NCBI GenBank assembly: GCA_041662625.1
Contig: JBAZSB010000001.1
Coordinates: forward strand, 1-49,571
Length of the DNA: 49,571 nucleotides
Source: Patescibacteria group bacterium
GTDB lineage: Bacteria > Patescibacteriota > Patescibacteriia > Buchananbacterales > UBA6539
Reading direction: 5' to 3'
Position 1 is the stretch's first letter, and each line of letters begins with the position of its first letter. Made by a program: the position numbers and the translations under genes. Below, piece by piece: positions 1 through 49,571 of the stretch. The notes beneath the pieces were generated by a model. The model ran no database searches. It saw only the letters and a list, made by a program, of their open reading frames with translations, and had not been told where the DNA came from.

Positions 1-1
1 G

Positions 2-757
2 CTTTATACCGGAGAAATTGTCGGCAAAGGTAAAAAGCCGGTAATGGATTTAGCGATTGATCCTTTGGAATGCACTGACAGCGTTGCCTGGGGTCGGTAT
101 AATGCTATCGCGGTAATTGCCGCCGGGCCCAGGGGTTCGCTTTTGCACGCGCCGGACACTTATATGGAAAAAATTGCGGTTGGACCGCAAGCGGCCAAGG
201 TAATCAACCTTAATGCCTCAGCCAAAACCAATTTACAAAGAATTGCTAAAGCTTTAGGTAAGAAAGTCGGCGAGGTGACAGTAGTAGTTTTAGACCGGCC
301 ACGCCATGAAAAATTAATCAAAGAAATTCGTCGGGCTGGTGCCAGGGTTCGCTTAATTACTGACGGTGATGTTGCCGCGGCAGTGGCCACTTGTCTACCC
401 GAATCAGGTATTGATGTTTTGATGGGTATTGGCGGTAGCACCGATGCAGTCCTGGGGGCAGTACCGCTAAAGATTTTCGGTGGCCAGCTTTTAGCCCGCT
501 TTATGCCAAGAAGCGATAAAGATTTAGCCGATATCAAAACTCACTTAAAGAGAGTCGGCATCAAAAATACTAATAAGATTTTTACCGCCAACGATTTAGC
601 TAAAGGTAAGCAATTGACTTTTACTGCCACCGGCGTAATTGAAGGACCAATTCTTCCCGGTGTCAACTTTCGAACGGATAAAATTATTACCCATTCGGTA
701 GTTATCCGCGGTCAGTCCGGAACCGTCCGCTATATTACGACTCATCATCATCACTAA
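2..757 (+). CDS. glpX: Fructose-1,6-bisphosphatase class II (GlpX family), 5' end outside window
   Basis: The reading frame is open from base 2 (LYTGEIVGKGKKPVMDLAIDPLECT...), so the listed ATG at 44 is internal. Overall similarity to GlpX (DPLE.T, GIGG..., ITTH C-terminus). The protein ends in a natural HHHH. Confidence 0.85.
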   Translation, partial: LYTGEIVGKGKKPVMDLAIDPLECTDSVAWGRYNAIAVIAAGPRGSLLHAPDTYMEKIAVGPQAAKVINLNASAKTNLQRIAKALGKKVGEVTVVVLDRPRHEKLIKEIRRAGARVRLITDGDVAAAVATCLPESGIDVLMGIGGSTDAVLGAVPLKIFGGQLLARFMPRSDKDLADIKTHLKRVGIKNTNKIFTANDLAKGKQLTFTATGVIEGPILPGVNFRTDKIITHSVVIRGQSGTVRYITTHHHH

Positions 758-761
758 AACT

Positions 762-1709
762 ATGATTGTCTCAACCAAAAAATTATTTGAACATGCTTAT
801 GGTAAATATGCCATTGGCGCTTACAACATTAATAATGCCGAACAGACCATGGGTTTATTTCGTGGTAACTTGGATAGCCAGGCGCCGTTCATTATCCAAA
901 TTTCTAAAGGCGCCAGAAAATATACGGACAAACGAATACTGGAAGCGATGATTCGGGCAGCGGATGAAATTTTTCCTAATGCCATCTTCGCGGTTCATTT
1001 GGACCATGGCGACGAAGAAGCTTGCTACGATTGTATTAATAGCGGTTTTTACAGTTCAGTAATGATTGACGCCAGTGATAAACCATTTGCCGAAAATATT
1101 GCTATCACTAAACGGGTGGTTGAGGCGGCCCATGCCAAGGATATAGCTGTTGAAGCCGAGCTGGGCCAGCTGGGCGGGGTGGAAGAAAACATTTCTATTG
1201 CCGAAAGTGATGCTAAGCTAACCGATCCCAAGCAAGCCAAAGAATTTATTGAAAAAACCGGCATTGATAGCTTGGCCTGTGCTATTGGCACTAGCCATGG
1301 AGCTTATAAATTTTCCGGCAGCCAAGGCTTGCATTTTGAAGTGATTGAGGCAATTCAAAAATTAGCGCCGGGCTTTCCCTTGGTAATGCACGGCTCAAGT
1401 TCGGTGCCCAAAGATGAAGTCGACCGGATTAATGCGGCCGGCGGGGCACTCAAAGGTGCTAAAGGCGTTGATGAGACCCAGTTTGCCAAAGCGGCAAAAA
1501 TGGGAGTAACCAAAGTTAATATTGATACTGACGGCCGGCTAGTTTGGTGCCGGGTCCACCGGGAAGTGTTCCGCGATCAGCCCGAAGTTTTTGACCTGCG
1601 CAAGCCGGGAGAAATTTTTATGAATGAATATGCTAAGTATATTGTCCATAAAAATGAAATGCTTGGTAGTGCCGGCCAGCTGGAAACGGTCAGGCAATTC
1701 CTAAAATAA
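762..1709 (+). CDS. fba: Class II fructose-bisphosphate aldolase
   Basis: 315 aa with HLDHGD and GTSHGAYKF motifs typical of class II FBA/tagatose-bisphosphate aldolases. Starts 5 nt after glpX. Confidence 0.9.
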   Translation: MIVSTKKLFEHAYGKYAIGAYNINNAEQTMGLFRGNLDSQAPFIIQISKGARKYTDKRILEAMIRAADEIFPNAIFAVHLDHGDEEACYDCINSGFYSSVMIDASDKPFAENIAITKRVVEAAHAKDIAVEAELGQLGGVEENISIAESDAKLTDPKQAKEFIEKTGIDSLACAIGTSHGAYKFSGSQGLHFEVIEAIQKLAPGFPLVMHGSSSVPKDEVDRINAAGGALKGAKGVDETQFAKAAKMGVTKVNIDTDGRLVWCRVHREVFRDQPEVFDLRKPGEIFMNEYAKYIVHKNEMLGSAGQLETVRQFLK

Positions 1710-1789
1710 GTACCTCATTTGTTATTTAAGAAAAATTAGCTGAAATAACAAAAAGGGGCTTTCCCCTTTGTTTTATTTGGTGATTTTTT

Positions 1790-3553
1790 ATGAAAGATAA
1801 TACTAAAAAAACTTTTAAGATTTTTTGGCAATATTCCCTGAAACATAAAATTTCCGGGCTGATTATGGTAACTTCAGTAATTGTGGCGTCGAGCTTAGAT
1901 ATTGTTGTCCCCTTGTATTTCAAGCAGTTTTTTAATACCCTAGCCAGTGGCTCACCCAGCGAACTTTTGGCCAAAAGTTTAGTTTTGATTTTATTAAGTA
2001 TTGCCACTTTAGAATTTATCCAGTGGATTTTTTGGCGCTTTGCCACTTTTTCCGATAGTTATTTCACCGCCAAAATTGCCGCCGATATTTCTAATTATTG
2101 TTTTGCTTATTTACACCAGCATTCTTTTGCCTATTTTAACAACAACTTCGTTGGTTCACTGGTCAAACGGGTTAAATGGTTTGTTAAAGCTTTTGAAACG
2201 ATTGCAGACCGGGTCGTCTGGAGTCTGCTGCCCTTGATGGTAAATATTTTAGTCATTGCTTTAGTTTTATTCAAAGTTAATATTTGGCTTTCTTTGGGTG
2301 TAGTAATTTGGGTGGTGGCCTTTTTGGCGATTAACTGGGTTTTTACTAAATATAAACTAAAATATGATATCGCCCGAAGTGAAGCGGAAACTGCCACAAC
2401 TCGAGTTTTGGCTGATACGATTACCAATAACGTCAATGTTAAACTTTTTAATGGTTACTGGCGGGAAATAAAAGGTTTTGCCAAAGTGACTGAGGAATTG
2501 CGCCAAAAGCGGATGTTTACTTGGACGCTGGGTAATATTATTGAAGCGGTCCAAGGCTTTCTGATGGTTGGTTTGGAAATCGGGATTTTTTATTTGGCAA
2601 TCAAACTTTGGGTGAGGGGAATTTTAACGATTGGTGATTTTGTTTTAATCCAATCTTATTTAGTGACGATTTTTATGCGGACTTGGGAATTTGGTCGGGT
2701 GATCAGAATTATTTATGAGAATTTGGCTGACGCCGAAGAAATGACAGTAATTTTGAACCTGCCCCATGAAATTAAGGATATCCCTAATGCTAAAAAATTA
2801 GTGGTAAAAACCGGAAAAATTGAGTTTGAAAATGTCATTTTTAATTACCACGAAACCCGGCGCATTTTGAATAATTTTAATTTAACCGTAAAAGCCGGCG
2901 AGCGCTTAGCTTTGATAGGACCATCAGGGGCCGGTAAAACTACGGTGATCAAATTATTGCTGCGGATGTATGATGTTACGGGTGGCCGAATTTTAATTGA
3001 TGGCCAGGATGTTTCCAAAGTTACCCAAGAAAGCCTTTGGCAAAATGTCAGTTTGGTTCCTCAAGATCCGATTTTATTCCACCGAACTTTAATGGAAAAT
3101 ATCCGTTACGGTAAACCAAAAGCCTCTAACCAAGAGGTGATTAAAGCCGCCCAAGCCGCCCATTGCCACGAATTTATCAGGAGTTTTTCTGAGGGTTATG
3201 AGACTTATGTTGGTGAACGGGGAGTTAAACTATCTGGCGGTGAACGTCAACGGGTAGCTATCGCTCGGGCGATTTTGCGCAACGCACCAATTTTAGTTTT
3301 GGATGAAGCAACTTCCAGCCTTGATTCTGAGTCAGAATATTTTATTCAGGATGCTTTGGATAAACTAATGAAGGGTAAAACTGTCATTGTGATTGCTCAT
3401 CGGCTTTCAACGATTCGAAAAATGGATCGGATTATTGTTATTAGCGAAAAAGGCATTATTGAAGATGGCACCCACGAGGAATTACTTAAAAAAGATAGCG
3501 GCCTTTATAAAAAATTATGGCATTTACAAGCCGGCGGCTTTCTTAAGTATTAA
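1790..3553 (+). CDS. ABC exporter, fused permease/ATPase (MsbA/multidrug type)
   Basis: 587 aa with an N-terminal 6-TM region. Walker A GPSGAGKTT, ABC signature LSGGERQR, Walker B ILVLDEATS. Confidence 0.9.
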   Translation: MKDNTKKTFKIFWQYSLKHKISGLIMVTSVIVASSLDIVVPLYFKQFFNTLASGSPSELLAKSLVLILLSIATLEFIQWIFWRFATFSDSYFTAKIAADISNYCFAYLHQHSFAYFNNNFVGSLVKRVKWFVKAFETIADRVVWSLLPLMVNILVIALVLFKVNIWLSLGVVIWVVAFLAINWVFTKYKLKYDIARSEAETATTRVLADTITNNVNVKLFNGYWREIKGFAKVTEELRQKRMFTWTLGNIIEAVQGFLMVGLEIGIFYLAIKLWVRGILTIGDFVLIQSYLVTIFMRTWEFGRVIRIIYENLADAEEMTVILNLPHEIKDIPNAKKLVVKTGKIEFENVIFNYHETRRILNNFNLTVKAGERLALIGPSGAGKTTVIKLLLRMYDVTGGRILIDGQDVSKVTQESLWQNVSLVPQDPILFHRTLMENIRYGKPKASNQEVIKAAQAAHCHEFIRSFSEGYETYVGERGVKLSGGERQRVAIARAILRNAPILVLDEATSSLDSESEYFIQDALDKLMKGKTVIVIAHRLSTIRKMDRIIVISEKGIIEDGTHEELLKKDSGLYKKLWHLQAGGFLKY

Positions 3554-3650
3554 ATAATCTGGCGGGGTAAACCCTCTTTTGGCTTCTAGTTTAAAATATG
3601 CTACAATTTCTAGTGAGGGACGCCGCACCTTCTTTCGGCGATAATAAACG

Positions 3651-4406
3651 ATGAAAAACAAAAATACAATTAAACAAATGATTCCCATTATCTTTGCCTT
3701 AGGCATTGAAATTCTTGTTCTAATCTTTATATTTTTAGTTTTAGCGGTTGGGGTTTTAGGAATATTTTTGCCATTTTTACCGGGCTTGGTTCTTTTTGGA
3801 ATCGGTGCCGGTGTCTACTCGTTATTAATTAGAAGTAATTATGGCGTATTAACTCCTAAAATCCATCGTCATTTACTTTTCAACCGAGACAAATTTTTTG
3901 GTTTAAAAATAACTAAAAAAATTATGGGGTTAATAAAAAATTTCAAAAACCGAAAACAAGAAAAAGTCAAAGAAGAAATTTTAAAAAATGGTCTAATTTT
4001 GTTAGGTTTTAATCTGGCTTTAATTTTTGCTTTCTTTTTCGGATTTATTTGTCTTTCTCTTCTGGGCTCGTTACTAATGGTTGGAGAAGTGTTTGCTGCC
4101 TTTATTCCCTTGGTCGTAATTTTTATTTTTGCCGGAGGCAGCGCTTTAGTTTGGTTTCGGTTCGGTCAAATTTTGAGTTTACGCTTTAAAAAGAAAAAAG
4201 TTTTGAATTCCGCTTTGGTGGTTTTAATTTCGGTTTTACCCCTGCTGCTAATTTTGATTTTGCTTTCGGCTATTCTTAGTTTTACTGGTGGGTTCAATAG
4301 CGAAATTTTAGTTATTACCTTTTTAGGCTTTTTACTAATGTCAATTCTAGCGGCGGTTTTTGAATTGTTAGTTGTTAGTTTTGGAGTAATGGCGCCGCTT
4401 AAATAA
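3651..4406 (+). CDS. Polytopic membrane protein, unknown function
   Basis: 251 aa with multiple long hydrophobic segments and AT-rich host-like codon usage. No recognisable catalytic motif. Confidence 0.6.
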   Translation: MKNKNTIKQMIPIIFALGIEILVLIFIFLVLAVGVLGIFLPFLPGLVLFGIGAGVYSLLIRSNYGVLTPKIHRHLLFNRDKFFGLKITKKIMGLIKNFKNRKQEKVKEEILKNGLILLGFNLALIFAFFFGFICLSLLGSLLMVGEVFAAFIPLVVIFIFAGGSALVWFRFGQILSLRFKKKKVLNSALVVLISVLPLLLILILLSAILSFTGGFNSEILVITFLGFLLMSILAAVFELLVVSFGVMAPLK

Positions 4407-4407
4407 T

Positions 4408-4782
4408 ATGTTTTTTTTGACCTTGGAAGGCAAGGTTAATGTTGGTCGGAGAAAGGGACGAAAATTAGGTTTTCCGACGATTAATATTAATGTCCCCACT
4501 GTCATTAAGACAAGTCAGTGGGGAGTTTATTTTTCTTTGATTAAAATTGGTGACAAGTTTTATCCGGGCGTAACCCACCTTGGCCCGCCGAAAACTTTCA
4601 GCCTGAGCCGAGCCACTTGTGAAACCCATCTTTTAACTTTCCGGCAAGATTTGTATCATCAGGCGGTGGAAAAAAGACTCATCTTTAAGTTTCGTGAGGT
4701 TGAAAAATTTCCTTCCATTGGTCGATTAAAAAAACAAATGAAAAAAGATATCAAAGCGGCCAGAAAATTTTTTGGATTATAA
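4408..4782 (+). CDS. Riboflavin kinase domain protein (stand-alone RibF C-terminal-like domain)
   Basis: 124 aa with GRRKGRKLGFPTININ ... GVY ... ETHLL ... DLY, matching the riboflavin kinase fold motifs. Starts 1 nt after the upstream stop. Confidence 0.65.
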   Translation: MFFLTLEGKVNVGRRKGRKLGFPTININVPTVIKTSQWGVYFSLIKIGDKFYPGVTHLGPPKTFSLSRATCETHLLTFRQDLYHQAVEKRLIFKFREVEKFPSIGRLKKQMKKDIKAARKFFGL

Positions 4783-4788
4783 TAAAAT

Positions 4789-4983
4789 AAATTCTAAACG
4801 AAAAAATTTAGATAAATCAAAAGTGAAAATTACAAATTCAAAATCTTAAATCCCAAACAAATTCAAATGTCCAAAACTCAAAATTATAAACTACCAAGAT
4901 TAGTGTTTTTGATGTTGTGATTTGGAATTTGTTTGGAGCTTGTAATTTGGTGCTTGGTGCTTAAACGTTAGTGTTTAGAATTT
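4789..4983. repeat. Long imperfect hairpin repeat H1 (CA-rich arm, then GT-rich arm)
   Basis: aaattctaaac (4789-4799) pairs with gtttagaattt (4973-4983). ccaaacaaattcaaat pairs with tttggaatttgtttgg. The right arm ends ttggtgcttggtgctt, which is shared with H2 and H3. Confidence 0.7.
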
Positions 4984-5015
4984 GTAATCTTAGATTCAAG
5001 ATTTATAATTTATTT

Positions 5016-5936
5016 ATGAAACAGCTAAAAATTATTGGGCCCTTATTTATTATCATTGCCGCTTCCCTTTGGGGTTTTGATGGAATTGTTTTAAGACCAG
5101 CGTTGTATAGCTTACCCGTACCGCTGGTTGTTTTGGTTGAGCATGGCCTGGCTTTTTTTCTGATGCTACCCTTCTTTATTAAAGAAGCCAAAGAAGTCAA
5201 AAAATTAAAAGCCCCTGACTGGGGTGCATTTTTCTGGGTTGCCATTTTTGGTGGTGCTTTGGGAACAATGTTTATCACTAAAGCACTTTTTTATGTTCAG
5301 TTTGTTAATCTTTCTGTTGTTGTTTTAATCCAAAAGCTCCAGCCGGTTTTTGCTTTATTACTGGCAGCTTTGATTTTGAAAGAAAAATTACCCAAGAAAT
5401 TTTTTGGCTGGGCGGGGCTGGCCATTGTAGCGACTTATTTTGTCGCCTTTCCTAATTTTTTACCGAATTTTGCCACGGGTGATAAAACGGTGGCCGCAGC
5501 TTTGTTTTCTTTAGGCGCCGCTTTTGCTTTTGGGTCATCAACAGTTTTTTCCAAGCGGGCTTTACAAAAGGTCAGCTATCGGCTGGGCACTTATCTTAGG
5601 TTTGGTTTAACGACAGTTTTAATGTTTTTTATTACTTTGGGTTTTGGTGATTTAGGAGCAGTGACCCAAATCACTTCGAAGCAATTTTTAATTTTTCTGG
5701 CAATTGTTTTTTCTTCTGGCGCTGCCGCGATGTTTTTGTATTATTATGGTCTAAAGTGGGTCACCGCGTCAGTCTCAACAATTTGTGAATTAGCTTTTCC
5801 GCTTTCGGCAATTATATTGGAATTTTTAATCCGGGGGCGCCTGTTAACTTGGTCGCAGTGGCTTGGGGCGCTAGTTTTGTTTGTGGCGATTTACCAAGTA
5901 TCGACGATTCAGCAAAGAATGGCAAAGTCAGCCTAG
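5016..5936 (+). CDS. EamA/DMT-family transporter
   Basis: About 10 TM segments with the duplicated EamA-like architecture. Start moved to the ATG at 5016 (MKQLKIIGPLF...), because the listed 4971 start translates the H1 repeat. Confidence 0.8.
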   Translation: MKQLKIIGPLFIIIAASLWGFDGIVLRPALYSLPVPLVVLVEHGLAFFLMLPFFIKEAKEVKKLKAPDWGAFFWVAIFGGALGTMFITKALFYVQFVNLSVVVLIQKLQPVFALLLAALILKEKLPKKFFGWAGLAIVATYFVAFPNFLPNFATGDKTVAAALFSLGAAFAFGSSTVFSKRALQKVSYRLGTYLRFGLTTVLMFFITLGFGDLGAVTQITSKQFLIFLAIVFSSGAAAMFLYYYGLKWVTASVSTICELAFPLSAIILEFLIRGRLLTWSQWLGALVLFVAIYQVSTIQQRMAKSA

Positions 5937-5948
5937 AATTATTAGGAT

Positions 5949-6013
5949 CAAGAAAACAAGAAATCAAAAAATCAAAGCTAATCTTGACTTGATTTATTGA
6001 TTTCTTGTTTTTT
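5949..6013 (+). terminator. Hairpin plus T-run terminator after the EamA gene
   Basis: aacaagaaatcaa... pairs with ...ttgatttcttgtt, followed by tttttt. Contains the 19-mer caagaaatcaaaaaatcaa, also present at 40841-40859. Confidence 0.6.
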
Positions 6014-6016
6014 AAA

Positions 6017-6058
6017 ATAAAAAAAATTACGCCGAGTCAACCTTGCGGTTATCTCGGC
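6017..6058 (-). terminator. Rho-independent terminator of GC-rich cassette A
   Basis: Minus strand reads gccgagataaccgcaaggttgactcggc, then gtaa, then T8. It is preceded by three further GC hairpins (6063-6075, 6090-6109, 6125-6141). Confidence 0.6.
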
Positions 6059-6146
6059 GCATCCCCTTAACGGGGCACAGTGTGCATTCAGGGTCTCCTC
6101 CTAGACCCTAACTTGTTTTCCTTCGCCACGCCGGCCGTGGCTTACC

Positions 6147-7322
6147 TTACTCGGTGTCCGCGCTTTCGGCGTCGCCCAGAACCGCTTCCAACAAGTCGCG
6201 CATTCCACTGATTTGTGGCGCGCGGTACTCATCGAGGTAGCGTCGCAGGACCGCTGCCAACTCCGGCGAAAGGATTAGCGCACCTTCCTCCAGGGCGGCG
6301 TTGACCACACTCGGGTTGGCCAAGACCTTTTCGACTAAGGTCTGGCTTCCCAAAGCGGCCGTGACGAATTCCGGTTTGGCCAAGGCAGCCGTCACGAATC
6401 CCTGAAGTTTCAGGGCGTCCGCGACGAATTCCCGTTGGGCTAAGGCGGCCTCGACGAATTCCCGTTGGGCCAGGGCTTTCTCGACGAACGACTTGTTGGC
6501 CAATGCCGTGCAGAAGACGCAGTCTTCGGTCCTCTTTACGCGCAGGATTTGCCACTGGTTGTGGAGAAACAACACAATGGCTTGGCCATTCTTGACCGCG
6601 CCCAGCAGCATATCGTCGACGGCGTCGACCGCCCGCCCCCTGGCCGCTTCAATCATGTCGACCAACAGTGGGGCCTGGGCCTTGAGTCTGTCGAGGGCAT
6701 TGCTCTTGCCATCAACTTCCTTTGCCAGCGAGTCGATGGCCTGTTGCCGGTCAGCCAGCAGTTTGCCTTGGCCTTGATCGTGGAGAGCGACTCGGGTGCC
6801 CTTGGCAGTTTGCAGGTAATACTGTCCCTTGCTCCCCTCGGTTTCGCCGCTGCTGAAGATGACTCGGACGCCATCCTTTACTGCCGTGGCGAGCTGGCCG
6901 CCCTCGAGTTGGGAGAGGTCGAATGCCAGCTCCGTCCGCTTCCGCGCCAGCTCCGTTTTCAAGCCCGGGACTTCTTCTTCCAGTGAGTCCAACGCGCCTT
7001 GATCGCGGTCCCGCCGCTTCTCGTACGTGAGGACATCCTCAAGCAGGCCCTGTACGTCCGCGTCCACCTGGTCTGCCGTGATAGGTTCAAGGCTTTCGAT
7101 TGTCCGGACCGCTTCGTCCGGGGTTCCTACGGGAATGATCTGGACCCGGCTAAGGCCCGGTTGCCCGAGCAGCAATTCTGCCCGGTTGGCATGTGCCTCG
7201 TTCCAGACCTGTCGGCCGAGCTGGAGCACCTCGAGGATGTGTTGCTGCTCCTCTTGGGTGCCCATGACGGCTATTTTCGCGATCCTTCCTCCGCTTCCGC
7301 TGTTTCCTTCCTGACTTGTCAT
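6147..7322 (-). CDS. GC-rich hypothetical protein (391 aa) with a C-terminal decapeptide-repeat array
   Basis: Long ORF in a GC-rich block. Start chosen at the internal ATG (MTSQEGNS...) preceded by aaaggga. The listed GTG start at 7406 lies in AT-rich leader. No family recognised. Confidence 0.6.
   Translation of the reverse strand: MTSQEGNSGSGGRIAKIAVMGTQEEQQHILEVLQLGRQVWNEAHANRAELLLGQPGLSRVQIIPVGTPDEAVRTIESLEPITADQVDADVQGLLEDVLTYEKRRDRDQGALDSLEEEVPGLKTELARKRTELAFDLSQLEGGQLATAVKDGVRVIFSSGETEGSKGQYYLQTAKGTRVALHDQGQGKLLADRQQAIDSLAKEVDGKSNALDRLKAQAPLLVDMIEAARGRAVDAVDDMLLGAVKNGQAIVLFLHNQWQILRVKRTEDCVFCTALANKSFVEKALAQREFVEAALAQREFVADALKLQGFVTAALAKPEFVTAALGSQTLVEKVLANPSVVNAALEEGALILSPELAAVLRRYLDEYRAPQISGMRDLLEAVLGDAESADTE
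6282..6506 (-). repeat. 7.5 tandem 30-bp repeats encoding ALAxxEFVxA decapeptides
   Basis: Protein reads ALANKSFVEK ALAQREFVEA ALAQREFVAD ALKLQGFVTA ALAKPEFVTA ALGSQTLVEK VLANPSVVNA ALEEG. The DNA units gacgaattcccgttgggc... recur. Confidence 0.75.
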
Positions 7323-7417
7323 ACTGTGTCCCTTTCTGTTCTGTTTCCTTCTGCCAAACTTCACACAAAATGTGAGCACTGTACAAGACGTTGTGTTTTT
7401 AGACACAACATCGATTT

Positions 7418-7446
7418 ATCTTGGCATAATTATTGTGAATTGTCAA
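7418..7446 (-). promoter_or_regulatory. Putative sigma70-type promoter of cassette A
   Basis: Minus strand TTGACA-attcacaataattatgc(17)-CAAGAT. Confidence 0.4.
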
Positions 7447-7469
7447 TGATTATAAAAATATGTTATAAT
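7440..7469 (+). promoter_or_regulatory. Orphan + strand promoter (candidate sRNA start)
   Basis: TTGTCA (7440-7445), 18-nt spacer, TATAAT (7464-7469). No CDS follows before the hairpin/T7 at 7521-7582. Confidence 0.4.
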
Positions 7470-7654
7470 ATAGATTGTCAGCGGTCTTTAAGGCTGGTGA
7501 TAACTAAGCTATTTATTTATGCCTAAAGGTAAAAATGGGACCAAGTTGTTTTTGAAATTTTTACTTTAATTAGGCTTTTTTTATACCTAAAATTTTAATT
7601 TAGAGGTTTGGTGCGGGGCGAGATTTAAAGCAGATTTAGATATTATTGTTAAAT

Positions 7655-7762
7655 ATGGATAATAAAAATAAAAAGATATTAATTATTGAAGATGACCCCA
7701 TCACCAAGCCCACGATTAACTATTTAGAGATATTTAAATCTAATCCGCGCGGAGTCGCCTAG
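7655..7762 (+). pseudogene. Duplicated 5' fragment of the response-regulator gene
   Basis: MDNKNKKILIIEDDP... parallels the start of the intact gene (..KKILIIEDDK) and then runs into unrelated sequence and a stop. The upstream box ttggtgcggggcgaga is repeated as ttggtgaggggcgaga at 7801-7816. Confidence 0.45.
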
Positions 7763-7844
7763 CGGCTTAGGATTGTTTAAAGATTAGTTCGATATTCGGC
7801 TTGGTGAGGGGCGAGAAGAGTGTATTAATTATATTTAAAGAAAT

Positions 7845-8231
7845 ATGGGTTCCAATCCGACCAAAAAGATTCTTATTATTGAAGATGATAAATTCCTGGC
7901 TAAGATGCTTGGCCGGATGCTTGAATCGCATAATTATGAAATTATCATGGCCAGCAACGGCAAAGAGGGACTAATTAAAGCTTCAAGTAATGATATTAAT
8001 TTAATTTTGCTGGATATGATGTTGCCCGATATTGCTGGTTTTGATTTATTGGAGACAATCAAAGGTGATGATAAGACAAAAAAAATTCCGGTTATTATTA
8101 TTTCTAATTTGGGCCAGCCGGAAGATATGCAGCAGGGGCGACGGTTGGGAGCAATTGATTATTTAGTGAAAAGTAATATGAGTCTTGATGAGGTGGTGGC
8201 AAAAGTTAGAAAATATTTACCTGTAACATAA
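7845..8231 (+). CDS. Single-domain response regulator (CheY-like receiver)
   Basis: 128 aa with IIEDD ... LLDMMLPD ... receiver motifs and no output domain. Confidence 0.85.
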   Translation: MGSNPTKKILIIEDDKFLAKMLGRMLESHNYEIIMASNGKEGLIKASSNDINLILLDMMLPDIAGFDLLETIKGDDKTKKIPVIIISNLGQPEDMQQGRRLGAIDYLVKSNMSLDEVVAKVRKYLPVT

Positions 8232-8264
8232 TACTAATCATAAATTAGCATTATATTTATGAAT

Positions 8265-8380
8265 CCTGTTAGAAATTGCTATTACACTGATTACACTCTA
8301 ACGGGTAAAAAGAAACAGAAATATTATCTAACTAATTAATAAATAGGGAATGGTTTCGGCCATAAACTATTTCTAACAGG
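8265..8380. repeat. Inverted-repeat element (CCTGTTAGAAAT ... ATTTCTAACAGG)
   Basis: 12-bp perfect inverted repeats at 8265-8276 and 8369-8380. The right arm abuts the pilB ATG. Same end motif as 37771-37868. Confidence 0.6.
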
Positions 8381-10063
8381 ATGAAGATTTCTAATCAAAA
8401 ATTAAAACTTTTAGTTCAGGAATTGGATTTAGTGCCTCAGGAAAGACTGGAGGCGGCTTATAATTATGCAGAAAAAAATAACCGGCCGTTGGCTGAAGTT
8501 TTGGCGGAAAGTGATTTAATTTCTGATGACCACTTGGGTCAGATTATTGCCGATGAACTAAAATATGATTTTATTGATTTAGATAAGGTAGCAATCCCCG
8601 AAGAAGTTTTGAATTTAATTCCTAAAGTCATGGCGAAAAAGCAAAAGGTGGTTGCTTTTGATCGAACTGAAGAAGGAATTAAATTAGCCATGGTTAATCC
8701 GGGGAATTTAACGGTTATTAATTTACTGGAGAAAAAAACTGGTCAGCCAATAATCCCTTATCTCACGACAGAAATGAATATTGAAAGTGCCTTGGCGAAA
8801 TATCAGAAGGGGATTCAAAGAGAGTTTGCCGATATTATCCAGGAAAATATTAGTCAGGCCAAAAAAGGCGCTAAGGCCGAAGATTTACCCGTGATTAAAA
8901 TTGTTGATACCATTTTGGAATATGCCTACGAAAACCGGGCTTCGGATATCCATATTGAACCCGGGGAGGAAAAAACTTTAATTCGTTTCCGCCTCGACGG
9001 TATTTTGCATGATATTATTTATTTGCCCAAAGAACTTAATGACTTGGTGGTTACCCGAATTAAAATCATGGCCAAGCTCAGAACGGATGAACATCGGGCC
9101 GCCCAAGACGGAAAAATCAGAGTCAAATTTGAAAACGAAAAAGTTGATGTTCGAATTTCAATTGTGCCAATTGTTGAAGGCGAAAAAATCGTAATGCGCT
9201 TGCTCTCCGAAAGGAATCGCCAACTCGGTTTAGAAGACCTGGGGTTAAATGGCGAAGATTTGGTTAAATTAAAGAAGGAATATACCAAACCTTATGGCAT
9301 GATTTTAGCCACCGGGCCGACTGGGTCTGGTAAATCCACCACTCTTTATGCGATTTTGAAAATTTTGAACCGTCGGGAGGTTAATATTTCCACCATTGAA
9401 GACCCGGTTGAATATGATATCGAAGGCATTAATCAAATCCAGGTTAATCCGAAAACTAGTTTAACTTTTGCCAATGGCCTGCGGTCAATTTTGCGCCAGG
9501 ACCCCGATATTATCATGGTTGGTGAAATTCGTGATGAGGAAACCGCCGATATGGCCATTAATTCCGCCATGACCGGCCATTTAGTTTTATCCACCCTCCA
9601 TACTAATGATGCACCAACGGCTCTACCGCGATTTTTAGAGATGGGCATGGAACCTTTTTTAATTGCTTCCACCGTTAATATTATTATTGCCCAGCGCTTA
9701 GTGCGGAAAAATTGTAGCCAATGTATCGTGAGTGAAGAGACAAGCTCAGAACAATTAAAGACTAAATTTTCCCCCACTTTAATTGATAAGTACTTCGGCC
9801 CCGATAAAAAAAACATCAGAATTTACCACGGTAAAGGTTGCCAGGTTTGTGGTGGCACTGGTTACTCCGGCCGCGTCGGAATTTTTGAAGTTTTAGTTGT
9901 CAGTGAGGCGATTCGCGATTTGATTATGCGCCGGGCTAATGCGGATGAACTCAGAGAGCAGGCCATCAAAGAAGGGATGCGGACAATGATTGAGGATGGG
10001 ATCAGAAAAGTTTTGGCCGGAGTCACAACTATTGAAGAAGTCTTGAGGGCTACGAGAGAATAG
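8381..10063 (+). CDS. pilB: Type IV pilus / type II secretion assembly ATPase (PilB/GspE family)
   Basis: 560 aa. Walker A GPTGSGKST, Asp box, Walker B IIMVGEIRD, His box and a tetracysteine motif CSQC...CQVCGGTGY. Confidence 0.9.
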   Translation: MKISNQKLKLLVQELDLVPQERLEAAYNYAEKNNRPLAEVLAESDLISDDHLGQIIADELKYDFIDLDKVAIPEEVLNLIPKVMAKKQKVVAFDRTEEGIKLAMVNPGNLTVINLLEKKTGQPIIPYLTTEMNIESALAKYQKGIQREFADIIQENISQAKKGAKAEDLPVIKIVDTILEYAYENRASDIHIEPGEEKTLIRFRLDGILHDIIYLPKELNDLVVTRIKIMAKLRTDEHRAAQDGKIRVKFENEKVDVRISIVPIVEGEKIVMRLLSERNRQLGLEDLGLNGEDLVKLKKEYTKPYGMILATGPTGSGKSTTLYAILKILNRREVNISTIEDPVEYDIEGINQIQVNPKTSLTFANGLRSILRQDPDIIMVGEIRDEETADMAINSAMTGHLVLSTLHTNDAPTALPRFLEMGMEPFLIASTVNIIIAQRLVRKNCSQCIVSEETSSEQLKTKFSPTLIDKYFGPDKKNIRIYHGKGCQVCGGTGYSGRVGIFEVLVVSEAIRDLIMRRANADELREQAIKEGMRTMIEDGIRKVLAGVTTIEEVLRATRE

Positions 10064-10120
10064 ATATAAGGTTCCAACTTGGGTGGGTGATTTCCTTATC
10101 ATGTAACATACAGTATGGAA

Positions 10121-10285
10121 CAAGCACCAAATTCAAAATCACAAATTCCAAGCAAATCTCAAATTCCAATTTTTAAAATCCGAAACGGCAATCCTAAGAG
10201 TTTTGAATTTATAATTTTGGTAATTGTAATTTGTTTGGTATTTGAGATTTGTAATTTGTAATTTTATCATTGGTGTTTGGTGCTT
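10121..10285. repeat. Long imperfect hairpin repeat H2
   Basis: Left arm caagcaccaaattcaaaatcacaaattcc... is complementary to right arm ...atttgtaatttgtaattttatcattggtgtttggtgctt. Same word family as H1 and H3. Confidence 0.7.
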
Positions 10286-10315
10286 ATACTTCAGACTTTA
10301 TAAAGGTCATTCTGA

Positions 10316-10429
10316 CTTCCAGTCAATAGTGGTTTAAAATTAGGTTTTCTAATTAATTTTGGGAAAGCTGGCGGTGTGGAAATTATCCGTCGGGTCTATG
10401 ACAAGACTCGGTCTAAAAATTCCGCATAA
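10316..10429 (+). pseudogene. 3'-terminal remnant of a GxxExxY-family gene
   Basis: The frame reads LPVNSGLKLGFLINFGKAGGVEIIRRVYDKTRSKNSA*, resembling the conserved C-terminus of GxxExxY proteins. An in-frame stop lies immediately upstream and there is no N-terminal part. Confidence 0.5.
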
Positions 10430-10459
10430 TTCCGTTTATTTCCGCGTTATTCCGTGCCT

Positions 10460-11689
10460 ATGAAATTTTCTTACATTGTCATCGATGCTGGCAGTAAAAT
10501 CAAAAAAGGGGTAATCGAGGCGGCTAATTTAAAAGAGGCGACCCGATTATTAATTGACCAAGGTTGGTATATTAAAAAAATCAGTCCGCGTGGGGGATTA
10601 AAAACTGGTTGGCATGATTTTACTCTTGGTGGTGTATCTTTGCTAGAAAAAGTTTTATTAGCTAAGCATCTGTTAACGATGCTCAAATCGGGGATTAATC
10701 TCAATGAAGCTTTGGAAGTGATTGCCAATCAGTCAAACTCGAAAAAATTCAAGATTGTGGTGGGCAAAATTGTGGAAAAAGTGAAAACCGGTCAAAGTTT
10801 AGCCAATGCGATGGCGGCTTTTCCTAAAATTTTTGATCCTTTAATAATTAATATTATCCGGGTCGGAGAAGAAAGCGGAACCCTAGAGGAAAATCTGCAG
10901 TATTTGGCTGATGAATTAGAGGATCGTTTGGAGATCAGAAGGAGTATTAAAACTGCTGCTTTTTATCCTTCAATTATATTATCGGCCACTTTTGGTTTAG
11001 GTTTGGTTTTAGCATATTTTGTTTTGCCAAAAATTACTCGTTTATTCAGAAGTTTAAGTTTTGAACTGCCATTATCAACTAGAATCTTGCTTTGGGCGGC
11101 TAATTTCATGGATCAGCACGGCCTCCAGTTAATTGTGGGAATTATTATTGGTCTGATTGCCCTTAGGATACTGATTACCTTGAAAGCGTTTAAGCCCATT
11201 TGGCATAGTTTTCTTTTAAAAGTTCCAATTATCAATGACATTATAATTAATTACAATTTAGTTTTAATCAGTCGGACTTTAGGGATATTATTGAAAAGCG
11301 GTTTGACTATTGATCAGGCCATTACTATCTCAGTTCAGACCACTAATAATTTCGTTTATAAAAAAAAGCTGCAGCTGTCATTACCCCAGATTCAAAAAGG
11401 TAAAAGTTTTTCTGATATTTTGGCCAGTTTTCGCCAGTCCAAAAGGGTGCCGCTTTTTCCACTCTTGGCTATTAAAATGATTAATATTGGTGAAAGAAGC
11501 GGCCGGCTGGAGGAATCCTTGTCTTACTTGGCTGATTATTTTCAGAAAGAAGTTGATAACACCACGAAAAATTTAACTATGATTTTAGAGCCAATTTTAT
11601 TAATCATTGTCGGTTTGGTTGTCGGTTTCGTGGCGGTTTCGGTGATTTCGCCAATTTATCAAGTGACTGGCCAATTTCGACAATATTGA
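10460..11689 (+). CDS. pilC: Type IV pilus platform protein (PilC/GspF family)
   Basis: About 409 aa with two GspF repeats and three TM segments (GEESGTLEE / GERSGRLEE). ATG at 10460 preferred over GTG at 10454. Confidence 0.9.
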   Translation: MKFSYIVIDAGSKIKKGVIEAANLKEATRLLIDQGWYIKKISPRGGLKTGWHDFTLGGVSLLEKVLLAKHLLTMLKSGINLNEALEVIANQSNSKKFKIVVGKIVEKVKTGQSLANAMAAFPKIFDPLIINIIRVGEESGTLEENLQYLADELEDRLEIRRSIKTAAFYPSIILSATFGLGLVLAYFVLPKITRLFRSLSFELPLSTRILLWAANFMDQHGLQLIVGIIIGLIALRILITLKAFKPIWHSFLLKVPIINDIIINYNLVLISRTLGILLKSGLTIDQAITISVQTTNNFVYKKKLQLSLPQIQKGKSFSDILASFRQSKRVPLFPLLAIKMINIGERSGRLEESLSYLADYFQKEVDNTTKNLTMILEPILLIIVGLVVGFVAVSVISPIYQVTGQFRQY

Positions 11690-12151
11690 ATGATTTTTTA
11701 TTCAATGAGAGGTTTTACCTTAATCGAACTAATAATAGTTCTAGGAATATTGGCGGCGGTGGCAGTTTTAAGCCTGCCTTTTGTTCAGTCTTTTCAGGTC
11801 TCCTCTGATTTATATACTTACGTTGATACAATTAACCGGACTCTCCAACGAGCCCAGCAGCAAGCAATCGCTGGCCAGGAAAGCTCAAGTTGGGGGGTTT
11901 ATTTTGATAATCCTAATAAAAAGTTTATTTTATTTAAGGGGGATAATTATGCCAGCCGGGATCCGGATTACGACCAGGAAACTAAGTATCCGGCTGTTTT
12001 TAGTATTAGTACTGATTTTGGTGATGAAATTAATTTTTCTTTATACTCGGGCAGCCCTTCAGTAGTAGGAACAACCACCATCATCAGCTCAAATAATGAA
12101 ACTAAGTATATTGTTATTAAAGACTCCGGGTTAATCCAAATTAATGATTAA
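11690..12151 (+). CDS. Prepilin-type N-terminal cleavage/methylation domain protein (minor pilin)
   Basis: MIFYSMRG|FTLIELIIVLGILAAVAV class III signal. The start overlaps the pilC stop (TGAATG). Confidence 0.8.
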   Translation: MIFYSMRGFTLIELIIVLGILAAVAVLSLPFVQSFQVSSDLYTYVDTINRTLQRAQQQAIAGQESSSWGVYFDNPNKKFILFKGDNYASRDPDYDQETKYPAVFSISTDFGDEINFSLYSGSPSVVGTTTIISSNNETKYIVIKDSGLIQIND

Positions 12152-14882
12152 ACTTTTTTATCATAATAGAAAAGGTTTTAGTCTAGTGGAATTAATTTTA
12201 GCCATTGCTTTATTTGGTTTATTTGCTACGGCTTTAATTGGTCTTTTGGTGAATTCTTATGGCAGTGATTTTCAGGCGGAAGAAAGAGAAAAAGCCAATC
12301 TTTATGTTCAGGAAGGTTTGGAAGCAGTTTGGTCAGTCCGTCGGCAAGCCTGGAATTTATTAACTAATGGTGATCATGGTTTGGATAAATCCAGCGGCTA
12401 CTGGCAATTTTCTGGCAGCCCCGATTTACTGGAAGAAAAATACACTCGAACGCTTACAATTAATGACGCTTGCCGGAATTCAGGCGGTGATATTATTGAT
12501 TGTTCAGTGGGGGGAGCTTTAGTTGATCTTCATACCAAAAAAGCAACAGTTGTTGTTACTTATCCCGCAATTACCGGCATCATTAACCGGCTTGCGCTTT
12601 CAGCATATCTAACCACCTGGCAATCAAAAGATTTCATCCAAACCGACTGGTCCGGGGGCGGGGGACAAACCATTTGGTCCAGTGCGAATCGTTATAGCAG
12701 TGATGACGGTAACCTTAATGTTTTAAATGTTGGGCAAGTCACTTTAGCCGGTTCAAGTGGTGGCGGCTGTGGCAGTAAAATTTGGTATTTTGATAACGCA
12801 GATGATTACACGCTTTCTGATTTGGCCAAGATTGAAGTGGCTAATGGTTTTGCTCAGCTTGTAGCCGGTTTGGGTCCATCCACTTCCGGAGCAAGTGTCA
12901 ACGCTGGTTTTACCAGTAGGCTTACTCCTTGGACTTTTGGCCGGTGGGGCACGACGAATCCCAGTGGCGCGCGAGCCAGTTCGGGTGGTAATCCCGGTGG
13001 TTATGCCAAGATTACTTTTCCCTATACCAGGAATGTAGTGGCGGGTGGTTATTTTCAGCAATCATTTACTGTCAGTGCCCAGACAATTGCTAGCGCCACG
13101 CTAAATTTAGATTGGAGAATTTCCCAATATAGTCGGCTAGCCGACAGCTTCATTTTGTATGCTTTTGTTGATACTGCTCCCGGTGCTCCCACTCTGGGTC
13201 AGGAGGTCTGGAGCTCTGGCAATCAGACCGGGGCTGTTCCTTGGACTCGAGTAACAGGAATTGACGTCTCCAGTAAAATCACTGGCCCGGGCACCTATTA
13301 TCTTAAAATTGTTGCTTATGTCGATTATCCCAGCAGCAATGCCCGTTACACTGTTGGTTTTGATAATGTGTTATTAAATTGGTCTGGTTATTCTGGCGCC
13401 AGCTATCCTACCGATCGGCCATCAGTTAATCCCACTTTGCCTTATTCAGTCAGTGAAATTGATGCCTGGTCTGCTTTTACGGAAGTGGCGACTAAAAATG
13501 GCGGGGAAATTTATTACCAATTGTCTGATGGCGCAATTTGGTATTGGTGGAATGGCAGCGGTTGGTTTCCGGCTAATACTGGTTTGGGCACAACTGATTA
13601 TAATCTGGCCAGCGAAGTTAACGCCAATATTGCTTCTTTTCCCATTACCAGCGGCCAGATATTGTTCAAAGCTTTTTTGGCTTCAAGTGGTTCCCAGCAG
13701 GTGCAGCTTGATGAAATCAAAATTTCTTGTGCCCAGTATTATGACTGGCCATTTGATACGCCTTCAGACTATACCTATAATCCAACTGAAATTGACGTGG
13801 CTGATGGTTTCGCCCAGCTAGTTGGCGACAGTTTTTGTACCGGTATACCTGACGCTTGTGATACCTTTAGTGACCAAGCATCATGCGAAGGCCAAAGCGA
13901 CTGTGCTTGGACTGCCGGTATTGGCAGTTGCCAGAATAATGGCAGCTGTTCTGCTCTATCTCGAAATCAATGTAGTACCTGCAGTACCGGCGGTTGCTAT
14001 CGCAGTGGTAATCGCTGCCGCGGTACGCTGAACTGTTCGGCTTATGATCAGACTTCCTGTAGTAGCTGCAGTCAATGTCGTTGGGTTATAAGTGGTGGTT
14101 CCTGCAGCGGCAGCTCTGACGCTTGTGATACCTTTAGTGACCAAGCCTCATGCGAAGGCCAAATTAGCTGCCTGTGGTCTGGTCTTTATCCTGTTAGTTC
14201 AAGTATTCAATCAACTAGTCCATATAATACTCCTAATGTTTGGGAATATACTGCCTTTGTGGAAAACGCGACCAAAAATGGGGGGGAAATTTATTATCAA
14301 CTTTCGATTAATGATGTGCCTGACCGATGGTATTGGTGGGATAGCAGTAGTAGTCAGGTTAATAAGTGGGTGATTGCCGGGAGTGGTAATTACAATTTAG
14401 CGAGTGAAATTAACGCTAATATTGCTATCTTTCCTACTTCCACTAGCCAAATTATGTTCAGAGCTTTTCTGATTGGTGATGGAACGCAGCCAATTCAATT
14501 AAATAATGTCCGGATTGGCTGGGGCGAGTCAGTTGATAGTAGTGGTTATGCGCCTTTTGGTTATTTGATTTCCTCGGCCTTTAATATGGGGGAAGCGGCC
14601 GCACCCAGTATTATTAAATGGACTGAAGTCATTCCGGCTTGTTCACCAGCTTGCAGTATAAAATTGCAGGTTCGAACCGCACCGGACATTGGTGGTTCTC
14701 CTGGCAGTTGGAGTAACTGGTATGGTGCAACCGGTAGTGGGACTTATTTTACTAATCCAGCCGGTAGTCTTATATCTTCGGACTTAAATTTTAACCAGTG
14801 GCTCCAGTACCGGGTCGAATTGAATGGCGATGGCATTGCCACGCCAATTTTAGAGGAAGTTAAAATTAATTATTTACCATGA
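12144..14882 (+). CDS. Giant pilin-like protein (912 aa) with internally duplicated modules and Cys-rich linkers
   Basis: N-terminus ...NRKG|FSLVELILAIALFGLF. Duplicated modules (ATKNGGEIYYQLS...NLASE(V/I)NANIA...) and two near-identical DACDTFSDQASCEGQ segments. Confidence 0.75.
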   Translation: MIKLFYHNRKGFSLVELILAIALFGLFATALIGLLVNSYGSDFQAEEREKANLYVQEGLEAVWSVRRQAWNLLTNGDHGLDKSSGYWQFSGSPDLLEEKYTRTLTINDACRNSGGDIIDCSVGGALVDLHTKKATVVVTYPAITGIINRLALSAYLTTWQSKDFIQTDWSGGGGQTIWSSANRYSSDDGNLNVLNVGQVTLAGSSGGGCGSKIWYFDNADDYTLSDLAKIEVANGFAQLVAGLGPSTSGASVNAGFTSRLTPWTFGRWGTTNPSGARASSGGNPGGYAKITFPYTRNVVAGGYFQQSFTVSAQTIASATLNLDWRISQYSRLADSFILYAFVDTAPGAPTLGQEVWSSGNQTGAVPWTRVTGIDVSSKITGPGTYYLKIVAYVDYPSSNARYTVGFDNVLLNWSGYSGASYPTDRPSVNPTLPYSVSEIDAWSAFTEVATKNGGEIYYQLSDGAIWYWWNGSGWFPANTGLGTTDYNLASEVNANIASFPITSGQILFKAFLASSGSQQVQLDEIKISCAQYYDWPFDTPSDYTYNPTEIDVADGFAQLVGDSFCTGIPDACDTFSDQASCEGQSDCAWTAGIGSCQNNGSCSALSRNQCSTCSTGGCYRSGNRCRGTLNCSAYDQTSCSSCSQCRWVISGGSCSGSSDACDTFSDQASCEGQISCLWSGLYPVSSSIQSTSPYNTPNVWEYTAFVENATKNGGEIYYQLSINDVPDRWYWWDSSSSQVNKWVIAGSGNYNLASEINANIAIFPTSTSQIMFRAFLIGDGTQPIQLNNVRIGWGESVDSSGYAPFGYLISSAFNMGEAAAPSIIKWTEVIPACSPACSIKLQVRTAPDIGGSPGSWSNWYGATGSGTYFTNPAGSLISSDLNFNQWLQYRVELNGDGIATPILEEVKINYLP

Positions 14883-14883
14883 T

Positions 14884-15028
14884 AAAATTTCAAATCAAAA
14901 ATCTCAAATTTCAAACAAATTACAATATCCAAAATCCAAAATCACAAACGGCTAAGATCGGCGTTTTGGATTTAAAACATTGTAATTTGGAATTTGTTTG
15001 GAACTTGGTGCTTGGTGCTTGTAATTTT
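14884..15028. repeat. Long imperfect hairpin repeat H3
   Basis: ...caaatttcaaacaaattacaat... is complementary to ...attgtaatttggaatttgtttgg, ending ttggtgcttggtgctt. Lies between the giant pilin stop and the next pilin-like gene. Confidence 0.7.
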
Positions 15029-15520
15029 CGCCGAAGACGAGATGGGTTTACTCTAATTGAGCTAATAATTTATCTTGGTATTCTTAGTATTATTTTAGTT
15101 TCGATGTCTTATTTAATGCTTGATATTTTAGGCGGGCAAACGAAAATTTATGGTAACCAAGACGTCAATCAGAATTTGAGGTTCATTAGCAATTATTTAA
15201 TTAAAGATATTAGGGCAGCAAGTGATATTAATAGTTTAAGCGCTGACACTTTAGTTTTAGTTATGCCTGGTGAGGATATTACCTATAATTTTGACAGCGC
15301 CGAAGATAGATTGACTCGTCAACTGGGTAGCAATGAGCCAGTTCAGTTAAACAGCGACCGAGTGGAAATAACGGGAAATTTTTCCGATCTTTCTTATCTC
15401 AATAAAGCCAAGGAAGTTGGTGTCTATTTAGTAATTTTTTATAAAAATCCGGATAATTTACCTGATTATAATGCCAGTACTACCAGTGCTTTTAGCGTGG
15501 GCTTAAGGGGTCGGCGCTGA
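15005..15520 (+). CDS. Prepilin-type minor pilin
   Basis: RRRRDG|FTLIELIIYLGILSIIL signature. The listed start at 14879 translates repeat H3, so a TTG/GTG start at 15005/15008 is proposed. The exact start is uncertain. Confidence 0.7.
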   Translation: MVLGACNFRRRRDGFTLIELIIYLGILSIILVSMSYLMLDILGGQTKIYGNQDVNQNLRFISNYLIKDIRAASDINSLSADTLVLVMPGEDITYNFDSAEDRLTRQLGSNEPVQLNSDRVEITGNFSDLSYLNKAKEVGVYLVIFYKNPDNLPDYNASTTSAFSVGLRGRR

Positions 15521-15547
15521 GTTTAACTAATTAAGTAATTCATAATA

Positions 15548-15946
15548 ATGAACCGGAATAATCGGCAATTATTAAATGGGAATAAACCAAAAGGCTACAT
15601 TGCTTTAGTCGCTCTTTTGATAATTGCGGCAGCCGCTCTAACTATTGGCATTGCTGTCAGTTTAACCGGTATTGAAGATCTGCAAATTAGTTTTGGTCGA
15701 ACCCAAGCCGAAACGGCAAAAAATCTGGCTAACACCTGTCTGGAAGATGGCCTAGAACGTCTGCGTAATAGCTGGGGTAGTTACTCGGGTTCATTGTCAG
15801 TTGGGGAGAATTCTTGTATAATAAGGACAGATATTGATGGCAGTACAGCCATTTTGCACGCCACCGGGACAGTTGGTATCTATACGCAAAAAATTCAAAT
15901 TCAAGTCGATAATAATTTAGATGTTGTGACTTGGCAGGAAGAATAA
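15548..15946 (+). CDS. Pilus-associated protein with N-terminal hydrophobic helix (PilX-like, tentative)
   Basis: 132 aa with KGYIALVALLIIAAAALTIGIAV near the N-terminus. Position within the pilin gene run. Confidence 0.5.
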   Translation: MNRNNRQLLNGNKPKGYIALVALLIIAAAALTIGIAVSLTGIEDLQISFGRTQAETAKNLANTCLEDGLERLRNSWGSYSGSLSVGENSCIIRTDIDGSTAILHATGTVGIYTQKIQIQVDNNLDVVTWQEE

Positions 15947-15973
15947 TTATTTTTTAGATTAAGAAGCTATCCT

Positions 15974-17761
15974 ATGATTAAAAAACAAATTTTTGGTCTC
16001 GATATTTCTGATCATTCGATGGAAGCTTTGGTAATCAGCAAACCTAGTTTTGCCCCGCCGAAGATTGTTTCTTATTCGCGAATAATTTTAGAGGGTGAAG
16101 TGGTAAAAAACGGGGTTATCAAAAATAAGGCCAAGCTGGCGGAAAATATTACCAAACTTTTAAACTCGGCCCAGCCCCAGCCGATCAAAACGCCTCATTG
16201 TATTTTATCTTTGCCAGAATCGCAGGTTTTCACTACGATTTTTAAATTACCGTCTGGCTTAAAATATAAAGAGGTAAAAAGTACTATTCCTTACAAGGCC
16301 GAAGAGGTTATCCCGTTTAAGTCAGGTGAAGTTTATTTTGATTTTAAAACCATCAGCGTTCAAGGTGCCACCCAGGAGATTTTCTATGCGGCCGTGCCAA
16401 TGAAAATAGTTGATGGCTATGTTGATATTTTGCGAAGTCTTAATCTTGAGCCGGTGGCTTTTGATTTAGAATCTGTCAGTTTAGGCCGAGTGCTATTGCC
16501 CCAAACCAAAAAATCAGGCAACGCCAAATTGTTAATTGATATTGGGGCGCGAACTACCAATCTTAATGTTTTTGATCGGGCCGGTATCAGGCAAAGTTTA
16601 GTGATTAATATTGCGGGTGAACGTTTTTCCAAAGCCGTGGCGACAAAATTAAATATCGATTTAAAACAAGCCGAAGAGCTGAAAAAAAAGAACGGCTTTG
16701 ATCCCAAAAAGCAGGAAGGAAAAGTCTTATTAGTTTTGCAGAATGAATTTAAACGGATTATTGACGAAACTAAAAAACTAATTGAGTATTACCAAACACA
16801 AAATCAAAGGCAGATTGATGAAATAATTTTAGTGGGTGGCTCAGCTTTATTGCCCAAGCTGGATCAGTATTTGGCGGACAATTTGGGGATTCAGGTTAAT
16901 GTTGGCAAACCTTTAGATAAGGTGGTTGATCCCCAGGGCCTGACCGGCGCTAAAAGTAAGGCCGTTTTGTTTGCTAATGTGGCTGGTTTAGCTTTACGGG
17001 CAATTACTAAAAATCCAGTCAGTGATGATATCAATTTACTACCGGTTAAAAGCAGGCGGTTTACCCTATTACCTGGCCGAATGGAAAAGCGAGCTTGGCG
17101 TTTTATTTATATCCGTTTAGCAATTTTTACGGTTTTAATTATTGCTTTTTTTGGAGTTTTCTCTTTACGAAATTCAGGCAAAGATTTGTACCAAAAGTTT
17201 TTTCCTCAGCCTAAATATGAAACTACGACTGATTCAGGAATTGACGCTAATGTCTTGGATGCGCTGAGAGAAAAAATGTTGACCCCAACAACGACGCCAA
17301 CTACCACCCCAGATATAGTTTTGAAGAAAATCAAAATTAAAAAAACTACTTCTGGTTTTCTGAATGTTCGATCAGGGGCTGGCGCCAGTTATTCATCAGT
17401 TGGTCAAGTAAACTCTGAAGCTGAATTTGACGTCCTTGATGAACAAAATGGTTGGTATCAGATTAAATTTAGCGGTGAAAATTTAGGTTGGGTTTCCGGC
17501 AGTTTTGTTGATCTGATTGAAGTTAAACCGGAAGTTTTAGGGGAAGCAATCGAATTACCGGCCAAGGTTAAAATTAGAGAGACCGAGCTAGGTTATCTGA
17601 ATCTAAGAGAAGGCCCGGCCAGTAGTTCGACTAAAATCGGTGAAGCTTTATCCGGGCAAGAATATGTGGTTTTGGCCGAAGAGAATGGCTGGTACAAGAT
17701 TCAATTCAATCAAGAAACAGTCGGCTGGGTTTCCTCTCTTTATGTTGATAAATCAGAATAG
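15974..17761 (+). CDS. pilM: PilM-like actin-fold protein fused to a PilN-like TM segment and two SH3b-like domains
   Basis: N-terminal ~340 aa resemble PilM (GLDISDHS..., LVGGSALLP). TM segment WRFIYIRLAIFTVLIIAFFGVF. Two C-terminal repeats of the type G(F/Y)LN(V/L)R.G...NGWY(Q/K)I(K/Q)F. Confidence 0.75.
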   Translation: MIKKQIFGLDISDHSMEALVISKPSFAPPKIVSYSRIILEGEVVKNGVIKNKAKLAENITKLLNSAQPQPIKTPHCILSLPESQVFTTIFKLPSGLKYKEVKSTIPYKAEEVIPFKSGEVYFDFKTISVQGATQEIFYAAVPMKIVDGYVDILRSLNLEPVAFDLESVSLGRVLLPQTKKSGNAKLLIDIGARTTNLNVFDRAGIRQSLVINIAGERFSKAVATKLNIDLKQAEELKKKNGFDPKKQEGKVLLVLQNEFKRIIDETKKLIEYYQTQNQRQIDEIILVGGSALLPKLDQYLADNLGIQVNVGKPLDKVVDPQGLTGAKSKAVLFANVAGLALRAITKNPVSDDINLLPVKSRRFTLLPGRMEKRAWRFIYIRLAIFTVLIIAFFGVFSLRNSGKDLYQKFFPQPKYETTTDSGIDANVLDALREKMLTPTTTPTTTPDIVLKKIKIKKTTSGFLNVRSGAGASYSSVGQVNSEAEFDVLDEQNGWYQIKFSGENLGWVSGSFVDLIEVKPEVLGEAIELPAKVKIRETELGYLNLREGPASSSTKIGEALSGQEYVVLAEENGWYKIQFNQETVGWVSSLYVDKSE

Positions 17762-17778
17762 TTTAGTTGTTAATTTTA

Positions 17779-17788
17779 TGATATAATT
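17779..17788 (+). promoter_or_regulatory. Extended -10 (TGaTATAAT) upstream of the major pilin genes
   Basis: atgatataat lies about 90 nt upstream of the pilin ATG, which has a strong SD (aaagggag). Confidence 0.4.
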
Positions 17789-17876
17789 ATTAGGAAGTAG
17801 GAGATAGTGGGTAGGAAGTAAATTACTTAATATATTTATTTAATTAATTAAAGAAGAGAATAAAGGGAGTAAATTT

Positions 17877-18380
17877 ATGAAAAAACGTCAGGGTTTTACT
17901 TTGATTGAGCTATTGATCGTTATTGGGGTGATTGCGATTTTAGCCGGTATTATCTATGTCGCTGTTGATCCCGCCCGCCGACTGGCTGAGGCCAGAAATG
18001 CCGAACGCTGGAGTTCAGTTAATGCGGTTCTGAATGCCGTTTTAAAGTACACGGTTGACCAAAGTGGCCTATTACCAGCCACGGCCACGGCAATCGATAG
18101 CGCCGCTGGCACGGTCCAAATTATTGGTGAAGGCGGCACCGCCTGTGATTTAGTTACCTGCACCGGTGAAACAGTCGCTGGTTCCAATTGTTTTGTTTCT
18201 GGCCTGGATACCGATCTGGTTGATAATTATTTGGCTGCTATTCCGGAAGATCCAAGTACTGGTAGTGCTGCGAACACGAGGTATTTTATCAACAAAAGTG
18301 CTAATGGCCGAATTACCGTTGGCGCATGTGCTGAAGAAACAGTTGGCGGCAGTACCCCAGTAATTAGTGTCAGTCGCTAA
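17877..18380 (+). CDS. Type IV pilin (major pilin paralog 1)
   Basis: MKKRQG|FTLIELLIVIGVIAILAGIIYVAV, with a Cys pair near the C-terminus. Confidence 0.85.
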   Translation: MKKRQGFTLIELLIVIGVIAILAGIIYVAVDPARRLAEARNAERWSSVNAVLNAVLKYTVDQSGLLPATATAIDSAAGTVQIIGEGGTACDLVTCTGETVAGSNCFVSGLDTDLVDNYLAAIPEDPSTGSAANTRYFINKSANGRITVGACAEETVGGSTPVISVSR

Positions 18381-18409
18381 TTAATTTCTTTACATAAGGA
18401 GATAAACTT

Positions 18410-18865
18410 ATGAAAAAACGTCAGGGCTTTACTTTGATTGAGCTTTTGATTGTCATTGTTATTATTGCGATTTTAGCCGGTATTATCTACGTCGCGGTTG
18501 ATCCGGCCACGCGATTCAAACAGGCCAGAAATGCCGAACGTTGGAGTTCAGTTAATTCGATTCTGAATGCTTACCTAAAATATGCCGTGGATAATGACGG
18601 TGACGATCCAGCCAATCCGAATTTAGTTGGGAGCACTAAGTATATGATTGGCAGCGGCAGTGATTATGCTGATTGTGGGACAACAGCAGTTACCAACTTA
18701 TCGAATTTAGTCAGCAAATACATTGCCGAAATTCCGGTTGACCCAAAGGTTAGTGGGGCCAGTCAGACCAAAACCTACTATTACATTCTCAAGGACACCA
18801 ATGGCCGAATTACTGTTGGCGCTTGTGCTGCGGAGTTAGGGGTTGATATTAAAGTAACGCGTTAG
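18410..18865 (+). CDS. Type IV pilin (major pilin paralog 2)
   Basis: The first ~55 aa are nearly identical to paralog 1 and the C-terminal half diverges. Shared ending NGRITVGACA. SD aaggaga. Confidence 0.85.
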   Translation: MKKRQGFTLIELLIVIVIIAILAGIIYVAVDPATRFKQARNAERWSSVNSILNAYLKYAVDNDGDDPANPNLVGSTKYMIGSGSDYADCGTTAVTNLSNLVSKYIAEIPVDPKVSGASQTKTYYYILKDTNGRITVGACAAELGVDIKVTR

Positions 18866-18883
18866 AAAATTTTTCGTTATTGT

Positions 18884-18930
18884 AAAAAACCAGTAGTGGC
18901 CGGTCAAAAGCCGGTCAGTGCTGGTTTTTT
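18884..18930 (+). terminator. Terminator after the pilin pair
   Basis: aaaaaaccag...ctggtttttt hairpin with a GC-rich interior. Confidence 0.55.
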
Positions 18931-18985
18931 CAATTCAGCAATTTATGGTATAATTAGATATAGATAATAGGCTTGAATATTTAGT

Positions 18986-19498
18986 ATGATTAAAAAGGCA
19001 GTATTTATTATCGCCCAACATGATTTCCGCGACGAGGAGCTGCTGGTCACCAAAGAAGTCCTGGACAAGCGGAAAATCGAGACCAAAGTTGCCAGTAAAA
19101 CTCGGCATAAAGCTTTGGGTAAATTGGGAACAGAAATTAAGCCTGATTTAGCCATGCCGGAAATTGAGGTGGCTGATTTTGATGCCATCATCTTTGTTGG
19201 CGGTCGCGGTGCGAGGGATTATCTTTTTGATGATGATGCTTTAAAGTTAGTCAAAGATTTTAAAGGTCAGGGCAAAATTTTAGGCGGCATCTGTATTGGG
19301 CCATCAATTTTAGCTAATGCCGGAGTTCTGATTGGCAGAACCGTTACGGCTTTTCCGACCGAAGAAGAAAATATAAGAAATAAGGGAGCTGACTATACCG
19401 GGATGCCGGTGGAAGTTGATGGTAATATTGTGACGGCCAAAGACCCCACTGCGGCCAAAGAATTTGGGGAAAAATTAGCCTATCTTTTGGAAGATTAA
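18986..19498 (+). CDS. DJ-1/PfpI family protein
   Basis: 170 aa with the nucleophile-elbow context GGICIGPSILANAG. Confidence 0.85.
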   Translation: MIKKAVFIIAQHDFRDEELLVTKEVLDKRKIETKVASKTRHKALGKLGTEIKPDLAMPEIEVADFDAIIFVGGRGARDYLFDDDALKLVKDFKGQGKILGGICIGPSILANAGVLIGRTVTAFPTEEENIRNKGADYTGMPVEVDGNIVTAKDPTAAKEFGEKLAYLLED

Positions 19499-19519
19499 GT
19501 TAAACTTTAAATAAATCAG

Positions 19520-19541
19520 CCCCGCTTTCGGCGGGGTTTTT
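19520..19541 (+). terminator. Rho-independent terminator
   Basis: ccccgc-tttcg-gcgggg followed by ttttt. Confidence 0.7.
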
Positions 19542-19549
19542 CAGTTGGC

Positions 19550-19579
19550 TTGACTCGTCTTTTGGTTGTGCCTTATAAT
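19550..19579 (+). promoter_or_regulatory. Orphan + strand promoter facing into the antisense strand of cassette B
   Basis: TTGACT (19550-19555), 18 nt, TATAAT (19574-19579). No + strand CDS with coding character follows. Confidence 0.4.
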
Positions 19580-19682
19580 AAAGAAACAAATAAATATTAA
19601 GCTAATTTTTAATCAAAGGGCAGAAAGCCCTTAGTTTGACGTTGGTCTTATTCAATCAAACAAAGTCACTACCCTTTAGGGA

Positions 19683-19718
19683 AAGAAAAAGACTCTCCGC
19701 GCGCAGGGGCGGGGAGAG
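19683..19718 (-). terminator. Terminator of cassette B
   Basis: Minus strand ctctccccgcccctgcgcgcggagag followed by tctttttcttt. Confidence 0.6.
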
Positions 19719-19747
19719 CCGTGATAGCACTGGTGGCTCAATTGTCG

Positions 19748-20047
19748 TTACTCCGACAAGGATGGCAGCAAATCGCGGACAACAATCTCCGCCTCGGAGT
19801 CGTCGCCGGCGATTTCGCGGCACATCTTCTTTGCCGCTTCTTGGTGCGCGGCGCACGCCAGAACGTTGACCAGCGGAGACTTTGTCGGGCCATCCTTGGG
19901 GATAGCCTGCACGTAGATCGTGGCCGTTTGGGCCGGACCTTTGGCTGCCTCATCCGGCACGTCGGTGCAGATCACGCATTTCAAATCGGGAGATTGCCGC
20001 GGCAGAGCCAAACTTGTTGTTGGTGCTTCAGCTGTTTCAGTTGTCAT
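19748..20047 (-). CDS. GC-rich hypothetical protein, 99 aa (CxxC plus two further Cys)
   Basis: ORF preceded by ggaggg 7 nt before the ATG. GC-rich codons. No family recognised. Confidence 0.55.
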   Translation of the reverse strand: MTTETAEAPTTSLALPRQSPDLKCVICTDVPDEAAKGPAQTATIYVQAIPKDGPTKSPLVNVLACAAHQEAAKKMCREIAGDDSEAEIVVRDLLPSLSE

Positions 20048-20097
20048 GGCGTTACCCTCCTAGATTTTTAGACAACTTCTCATGAAACCGATGACTC

Positions 20098-20126
20098 AAA
20101 TTATCATATAATAATTAGTTTGTCAA
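20098..20126 (-). promoter_or_regulatory. Putative promoter of cassette B
   Basis: Minus strand TTGACA-aactaattattatatga(17)-TAATTT. Overlaps the divergent uvrB upstream region. Confidence 0.45.
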
Positions 20127-20132
20127 GCTGCT

Positions 20133-22067
20133 ATGCCTAAATTTGACCTACAATCCAATTTTAAACCTCGCGGCAGTCAGCCCGAGGCGATTAAACAGCT
20201 TGTCGCTGGCTACAAAAAATATCCTCAGCAGACGCTTTTAGGTGTGACCGGGTCAGGCAAGACTTTTACTATTGCCAACGTAATTCAGCAGATTCAAAAG
20301 CCGACTTTGGTTTTATCGCATAATAAAACTTTGGCCGCCCAGCTTTTTCAGGAATTCCAAACCTTTTTTCCCAAAAACAAAGTCTGTTATTTTGTTTCTT
20401 ATTATGATTATTACCAACCGGAAAGCTATCTGCCGGCTTCCGATACTTATATTGAAAAAGATGCCACCATTAACGAGGTAATTGAGCGTTTGCGTCTGGA
20501 AGCGGCCACTTCCTTACTGGCTAGAGAAGATGTGATTGTCGTGTCTTCGGTTTCCTGTATTTACGCTTTTGGCCAGCCGGCTGATTTTGAAGGTGAAAGT
20601 TTTCATTTGACCGTTGGCCAAAAACTGGATAAACGCGATTTGCTGGCGGCCTTGATAAAAATTCAGTACGAAAGAAATGATACGGAATTACGCTTTGGCC
20701 GGTTTCGAGTCCGGGGCGATAGTATTGATATTATTCAGGGATCAGCCAACAGCAACATTGTCAGGATTCAGTTGTTTGATGAGGTGATTGAAGCGATTTC
20801 TGATGTTGACCGAAACACCGGTCGAAAAATTAATGACCTGCGCGATGTCTTTATTTATCCGGCTAAACCATTTGTCGTTCCTGAAAATAGGTTGTACCCA
20901 GCTTTAGATTCAATCAGAAAGGAATTGCAGGAGCGTTTACCAGAGCTTGATACACTTGAGGCTTATCGGCTTAAGCAGCGGACCAACTATGATTTAGAAA
21001 TGCTTGATCAGCTCGGTTACTGCAAGGGTATGGAAAATTATTCGCGCCATTTTGACAATCGAAAGCCCGGCCAGCCGCCGTTTACTTTGCTTGATTTTTT
21101 TGAATATGCCGCCAGGGACTGGTTGCTGGTGATTGATGAAAGCCACCAGTCAATTCCGCAAATCGGCGGAATGTATCATGGGGATTATGCCCGAAAGAAA
21201 AATTTAATTGACTATGGCTTTCGTCTGCCCTCAGCCTACGATAACCGACCCTTAAAATTCAAAGAATTTGAAAAATACCAAAAGCACGTGATTTATACTT
21301 CGGCCACGCCGGCTGATTATGAATTGACCAGTAGTGGTCAGGTTGTTGAGCAGATCATCCGGCCAACTGGCTTGGTTGATCCGCCCATTGTTGTTCGGCC
21401 TGTTGAGGGTCAGGTGCCGGATTTACTTTCGGAGATTAAAAAAGTTACCGGGAAAGGTTATCGGGTCTTAGTGACAACTTTGACCAAAAGGCTGGCCGAA
21501 GATTTGGCCACTTATCTGGTTGACCAGGGGATTAAGGCAGTTTATCTTCATTCCGAAATTGAAACTTTGATGAGAATAAAAATTATTCATGATTTGCGAA
21601 TTGGTAAATACGATGTTTTGGTCGGCATTAATTTGCTGCGGGAAGGTTTGGATTTGCCGGAAGTGGCTTTGGTGGCGATTTTAGACGCAGACAAAGAAGG
21701 CTTTTTGAGAAATGCACGAAGTCTGATTCAGACCGCCGGCCGGGCGGCCAGAAATGTTGATTCCAAAGTAATAATGTATGCGGCCCGCCAAACTGGATCA
21801 ATTAAAGAAGCCATTGCCGAAACTAATCGCCGGCGGGAAATTCAGACCGCTTATAATAAAAAACACGGCATTACGCCGAAAAGCATTATCAAAGCCATTG
21901 CCGAAGAAGAAGTAGTTGTAGAGCCGGGAGAGAAAGGCCGTGAGTTTAATTTGGATAATTTAATTATTGATTTGGAAGGGCAGATGAGATTTGCCGCTGA
22001 GTCGTTGAACTTCGAGAAGGCAATTGAGTTAAGAGATAAATTAGAGAAGTTAAAGAAGAAGTTATGA
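20133..22067 (+). CDS. uvrB: Excinuclease ABC subunit B
   Basis: 644 aa with GVTGSGKT Walker A, DESH box, helicase motifs and a C-terminal UVR domain (FEKAIELRDKL). Confidence 0.95.
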   Translation: MPKFDLQSNFKPRGSQPEAIKQLVAGYKKYPQQTLLGVTGSGKTFTIANVIQQIQKPTLVLSHNKTLAAQLFQEFQTFFPKNKVCYFVSYYDYYQPESYLPASDTYIEKDATINEVIERLRLEAATSLLAREDVIVVSSVSCIYAFGQPADFEGESFHLTVGQKLDKRDLLAALIKIQYERNDTELRFGRFRVRGDSIDIIQGSANSNIVRIQLFDEVIEAISDVDRNTGRKINDLRDVFIYPAKPFVVPENRLYPALDSIRKELQERLPELDTLEAYRLKQRTNYDLEMLDQLGYCKGMENYSRHFDNRKPGQPPFTLLDFFEYAARDWLLVIDESHQSIPQIGGMYHGDYARKKNLIDYGFRLPSAYDNRPLKFKEFEKYQKHVIYTSATPADYELTSSGQVVEQIIRPTGLVDPPIVVRPVEGQVPDLLSEIKKVTGKGYRVLVTTLTKRLAEDLATYLVDQGIKAVYLHSEIETLMRIKIIHDLRIGKYDVLVGINLLREGLDLPEVALVAILDADKEGFLRNARSLIQTAGRAARNVDSKVIMYAARQTGSIKEAIAETNRRREIQTAYNKKHGITPKSIIKAIAEEEVVVEPGEKGREFNLDNLIIDLEGQMRFAAESLNFEKAIELRDKLEKLKKKL

Positions 22068-22131
22068 TAAAGTTCTTCTTCCTGTAGGGAAAAGATACCC
22101 GAAGTGCAGACGAGAAGGAAGAATAAAAAGT

Positions 22132-22475
22132 ATGAAAAATAAATTAGTTAACTTAGCTAGGCAATTAAAAAAAATCAGACTGATTATGAGGCAAGACTTT
22201 GGAGCATGCTTCGTGACAGAAGATTTAATGATTTTAAATTTGTCAGGCAATACCCGATTGGCAGATATATAACGGATTTTTGTTGTCGGAAGAAGAAATT
22301 AATTATTGAATTGGACGGCGGGCAACACAACGAAGATAAAAATTTTAAATACGACCAAATTAGAGATAGATATTTAGAATCAAGGGGATATAAAGTAATG
22401 CGGATTCCCAATAATGAGTTGGATGAGAATTTAGATGGCGTGGGTGATGATATTTATTACGAGTTGAATCGTTAA
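22132..22475 (+). pseudogene. DUF559 (Vsr-like endonuclease fold) gene with a frameshift in an A8 tract
   Basis: MKNKLVNLARQLKK in one frame. The expected continuation NQTDYEARLWSMLRDRRF...IELDGGQH is in another frame. The switch lies at the A8 run 22167-22174, and one extra A would fuse the two. Confidence 0.7.
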
Positions 22476-22687
22476 CACCCCTCATCCGCCTCTCGACTCC
22501 ACTTCGATAAATTTAGGGTCGCTCGAGGCACCTTCTCCCCGTTTGAGACGGGGAGAAGGGAAAGGCTAATCTTTGCCCCTCGCCCCACCTCAAGTGGGGA
22601 GAGGGTGTCCCGACGTTCCTTAAATTAACTTAGGAAAAGTCGGGACGGGTGAGGGGACTTAAAATCACAAAACTTTATCAATAAAAT

Positions 22688-25507
22688 ATGTCTGATCAAT
22701 ATATTACAATTCGCGGAGCCCGCGAGCACAATCTCAAAAACATCAACGTGGATATCCCGATTGATAAGCTGACTGTTGTCACCGGCTTATCTGGTTCGGG
22801 AAAATCGACACTGGCTTTTGATACGCTTTATGCCGAAGGTCAACGGCGCTACGTAGAATCATTATCGGCTTATGCCCGGCAGTTTTTGGGCTTGATGAAT
22901 AAGCCGGACGTGGATAAAATCACCGGGCTTTCGCCGGCAATTTCGATTGAACAAAAATCAATTTCCAAAAATCCGCGGTCAACTGTTGGGACAATCACGG
23001 AAATTAATGATTATCTGCGTTTGCTTTTTGCCCGAGTCGGTATCCCGCATTGTCCAAATTGCGGCGACCGGATTGTTTCCCAGTCAGTTGAGTCAATTGT
23101 CGAAAACCTGATGAAAGAAAAGCCGGGAACCAAATTAATCATTATGGCGCCGGTAATTCGGGCGAAAAAAGGCACTTATGAACAGCAGTTTAAAGACTGG
23201 AATAAGCGCGGATTTAGTCACATTCGCGTTGATGGCAAACTTTATAGCTTAGTTGATTGGTCTGATATTAAATTAAAAAAACAGAATAAACATAATATTG
23301 AAATTGTTATTGATCGGCTGGTTTTGAAAAAAGGTATTACTAGTCGGTTAAGCGAAGCAATTGAAACGGCCGGTGCGGAAACCAAAGGTTTAATTTTGGT
23401 TGCTGTGGGCAACCAGGAAAAGTTATTTTCCCAGCATAATGCTTGTGTTAAATGCGGTATTTCCTTGGAAGATTTACAGCCGCGAATGTTTTCTTTTAAT
23501 TCACCCTTTGGCGCCTGCCCACAGTGTCATGGCCTGGGCTTTTTACAGCAAGTTGATCCGGATTTGGTTGTACCTGATAAAAATTTGTCTTTAGCCGAAG
23601 GCGCGATTAAGCCTTGGAAGACCCATGGCGAAGGCTGGCGCAACCAGCAGCTTGACGGGTTAGCCAAACATTTTCATTTCGATTTGTGGACGCCTTGGAA
23701 AAATTTACCGCAAAAAGTTAGAGATATTATTTTGTCTGGCACGTCTGAAGAAATTAAATTTAATGTTCAGTCTTGGCAAAGCGAAATGAGCCATAGTTGG
23801 ACTGGCCAGTTTGAAGGCATAATTCCCCAAATTGAAAGATTATATAAACAGACCGAATCAGAATGGCGCCGGCAGGAAATGGAAAAATTCATGCGTTTGG
23901 GTGACTGCCCGGCTTGTCAGGGCAAAAGATTAAAACCCGAAGTTTTGGCTGTAACCATTAGTAATAAAAATATTTGGGAAGTTTCAGAATTTTCTATTCG
24001 TCAGGCCTTGGAATTTTTTAGTAATTTGAATTTGACTAAAGAACAAACAGAAATTGCCCGCCTGATTCTTAAAGAAATTGAAAATCGGTTGAAGTTTTTA
24101 ATCAATGTCGGCCTGGATTACTTGACTCTGTCACGAGCGGCTCAAAGTTTGTCTGGCGGCGAAGCCCAACGGATCAGATTAGCCACCCAAATCGGTTCCG
24201 AGTTGCGCGGAGTTTTGTATATTTTAGATGAGCCGTCAATCGGCTTGCATCAGCGCGACAATGAAAAATTGATTAATACTTTAAAGCGCTTGCGCGATTT
24301 GGGTAATACGGTGATTGTGGTTGAACATGATGCGGAAACGATTTTAACTGCTGATTATGTTTTGGATTTAGGTCCAGGTGCAGGCATTCACGGCGGGCAA
24401 GTCGTTTGTGCTGGCACACCAGTGGAAATTAAAAAATGTCCGGAGTCAATTACCGGTCAGTATCTGGCGGGGAAAAAAGAAATTCCCATTCCCGATAAAA
24501 GGCGCAAAGCTTTTGATTATTTAGAAATAATCGGCGCCACTGAACATAATTTGAAAAATATCGACGTCAAAATTCCGCTTAAAGTTTTTAGTTGTGTCAC
24601 TGGCGTTTCCGGCTCGGGTAAAAGTACTTTGGTCAATGATATTTTGTATAAGGCATTATATAAAATTTTTTGGGCTAGTACTGACAAGCCGGGCAAACAC
24701 AAAGCCTTGAAGGGTTATGGCCAGTTAGACAAAGCAGTTTTGGTTGATCAGTCGCCGATTGGCCGGACTCCGCGCAGTAATCCCGCCACTTATATTGGCG
24801 TTTTCACGCCAATTCGTGAGCTTTTTGCCCAAACCCAGGAGGCCCGGGCGCGGGGTTATAAGGCGGGTCGCTTTTCTTTTAATGTGCCCGGTGGTCGCTG
24901 CGAGGAATGTGAAGGCGATGGCGTGAAAAAAATCGAGATGCATTTTTTGCCTGATGTTTATGTTGAGTGCGAAAAATGTAAGGGTAGCCGCTATAACCAG
25001 GAAACTTTAGCCATTAATTACAAAGGTAAAAATATTGCCGAAGTTTTAAAAATGACAGTTGAAGAAGCCTTGGAGTTTTTCAAAAATATTCCTGCCATTA
25101 ATCATAAGTTCCAGACTCTTTACGATGTCGGCTTAGGCTATATCACTTTGGGTCAGGCCGCCACAACTTTATCCGGCGGTGAGGCTCAGCGGATTAAACT
25201 GACCGCTGAACTGGCGCGCAAAGGCGGCGACACTTTGTATATTTTAGACGAACCGACCACGGGCCTTCATTTTGCTGATGTTAATAAATTATTGAGTGTT
25301 TTGAACCGTTTGGTGGACAAAGGTAATTCGGTTTTGGTTATTGAACATAATTTAGACGTGGTTAAGTCAGCTGACTGGGTGATTGATTTGGGTCCAGAAG
25401 GCGGGGATAAAGGCGGGCGGGTGATTGCCGAAGGGACGCCAGAAAAAATTGCCAAGTGTGCCAAGTGGAGCTATACCGGAAAGTATCTTAAGGAAGTGCT
25501 TGGTTAG
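22688..25507 (+). CDS. uvrA: Excinuclease ABC subunit A
   Basis: 939 aa with two ABC modules ([18 protein letters not shown]; LSGGEAQR twice) and zinc-finger Cys clusters. Confidence 0.95.
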
Positions 25508-25551
25508 GGAGTAGGAAGTAGGTTGTAGGTTGTAGGCGGTAGGATTAATAT

Positions 25552-25580
25552 AAAAAAAGAAGGGGTGGTGTCTTACCCCT
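25552..25580 (-). terminator. Terminator of cassette C
   Basis: Minus strand aggggtaagacaccacccct followed by tcttttttt. Confidence 0.65.
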
Positions 25581-25612
25581 CAATGGTCAGGTGTATCGGG
25601 AGTTATTCCTCC

Positions 25613-25819
25613 TTAACTTTCCTGGTAGTTTTCGGCGGGCCTTGGGCAGACCGCAGGCTTGGTCCGGATGAGCCGGCCACCGTAAAAGGCGATCAGCGCC
25701 CAGCCGAGCAAATAGCCTAGGCTTGGCAAGACCGAACCAGTGGTCAACTTCGGTGTCATCACCAGGAAAAACCCCAGCGGACCCAACACTCCCACGACCA
25801 AAAAGTACAACGTTTTCAT
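25613..25819 (-). CDS. GC-rich small membrane protein, 68 aa (two predicted TM helices)
   Basis: MKTLYFLVVGVLGPLGFFLV...LGYLLGWALIAFYGG. SD aggagga 6 nt upstream of the ATG. Preferred over the overlapping 83-aa frame. Confidence 0.55.
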   Translation of the reverse strand: MKTLYFLVVGVLGPLGFFLVMTPKLTTGSVLPSLGYLLGWALIAFYGGRLIRTKPAVCPRPAENYQES

Positions 25820-25862
25820 CGGCGGCTCCTCCTGTCACGAATTGCCAATTCCAACTCTAATT

Positions 25863-25891
25863 AACTTAGTTGATTAGCAAAAAGTTGTCAA
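25863..25891 (-). promoter_or_regulatory. Putative promoter of cassette C
   Basis: Minus strand TTGACA-actttttgctaatcaac(17)-TAAGTT. Confidence 0.45.
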
Positions 25892-25901
25892 ATGCGCCAA
25901 T

Positions 25902-27485
25902 ATGTCTAATTTAGCAAAAAAAATAAAACAAGCACCAAGCCAGCCTGGCTGTTACTTATTCCAAAATGCCGCTGGGTCTGTGATTTATATTGGCAAAGCC
26001 AAAAATATCAAAAAAAGGGTCAGTAGCTATTTTCGCCAGACTAATTTTGATCCCAAAACTCAAGATTTAGTCAAAGAAATAGCTGATGTAGAATTTATCG
26101 TCACTGATAATGAAGTCGAAGCGTTTTTATTGGAAGCGCAGCTGATTAAAAAGTATCAGCCGAAGTATAACCTGGAACTAAAAGGCGGCCAGCGTTATGC
26201 TTATATCCAAATTACTAATGAAAAATTTCCGCGCCTGATTACCACGCGATTGGTTAAAAAGGGAGACCAAGTTTTTGGGCCGTTTACTTCCGGCCAAGCG
26301 CGGCAGGATATTATCCGGCTAGCCGATCGTTTATTCAAACTGCGGATTAATAAAAGAATGTCCAAAAGAGATCAGGCCAAAGGCCGGATTCGTTTGGCCA
26401 CCTCCCCTTGGTTAGAAGAAGTTAGTGAAGAGGAATATGGTCAGCGGCTAGAAAAAGTGATTTTACTTTTGAAGGGCCAGAATAATGAGTTAATCAAGAA
26501 ATTAACCGCTGAGATGAAAGTTTATGCGGAGAAGAAAAATTATGAGCAAGCAAAACTCCGTCGCGATCAAATTTTCGCTTTGGAAAATGTTGCTGAAAGG
26601 CAAAAAATTGAATTACGTAAAGCCTACGATCAGGACGTTATTAACTATCTGGTATTGCCGAACAAAATCATTGTTCAGCTTTTTAATATTAACAAAGGTA
26701 TAATTTCCGGCCGGAAAGAGTTTATTTTGAAAAATAAAATTTCCGGTGATGATCAAGAAAATTTTGTTGATTTCTTAAAGCAATATTATTATACCGAAGA
26801 TATTCCCCAAGAAATTATTTTACCCCAGAATTTAGCGGAGCGAAAAGTACTTGAAGAATATTTTTCTCGCTTGGCCGGTCGAAAAGTTATCATTGCCGTG
26901 CCGCAAAAAGGCGATAAATTAAAACTGCTGGCCTTGGTCAGCAAAAACATTGAGATTACCCTTAACGCTGGGGACAGCAGTTTGCTGGAATTACAAAATC
27001 AGTTAAGCTTGCCGGCTTTACCGCGCCTGATTGAAGCTTTTGATATTTCTAACTTAGGGCCAACTGATGTGGTTGGTTCAATGGTGCAATTTCGTGATGG
27101 CAAGCCTGACAAAAATAATTACCGCCGGTTTAAAATTAAAACTTTTGTCGGTCAGTCAGATTTTGAGGCGATGAAAGAAATAATTTATCGCCGCTACTAT
27201 CGTATCACCAAAGAAAAATCGCAGTTGCCGGATTTGATCATGGTTGACGGCGGCAAGCCGCAGCTGAGTGCAGCTAAATCATCACTAAGGGCACTAGGAA
27301 TGCAAGCGCCAGTTATTGCTTTAGCCAAAAAAGAAGAAGAAATTTATACTTTAAATCGCCATTATCCGCTTAAATTATCTAAGAAATCTGCCGGTTTGAA
27401 ATTATTGCAAAGAATTCGCGATGAGGCTCATCGGTTTGCGATTAATTATCAGCGCTTACTGAGGAACAGAAAAGATTTTGTTTAA
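25902..27485 (+). CDS. uvrC: Excinuclease ABC subunit C (short form)
   Basis: GIY-YIG N-terminus (GCYLF...VIYIGKAKNIKKRV), UVR domain and the C-terminal endonuclease region ending ...RIRDEAHRFAINYQ. 527 aa, and appears to lack the terminal (HhH)2 domain. Confidence 0.9.
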   Translation: MSNLAKKIKQAPSQPGCYLFQNAAGSVIYIGKAKNIKKRVSSYFRQTNFDPKTQDLVKEIADVEFIVTDNEVEAFLLEAQLIKKYQPKYNLELKGGQRYAYIQITNEKFPRLITTRLVKKGDQVFGPFTSGQARQDIIRLADRLFKLRINKRMSKRDQAKGRIRLATSPWLEEVSEEEYGQRLEKVILLLKGQNNELIKKLTAEMKVYAEKKNYEQAKLRRDQIFALENVAERQKIELRKAYDQDVINYLVLPNKIIVQLFNINKGIISGRKEFILKNKISGDDQENFVDFLKQYYYTEDIPQEIILPQNLAERKVLEEYFSRLAGRKVIIAVPQKGDKLKLLALVSKNIEITLNAGDSSLLELQNQLSLPALPRLIEAFDISNLGPTDVVGSMVQFRDGKPDKNNYRRFKIKTFVGQSDFEAMKEIIYRRYYRITKEKSQLPDLIMVDGGKPQLSAAKSSLRALGMQAPVIALAKKEEEIYTLNRHYPLKLSKKSAGLKLLQRIRDEAHRFAINYQRLLRNRKDFV

Positions 27486-27491
27486 AGAAGA

Positions 27492-27512
27492 AGGCTATCG
27501 ACTCGATAGCCT
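27492..27512. terminator. Perfect palindromic hairpin between convergent uvrC and cassette D
   Basis: aggctatcga-c-tcgatagcct. Weak U tracts on both strands. Confidence 0.55.
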
Positions 27513-27531
27513 CTTGTGCCGCCCCCCGGCT

Positions 27532-27807
27532 TTATTTGAAGAAAATGGCCGCGAGGGTGACAAGCCAGGGAACAAGATTAGACAGGATTTGCAGGGCAAA
27601 TCGCCATTTTGTCACCTTATTTCGCTCAACACTGAGTCGGTTGCTTTCCTGGCGGTGGAGTAAGGTGTAAATCCCTTGGGCGAGTTGCCACTGTTTTTCT
27701 TCCTCCCACTTAGGGAATTGACTAGCGATAATCTCCTTAATCCGCTTCATCTCCTCGAGAATTTCCACTACTACAGTTTCTGTCAGTCCGGTTTGTTTCT
27801 TTTTCAT
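27532..27807 (-). CDS. Hypothetical protein, 91 aa, C-terminal hydrophobic helix (intermediate GC)
   Basis: Strong SD aaggagaagg before the ATG. C-terminus ILSNLVPWLVTLAAIFF. No family recognised. Confidence 0.55.
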   Translation of the reverse strand: MKKKQTGLTETVVVEILEEMKRIKEIIASQFPKWEEEKQWQLAQGIYTLLHRQESNRLSVERNKVTKWRFALQILSNLVPWLVTLAAIFFK

Positions 27808-27837
27808 TATCCTTCTCCTTGTCTTGTTTCAGCTGTC

Positions 27838-27870
27838 AAAAAAACCGCATATTTCTATGAAACTGCGGTT
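27838..27870 (-). promoter_or_regulatory. Terminator-like hairpin inside the 5' leader of cassette D (attenuator or riboswitch expression platform candidate)
   Basis: Minus strand aaccgcagtttcatagaaatatgcggtt followed by T7, about 30 nt upstream of the SD. Preceded by a ~50-nt near-perfect hairpin (27879-27929). Confidence 0.5.
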
Positions 27871-27973
27871 CTTTTGTTAATGTTCAGGAGACTGAAGCCA
27901 AAGTTTTGGCGGCAGTCTGCCTAAACATTAGGAGTGATTAGTTTTTTGAAAGGACTTTGTTTCTTACATTACT

Positions 27974-28002
27974 ATAATAGCATACATAATTTTTTTTGTC
28001 AA
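27974..28002 (-). promoter_or_regulatory. Putative promoter of cassette D
   Basis: Minus strand TTGACA-aaaaaaattatgtatgc(17)-TATTAT. Confidence 0.45.
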
Positions 28003-28013
28003 TTTTTTAATCA

Positions 28014-28042
28014 TTGGAATAATTAGTATTTTTTGCTATAAT
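28014..28042 (+). promoter_or_regulatory. Putative promoter of the VIT-like gene
   Basis: TTGGAA, 17 nt, TATAAT with TG at -14. Confidence 0.45.
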
Positions 28043-28076
28043 TTTAGAAGAGCAGATCGATCTTAAAGTAAAAACA

Positions 28077-28574
28077 ATGAGATGGAGAAAATCATCAATT
28101 GAAGAATCACTGACTACCGGTCTAAGTTTTGGCCTGACTTCGGCCACAATTACTACCCTAGGATTAATGATCGGCTTAAATTCCAGCACCAACTCAAGAA
28201 TGGTAGTGATCGGCGGAATTTTAACCATTGCCGTGGCTGATGCTTTTTCTGATGCTTTGGGCATTCATTTGGCCGAAGAATCAGACAGTGAACATACAGC
28301 CAAAGAAATCTGGCTTTCAACCGTCTTTACCTTTCTGGCTAAATTTTTGTTTGCTTTAACTTTTTTACTTCCGGTTCTAAACTTAAGTCTTGGTGTGGCA
28401 ATCTGGGTAGATATTATTTGGGGTTTACTCATCCTTAGTACTTTAAGTTTTGTCATCGCCAAGGCGCAAAAGAACAAACCGCATAAAGTAATATTTGAGC
28501 ATCTGTTTATTGCTATCATTGTAATATTTTTAGCTAATTTAGTTGGTCACTGGATTAAGACAATTTTTGGTTAA
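28077..28574 (+). CDS. Small membrane protein, VIT1/CCC1-like (tentative)
   Basis: 165 aa with GGILTIAVADAFSDALGIHLAEE followed by hydrophobic helices, resembling the membrane part of VIT-family proteins. Confidence 0.55.
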   Translation: MRWRKSSIEESLTTGLSFGLTSATITTLGLMIGLNSSTNSRMVVIGGILTIAVADAFSDALGIHLAEESDSEHTAKEIWLSTVFTFLAKFLFALTFLLPVLNLSLGVAIWVDIIWGLLILSTLSFVIAKAQKNKPHKVIFEHLFIAIIVIFLANLVGHWIKTIFG

Positions 28575-28636
28575 TTTTTTGATTTATAATTATCTTAAGC
28601 TGGTGATTTTTTAAATTTGTTGCTATAATATTATTT

Positions 28637-29857
28637 ATGAAGTTTAAGAAAATCATTATCATTTTAGCTGTAGCCGGCTTAGGTCTGGCTGTTTTTATTT
28701 GGTTAAATAAAAGTTTTGTTAATAAGACTAAAAATGATCAACCAGCGGAGAAAATTGAAACTACTTATACTAAAAAATTTGAAGTGACTGAGGGTTCAAC
28801 CTATGGCATTCTCATGAATGAAGCTGGGATTGCCACGACGACACGCCAGCAAATTTTTGATGCGGCGGCAGATTTGTATGATTTAAGCAATGTCCGGACC
28901 GGACGAAGCATTAGCCTAATCTACGACAAGCAGACTAATGAACTGCAGCAATTCATTTATCCGATTGACACCGAAGAAGAACTTTATATCACTTTACAAG
29001 TAAGCACGACGGCAACGACTACCGAACCAGTTTGGCTGGCCGAAAGAAAAGTCATTCCTTATGAAATAAAAATTAAAACGGCGCAAGGTTTGATTGAAAC
29101 TTCAATGTATGAAGCGGCCTTGGCCCAGGGAATTGATGAACGGGCTGTGATCGGCTTTGCTGATGCTTTTCAATGGACGATTGATTTTGCCTGGGAAGTC
29201 CAGAAAGGGGATACTTTTAAATTTATTTATGAGCAGCGTTATCGCGATGGCCAGTATGTCATGCCCGGCAAAGTTTTAGCCGGTAAGTTTGTTAATTCTG
29301 GCCAAGCGCTTTATGCTTTTTATTACAAAGAGTCAGACACTAACGAAGGCTATTTTGACCAGGATGGCAATTCGGCAGAAAGGGTTTTTTTGAAAGCGCC
29401 ACTGGCTTTCCGCTACATTTCTTCCGGCTTTACTACGGGCCTGCGCTATATTGCCGCTTTTGATATTGCCACCGGCCACCGGGCCATTGATTATGCAGCG
29501 GCATATGGCACGCCGATTCGTGCTGTCGGGGATGGCACAGTGGTTTTTGCCGGTTGGAACGGCGCCTATGGCCGGATGGTTAAAATCAGACACAATTCAA
29601 CTTACCAAACTAATTACGGCCACATGTCAAAAATCGCGGTTACATATGGTCAGCAGGTGACTCAAGGCCAAACGATTGGTTATGTTGGTTCCACTGGTCT
29701 TTCCACTGGTCCGCACCTGCATTATGAAATGGTAAAAAACGGCGCCAAAATCAATCCGTTCAAAGAAGTTTTCCCGCCGAGTGCAGGGATTCAAGAGGAA
29801 AATAAGTCAGCTTATCTGGCGGCGATCAAAGACTGGAAAGAGCAGTTGGATCAGTAA
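28637..29857 (+). CDS. M23 family metallopeptidase with N-terminal membrane anchor
   Basis: HRAIDYAA...GDGTV...GHMS...GSTGLSTGPHLHYEM (LytM/M23 motifs). Confidence 0.85.
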   Translation: MKFKKIIIILAVAGLGLAVFIWLNKSFVNKTKNDQPAEKIETTYTKKFEVTEGSTYGILMNEAGIATTTRQQIFDAAADLYDLSNVRTGRSISLIYDKQTNELQQFIYPIDTEEELYITLQVSTTATTTEPVWLAERKVIPYEIKIKTAQGLIETSMYEAALAQGIDERAVIGFADAFQWTIDFAWEVQKGDTFKFIYEQRYRDGQYVMPGKVLAGKFVNSGQALYAFYYKESDTNEGYFDQDGNSAERVFLKAPLAFRYISSGFTTGLRYIAAFDIATGHRAIDYAAAYGTPIRAVGDGTVVFAGWNGAYGRMVKIRHNSTYQTNYGHMSKIAVTYGQQVTQGQTIGYVGSTGLSTGPHLHYEMVKNGAKINPFKEVFPPSAGIQEENKSAYLAAIKDWKEQLDQ

Positions 29858-29874
29858 CTCCAAAATATTTTATG

Positions 29875-29902
29875 AAAAACACGAATGCTTTCGTGTTTTT
29901 TT
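29875..29902 (+). terminator. Rho-independent terminator
   Basis: aaaaacacgaa-tgct-ttcgtgttttttt. Confidence 0.75.
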
Positions 29903-29928
29903 ATTTTTTAATTTCTTCCAATTTAAAA

Positions 29929-29957
29929 TTGACTTTACTGCTGAAATTGGCTAAGAT
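29929..29957 (+). promoter_or_regulatory. Putative promoter of the FGGY kinase gene
   Basis: TTGACT-ttactgctgaaattggc(17)-TAAGAT, followed by a ~125-nt leader with several hairpins. Confidence 0.5.
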
Positions 29958-30084
29958 ATTAAACTGCCAGAAGTTTTGGTTTGGCAGGAAACATCTTCGT
30001 TCTCAGACAAAAATAGAACCAAGAAAACTGGCTGACCTGTTGTCAGTAAGAGTTTCTGGTTCACAAGAATTAGGAGGGAGACGG

Positions 30085-31662
30085 ATGATACGTCCATTAT
30101 GTGTCGGAGTAGACGGCGGGACAACGGCGACCAAAGCGGCTGCCTATGATCCCGCTGGAAAACTGATTGTCGCCGGAGATTCATTTGGTGGCTACCCCAT
30201 CCTTGGTGACGGCATCGGCAGCAGTGAGCAACTCATCGAGCAGATCATTCCGGCTGTCTATGGCGCTTTGCGCGATTTGACCAACCGGCTTTTTCGCGGA
30301 GGCTACACGCGCCAAGATCTGTTGGCCGGTGCCATGGCTGCGACTTTCCAGATGCACACATCAGTGCCGCTGGATGAGCAGTATCGGCCGGTGCGGGATC
30401 GGGTGATCCTTTGGAACAACGCGAACGGCGGTGACTTGGTGGCGATGATGATTGAGCAGCTCGGCCTGGAAGCCGTGATTCGATTGACCAACAATCATCC
30501 GACGCCGGGGTATAGCCTGTTTCACAACTTGTTGGTGAAACGGTCTGATCCGGATCTATGGAGTAAGGCGCGGCACATCGGTCTGCTCAACAGCCTGTTT
30601 GCCTTCTGGCTGACCGGCCGCCACGCCTTGAACTGGAATGACGCCGCGGGTACCCTGGCTTTCGACGTGGCTCACGGCTGTTGGAGTAAAGAGGTGGCCG
30701 ATTGGTCCGGTATTTCGGCTGAATTCTGGCCGGAAGTCGTGGCACCAGATGCCTGTATCGGCAAAATCCGCGGCATTGAGGCGGAAACCGGTATTCCGGA
30801 TGGTATGCGGCTCTATGGCGGGCTGGGCGATTGTGCGGCCGGTGCGCTCGGTAGTGGTGTGGTCCTGCCGGGTCAGGCCTGCGGCATTCTCGGAACGGCC
30901 GGCATTTTCGTCGTGCCGACGGAGCAGCTTGTCGTTGACTTGAAAGGCGGTGGACGAGTTCAGTCCTATGGCTTTGTCGAAGGCCTTTCACATCTGCTCA
31001 GCACCAATCTGTCGGCAGGTGCCTGCATTGAACAGCTCCGGCGCTTGGTCTTGGGTCTGAAGCCAGACGAAGAAGTTGCCGAGGCTGACTTGAATGCTCG
31101 TTTGAGTCTGGCTACGCTTGATGCCATGGCATCCGAAGTGCCGTTCGGTAAGAATGGTGTCATGGTTGACACGCGTTATGCTGGTGAACGCACGGGCGAA
31201 CCTGGTTGGAATCCCCAAGCCCGCGGTCGCTGGCAAGGTCTTTCGCCTTCGACGTCTCTTGGAGAAATTCACCTTGCCCTGATGATGGGTGTAGCCTTCC
31301 AGCAGATGCTGCACTATCGGATTTGCGTCGGTTACGACGGCGTCACCATGGATGACATCACCCTGATGGGCGGCGGCACCAAGAGTCCGTTCTATACGGC
31401 GCTTCTGACCGCCGGACTCAAGGCGCTCAATCCAAAGCTTGTCGTGCGCAAGCTTGGTGCGGGCCAAGGCGGCGGCGCCCGTGGTATGGCGTTACTGGCT
31501 GGCAAAGGTGCTGGTTTGATCACGGATCTGGCCAAGGTGGCCGGCGATGTCGAGCGCGGCGAGCCCATCACCACTCAACATCCCAGTCAGGGTCTGGACA
31601 TGGTCCAGCCGATGGCGGATCAATTCCAGCGCTGGCTGGAGGAGTGCTACGCGCTGCAGTAG
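30085..31662 (+). CDS. FGGY-family carbohydrate kinase (xylulokinase/glycerol kinase-like), GC-rich
   Basis: 525 aa from the ATG at 30085 (SD aggaggga). N-terminus CVGVDGGTTATKAAAYD is the FGGY phosphate-1 motif. The listed 29872 start translates the promoter and leader. Confidence 0.85.
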   Translation: MIRPLCVGVDGGTTATKAAAYDPAGKLIVAGDSFGGYPILGDGIGSSEQLIEQIIPAVYGALRDLTNRLFRGGYTRQDLLAGAMAATFQMHTSVPLDEQYRPVRDRVILWNNANGGDLVAMMIEQLGLEAVIRLTNNHPTPGYSLFHNLLVKRSDPDLWSKARHIGLLNSLFAFWLTGRHALNWNDAAGTLAFDVAHGCWSKEVADWSGISAEFWPEVVAPDACIGKIRGIEAETGIPDGMRLYGGLGDCAAGALGSGVVLPGQACGILGTAGIFVVPTEQLVVDLKGGGRVQSYGFVEGLSHLLSTNLSAGACIEQLRRLVLGLKPDEEVAEADLNARLSLATLDAMASEVPFGKNGVMVDTRYAGERTGEPGWNPQARGRWQGLSPSTSLGEIHLALMMGVAFQQMLHYRICVGYDGVTMDDITLMGGGTKSPFYTALLTAGLKALNPKLVVRKLGAGQGGGARGMALLAGKGAGLITDLAKVAGDVERGEPITTQHPSQGLDMVQPMADQFQRWLEECYALQ

Positions 31663-31704
31663 CAGTAATGGAGGGATTGAAGTCCTTTTGTAAAGTCTAT
31701 GTGG

Positions 31705-31741
31705 GGTTGATGACGGCTGTCCGTTGTCAACCTCTTTTTTA
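31705..31741 (+). terminator. Terminator of the FGGY kinase gene
   Basis: ggttgatgacgg-ctgt-ccgttgtcaacc followed by tctttttt. Confidence 0.6.
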
Positions 31742-31742
31742 T

Positions 31743-31780
31743 AAAAAAAGAAGGGGTCTCTCCGATTCCGGAGATTCCCC
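31743..31780 (-). terminator. Terminator of the SDR-PfkB operon
   Basis: Minus strand ggggaatctccggaatcggagagacccc followed by ttcttttttt. Confidence 0.65.
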
Positions 31781-31816
31781 GTGTTGAACTTATATTCCTC
31801 CTCCTCCATGTGCCGC

Positions 31817-32920
31817 TTATCGGCTGACGCGCGCGTTGCCCTCCCAGACTTTCCAGATCTGCTGGGGGTCAAACCCCGTGAAGTAGTCTTCCAGACACGT
31901 GACGACGTAAGCACCAGTCGCCCAAGCAAACTGGAGACACTTCTTCGGTTCCCAGCCCTGGAGGATACCGTAGATCAGCCCGCCGGCGAAGGCGTCGCCG
32001 CCGCCGATGCGGTCCAAAATGTCAATCGGCTTGGGCTTGATGACGCGGAACCGCTGTTCGGCTTTGGTCCACATGATCGCGCCCCAGAGATTGACATTCG
32101 CGCTGACCACACCGCGCAGAGTGGTAGCGAAGACCTCAACTTGCGGGTACGCTTTGCGCGCTTTGTTGATCATCACCTTGAAGGCCGCAATCTTCTTGCC
32201 CAGGTCTTTACTGATAGCCGGTCCGGTGATTCCCAGGCAACACTGGAAGTCTTCCTCGTTGCCCATCAGAACATCGGCTAGTTTGGCAATCTCCTGGAAG
32301 AGCTTTCGGAGTTCTTGTTCCCGGCCTTTCCAGAACGAAGCACGGTAATTCAGATCGAAGACGATCTTCGTCCCGTTCTTTTTTGCCGCTTTGGCGATTG
32401 CTAAGCAGAGTCGGCCGGTTCCTGGAGAAATGGCAGCGAACAAACCAGAGATATGAACGATTTGGACGCCGCGCCGGCCGAAGATTTCTTCCAGATCGAA
32501 GTGCTCCGGCTCAAGCATGGCGCCGACTTCTCCGGCCCGGGCATTACTGACAACCGCACCCCGAGTGCCGAATCCGCTGTCGGCTTCGTTGGTGGCATGT
32601 CGATGCCCCCATGGTCCTGTTGGTTCGAACCATTTCTCAAAGACGGTCATGCCGCGGCTGCGCAGATCACGTCGGACTGTATGGCTGTCAGGATTACCCT
32701 TAATGAGCGCTGTCATGACAGCGACCGGTAAGTCCAGATACGACGAGACGCTGGCGACGTTGGTTTCAGCGCTTGTGACTTGCACTATTCGCAAGCCCGG
32801 ACCGATATTCGGTTGCCGAAACAATGGAGTTTCCCGCAGGTTGACGCTTGAAGCGACGGCGAGTGCGAATTGGCACCCTGGTTTGAGCCTGATGATTCTT
32901 GCTTTACCGTTCGGTTTCAT
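31817..32920 (-). CDS. PfkB/ribokinase-family sugar kinase (2-keto-3-deoxygluconate kinase-like), GC-rich
   Basis: 367 aa with C-terminal signature DRIGGGDAFAGGLIYG. The N-terminal ~35 aa are atypical. Confidence 0.8.
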   Translation of the reverse strand: MKPNGKARIIRLKPGCQFALAVASSVNLRETPLFRQPNIGPGLRIVQVTSAETNVASVSSYLDLPVAVMTALIKGNPDSHTVRRDLRSRGMTVFEKWFEPTGPWGHRHATNEADSGFGTRGAVVSNARAGEVGAMLEPEHFDLEEIFGRRGVQIVHISGLFAAISPGTGRLCLAIAKAAKKNGTKIVFDLNYRASFWKGREQELRKLFQEIAKLADVLMGNEEDFQCCLGITGPAISKDLGKKIAAFKVMINKARKAYPQVEVFATTLRGVVSANVNLWGAIMWTKAEQRFRVIKPKPIDILDRIGGGDAFAGGLIYGILQGWEPKKCLQFAWATGAYVVTCLEDYFTGFDPQQIWKVWEGNARVSR

Positions 32921-32939
32921 CGTGTCTGTTCTCCTCTCA

Positions 32940-33893
32940 TCATGCTTCCCCGGAACTTATCTCATCGGGTTTTGGAGCGCCTCCGGGTTCAAAGTGGAAA
33001 CCTCTTTGGGGTACCGTATCTGCGTCAACCGCTCCTTCTGGGACGAGGGTTGTGACGTCATCTCCGGGATTGGGTATACCGGTAATTGCCAGCGTTCCAC
33101 TCATCGCCTCGCCCACGCCGCAGATGCTGAAGCCGCCGTCAACGGTAATACAGGTACCGTTGATAAAAGAAGCTGCACCGCTACAGAGAAACGCCACTGC
33201 ACCAGCGACTTCTTCCGGCATGCCGAAACGTTCCATGGGCGTACGCACCTGAATCCGCTTACCGCGATCGCCACTCTGCAGAATTTCTCGATTCTGTCCG
33301 GCCGGGATAAACCCGGGCACAACGGCGACGGTACGGATACCGTTCGTGATCAGCTCCAATTCGACTGCCAGTTGGCGGGTCAGAGCCAGCAAGCCCGCTT
33401 TCGCACAGGCATAGGCGGTCACTCCGCTCAACGCTTGGGAACTCGCGATTGAGCAGATATTGACTATCGTGCCGCCGTGGCCTTGCTTAAGCATCTGCTG
33501 CAGCACCGCCTTGGTGACTCGGACTGCTCCGAGCAAATTGACATCAAGGATTGTCTGGAACTCTTCAATACTTGTGTCCAGAAACGGTTTCTTCTGGTTT
33601 ATCCCGGCACAGTTGACCAGGACGTCAATCGCCCCGAACTTCTCGAGTCCTTGGGCCAGAGCAGCTTTGACACCCGTGTCGTCAGTCACGTCGAGCCGAC
33701 AGACCAAGAAGCTGTCAGCCGGGTACTCATTGGCTAACGCTTGTTGTGCCGCCGCTACTTTTTCACTGCTGGACGAACCACAGATGACTTTGGCTCCCAA
33801 ACTCAGGAGCATCTTGACGATCGCCAGGCCGATATAGCCTGTGCCGCCAGTTACCAGCGCTACTTTTCCCGTCAAATCAAAGAGCTTGTGCAT
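32940..33893 (-). CDS. Short-chain dehydrogenase/reductase with ~55-aa C-terminal extension, GC-rich
   Basis: TGGTGYIGLAI (NAD(P) binding), YACAKAG (YxxxK), VDGGF. Start set at the ATG at 33893 behind aaggaga. The tail after VDGG is low-complexity. Confidence 0.85.
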   Translation of the reverse strand: MHKLFDLTGKVALVTGGTGYIGLAIVKMLLSLGAKVICGSSSSEKVAAAQQALANEYPADSFLVCRLDVTDDTGVKAALAQGLEKFGAIDVLVNCAGINQKKPFLDTSIEEFQTILDVNLLGAVRVTKAVLQQMLKQGHGGTIVNICSIASSQALSGVTAYACAKAGLLALTRQLAVELELITNGIRTVAVVPGFIPAGQNREILQSGDRGKRIQVRTPMERFGMPEEVAGAVAFLCSGAASFINGTCITVDGGFSICGVGEAMSGTLAITGIPNPGDDVTTLVPEGAVDADTVPQRGFHFEPGGAPKPDEISSGEA

Positions 33894-33964
33894 AGGTGTT
33901 CTCCTTGTTGCTACGTTGTCCATTCCAACCAATCAACCAGATTCTAACAAAACCACAGTGGTTA

Positions 33965-33993
33965 ATCTTATTATATATTTTTTCTTAAGTCAA
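33965..33993 (-). promoter_or_regulatory. Putative promoter of the SDR-PfkB operon
   Basis: Minus strand TTGACT-taagaaaaaatatataa(17)-TAAGAT. Confidence 0.5.
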
Positions 33994-34030
33994 TTTGATT
34001 TTTAGCCCATTTTATGTTATTTTTTAGGAT

Positions 34031-34696
34031 ATGAGCACTCTTTATGTGGTCGCTACACCAATAGGCAATCTAGAAGACATTACCCTGCGGGCGATGCGGG
34101 TTTTGAAAGAAGTTGATTTAATTGCCTGTGAAGATACGCGGTTAACCAAAAGGCTTTTAGATCATTATCAAATCACCACGCCAACAATCAGCTATCATCA
34201 GCATAGCCAAGTCGGCAAGATTGATTTTTTAATTTCTAAGTTAAAAGAAGGCAAAAATTTGGCTTTGGTATCTGATGCCGGCACGCCAGGCATTTCCGAC
34301 CCGGGTGGTTTGTTGGTTCAGGCGGCCAATCGAGAAGGCATTAAAGTTGAAACGATTCCGGGTCCCTCAGCTGTTGTTGCGGCGCTTTCCGTTTCCGGAT
34401 TACCGACAGACCGCTTTCTGTTTTTAGGCTTTCTGCCGCACAAAAAAGGCCGGGAAACTTTGGTTAAAGAAATTGTTGAATCAAAATATACTATAGTTTT
34501 TTACGAATCAGTCCATCGGATTATCAAAGCTTTGGAACAACTCCAGGCGGCCAATCTCAATCGAGAAGTCGTAGTCTGTCGGGAATTGACCAAAAAATTT
34601 GAAACAGTCTATCGGGGTAAGGTTAATGAAGTTTTAGAAAAATTAAAGCCCGAGGCAGTTAAAGGGGAATTCGTGGTAATAGTTTCCAACAAGTGA
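34031..34696 (+). CDS. rsmI: 16S rRNA (cytidine-2'-O)-methyltransferase RsmI
   Basis: LYVVATPIGNLEDITLRA...IACEDTR, tetrapyrrole-methylase fold. Confidence 0.9.
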   Translation: MSTLYVVATPIGNLEDITLRAMRVLKEVDLIACEDTRLTKRLLDHYQITTPTISYHQHSQVGKIDFLISKLKEGKNLALVSDAGTPGISDPGGLLVQAANREGIKVETIPGPSAVVAALSVSGLPTDRFLFLGFLPHKKGRETLVKEIVESKYTIVFYESVHRIIKALEQLQAANLNREVVVCRELTKKFETVYRGKVNEVLEKLKPEAVKGEFVVIVSNK

Positions 34697-34704
34697 TTTG
34701 CCCT

Positions 34705-34790
34705 TGTCATTCCGAACCCCGTTATTCAACGGGGCAGGCTTGATTCGGAATTTCATTTAATGAGACCCTGAAATAAATTCAGGGTGACAA
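34705..34790. repeat. Two-hairpin intergenic element, copy 1 (TGTCATTCCGAA ... TTCAGGGTGACAA)
   Basis: Hairpins ccccgttattcaacgggg and ccctgaaataaattcaggg. The ends are inverted (ttgtcat / gtgacaa). Related copy at 36239-36305. Confidence 0.6.
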
Positions 34791-34801
34791 CTCTAAAAAT
34801 T

Positions 34802-36232
34802 ATGTCTAAGAAATTTTACATCACCACCGCCATCCCTTATGTCAACGCCAGTCCGCACATTGGCATGGCTTTGGAATACGTCCAAACTGACGTCGTGGCC
34901 CGTTATCATCGACAAAAAGGCGATGATGTTTTCTTTTTGACCGGGGCGGACGAAAATAGTTTAAAAAATGTCCAGGCCGCCGAGAAAGAGGGAATTTCCA
35001 CCAAAGAGTTGGTTGATAAAAACACCAAGCGTTTTATTGAAGCCACTAAGATTTTAAACATAACTAATGATGATTTTATTCGGACGACAGCCAAAAAACA
35101 TTTTGCCGGAAGCCAAAAGCTTTGGTTAGCCTGTAAAAAAGAAGATATTTATCAAAAGAAATACCGGGGGCTTTATTGCGTCGGTTGTGAACAGTTTTAT
35201 CTGGAGAAAGAATTGGTTGACGGCAAGTGCCCCGAGCACCTGACCAAGCCGGAAGTAGTGGAAGAAGAGAATTATTTTTTTAAACTTTCTAATTATCAAA
35301 AGAAGCTGGAAAAATTAATCGAATCGGATCAATACCAGGTTGTTCCCCAGTCGCGGAAAAATGAAGTTTTAAGTTTTATCAAAATGGGTCTGGAAGATTT
35401 TTCCATTTCCCGCTCGCAGAAGCGCGCCAAAAATTGGGGCGTGCCCGTACCCGGTGATGAGGCGCAAGTAATGTATGTTTGGTTTGACGCTTTAAGTAAT
35501 TATATTACCGCTTTAGATTACGATAGTGATGGTAAAAATTTTAAAAAGTACTGGCCCGCCGATGTCCATGTGGTGGGCAAAGGCATTATTCGTTTTCACG
35601 CGGTGTACTGGCCAGCAATGTTAATGTCCGCCGGGTTGGCTTTGCCTAAAAAATTATTTGTTCATGGTTATATTAATATTGAAGGTGGCAAGATGTCGAA
35701 ATCTTTGGGCAATGTCGTTGATCCCTTTGAATTAGTCAACAAATACGGGGTTGAGCCAGTGCGTTATTATCTGCTTCGTTATATTCATCCAGTTCAAGAT
35801 AGTGATTTTAGTATTGAACAATTTGAGCAGGCTTATACTGCAGATTTGGCCAATGGCTTGGGTAATCTGGTGAGTCGGGTAGCGGGGTTAGTTGAGCAAA
35901 ATTCAGTCGAGATTAAGCAAGATAAGCAAGATAAGCAATATAAGGAGTTTGGTAAGTTAGTAGATGGATTTTTGTTTGACCAGGCTTTGAAATATATTTG
36001 GGATAAAATTTCCGCCTTAGACGGGCTGATTGCCGAAACTAAGCCTTGGGAATTAGCTAAGCAAGGTAAGACCAAAGAATTGGCAAAAGTTTTAAATGAA
36101 GCGGCCGGCGGTATTCTGCAGGTGAGCCAATTGTTAGTGCCTTTCTTGCCCGAGACGGCAGAAAAAATAGAAAAGGTTTTTACGGCTAAACCTATTAAAA
36201 AAGGCGAGCCGCTGTTTCCAAGATTAACATAA
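34802..36232 (+). CDS. metG: Methionyl-tRNA synthetase
   Basis: HIGMALE (HIGH), KMSKSLGN (KMSKS) and a CxxC...CPEH zinc knuckle. Start at the ATG at 34802; the listed GTG at 34784 lies in the repeat. Confidence 0.9.
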   Translation: MSKKFYITTAIPYVNASPHIGMALEYVQTDVVARYHRQKGDDVFFLTGADENSLKNVQAAEKEGISTKELVDKNTKRFIEATKILNITNDDFIRTTAKKHFAGSQKLWLACKKEDIYQKKYRGLYCVGCEQFYLEKELVDGKCPEHLTKPEVVEEENYFFKLSNYQKKLEKLIESDQYQVVPQSRKNEVLSFIKMGLEDFSISRSQKRAKNWGVPVPGDEAQVMYVWFDALSNYITALDYDSDGKNFKKYWPADVHVVGKGIIRFHAVYWPAMLMSAGLALPKKLFVHGYINIEGGKMSKSLGNVVDPFELVNKYGVEPVRYYLLRYIHPVQDSDFSIEQFEQAYTADLANGLGNLVSRVAGLVEQNSVEIKQDKQDKQYKEFGKLVDGFLFDQALKYIWDKISALDGLIAETKPWELAKQGKTKELAKVLNEAAGGILQVSQLLVPFLPETAEKIEKVFTAKPIKKGEPLFPRLT

Positions 36233-36238
36233 TTAGAT

Positions 36239-36305
36239 TGTCATGCCGAACTTGTTTCGGCATCTCATTAAATTAACCAGATCCTGAAACAAGTTCAGGA
36301 TGACA
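36239..36305. repeat. Two-hairpin intergenic element, copy 2 (TGTCATGCCGAA ... TTCAGGATGACAA)
   Basis: Hairpins atgccgaacttgtttcggcat and atcctgaaacaagttcaggat. Same termini as copy 1. Confidence 0.6.
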
Positions 36306-36317
36306 AGTGGGGAGAAT

Positions 36318-36836
36318 ATGTTTCTAACCATTCTTGATCTCATTTTGCTCCTTATTTTGTTTTTATTCATTGCCTTTGGTTTTGCTATGGGGTTGGTTCA
36401 AGCAATCGGCGCTTTGGTCGGCGTAGTTGTCGGTGCCTGGCTGGCCGGTCAGTGGTATGAGCCAGTCAGTGGCTGGCTGACGCCAATTTTACTTGGCCAT
36501 GCCGTAACGGCAAAAATCATCGCCTTTATTTTAGTTTTTACTTTGGCCAACCGTTTGATTGGTCTGGTATTTTGGTTTATCAATAAAATTTTTAATCTCA
36601 TTTCGATTATTCCTTTTACTAAAAGCATCAACCGGCTGCTCGGTGCTATCCTTGGCTTGCTGGAAGGAACGCTATCTTTAGGCATAATTTTATACTTTGC
36701 CTCACAAATTACAATTTCGGACTGGTGGCTTGGTATTATCAATGGCTCGCAGGTCGCCTCGTTGCTCATAACCGTAGCTGGAATTTTAACCCCGCTTTTG
36801 CCGGAGATTTTAAGGCAGGTTAAGGCAGTAATGTAG
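36318..36836 (+). CDS. cvpA: CvpA-family membrane protein
   Basis: 172 aa with four TM helices and the typical N-terminus FLTILDLILLLILFLF. ATG at 36318 follows ggggaga. Confidence 0.75.
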   Translation: MFLTILDLILLLILFLFIAFGFAMGLVQAIGALVGVVVGAWLAGQWYEPVSGWLTPILLGHAVTAKIIAFILVFTLANRLIGLVFWFINKIFNLISIIPFTKSINRLLGAILGLLEGTLSLGIILYFASQITISDWWLGIINGSQVASLLITVAGILTPLLPEILRQVKAVM

Positions 36837-36959
36837 AATTTCTAATTTCTAATACCTAAGCTCTAATCAATGTCTAATTCACAATGCCTAATGTCTAAAA
36901 ATTTAGTCATTGGTTATTGGGATTTTATTAGACATTAGAAATCAGTAATTAGAAATTTT
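36835..36959. repeat. Long imperfect hairpin H4 (ctaat/attag word family)
   Basis: aatttctaatttctaat pairs with attagaaat..attagaaatt. aatgtctaat pairs with attagacatt. Confidence 0.6.
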
Positions 36960-37787
36960 ATGTTGATTGATTCTCACGCTCATCTAAATTTTGAAGATTT
37001 TGCTAATGACTGGCAAACAGTGATTGCAGATTGTCAAAAAAAAGGTGTTTGGCTGATCAACGTTGGTTCGCAGCTTGGCACCAGCCGAAAAGCCATAGCA
37101 ATCGCTAACCAGTATGAAAAGGGAGTTTATGCGGCTTGCGGTCTTCATCCGATTCATGTTTCGGGCAGCACTTTTCACCCCGAAGCTTTCAATATTGATG
37201 AATATCGGAGTTTAATTAAGAGTTCAAAAAAAGTTGTAGCCCTTGGTGAAACCGGACTTGATTTTTTTCATTCAGACAAAAATATTGAAAATCAAAAAAA
37301 AGTTTTTGCCAAACATTTGAATTTAGCTCAAGAGTTTGGTTTGCCCGTAATTGTTCATGCCCGGAATAGTCAGGATGGGAGAAAAGATGCTTATGAAGAG
37401 ATTTTGAAAGTGCTCAGAGCTCCGAGCTCAGAGCTCCGAGCTCAGGGCACTGAGCTTAAAGGAGTGATTCATTGCTTCGGCGGTACATTGGAACAAGCCA
37501 AGGCATTTTTAGACCTTGGTTTTTATATTGGCTTTACCGGAGTGATTACCTTTCCGAAGACGGAAAATTTGGCCGTAGTCGTGAAATCTTTGCCCCTAAA
37601 TAAAATTTTGGTGGAAACCGACAGTCCCTATTTAGCCCCCTCTCCTTACCGCGGCCAGCGCAACCGGCCGGAATATGTCGAATTGGTAGCCCGGGAAATT
37701 GCTAAAATTAGAGGCTTAGAGTATAATGAAATTGAAAACCAAACTTTCAAAAACGCAATTAAATTATTTACCCCGTTAGAAATATAA
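36960..37787 (+). CDS. tatD: TatD-family metal-dependent hydrolase
   Basis: IDSHAHL, GETGLDF and VETDSPYL motifs. Carries an in-frame GC-rich 14-nt x3 repeat insertion at 37413-37454. Confidence 0.9.
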   Translation: MLIDSHAHLNFEDFANDWQTVIADCQKKGVWLINVGSQLGTSRKAIAIANQYEKGVYAACGLHPIHVSGSTFHPEAFNIDEYRSLIKSSKKVVALGETGLDFFHSDKNIENQKKVFAKHLNLAQEFGLPVIVHARNSQDGRKDAYEEILKVLRAPSSELRAQGTELKGVIHCFGGTLEQAKAFLDLGFYIGFTGVITFPKTENLAVVVKSLPLNKILVETDSPYLAPSPYRGQRNRPEYVELVAREIAKIRGLEYNEIENQTFKNAIKLFTPLEI

Positions 37788-37868
37788 CTAACTTTGTTAA
37801 TTAGTTATATTTCAACTAGAAAGTTAATATAGAGCATCTAAATAATTAATCAATAATTTCTAACGGGG
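37771..37868. repeat. Inverted-repeat element (CCCCGTTAGAAAT ... ATTTCTAACGGGG)
   Basis: 13-bp perfect inverted repeats at 37771-37783 (overlapping the tatD stop) and 37856-37868. Confidence 0.6.
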
Positions 37869-37884
37869 TTTAACACCAATAATT

Positions 37885-38004
37885 ATGCCTCATCTGGATG
37901 ATGATTGCCCTTGCGGTTCGGGTAAGCCCTATGGCGAATGTTGTGGGGCGGCCGAACCATGCGACTGCGGATCAGGCAAACCGGCTGGCGAGTGCTGTTA
38001 CTAG
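37885..38004 (+). CDS. 39-aa mini-protein made of two SEC-C-like metal-binding motifs (not in the ORF track)
   Basis: MPHLDDDCPCGSGKPYGECCGAAEPCDCGSGKPAGECCY*. GC-rich codons in an AT-rich context. No convincing SD. Confidence 0.5.
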   Translation: MPHLDDDCPCGSGKPYGECCGAAEPCDCGSGKPAGECCY

Positions 38005-38122
38005 TTTATAGAGAAAGCCTGCTTTCAGGCAGGACAAACCTAGTATAAAAAAACTCTAATCAGTGGAATTTAGAGATATTTATTTTTACTTAGCTTTTTC
38101 GGCTAGGTTTTTATTTTTTTGT

Positions 38123-38151
38123 TTGACAAATATTTTTAATTATTATTAAAT
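38123..38151 (+). promoter_or_regulatory. Putative promoter of the zinc-ribbon mini-operon
   Basis: TTGACA-aatatttttaattatta(17)-TTAAAT. Confidence 0.45.
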
Positions 38152-38189
38152 TACAGTTAGGTTAGTGTTTAACAGGTGGAGGAAAAACC

Positions 38190-38342
38190 ATGCCAAACCG
38201 AGAAACACTGGAACAGCAGGCGGCAATTCGGCGGTCTACTGATCAGCAGTCTGCTGTCTGTCGGGCGTGCGGCCAACTATGCGGCGGCAACTCCGAGAAG
38301 AATCCTCATACGCCGTGCCCTCTGTGCGGTCACAGGAGTTAA
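38190..38342 (+). CDS. 50-aa zinc-ribbon-like protein (not in the ORF track)
   Basis: ATG behind aggtggagga. Sequence ...CRACGQLCGG...CPLCGH. Preferred over the overlapping listed frame 38176..38373. Confidence 0.5.
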   Translation: MPNRETLEQQAAIRRSTDQQSAVCRACGQLCGGNSEKNPHTPCPLCGHRS

Positions 38343-38378
38343 GAAGGATTCAAACCCCATTGAGGGGAGGTGAAAGAA

Positions 38379-38612
38379 TTGGGAGAAGACGGCATTAATG
38401 CTGTTTTGGCGAATGCCAAGCCAGGCGCTTCGGTCCGGGTTGGCCGGAAAGGTTTGCAAGGCGGTGAAGTAGTTACCACCTTGAAGATCAATTCGATCGT
38501 CCGTGACGAAGGTGGCGACCCGGCAATCGTCAAACTTGAAGGAGGAGGTGTGCTCTTCATCGTCGGTGAGACCTGGTATTTCAGCGACCAGCCCGTCAGT
38601 TTGGTCGAGTGA
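38379..38612 (+). CDS. GC-rich hypothetical protein (~77 aa)
   Basis: TTG start 6 nt after ggaggtg (alternative GTG at 38370). Follows the zinc-ribbon ORF by 36 nt. Confidence 0.5.
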   Translation: MGEDGINAVLANAKPGASVRVGRKGLQGGEVVTTLKINSIVRDEGGDPAIVKLEGGGVLFIVGETWYFSDQPVSLVE

Positions 38613-38636
38613 CAATACCGGGTGTTGTCCAGTTTA

Positions 38637-38674
38637 AGCGGGTAGGCCTTGATTGGCTTATCCCGTCTTTTTTT
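38637..38674 (+). terminator. Terminator of the zinc-ribbon mini-operon
   Basis: gcgggtaggcc...ggcttatcccgtc imperfect hairpin followed by T7. Confidence 0.55.
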
Positions 38675-38726
38675 ACTACCGAAAAACTGGTGTCAGGCCG
38701 GCAATTTTAAGGGGCCGCCCCCAGAC

Positions 38727-38755
38727 TTGAAGAAATTTCTTTTTTATAATATAAT
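38727..38755 (+). promoter_or_regulatory. Putative hppA promoter
   Basis: TTGAAG, 17 nt, TATAAT. Confidence 0.5.
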
Positions 38756-38797
38756 CATTATTGTAATAATTAATCTTATTAACTAAATTTACAAACT

Positions 38798-40837
38798 ATG
38801 TTTCTGCTAGTAATTGTAATCAGCCTCTTGTCGTTGGTGGTTGCCTATCTTTTAGCTCAGCAAATTTTAAAGAAAGATCAAGGTAGCCCTCAGATGCAAG
38901 AGATCGCGGCGGCCATTAAAGAAGGAGCGATGGCTTTTTTAAAACGGCAATATGGGACAATTACAACTTTGTCCCTCGTTTTAGCTTTGTTAATTTTTGC
39001 CATTTACGCTTTTTCCGGCAAATTTTCTTATGGCTGGCACACCGGCTTAGCCTTTTTATTAGGGGCGGCTTGTTCCGCTATTTCCGGCTACGTCGGCATG
39101 TATATTTCGGTCCGAGCCAATTTACGGACAGCGGCCGCTGTGGGCAAAAGCCTGAATGAGGCGTTGAAAATCTCTTTGCGTGGCGGTGCGGTTTCAGGTT
39201 TTTTGGTTGTAGCTTTATCACTTTTGGGTGTGGCCGGACTTTTTTATTTATTTGGCGGCCTGAAAAATCCGATGGAAGCGCCGCTTCTAATGGTTGGTTT
39301 TGGTTTTGGCGCTTCGTTTGTCGCGCTCTTTGCCCAGCTGGGCGGCGGAATTTATACCAAAGCCGCTGATGTCGGCGCGGACTTGGTCGGTAAAGTGGAA
39401 GCCGGCATTCCCGAAGATGACCCGAGAAATCCGGCCGTGATCGCTGATTTAGTCGGCGATAACGTCGGTGACTGTGCTGGCCGTGGTGCCGATTTGTTTG
39501 AATCAACAGCGGCGGAAAATATCGGGGCAATGATTTTAGGCATTGCTTTATTTCCCGTTTTTGGAATTAATGGTATTATTTTTCCCCTCGTTGCCCGGGC
39601 TTTCGGTTTAGTCGCTTCGGTTATCGGCGTGATGTCGGTAAAAATCAAAGAAGATGAAGACCCGATGAAAGGTTTAAACCGAGGTTATTTTTTAACTACG
39701 ATTTTGGCTACTTTAGGTTTTGCTTTGGCTTCTTATCTTTTGTTAACCCAATTTTGGGTCTGGTTTTTTCTGGCCGGTTTCGTTGGTATTTTGACTAGTG
39801 TTGCCTTTGTTTATATCACTCAATATTACACGGAATACAAATATCGGCCGGTTAAAGAAATTGCCAAGGCATCCGAAACTGGTGCGGCAACTAACATCAT
39901 CAGCGGGTTTGCGGTTGGTTTGGAAAGTACCGGTCTGCCGGTTTTGGTGATTTCCGCCGCCTTACTGGGCGCTTACTTTCTGGGCAAATTTTCCGGTGTG
40001 CCAGATGGCGGTTTGTATGGGACAGCGATGGCGACCATGGGCATGTTGGCGACTTGCGCTTTTATTTTAGCGATGGATACTTTTGGTCCGATCACTGATA
40101 ATGCCGGCGGCATTGTTGAAATGTCCAAATCTCCCGAAGAAGTTCGGAAAAAAACTGATCGCTTGGATTCAGTGGGCAATACCACCAAAGCTTTGACCAA
40201 AGGTTATGCGGTTGGCTCGGCAGCCTTGGCGGCATTCTTACTTTTTTCTGCCTATCTGCAGGAAGTTAAATTAGAAAGTATTGACTTGGCTAAACCGGTA
40301 GTATTTGTCGGCGGTTTAATTGGTGCGGGGTTGATTTTCTTCTTTTCCGCTTTGGCCATTCGGGCAGTGGGCCGGGCAGCTTACTATATTATTAATGATG
40401 TCCGGGCGCAGTTCAAAGAAAAGCCGGGGATTATGGCCGGGACGGAAAAACCAGATTATGCCCGGTCAGTTGATATCTGCACCCGCGGTGCTTTAAAGGA
40501 AATGATTTTACCAGGCTTAACTGCCATAATTGTGCCAACCGCGGTGGGGATTTTGCTGGGTGTTGAAGCAGTCGGCGCGACTTTGATGGTTGGTACCATT
40601 GTTGGTATCGTCATGGCTTTACTTTTGAATAATGGTGGTGGCGCCTGGGATAACGCCAAAAAATACATTGAGACCGGCGCTTATGGCGGCAAAGGTTCAG
40701 CCACTCATAAAGCAGCGGTGGTTGGTGATACGGTCGGCGATCCATTCAAAGACACGGCTGGTCCGTCACTTCATGTGTTGATTAAATTACTTTCGACTCT
40801 TACCTTAGTATTAGCTTCGTTATTCTTGATGTTCTAA
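38798..40837 (+). CDS. hppA: Membrane-integral ion-translocating pyrophosphatase
   Basis: 679 aa, polytopic. GGIYTKAADVGADLVGK, DNVGDCAGRGADLFES, DNAGGI and GDTVGDPFKDT motifs. Confidence 0.95.
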   Translation: MFLLVIVISLLSLVVAYLLAQQILKKDQGSPQMQEIAAAIKEGAMAFLKRQYGTITTLSLVLALLIFAIYAFSGKFSYGWHTGLAFLLGAACSAISGYVGMYISVRANLRTAAAVGKSLNEALKISLRGGAVSGFLVVALSLLGVAGLFYLFGGLKNPMEAPLLMVGFGFGASFVALFAQLGGGIYTKAADVGADLVGKVEAGIPEDDPRNPAVIADLVGDNVGDCAGRGADLFESTAAENIGAMILGIALFPVFGINGIIFPLVARAFGLVASVIGVMSVKIKEDEDPMKGLNRGYFLTTILATLGFALASYLLLTQFWVWFFLAGFVGILTSVAFVYITQYYTEYKYRPVKEIAKASETGAATNIISGFAVGLESTGLPVLVISAALLGAYFLGKFSGVPDGGLYGTAMATMGMLATCAFILAMDTFGPITDNAGGIVEMSKSPEEVRKKTDRLDSVGNTTKALTKGYAVGSAALAAFLLFSAYLQEVKLESIDLAKPVVFVGGLIGAGLIFFFSALAIRAVGRAAYYIINDVRAQFKEKPGIMAGTEKPDYARSVDICTRGALKEMILPGLTAIIVPTAVGILLGVEAVGATLMVGTIVGIVMALLLNNGGGAWDNAKKYIETGAYGGKGSATHKAAVVGDTVGDPFKDTAGPSLHVLIKLLSTLTLVLASLFLMF

Positions 40838-40927
40838 AGTCAAGAAATCAAAAAATCAAGAAAGCAAGTCAAAAAATCAAGGCGAAGTCCAGCTTTGATT
40901 TTTTGTTTTTTTGATTTTTTGATAATG

Positions 40928-40956
40928 TTGACTTTGGCCCTTATAATCATTAAGAT
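40928..40956 (+). promoter_or_regulatory. Putative promoter of the PRT/OMPdc-like operon
   Basis: TTGACT-ttggcccttataatcat(17)-TAAGAT, followed by a ~190-nt leader. Confidence 0.5.
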
Positions 40957-41155
40957 ATAAGCAAGAAAGTGGAGGGGCGTTCCTTTCACTGTTTTTTGAT
41001 GAACCCTTTGACATTCGACAACTTGACAGCCCGTGCTGTCAAACCGGTGCCAAGGAGTGTTGTGGACTCGTCGTCTGCCCAGTGGGCGGACCCCATGATG
41101 GTCGTCAAAAGAAACGACACCAACGGCCATAGAGGCCAAGGTAAAGGAGACGAGT

Positions 41156-41911
41156 ATGAATGCAGGAAGAATCTTGACGTTAGGTGAAGTCAGCAAACGA
41201 TTGGGTCCGCGAGGAGCAATCCTTACCAATGACCACATCGTGCTGACGCCGAAACCCCAAGGGCATTTCCATGCCCGGGGGTATTTTGCCAAGGACGCAG
41301 TTCTGTCCGATGCAGCCAGCGCGCTGGCCATTGCCGATGAAATTGCGGCCCGCTTTGAAAACGATGGCATCCAAGCCGTCGTTGGACCGACCGTTGCTGG
41401 TGTCAGTATTGCGGCCTTAGTGGCAACGCAGCTTTATCTGCGAACCGGTGATGACACCATCAACTGGGGCTATGCCGAAGAAACCGAGGACGAAATCGAG
41501 GTGTGTCGTGTTATCGACGACGTGCTCCAGGACAGGCGCGAGAAGCTGCTTTTGCCCAACAAGGCGATCCGCGTGATCCGGCGTGGTCTGCCCGCGTACT
41601 TCAATGGCATGCGAACGCTGGTGGTTGAGGATGTTTTCTCAAGCGGCGGGTCGGCCAAAGTCACGATGATTGCGGCCGAGCAGGTCGGGGCCATCATCGT
41701 TGGTATGGCCGTCATCTGCAACCGCAGTGGGCTGACGGCGACCGATTTCGGCGTGCCGAAACTGGAAGTACTGTTCAACATTCCGATGGAAATGTTTCCG
41801 GAGGAAACCTGTCAGTTGTGTGCTGACTTGGTGCCGATCAACATGACGGTTGGGCATGGGGCGAAGTTCTTCGCCCGCTGTCCCGACAGCAAAGTGCCGA
41901 GGAAAGAGTAG
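41156..41911 (+). CDS. Type I phosphoribosyltransferase (orotate PRTase-like), GC-rich
   Basis: 251 aa with PRPP-binding loop TLVVEDVFSSGGS. SD aaaggaga. Confidence 0.75.
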   Translation: MNAGRILTLGEVSKRLGPRGAILTNDHIVLTPKPQGHFHARGYFAKDAVLSDAASALAIADEIAARFENDGIQAVVGPTVAGVSIAALVATQLYLRTGDDTINWGYAEETEDEIEVCRVIDDVLQDRREKLLLPNKAIRVIRRGLPAYFNGMRTLVVEDVFSSGGSAKVTMIAAEQVGAIIVGMAVICNRSGLTATDFGVPKLEVLFNIPMEMFPEETCQLCADLVPINMTVGHGAKFFARCPDSKVPRKE

Positions 41912-41956
41912 AGGAAGGGGAAACGATCCCCACAACGAATAGAGGAGAAGATCAGA

Positions 41957-43150
41957 ATGACATACGACAGGACACAGAATGCAGGCGTACGCCTGCTGAA
42001 AGCGCAGAAAGCGCAGCGAACCAACCTGTGTGTTGGGTTGGACGTGCACATTACTCCCAAGGTCGGGCTCGGTGCGGACTTTTATCATCAGTTCGCCAAG
42101 CCCGATACGCAAGAACAGTTTCGGCAGATACTCGCGCTGGCGGCGAATTTCGGGTTAGCAGTCCCTTCACCGTCCGGAGACTCGCAGGAAAAGTTACTCT
42201 CCGGCATCATGGAGTACTTCCTGCAGATCATCCGTTTCTCGTTCAAGCACCAGATCTTTGTCTACAAGCCGCAGGCCTCGTTCTACGATCGCCTTGGCTT
42301 CGCGGGCAGCTTGATTCTGCACCGGCTTGGGCGGGAAATTCACGAGCAAGGCCAAGCTCTTGGCGTGCCGTACTTCGCGGGTTTGGATAAGAAATGCGGC
42401 GACATCATGACTACCCAGGAGCCATTCTATGAGGCTTTCCTGAACGGTCTGGGTGAAGAAAGCGTCCCTGGTTTGCCCGGTCAATACGGGTTCGATACAA
42501 TGACGATCACGACCTACATGGGTCGGGAAGTCATTGAACCCGGTCTGGCCTGGTACAAGAACGGCAAGGGCGCGATCGTGGTCACCCTTTCGAGCAATCC
42601 GTCCGGCACGGAGATACAGGACGCATTGGCAACCCCGAATCCGGGCCGCCAGCTCACGGAAAAGCAGGAACCGTATCGGTTATCGGCCGAAACCGTTGCT
42701 TCCATCGAACAGAAGCTTGGCCGGCCGCCAACTGTCGCGGAACTGATGCTTGACATCACCGAGCGGGTCAGTGCGACCAGTGGTATCAACGATGCGGCAA
42801 CTGGCATCAGCCCGTTGTTCAGCGTTGTGGGCAGCACGGTCAAAGAGCCAGGTGCTTTCCGCTTATTGCGGCCGCGCGGTATCGCATTGGTGCCGGCTTT
42901 CGGCGCTCAGGGTGGCAAATTCGCCTACATGATGCCGATACTTGCGCATGACGACGACGAAGAAATGGCGGGCCAGGGTGCGATCTGCTCCTCGTCGCGA
43001 GGCCATGACTTCGCATTTCAGCCGGAAAACGGCGGTGACGGCAATCCGCTGAATATCGAGGGCAACCTTGTCCGCGCCATTGAGGCGTTTCGTCACAGCG
43101 AGAAGGCAGCTTACGAAGAGGTTCACATCCACTACCCGTATGCTGCCTAG
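41957..43150 (+). CDS. Orotidine-5'-phosphate decarboxylase-family protein, unusually long (397 aa), GC-rich
   Basis: NLCVGLDVH and LDKKCGDIMTT resemble the type 2 OMPdc Asp/Lys motifs. Starts 45 nt after the PRT gene with SD agaggaga. Confidence 0.65.
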   Translation: MTYDRTQNAGVRLLKAQKAQRTNLCVGLDVHITPKVGLGADFYHQFAKPDTQEQFRQILALAANFGLAVPSPSGDSQEKLLSGIMEYFLQIIRFSFKHQIFVYKPQASFYDRLGFAGSLILHRLGREIHEQGQALGVPYFAGLDKKCGDIMTTQEPFYEAFLNGLGEESVPGLPGQYGFDTMTITTYMGREVIEPGLAWYKNGKGAIVVTLSSNPSGTEIQDALATPNPGRQLTEKQEPYRLSAETVASIEQKLGRPPTVAELMLDITERVSATSGINDAATGISPLFSVVGSTVKEPGAFRLLRPRGIALVPAFGAQGGKFAYMMPILAHDDDEEMAGQGAICSSSRGHDFAFQPENGGDGNPLNIEGNLVRAIEAFRHSEKAAYEEVHIHYPYAA

Positions 43151-43192
43151 TCAGGCGGCTACACAACCGGAGGGAAACTAACGTAAGTAAAC

Positions 43193-43239
43193 AACCCCGT
43201 TTGGTATTCAAGGAGGAAGCCAGACGGGGCTCTTTTTTT
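43193..43239 (+). terminator. Terminator of the PRT/OMPdc-like operon
   Basis: ccccgt...acgggg stem followed by ctcttttttt. Confidence 0.7.
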
Positions 43240-43246
43240 ACATGAC

Positions 43247-43288
43247 GCGAATTACGCGAATGTATTCGTTTAATTCGCTCCTATTCGT
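43247..43288. promoter_or_regulatory. Operator-like palindrome built from GCGAAT/ATTCG units
   Basis: GCGAATTACGCGAAT-gt-ATTCGTTTAATTCGC (43247-43278) plus a third ATTCGT at 43283-43288, about 20 nt upstream of the -35. Confidence 0.45.
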
Positions 43289-43306
43289 GTAATTTGCATA
43301 AAGCCG

Positions 43307-43335
43307 TTGACAAAACCCCAAGCCTAATGTTAAGT
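43307..43335 (+). promoter_or_regulatory. Putative promoter of the 192-aa ORF
   Basis: TTGACA-aaaccccaagcctaatg(17)-TTAAGT. Confidence 0.45.
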
Positions 43336-43386
43336 TGAAATGCTCAAATGAACTGATGATGTACGGATGACAATAGGAGGAATACT

Positions 43387-43965
43387 ATGGCCAGACCAAC
43401 ACCAGACCAGGTGGCTTTTCTGCAAAGCCACGGCCTTGAGCCACCAAGAAGCGTTTGGAACTGTAAGCCAAACAAGTGGCTTTGTCAGCATCTTATTGCC
43501 TACTTCAAGCAAGGAAACGGTGCTACCCAAAAAGGAGCCGCCGAAACGCTAGAGGATCGGGTCGAGCTCTATGAAGCGGCTTTGCTGGAGTTTTTGCACT
43601 TGATCGTTGTACCAATAGTGCTTAAACCCAGGGGTATCCTTGTCGATGAAACCAATGGTCCGCTTGAGGTTTTAGGAATCGATCCTAAGTCACCGGGGTA
43701 CGTGGCCCGCCAGAAACAAGAAGCAAAGGAGGGTGATCCCGCAATCAGTCCATTCCACGTCACCATTGTGCCGGCCAATACCTTGATTAAAGAAGGGAAC
43801 GTCTACGGGGGAGACCTGGAAGACTACTGTGTTGCACCGCAGGGAATTATGACTGAAGGCCATTCGTTTTATCGTTTCGGCCAGGGGAGGGTTCATATTC
43901 CGGGCGAACCGGCTGAGCCGGTCAATTTCTTTCGACTGCTGGAGTTCGATGCTGGTCTGCTCTAA
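43387..43965 (+). CDS. GC-rich hypothetical protein, 192 aa
   Basis: SD aggagga 6 nt upstream of the ATG. Clean single long frame. No family recognised. Confidence 0.6.
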   Translation: MARPTPDQVAFLQSHGLEPPRSVWNCKPNKWLCQHLIAYFKQGNGATQKGAAETLEDRVELYEAALLEFLHLIVVPIVLKPRGILVDETNGPLEVLGIDPKSPGYVARQKQEAKEGDPAISPFHVTIVPANTLIKEGNVYGGDLEDYCVAPQGIMTEGHSFYRFGQGRVHIPGEPAEPVNFFRLLEFDAGLL

Positions 43966-43966
43966 T

Positions 43967-44026
43967 CCGCTTTCGGAACTTCGATGTTAGCTAATGACAT
44001 TCGAGGATCCGGGGGCGGTCTTTTTT
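43967..44026 (+). terminator. Long-hairpin terminator (ccgctttcggaact ... ggcggtctttttt)
   Basis: Its 5' arm and 3' end are nearly identical to the terminator at 46013-46054. Confidence 0.65.
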
Positions 44027-44071
44027 AATCCGATGCTAATAATGCCCGCTACGACTCGCGTAGCGAGGCGA

Positions 44072-44137
44072 GCGAATAGTATGCGAATGTTGCTAATAGC
44101 CATTCGTATCATTCGCATGTCATTTGTAGATTCGCAT
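44072..44137. promoter_or_regulatory. Array of GCGAAT x2 / ATTCG x3 units plus ATTTGTAGATT
   Basis: gcgaat 44072 and 44083; attcgt 44102; attcgc 44111 and 44130. ATGCGAAT and ATTCGCAT are inverted. atttgtagatt at 44122-44132. Confidence 0.4.
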
Positions 44138-44144
44138 CGCGGCA

Positions 44145-44173
44145 TTGACTTTTGCCATAATTTTCGCTAAATT
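44145..44173 (+). promoter_or_regulatory. Putative promoter of the ANL ligase gene
   Basis: TTGACT-tttgccataattttcgc(17)-TAAATT. Confidence 0.45.
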
Positions 44174-44248
44174 TGAGGCAGTTAGCGGAGGGAGTGTTCC
44201 TTCCAAGAGTCAACTGGTAAGCAACTAGATTAGGTTGGGAGACGAACA

Positions 44249-45985
44249 ATGATACGAGAATTGATCGGACCAGTCGAACAGAGAGGTGGTGTGCCTCAGA
44301 TAACTTTGGCTCACTACCTGAGCCTACCGCCGCCGTTGAGGATGCTCCATGGCATCGTCCACCATTGGGCTGAAGCTCAGCCGACGAAAACAGCCATCAT
44401 CAATGTCGCTTTTGATGAAAGCCGGCAGATGGTTGTCGAGGAAACGCCGTACGGATTGTTGGATATGCTGACCACGGCTTTAGCCTTTCGGCTGTATCAG
44501 TTGGGCTTGCGACCCGGCGATGTGTTTGCCGCTTGGCTGCCTTTCATCAAGGGGCATATCTTGTTGCAGTACGCCTGCAGCAAGATCGGGGTGATACACA
44601 TGCCTCTTGACCTGCGCTGGAAACCGGGGGAAGTCATTCGGATGTTGCAGCTTGTTGGCGCCAAGGGCTTTGCCTTTTTGGGTCAGACACCGAAAGGTGA
44701 TTTCCGGCCCGTGGCCGAGGCAGTCAAGCAGCAGTGTTCGAGCGTTGAATTCCTATTGCAGTTTTCGCCAGCGGGTCAAACGTTGGTGCCGGGCGCCTTT
44801 TCTGCCATGACAGTAGCGCTTGAAGCTATGCAGGCCTTCGGCGGGGCAACACCTGGTGAACTGCAGGAGTTCAATAGGGTTATGGCGGGTATTACGCCAG
44901 ACCATAGCGCTCAGATCATCTGCACGTCCGGCTCCACCGGTCTACCCAAGGCCGCGCTCTTACGCCATCGCAACGTCACCGCCCAAAACTTGTGCTTGGG
45001 CACGGCTTTTGGCATCGGACAAGATACTACGATGCTGGTCAACCTGCCTCCTTGGCATGTTGGCGGTGGAGCCGAGCAGTTGCTGACCACGCTGTTTTTC
45101 GGCGGCACTGCGGTCGTTCTGCGGTTGTTTGATTCCCAGTACCCAGAGGAAAGCCTCCAGGTCATCGAGCGCTTCAAGTGCACGATACTGGGAATGATCC
45201 CCACGATGTTGCGAATACTTTGGAAGTTGCCGGATTTCGATAAGTTCGACCTCAGCTCGCTTACGACGGCAATCTACGGCGGCGAACCGTTGTTTTCCGG
45301 CGAACCGGAAAAGCTGGCGGCTATGGCAGCAACGTGGGGTACCGGCTTGGGCCTAACTGAAATAGGCGGGTTTGGTAGCTACAATCTGACCGGTTCAATC
45401 GGCGATCTCGGCGTCGACATGCCGATTACGCCGCTTACAATCCGCGGCCCGATGGGTCCGGATGGCCAAGCTGGTGAAGTTTTGCCAAATGGGCAAGTAG
45501 GCGAAGTTTGCTTTGCCGGCCCGCAAGTCTTTGCCGGTTATATGGGCGACGAAGCAGCTACCCGGGCGACCGTTACTCCGGAAGGTATCTGTTACACCGG
45601 GGATCTTGGCTGCCTCGACAGCGAGTGTCGGTTGCACCTGACTGGCCGCAAGAAGAACGTGGCCAAAGTCAGTGGCAATCTATTTTCACTGGAAGAAGTG
45701 GAGCGGCATTTCAGTGCCTGCACCGGGGTTAACGTTTGTGTAGCGGTAACCTTGCCTCATCGCCAGACCACGGAAGGGGTAGTTCTGGTACTTGCCGGTG
45801 ATATCAGCGAGGAAACGCTGAATGATCATGCCTTGCAGATTGCCGCTTACAAGCGACCGGCGCTTTACGTCCGGGTTGATACGTTACCGGCCTTAGGGTC
45901 GGGCAAAGCCGATCGCCCAGCGATCCGAGACATCGCTCGGAAAGCTGCCGGCCAACACCTGGAGGACGGCTGGTTGCTTGACTGA
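44249..45985 (+). CDS. AMP-forming acyl/aryl-CoA ligase (ANL superfamily), GC-rich
   Basis: 578 aa with ICTSGSTGLPKAAL (A3 core), YGGE, GDLG...GRKK and a terminal GKADR motif. Confidence 0.85.
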   Translation: MIRELIGPVEQRGGVPQITLAHYLSLPPPLRMLHGIVHHWAEAQPTKTAIINVAFDESRQMVVEETPYGLLDMLTTALAFRLYQLGLRPGDVFAAWLPFIKGHILLQYACSKIGVIHMPLDLRWKPGEVIRMLQLVGAKGFAFLGQTPKGDFRPVAEAVKQQCSSVEFLLQFSPAGQTLVPGAFSAMTVALEAMQAFGGATPGELQEFNRVMAGITPDHSAQIICTSGSTGLPKAALLRHRNVTAQNLCLGTAFGIGQDTTMLVNLPPWHVGGGAEQLLTTLFFGGTAVVLRLFDSQYPEESLQVIERFKCTILGMIPTMLRILWKLPDFDKFDLSSLTTAIYGGEPLFSGEPEKLAAMAATWGTGLGLTEIGGFGSYNLTGSIGDLGVDMPITPLTIRGPMGPDGQAGEVLPNGQVGEVCFAGPQVFAGYMGDEAATRATVTPEGICYTGDLGCLDSECRLHLTGRKKNVAKVSGNLFSLEEVERHFSACTGVNVCVAVTLPHRQTTEGVVLVLAGDISEETLNDHALQIAAYKRPALYVRVDTLPALGSGKADRPAIRDIARKAAGQHLEDGWLLD

Positions 45986-46012
45986 TCTTTGGATCAACTC
46001 GATATTTTCAAT

Positions 46013-46054
46013 GCCGCTTTCGGAACTAGAGGAACCGAAGGCGGTCTTTTTTTT
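46013..46054 (+). terminator. Terminator (gccgctttcgg...ccgaaggcggt plus T8)
   Basis: Good stem followed by tctttttttt. Shares its arms with 43967-44026. Confidence 0.75.
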
Positions 46055-46059
46055 AGTAT

Positions 46060-46124
46060 CCGAATAGCACACTACGAATGCGCACATCCGAATGCTATTT
46101 GTAGATTTGGATAGATTTGTAGAT
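46060..46124. promoter_or_regulatory. CGAAT x3 and tandem ATTTGTAGATT x2 upstream of the last cassette
   Basis: ccgaat 46060, acgaat 46074, ccgaat 46088. atttgtagatt at 46097-46107 and 46114-46124. Confidence 0.4.
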
Positions 46125-46139
46125 TGGGATTATATTCCC

Positions 46140-46167
46140 TTGACATTTTCTGTAAATTTGCTATGCT
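46140..46167 (+). promoter_or_regulatory. Putative promoter of the 46-aa ORF
   Basis: TTGACA, 16 nt, TATGCT. Confidence 0.4.
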
Positions 46168-46241
46168 ATTTTGTTGTTTTGTTTAGGGAGTATATTGGAG
46201 GGATTTTTGGCGCAGTACTACCTAGGCGGAAGGATACCAAG

Positions 46242-46382
46242 ATGAAGAGATCGGGGACATTGCGGAAGGTAGTAGACAATCTGGGCACAATCATCATGCA
46301 TGGAATGTTGCTTATAGCAGTTGTTGCTCTGATTGTCGCCATCATCTTGCCGGCGGTAGTTCGGATGTGGCCTCTCCCGTAG
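46242..46382 (+). CDS. 46-aa single-pass membrane peptide
   Basis: MKRSGTLRKVVDNLGTIIMHGMLLIAVVALIVAIILPAVVRMWPLP*. ggaagga lies 7 nt upstream of the ATG. The longer listed form (46092) translates the promoter region. Confidence 0.45.
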   Translation: MKRSGTLRKVVDNLGTIIMHGMLLIAVVALIVAIILPAVVRMWPLP

Positions 46383-46417
46383 AGGCAGTTCCGACCAGTT
46401 GGCAGATAGTAAAGGCA

Positions 46418-46452
46418 CGGGCCGGTTCAGGTGGACTGGCTCGTTTTTCTTT
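46418..46452 (+). terminator. Terminator after the 46-aa ORF
   Basis: cgggccggt-tcaggtgg-actggctcg (with G-U pairs) followed by tttttcttt. Confidence 0.55.
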
Positions 46453-46477
46453 AGCGAAATTTGTGTTAAAATCAAGG

Positions 46478-46558
46478 TAAGCGATAAAGTGATAGAGTTA
46501 ATAAAGCGATAAAGTTCATTCAACTTTATCGCTATATCGCTTTATCGCTCTATGTAAC
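46478..46558. repeat. 80-nt near-palindrome built from GCGATAAAG words, immediately upstream of the helicase gene
   Basis: agcgataaagtt-cattc-aactttatcgct core. The outer arms carry further gcgataaag / ctttatcgc copies. Confidence 0.65.
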
Positions 46559-46563
46559 TCACT

Positions 46564-49500
46564 ATGGAAATCAAGCTAAAAACTCTGAATCCACAGCAGA
46601 AACAGGCGGTCACTCATGATGGGGGACCTCTTTTAATCGTGGCTGGGGCCGGTACCGGCAAGACTACGGTTATTACCCAGCGGATTGCCTGGCTGATTGA
46701 AGAAAATAAAGCAAAAAGTGATGAGATTTTAGCTTTGACTTTTACCGATAAAGCGGCCGGGGAAATGGAGGAACGAATTGATCAGCTTTTGCCTTACGGC
46801 TATGTTGATCTTTGGATTTCGACTTTTCATGCCTTTGCCGAAAAGATTCTGAAAGCTCATGCTTTGGAAATTGGCCTGCCAAATGATTTTAAACTTTTGA
46901 ATCAGACTCAGCAGTGGATGCTGGTCAGGCAGAATTTAGATAAGTTTAATCTGGATTATTATCGGCCGCTTGGTAACCCGACCAAATTTATTCATGCTTT
47001 AATCAAACTTTTTTCTCGGGCCAAAGATGAGGTGGTGACGCCGAAAGATTATTTAAACTATACCAAGGATTTGGAACTTAACATTGATTCGGCCGATTTT
47101 GTCAAAAATATCTTGGATGCCCAAACGATCAAAATGCTTTCGAAAAAAGAAAAAAAGGAATTTGTGGCCCAGGAAATTAAAAAAGCCAAAGAAGTCGCTG
47201 AGGCTTTTCATGTCTATCAGCAATTACTTTTGCAAAATAACGCTTTGGATTTTGGTGATTTAATTAATTATTGTCTGAAACTTTTTAAAGACCGGCCGGC
47301 AGTTCTGGCCAAATACCGCCAGCAGTTCAAATATATTTTAGTTGACGAATTTCAGGACACCAATTACGCCCAATACGAGCTGGTTAAACTATTGGCGTCG
47401 CCGCAAAATAATGTCACAGTGGTTGGTGATGACGACCAATGCTTACCTCCCGAATCTTTGGTTGAGACAAATAAAGGCAAGAAGAAAATTAAAGATATAA
47501 AAGTGGGTGACCAAGTGGTTACTGCTGTTGGCCGTGGTTATTTAAGCTATAGGCTGGTTACTAAAGTTTTTGAGAACAAAAAGAAAGCCAAGTTTATCAC
47601 TTTTAAGACTGCCAATGGTTATCGCATTAAAGTCACTGATAATCATAAAATGTTTTGTTTTGTCCCGGCTATTGATGATAAAAAATATTATTATGTCTAT
47701 TTAATGCACCGTAAAAATTTAGGCTGGCGGATGGGGGTAACCAATGATTTGGCTTTACGTTTAAGGCTGGAAAGATCAGCCGACCGGATCTTAGGGATTA
47801 AAACTTGTTTGAGTGAAACTGAAGCAAGATTTTATGAAACCATCTATTCTTTAAAATATAATATTCCAACGGTCTGTTTTCAAGAAAGAAAAGGTTTGGC
47901 AGTTAAAGGCGAATGGTTAAGTAAACTTTATCAAGAAATTAATACTGAAGAGAATGCCAGTCGATTAGCTAAAGATTTGAATTTAGACTTAGCCAGTCAT
48001 CATTATTCTTTAGGGGCGGTTAATCGGGGTAAACAATTAAGGATAAAAATTAATCTGGAGATGTGCCATCGCCGTTATCGGAGTAAATTTGCCAAAAGCA
48101 GTCATTTAATTAATCCTAAAGTTATTCATTATTTAAGTTTAGAAACTTCAGATTTGGTAACTATCAGGAAATTGAAGCGAGCTGGTTTTAAATTTAAGCC
48201 AGCCAAAAAGGGTTATCGGTTACGCCTTTACGGCACTGATTTAAAAGAATTAGGAGACTTAGCTTTAAAGTTAGAAAGGATAACGGGTGGAATTTTAGAA
48301 GTTAGTGCTAAATTAGGAAAAGAAAATATTCAAACTAGAAAGACTTTAGTTATGCCAGCCAAAAATATTATGCTTGGTCAGTATTTGCCGGTTTTAACCA
48401 AAAATGGTGTGATTTATGATCGGATAGTCGATAAAAATGAAGAGGAAAAAAGAACAGTGATAGTTTATGATTTAGAAGTAGAAAATACCCATAATTTTGT
48501 TGCTGACGGTATAGTGGTTCATAATTCAATTTATAAATTCCGCGGCGCTTCAGTTTCCAATATTTTGGAATTCAAACACGATTATCCTAAGTCAGCGGAA
48601 ATATTTTTAAATAAAAATTACCGTTCGACCCAAGATATTTTGGATTTATCTTACAAATTCATTCAGCAGAATAATCCGGATCGCCTTGAGGTCAAGCTGG
48701 CCAGCAGGCAAGCCGGTAAACTCAGTAAAAAGTTGGTTGCCCAAAATAAAGACAAAGGGTTGATCAGTCATTTAGCCTTCAATACGATCGATGACGAAGT
48801 CAGGGGAGTTTTAAAACAAGTTGTTGATTTGAAAGAAAAAGATAAATCAGCTGGCTGGAGTGATTTTGCCATTTTAAGCCGGACTAACGAAGTGGCCAAC
48901 TATTTTGTTAATGCCATTGCCCAAACCCAGATTCCTTATCAATTTGTCGCTTCCCGTGGGCTTTATTCCAAGCCGGTAATTTTGGATATTTTAGCCTATC
49001 TTAAACTTTTGGATAATTACCGGGAAAGTGCGGCGATGTATCGGGTTTTAGGCTTTTCGGTTTTTGGTTTGGGGTTTGCCGATATTAATACTCTTAATTA
49101 CTGGGCAAACCGTAAAGGCATTTCCCTTTACCAATCTTTAAAACAAGCCGCGGCTTTGCCCAATACTGAAGAAGAAACCCGGGGCAAGCTTAAAAATATC
49201 TTGCTGCATTTGGAAAACCATAGCCGTTTGATTCAGGAAAAAACCGTTGGCGAAATCGTCATTGCTTTTTTGGAAGATACTGGCTACCTACAGGATTTAG
49301 TTAAAAAAGACGATTTGGCCGCTCAACAAGCAGTGAGTTATCTAAATCAGTTTTACAAAAAGATTAGTGAATTTGAAAATTCAACTTCGGATCAATCAGT
49401 CAAAGGTTTTTTGGACTTAATCGAGCTGGAATTAGAAGCCGGCGAAGCCGGGAGCCTGACCAATAATTTGGATGAAGGCCCTGATAGCGTCAAAATTATG

Positions 49501-49571
49501 ACGGTCCATGCGGCCAAGGGTTTGGAATTCAAGTATGTCTTTATTGTCAATTTGGTTGACCGGCGTTTCCC
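46564..49571 (+). CDS. UvrD/PcrA/Rep-family DNA helicase, intein-containing, 3' end outside window
   Basis: AGAGTGKT (motif I), VDEFQDTN (II), VGDDDQ|...|SIYKFRGA (III, split), NYRST (IV), TVHAAKGLEF (VI region). The frame is open to the window end. Not in the ORF track because there is no stop. Confidence 0.9.
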   Translation, partial: MEIKLKTLNPQQKQAVTHDGGPLLIVAGAGTGKTTVITQRIAWLIEENKAKSDEILALTFTDKAAGEMEERIDQLLPYGYVDLWISTFHAFAEKILKAHALEIGLPNDFKLLNQTQQWMLVRQNLDKFNLDYYRPLGNPTKFIHALIKLFSRAKDEVVTPKDYLNYTKDLELNIDSADFVKNILDAQTIKMLSKKEKKEFVAQEIKKAKEVAEAFHVYQQLLLQNNALDFGDLINYCLKLFKDRPAVLAKYRQQFKYILVDEFQDTNYAQYELVKLLASPQNNVTVVGDDDQCLPPESLVETNKGKKKIKDIKVGDQVVTAVGRGYLSYRLVTKVFENKKKAKFITFKTANGYRIKVTDNHKMFCFVPAIDDKKYYYVYLMHRKNLGWRMGVTNDLALRLRLERSADRILGIKTCLSETEARFYETIYSLKYNIPTVCFQERKGLAVKGEWLSKLYQEINTEENASRLAKDLNLDLASHHYSLGAVNRGKQLRIKINLEMCHRRYRSKFAKSSHLINPKVIHYLSLETSDLVTIRKLKRAGFKFKPAKKGYRLRLYGTDLKELGDLALKLERITGGILEVSAKLGKENIQTRKTLVMPAKNIMLGQYLPVLTKNGVIYDRIVDKNEEEKRTVIVYDLEVENTHNFVADGIVVHNSIYKFRGASVSNILEFKHDYPKSAEIFLNKNYRSTQDILDLSYKFIQQNNPDRLEVKLASRQAGKLSKKLVAQNKDKGLISHLAFNTIDDEVRGVLKQVVDLKEKDKSAGWSDFAILSRTNEVANYFVNAIAQTQIPYQFVASRGLYSKPVILDILAYLKLLDNYRESAAMYRVLGFSVFGLGFADINTLNYWANRKGISLYQSLKQAAALPNTEEETRGKLKNILLHLENHSRLIQEKTVGEIVIAFLEDTGYLQDLVKKDDLAAQQAVSYLNQFYKKISEFENSTSDQSVKGFLDLIELELEAGEAGSLTNNLDEGPDSVKIMTVHAAKGLEFKYVFIVNLVDRRF
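47440..48525 (+). mobile_element. 362-aa intein inserted in helicase motif III
   Basis: Begins with Cys right after GDDDQ (CLPPESLVETNKG...). Block B-like VTDNHKMF. Ends ...VYDLEVENTHNFVADGIVVHN, followed by Ser of SIYKFRGA. The middle ~200 aa may be a degenerate endonuclease or linker domain. Confidence 0.85.

Follow-up and report, generated by a model that had tools for sequence, protein, structure and literature searches.

GC-rich transcription units between AT-rich core genes of a Patescibacteria genome: candidates for a clade-restricted flexible gene pool

In a 49,571-nucleotide stretch of a Patescibacteria genome, hereafter the window, GC-rich genes are set among AT-rich core genes. At a probability of about one half, we read the GC-rich blocks as accessory genes of a clade-restricted flexible pool, turned over by homologous recombination. 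Each block would be an insulated transcription unit composed of a sigma-70-type promoter, a leader, a strong SD site, one or more GC-rich ORFs and an intrinsic terminator, with leaders that often begin with an SD-like 5′ hairpin. The units would lie mainly in two flexible hotspots bounded by conserved AT-rich core genes (uvrC/rsmI and tatD/uvrD helicase), and their GC-rich codon and amino-acid usage would be the signature of a pool that the lineage has in common with GC-richer relatives in the clade or has obtained from them. Gain, loss and replacement would proceed by homologous recombination of taken-up DNA, with breakpoints both in the core genes on either side and within conserved junction modules (terminator, spacer, promoter and leader), and no dedicated mobile element would be involved.

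Composition and layout of the units

The window has an overall GC content of 44%; the blocks singled out in an earlier note on this DNA reach 50–58%, and the stretches between them 38–45%. That note counted about eleven GC-rich blocks, which holds overall, but 27532–28002 (0.41; ORF 0.46), 46140–46452 (0.47) and 43307–44026 (0.50) are weaker than claimed. GC3 of the 15 cassette ORFs, carried in 12 promoter-to-terminator units (Table 1), ranges from 0.53 to 0.73 (per-ORF mean 0.63), and that of the 29 backbone ORFs from 0.29 to 0.47 (per-ORF mean 0.39), with no overlap (Mann-Whitney U = 435 = 15 × 29, p = 4e-8). Synonymous sites differ as well, with four-fold GC of 0.67 vs 0.51 and two-fold GC3 of 0.55 vs 0.26. 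These values bear out the proposed compositional discontinuity. GC1, GC2 and GC3 are all raised in cassette ORFs, whose products are enriched in P, G, A and R and depleted in K, I, N and Y. Every backbone ORF (29/29) lies on the plus strand, and 5 of the 12 units on the minus strand. Shadow ORFs in all frames, also pointed out earlier, are indeed present in the GC-rich blocks and are an expected by-product of the scarcity of stop codons in GC-rich DNA.

As a rarity control we took loci around metG from other genomes, 99 in number and each spanning 10 kb or more, and scored genes with a GC content more than 0.10 above the locus median. No such gene was found in 87 of the 99, and the mosaic pattern appeared only in the window (9/38 genes) and its closest relative, L084 (4/13).

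Blocks are edged by a −35 box of the form TTGAC[AT] on one side and an intrinsic terminator on the other. Promoters and 5′ UTRs are AT-rich (GC 0.25–0.43), with the exception of the unit at 40928 (0.50); the GC jump therefore falls at the SD site or start codon, and it ends at the terminator stem. The claim that composition switches there, leaving AT-rich regulatory DNA on the flanks, is thus upheld, and the predicted promoter and terminator of each unit support the view that the GC-rich stretches are discrete and separately transcribed. The 391-aa protein of Unit 1 had no match in Pfam, NCBIfam, PHROGs or PADLOC, and its exact sequence is already present in a public protein collection.

Several cassette mRNAs carry the hairpin motif GGAGGG-N4-TCCYTYC at what is predicted to be their 5′ end. 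Elements of the STAB-SD type are 5′ mRNA stabilisers of Gram-positive bacteria that consist of an SD-like sequence or a 5′ stem-loop, and the resemblance offers a lead only. Unlike such elements, the predicted Unit 9 hairpin has a U-run after it, which leaves an attenuator as an alternative reading.

Table 1. Positions of predicted units, inter-unit spacers and core flanks in the window
Feature	Position	Strand	Description
Unit 1	6017..7446	-	promoter TTGACA-N17-CAAGAT, -35 box at 7446; structured 3′ UTR of 130 nt with terminator at its end
Unit 1 ORF	6147-7322	-	391 aa; GC 0.61, GC3 0.73; 30-nt tandem repeats at 6355-6504
Unit 2	19683..20126	-	promoter, -35 box at 20126; SD GGAGGG; terminator 19683-19720
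Unit 2 ORF	19748-20047	-	putative, 99 aa; GC3 0.65
Unit 3	25552..25891	-	uvrA/uvrC gap; promoter TTGACA-N17-TAAGTT, -35 box at 25891; terminator 25560-25581
Unit 3 ORF	25613-25819	-	putative 68-aa predicted membrane peptide; GC3 0.72
Unit 4	27532..28002	-	promoter TTGACA-N17-TATTAT, -35 box at 28002; leader ~165 nt
Unit 4 ORF	27532-27807	-	putative, 91 aa; intermediate GC 0.46, GC3 0.53
Unit 5	29929..31745	+	promoter TTGACT-N17-TAAGAT, -35 box at 29929; leader 156 nt; terminator 31703-31734
Unit 5 ORF	30085-31662	+	FGGY-family sugar kinase, xylulokinase-like (below family cut-off); GC3 0.64
Unit 6	31746..33993	-	promoter TTGACT-N17-TAAGAT, -35 box at 33993
Unit 6 ORF	32940-33893	-	SDR oxidoreductase; GC3 0.60
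Unit 6 ORF	31817-32920	-	PfkB sugar kinase; GC3 0.66
Unit 7	37885..38004	+	39-aa Cys-rich peptide; two CxCGSGKPxGECC (SEC-C-like) motifs
Unit 8	38123..38674	+	promoter TTGACA, -35 box at 38123; two small putative ORFs 38190-38342, 38370-38612; terminator 38640-38663
Unit 9	40928..43239	+	promoter TTGACT-N17-TAAGAT, -35 box at 40928; 5′ hairpin GGAGGGGCGTTCCTTTC + U-run (40968-40997); terminator
Unit 9 leader	40990-41115	+	conserved, ~115 nt
Unit 9 ORF	41156-41911	+	PRTase-like
Unit 9 ORF	41957-43150	+	long OMP-decarboxylase-like (397 aa)
Spacer	43240..43306		imperfect palindrome GCGAATTACGCGAATG-T-ATTCGTTTAATTCGC
Unit 10	43307..44026	+	promoter TTGACA-N17-TAAGTT, -35 box at 43308; 192-aa ORF 43387-43965; shared-family terminator 43965-44027
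Spacer	44027..44144		inverted words ATGCGAAT...ATTCGCAT; also TTTGTAGATT
Unit 11	44145..46054	+	promoter TTGACT-N17-TAAATT, -35 box at 44145; 5′ hairpin GGAGGGAGTGTTCCTTCC; shared-family terminator 46012-46053
Unit 11 ORF	44249-45985	+	AMP-binding (acyl-CoA-synthetase-like)
Spacer	46055..46139		three CGAAT words (GTATCCGAATAGCACACTACGAATGCGCACATCCGAATGC); two copies of TTTGTAGATT
Unit 12	46140..46452	+	promoter TTGACA-N16-TATGCT, -35 box at 46140; terminator 46417-46444; overall GC intermediate
Unit 12 ORF	46242-46382	+	putative 46-aa predicted membrane peptide
uvrC	25902..27485	+	left core flank, hotspot 1 (uvrC/rsmI)
rsmI	34031..34696	+	right core flank, hotspot 1
tatD	36960..37787	+	left core flank, hotspot 2 (tatD/uvrD)
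hppA (H+-pyrophosphatase)	38798..40837	+	inside hotspot 2; backbone-type codon usage
uvrD/pcrA-type helicase	46564..49571	+	right core flank, hotspot 2; continues past window end; intein ~47440-48525

Hotspots, age and persistence of the GC excess

Most units cluster in the two hotspots, and hotspot content varies between relatives. The earlier note had placed the blocks in separate gaps rather than in islands; units do occupy several gaps, but the clustering at uvrC/rsmI and tatD/uvrD qualifies that description. In L084 the order is uvrC-M23-[AT3, GDSL]-[PfkB, SDR]-rsmI-metG-cvpA-tatD-[39-aa]-hppA-[237 aa, OMPdc][aminotransferase], where OMPdc stands for the OMP-decarboxylase-like gene. L167/L105 read uvrC-[257 aa][FGGY]-[AT3, GDSL]-rsmI...tatD-[562 aa][GFO]-uvrD; L170 reads uvrC-[FGGY]-...-tatD-hppA-[173 aa][HAD][249 aa, OMPdc]; L171 reads uvrC-MerR-[FGGY]-rsmI; and L173 reads V-ATPase-[PRT, OMPdc-like][153 aa]-uvrD. 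In L156, with a backbone of 58% GC, uvrA-uvrC-rsmI-metG follow one another with nothing between. Inside hotspot 2, hppA varies too, with no copy at the L167 locus and a V-ATPase operon in its place in L173.

FGGY, PfkB-SDR, the PRTase/OMP-decarboxylase-like pair and the 39-aa peptide occupy the same positions in as many as five diverged Patescibacteria lineages. The uvrC/rsmI gap holds FGGY in four lineages (the window, L167/L168/L105, L170 and L171/L172), PfkB-SDR is colinear in the window and L084, the PRTase/OMP-decarboxylase-like pair follows hppA or precedes uvrD in L084, L170 and L173, and the gene for the 39-aa peptide differs from its L084 counterpart at 10 synonymous and 0 non-synonymous positions, so that the two proteins are identical. 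Units 4 and 8 are not present at the equivalent sites in L084; among the relatives examined, the small putative ORFs of units 2, 3, 4, 8 and 12 have no homologs and Unit 1 has no counterpart.

The shared genes appear as diverged as their neighbours. Between lineages, pairwise amino-acid identity is 65–68% for FGGY, 61–67% for uvrC and 60–69% for tatD, and identity at FGGY four-fold sites is near saturation (residual 0.01–0.18); PfkB dS is 1.65 vs 1.7–2.3 for the backbone. By these comparisons, most of the GC-rich genes were already resident in an ancestor that several diverged lineages have in common. In each of the six lineages compared, cassette genes are GC-richer than the local backbone at synonymous sites, over clade backbones that span ~32% to ~60% GC.

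Pool membership alone does not account for a GC excess kept despite near-saturated synonymous divergence; if resident since the lineages split, FGGY and PfkB-SDR should have largely lost theirs, which nonetheless still amounts to +0.04 to +0.22 (four-fold sites) and +0.09 to +0.37 (two-fold sites). Vertical inheritance with GC-rich codon usage actively maintained, by codon or mRNA selection or by GC-biased gene conversion, would require no exchange with GC-rich lineages, and we regard it as possible, if rather unlikely. The offset recurs in six lineages with backbone GC3 from ~0.25 to 0.6, FGGY GC3 follows that of the backbone approximately, at a constant distance above it (0.54/0.26, 0.51/0.38, 0.61/0.40 and 0.75/0.57), the near-saturation of synonymous sites argues against leftover donor composition, and the excess is limited to coding sequence between AT-rich UTRs. 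However, the codon shift (CGG, ACG, CCG and CTG up) looks like general GC-rich usage rather than a translational-optimum set, and amino-acid composition is also shifted. The accessory genes AT3 and GDSL, which share hotspot 1 in L084 and L167, are AT-rich; location alone therefore does not set composition, which is hard to reconcile with regional biased gene conversion.

Junction modules and signs of recombination

The Unit 9 leader (40992–41113) is 88% identical to that of L084 over 122 nt (94% in an 80-nt core) and the terminator 77%, and the PRTase and OMPdc 3′ of this leader are only 27–28% identical. hppA is 98.7% identical to L084 in amino acids and 88% in nucleotides vs ~73% for its neighbours, with a dS of 0.68 vs ~2. 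The spacer, promoter and 5′ hairpin of Unit 11 (44080–44205) are 78% identical to L173 positions 11800–11923, upstream of an unrelated ORF, and the spacer at 46055–46139 recurs 3′ of terminators that close other cassettes, twice in L081 and also in L167. Differing cassettes in L081, L082, L173 and the window end in terminators of one family, of which 2.07 Mb of other loci are essentially free, and a contig of L081 joins the AMP-binding unit of the window to the aminotransferase unit of L084. As far as sequence comparison goes, the hppA dS, the exchange of coding sequence between the Unit 9 leader and terminator, the reused modules and the L081 join fit homologous recombination. Opportunity for exchange is suggested by the type IV pilus operon in the window and by the co-occurrence of three lineages in one sample (JGI 3300029288). 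For aquifer Patescibacteria, one study reports that 83.2% of the gene transfers it detected had both partners within the Patescibacteria, and it assigns as much as 13% of genome length to HGT (PMC12455944).

The same junctions might instead belong to an undescribed system dedicated to shuffling cassettes, which would resemble an integron except that each cassette drives its own expression. Its recombination site would be the module itself (terminator hairpin, CGAAT/ATTCG-word spacer, promoter and 5′ hairpin), and its recombinase would be encoded elsewhere. We hold this to be unlikely. The same modules do stand beside unrelated ORFs within and between genomes, the three array spacers hold 7 of the 26 GCGAAT/ATTCGC copies of the window in 270 nt (an enrichment of ~50-fold), the palindromic spacers take the place that attC has in integrons, at the 3′ end of the cassette, and coding sequences are exchanged exactly between conserved leader and conserved terminator. 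Yet neither the window nor the related loci examined yielded a recombinase, unit junctions carry no attC core sites (R''/R' pairs), and no target-site duplications or flanking direct repeats were detected. The modules are moreover confined to the tatD/uvrD array, with none at units 1–8, and could equally reflect common descent, local duplication with ordinary homologous recombination, or the operator of a shared regulator.

Origin of the genes and relation to known systems

The best MetG relatives among genome representatives are from Patescibacteria (at most 61% identity), which fits a small-genome CPR bacterium as the carrier of the window; the earlier note had thought of an epibiotic small-genome bacterium. 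It had also suggested a donor of high GC, for example the cell on which such an epibiont lives. Searches bearing on the donor covered two families, FGGY and the long (397-aa) OMP-decarboxylase-like protein; both have close relatives only in Patescibacteria-like contigs, and matches then fall to 25–30% identity. At the level of sequence similarity, the searches show the GC-rich genes to belong to families apparently confined to the Patescibacteria clade, and a high-GC host as donor is left unsupported. Relatives of the AMP-binding protein at 73–74% likewise occur only on contigs built the same way, and the next matches reach at most 48%. Cassette codon usage correlates at ~0.8 with that of any GC-rich genome and singles out no donor.

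Repeated recent capture from such a donor, with composition not yet ameliorated, strikes us as very unlikely. The joint shift of all three codon positions is what genes evolved in a GC-rich genome would display; units 1, 2, 3, 4, 8 and 12, without counterparts in the relatives examined, could therefore be recent; and the AMP-binding protein has non-CPR bacteria as its next-best named relatives (42–48%). But the large units are syntenic in relatives despite saturated synonymous divergence, those relatives carry FGGY, PfkB-SDR and the PRTase/OMPdc pair, GC-richer throughout, the closest homologs of the two searched families are Patescibacteria-like only, and promoters, SD sites and terminators are in the recipient clade's own style, conserved across its lineages. 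For units 5, 6, 7, 9 and 11 recent high-GC capture is largely refuted.

Independent ENA and Logan assemblies match window positions 21648–32197 and 25329–35388 at 99.88% and 99.83%, together reproducing 13.7 kb, colinear over the blocks at 25.5, 27.5 and 29.9–34.0 kb, and the Unit 3 junctions are reproduced in assemblies L165 and L166. An assembly chimera or engineered construct, raised earlier and suggested by nothing except the sharpness of the boundaries, can be set aside, given three independent assemblies concordant over junctions, the same architecture in at least five other lineages (JGI, ENA, Logan and NCBI data), no plasmid similarity, and negligible phage similarity (two matches of ~60 nt each).

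Our preferred reading, a flexible pool turned over by homologous recombination, has its nearest parallel in flexible chromosomal islands of the replacement or additive kind, which are integration hotspots that keep constant core genes at their borders and have no mobility genes. As in those islands, the same core flanks hold different accessory genes across relatives, the units have atypical composition and are free of integrase, tRNA and direct repeats, and signs of homologous recombination lie in and beside a window hotspot. Unlike them, many units consist of one gene that brings a promoter, 5′ hairpin and terminator of its own, several units are long-standing and syntenic rather than strain-specific, and conserved junction modules recur beside unrelated ORFs. 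The polarity is also reversed: core genomes generally exceed accessory genomes in coding GC (PMC5303225), and accessory genes of the window are GC-richer than the core.

Scans for classical mobility hallmarks were negative: no tRNA genes in the window, no Rfam families, and no integrase or transposase domains in the cassette products scanned. Together with the repeat scan, this agrees with the earlier statement that integrase, transposase, tRNA and target-site duplication are lacking. With classical genomic islands, integrative elements and prophages the units share blocks of atypical composition with metabolic accessory genes; they have no integrase or transposase, tRNA target, direct repeats, phage or conjugation genes, and no relatives on viral contigs. 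CALINs are attC clusters without an integrase. Like these and integron arrays, the window has compact tandem cassettes in an order that varies across genomes, with an imperfect palindrome 3′ of each; unlike them, it lacks IntI and attC core pairs at junctions, a promoter and a terminator belong to each unit, units point in both directions, and units also stand singly between core genes. The aquifer study, in the portion drawn on here, identifies islands and transfers by composition and phylogeny and likewise finds metabolic functions added to streamlined genomes; clade-wide two-class codon usage, persistence at fixed hotspots and reusable regulatory junction modules are not described in that portion (PMC12455944).

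The mosaic is real, and most of its units are old, lineage-specific residents of hotspots, neither fresh captures nor assembly errors.

Composition and anatomy of the GC-rich units

The window has an overall GC content of 44%. Most of the GC-rich blocks proposed in an earlier note, made from the sequence alone, reach 50-58% GC against 38-45% in their surroundings, while three are weaker than stated there (27532-28002, GC 0.41; 46140-46452, 0.47; 43307-44026, 0.50). GC3 ranged from 0.53 to 0.73 in 15 cassette ORFs, which form 12 transcription units, and from 0.29 to 0.47 in 29 backbone ORFs, with zero overlap (Mann-Whitney p = 4e-8). The compositional discontinuity was likewise evident at strictly synonymous sites, where cassette and backbone differed both at four-fold positions (GC 0.67 versus 0.51) and at two-fold positions (GC3 0.55 versus 0.26), and amino-acid usage was shifted in the cassette ORFs as well. 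Cassette codons resemble those of a generally GC-rich genome, with TTC, TAC, ATC, CTG, CCG, CGG and ACG raised and TTA lowered. In 87 of 99 control loci, each spanning at least 10 kb around metG in other genomes, no gene exceeded the locus median GC by more than 0.10; a mosaic was present at only two of 99 metG loci, the window (9 of 38 genes) and its nearest relative, L084 (4 of 13). The compositional feature is real, reproducible and unusual.

The block edges described earlier coincide with -35 boxes (TTGAC[AT]) and intrinsic terminators. Apart from unit 7, the units each show a -35/-10 match; an SD sequence is present in all 12, and most end in a terminator of their own. GC is low in the promoters and 5' UTRs (0.25-0.43, with one exception), and the jump in GC is therefore located at the SD/start codon. 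The + strand carries all 29 backbone ORFs, and the cumulative GC skew climbs along the entire window; the genes on the - strand are without exception GC-rich units, and 5 of the 12 units are on the strand opposite to the rest. The backbone comprises glpX, fba, an ABC exporter, a ribF-like gene, EamA, a response regulator, a type IV pilus operon, DJ-1, uvrB, DUF559, uvrA, uvrC, an M23 peptidase, rsmI, metG, cvpA, tatD, hppA and uvrD. The blocks are protein-coding, with Pfam domains or conserved homologs. Rfam gave no family in the window at gathering score and nothing meaningful at E <= 1, ARAGORN found no tRNA or tmRNA there, and the idea that the blocks are GC-rich RNA genes (rRNA, tRNA, introns) was rejected. 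Gene products and other elements are collected in the table.

Positions of unit genes and of other sequence elements in the window
Feature	Position	Product or content
Unit 1	6147-7322	391-aa protein without any family match
Tandem repeats in the unit 1 orphan ORF	6355-6504	4-5 repeats of 30 nt, giving the 10-residue repeat ALAxxEFVxA
Units 2, 3, 4, 7, 8, 12		several ORFs of 39-99 aa
Unit 5	30085-31662	FGGY sugar kinase
Unit 6	32940-33893, 31817-32920	SDR oxidoreductase, PfkB kinase
Unit 7 peptide	37885-38004	39 aa, two CxCGSGKPxGECC (SEC-C-like metal-binding) motifs
Unit 9	41156-41911, 41957-43150	PRTase-like protein, long (397-aa) OMP-decarboxylase-like protein
Leader of unit 9	40990-41115 (L084 12238-12356)	~115 nt, 5' of the PRTase/OMP-decarboxylase-like genes
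Unit 10	43387-43965	192-aa protein without any family match
Unit 11	44249-45985	AMP-binding (acyl-CoA-synthetase-like) enzyme
hppA	38798-40837	backbone gene
Backbone terminator hairpins	5947-6011, 40840-40923	related, AT-rich (AAGAAATCAAAAAATCAA...); close eamA and hppA, exactly abutting units 1 and 9
5' mRNA hairpins	40968-40990, 44187-44204	GGAGGG-N4-TCCYTYC
Heptamer run	25510-25545	GTAGG-containing (AGTAGGA AGTAGGT TGTAGGT TGTAGGC GGTAGGA), directly past the uvrA stop codon and adjoining the unit 3 terminator
+ strand promoter	19550-19680	near-consensus TTGACT-N18-TATAAT
Intergenic repeats	4826-4970, 10128-10270, 14879-15028, 36834-36960	AT-rich, internally palindromic, ~130 nt, 60-81% identical, both orientations; REP/MITE-like
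Repeats just 5' of the uvrD start	46470-46555	direct and inverted copies of AGCGATAAAG/CTTTATCGCT
Intein	47440-48525	~362 aa (C...HN before S; Pfam Intein_splicing and Hint), between GDDDQ and SIYKFRGA of that motif in a uvrD/pcrA-type helicase; ortholog in the related locus L173 without intein

The 39-aa peptide of unit 7 is the same protein in L084 despite 10 synonymous differences, and is therefore under strong purifying selection. The + strand promoter has no + strand ORF downstream and is directed into the 3' end of unit 2, which is on the - strand; its product could be a small or antisense RNA.

An assembly or engineering artefact, one of the possibilities first raised, was rejected for the main blocks. 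Two independent contigs run colinear through units 3-6: ENA contig ERZ27249449 matches 21648-32197 of the window at 99.88%, and Logan contig SRR18595301 matches 25329-35388 at 99.83%. Comparable architecture was found in other lineages in data from JGI, ENA, Logan and NCBI.

Residents of hotspots shared with relatives

The host was placed in Patescibacteria by the best relatives of its MetG, which is at most 61% identical to that of any genome representative. Genome and metagenome scans with MetG returned no relative above 65% over the full length, a pattern-based scan missed L084, and exact look-up of the window's MetG and AMP-binding proteins returned no record. Cluster members, together with homologs of hppA, FGGY and the OMP-decarboxylase-like protein, led to the syntenic relatives.

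Gene order in the related loci
Locus	Gene order
L084	uvrC-M23-[AT3, GDSL]-[PfkB, SDR]-rsmI-metG-cvpA-tatD-[39-aa]-hppA-[237 aa, OMPdc][aminotransferase]
L167/L105	uvrC-[257 aa][FGGY]-[AT3, GDSL]-rsmI...tatD-[562 aa][GFO]-uvrD
L170	uvrC-[FGGY]...rsmI...tatD-hppA-[173 aa][HAD][249 aa, OMPdc]
L171	uvrC-MerR-[FGGY]-rsmI
L173	V-ATPase operon-[PRT, OMPdc-like][153 aa]-uvrD
L156	uvrA-uvrC-rsmI-metG, directly adjacent; backbone 58% GC

Across the window and these loci the same core pairs, uvrC/rsmI and tatD/uvrD, enclose differing accessory content, which makes these two intervals flexible hotspots. Several of the cassettes have long resided there. Pairwise identity of FGGY is 65-68% and star-like, equal to that of uvrC (61-67%) and tatD (60-69%), and dS of PfkB against L084 is 1.65, with backbone genes at 1.7-2.3. 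Repeated recent capture, which the earlier note had considered, does not hold for the main blocks: the large blocks are syntenic in relatives, and by this comparison are ancestral rather than inserted.

The FGGY, long OMP-decarboxylase-like and AMP-binding families are confined to the clade. For FGGY, four relatives lie at 51-69%, of which one is named as Patescibacteria, before identity drops to 30%; roughly 35 members at 32-63% make up the long OMP-decarboxylase-like family, with canonical pyrF next at 25-28%; and the AMP-binding protein has relatives at 73-74% on like-built contigs only, then none above 48%. With close relatives confined to a Patescibacteria-like clade, the suggestion of a high-GC host as donor is unsupported. 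Codon usage could not name a donor, as it correlated at 0.77-0.84 with every GC-rich locus. In six of six lineages, cassette genes exceed their own backbone in GC, by 0.04 to 0.22 at four-fold sites and by 0.09 to 0.37 at two-fold sites.

The N-terminal half of MetG in L156 (Ga0209541_10049728) is 83% identical to that of the window, with UvrC and RsmI at just 53-57%; MetG of L167 is only 58% identical to the window's. From these values, even metG appears to have passed between members of the clade.

Possible recombination tracts and junction modules

Several comparisons suggest recombination tracts in or beside the hotspots. HppA is 98.7% identical to its L084 counterpart in amino acids and 88% in nucleotides (dS 0.68), whereas its neighbours are at about 73% in nucleotides (dS ~2) and the core neighbours' proteins at 71-87%. 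So close a match suggests that hppA was recently replaced between lineages. Its slot is empty in L167 and is taken by a V-type ATPase operon in L173. As a GC-rich cassette hppA was rejected; its synonymous usage is of the backbone type and its higher GC is due to amino-acid composition. In the comparison with the diverged lineage L084, hppA, cvpA and SDR have dS of 0.68-0.92 against 1.7-2.3 for their neighbours. A single sample, JGI 3300029288, holds three of the lineages, and the type IV pilus operon in the window is a plausible route of DNA uptake.

The edges of units are shared between different contents. In unit 9, the leader (40992-41113) shares 88% identity with L084 across 122 nt, with an 80-nt core at 94%, and the terminator is 77% identical, while the PRTase and OMP-decarboxylase-like proteins between them are at 27-28%. 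In unit 11, the segment 44080-44205, which covers spacer, promoter and 5' hairpin, is 78% identical to L173 11800-11923, there upstream of an unrelated 153-aa ORF. L081, a contig with related cassettes, joins the window's AMP-binding unit to the aminotransferase unit of L084 (77% amino-acid identity). A distinctive terminator, CCGCTTTCGG...CCGAAGGCGGTCTTTTTTT, ends different cassettes in the window (twice), L081 (twice), L173 (twice) and a further contig with related cassettes, L082; its covariance model gave one 24-bit match in 2.07 Mb of other loci. Downstream of these terminators lies a spacer of CGAAT/ATTCG words, conserved among the window, L081 and L167, and GCGAAT/ATTCGC is enriched about 50-fold in the three spacers of the tatD/uvrD array.

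The hairpin GGAGGG-N4-TCCYTYC occurs at the predicted start of many cassette mRNAs, including leaders in L081, L082, L084, L167, L170 and L173. It pairs an SD-like with an anti-SD-like sequence, is followed in unit 9 by a U-run, and could be a 5' mRNA stabiliser or attenuator.

The unit 9 leader is kept between two lineages though the downstream proteins have diverged. The two sequences compared differ by a compensatory stem change (GACAGC/GCTGTC versus GAAAGC/GCTTTC), the folding z-score is -3.2 for the window copy and -1.0 for the L084 copy, and the leader has no Rfam match. A peptide reading was set aside, since the differences from L084 are non-synonymous and, in the stem, compensatory, and the start codon is missing in L084. 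An RNA element is the more likely reading, and the leader is a candidate for a new cis-regulatory RNA or riboswitch for nucleotide metabolism.

Known systems and the origin of the GC excess

A phage, plasmid or vector origin was rejected: three cassette proteins had no relatives in IMG/VR, the window had no plasmid match, and its GenBank phage matches were negligible (two of 60 nt). PHROGs and PADLOC searches for phage and defence families in the cassette products gave no matches except one marginal 46-aa match. The earlier note's report that integrases, transposases, tRNAs and target-site duplications are absent was confirmed by domain, tRNA and repeat searches of the window. The scanned cassette products contained no integrase or transposase domains, no direct repeats or target-site duplications bracket the blocks, and the only repeats shared among block edges are the AT-rich hairpin terminators of backbone genes beside units 1 and 9.

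The units do not qualify as an integron, a CALIN, a classical island or a prophage. Integrons require the IntI tyrosine recombinase beside the array, and CALINs do not. No IntI/recombinase domain was found in the scanned cassette products of the window or in the called genes of related loci. A core-motif search of the window (R'' RYYYAAC, R' GTTRRRY) revealed no attC cores at the junctions, including the cassette 3' ends where they stand in integrons and CALINs; core pairs occurred at two loci, both within ORFs, fewer than in shuffles (9.6 +/- 4.2). Cassettes of integrons and CALINs are promoterless and co-oriented under a common Pc, whereas these units, apart from unit 7, have promoter matches of their own and lie on both strands. 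The integrase or transposase, tRNA/tmRNA target and flanking direct repeats of a classical genomic island or integrative element were not found in the window, nor were the structural and replication genes or viral-contig relatives expected of a prophage.

The closest kind is an HGT hotspot, or flexible genomic island, without mobility genes, with which the units share the same core flanks around different content, atypical composition and the lack of mobile-element genes. Horizontal transfer among Patescibacteria is known in general (PMC12455944). The units differ from a usual hotspot in four respects. Polarity is reversed, in that core coding GC normally exceeds accessory GC (PMC5303225) and here the accessory genes are GC-richer than the core; each single-gene unit is insulated by a promoter and a terminator of its own; the pattern holds throughout the clade; and regulatory junction modules are reused.

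Passive amelioration of donor DNA is an unlikely source of the GC excess of FGGY. As NG86 dS is too harsh an amelioration clock, the argument was redone with four-fold-site identity and F81-type decay. Four-fold-site identity of FGGY between lineages is near saturation (residual 0.01-0.18), with a per-lineage decay factor of at most 0.43. If FGGY and PfkB-SDR descended vertically, a donor-derived excess should therefore have dropped far below half its starting value, yet the observed excess is still large. For FGGY and PfkB, passive amelioration would have to start from an implausibly extreme ancestor; for SDR it could conceivably hold. Otherwise, either exchange with GC-richer members of the clade continues, or synonymous sites of the cassettes have another equilibrium, set by selection or by GC-biased gene conversion; AT3 and GDSL, AT-rich though in the same hotspot, speak against a purely regional process.

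Most likely, these observations reflect an ordinary process in unusual form, in which a flexible gene pool would turn over within hotspots. A dedicated cassette mechanism is a minority possibility. In a related reading, which we consider improbable, the tatD/uvrD arrays would be a plug-and-play system with the junction module as a portable recombination substrate for self-expressed GC-rich cassettes. The putative module would consist of a long terminator hairpin (CCGCTTTCGG...CCGAAGGCGG-T7), the CGAAT/ATTCG-word spacer, a TTGACT promoter and the 5' GGAGGG...TCCTTCC hairpin, and cassettes might move into, replace one another in, and change order in these arrays, inside one genome or from one genome to another, by homologous recombination or by a putative recombinase. 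Such a system would be integron-like in function and different in mechanism, and, if real, would explain how a GC-rich pool stays distinct from AT-rich core genomes.

The arrangement bears on how CPR/Patescibacteria, with tiny genomes and dependence on partners, gain metabolic functions. Add-on genes (sugar kinases, an SDR, a PRTase/OMP-decarboxylase-like pair, an acyl-CoA-synthetase-like enzyme) make up about a quarter of this 50-kb stretch. They sit in a few fixed hotspots, every one of these genes has separate expression signals, and mobile-element machinery is absent. Accessory genes GC-richer than the core are the reverse of the usual bacterial polarity, and a GC excess that lasts across lineages with nearly saturated synonymous sites is not what standard amelioration predicts. 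Reusable regulatory junctions and the conserved leader RNA offer concrete experimental handles. If the excess reflects continual exchange within a clade spanning 32-60% GC, it would mean a structured private gene pool; if it reflects selection or biased gene conversion, the clade would be a clean natural test case for the determinants of GC content.
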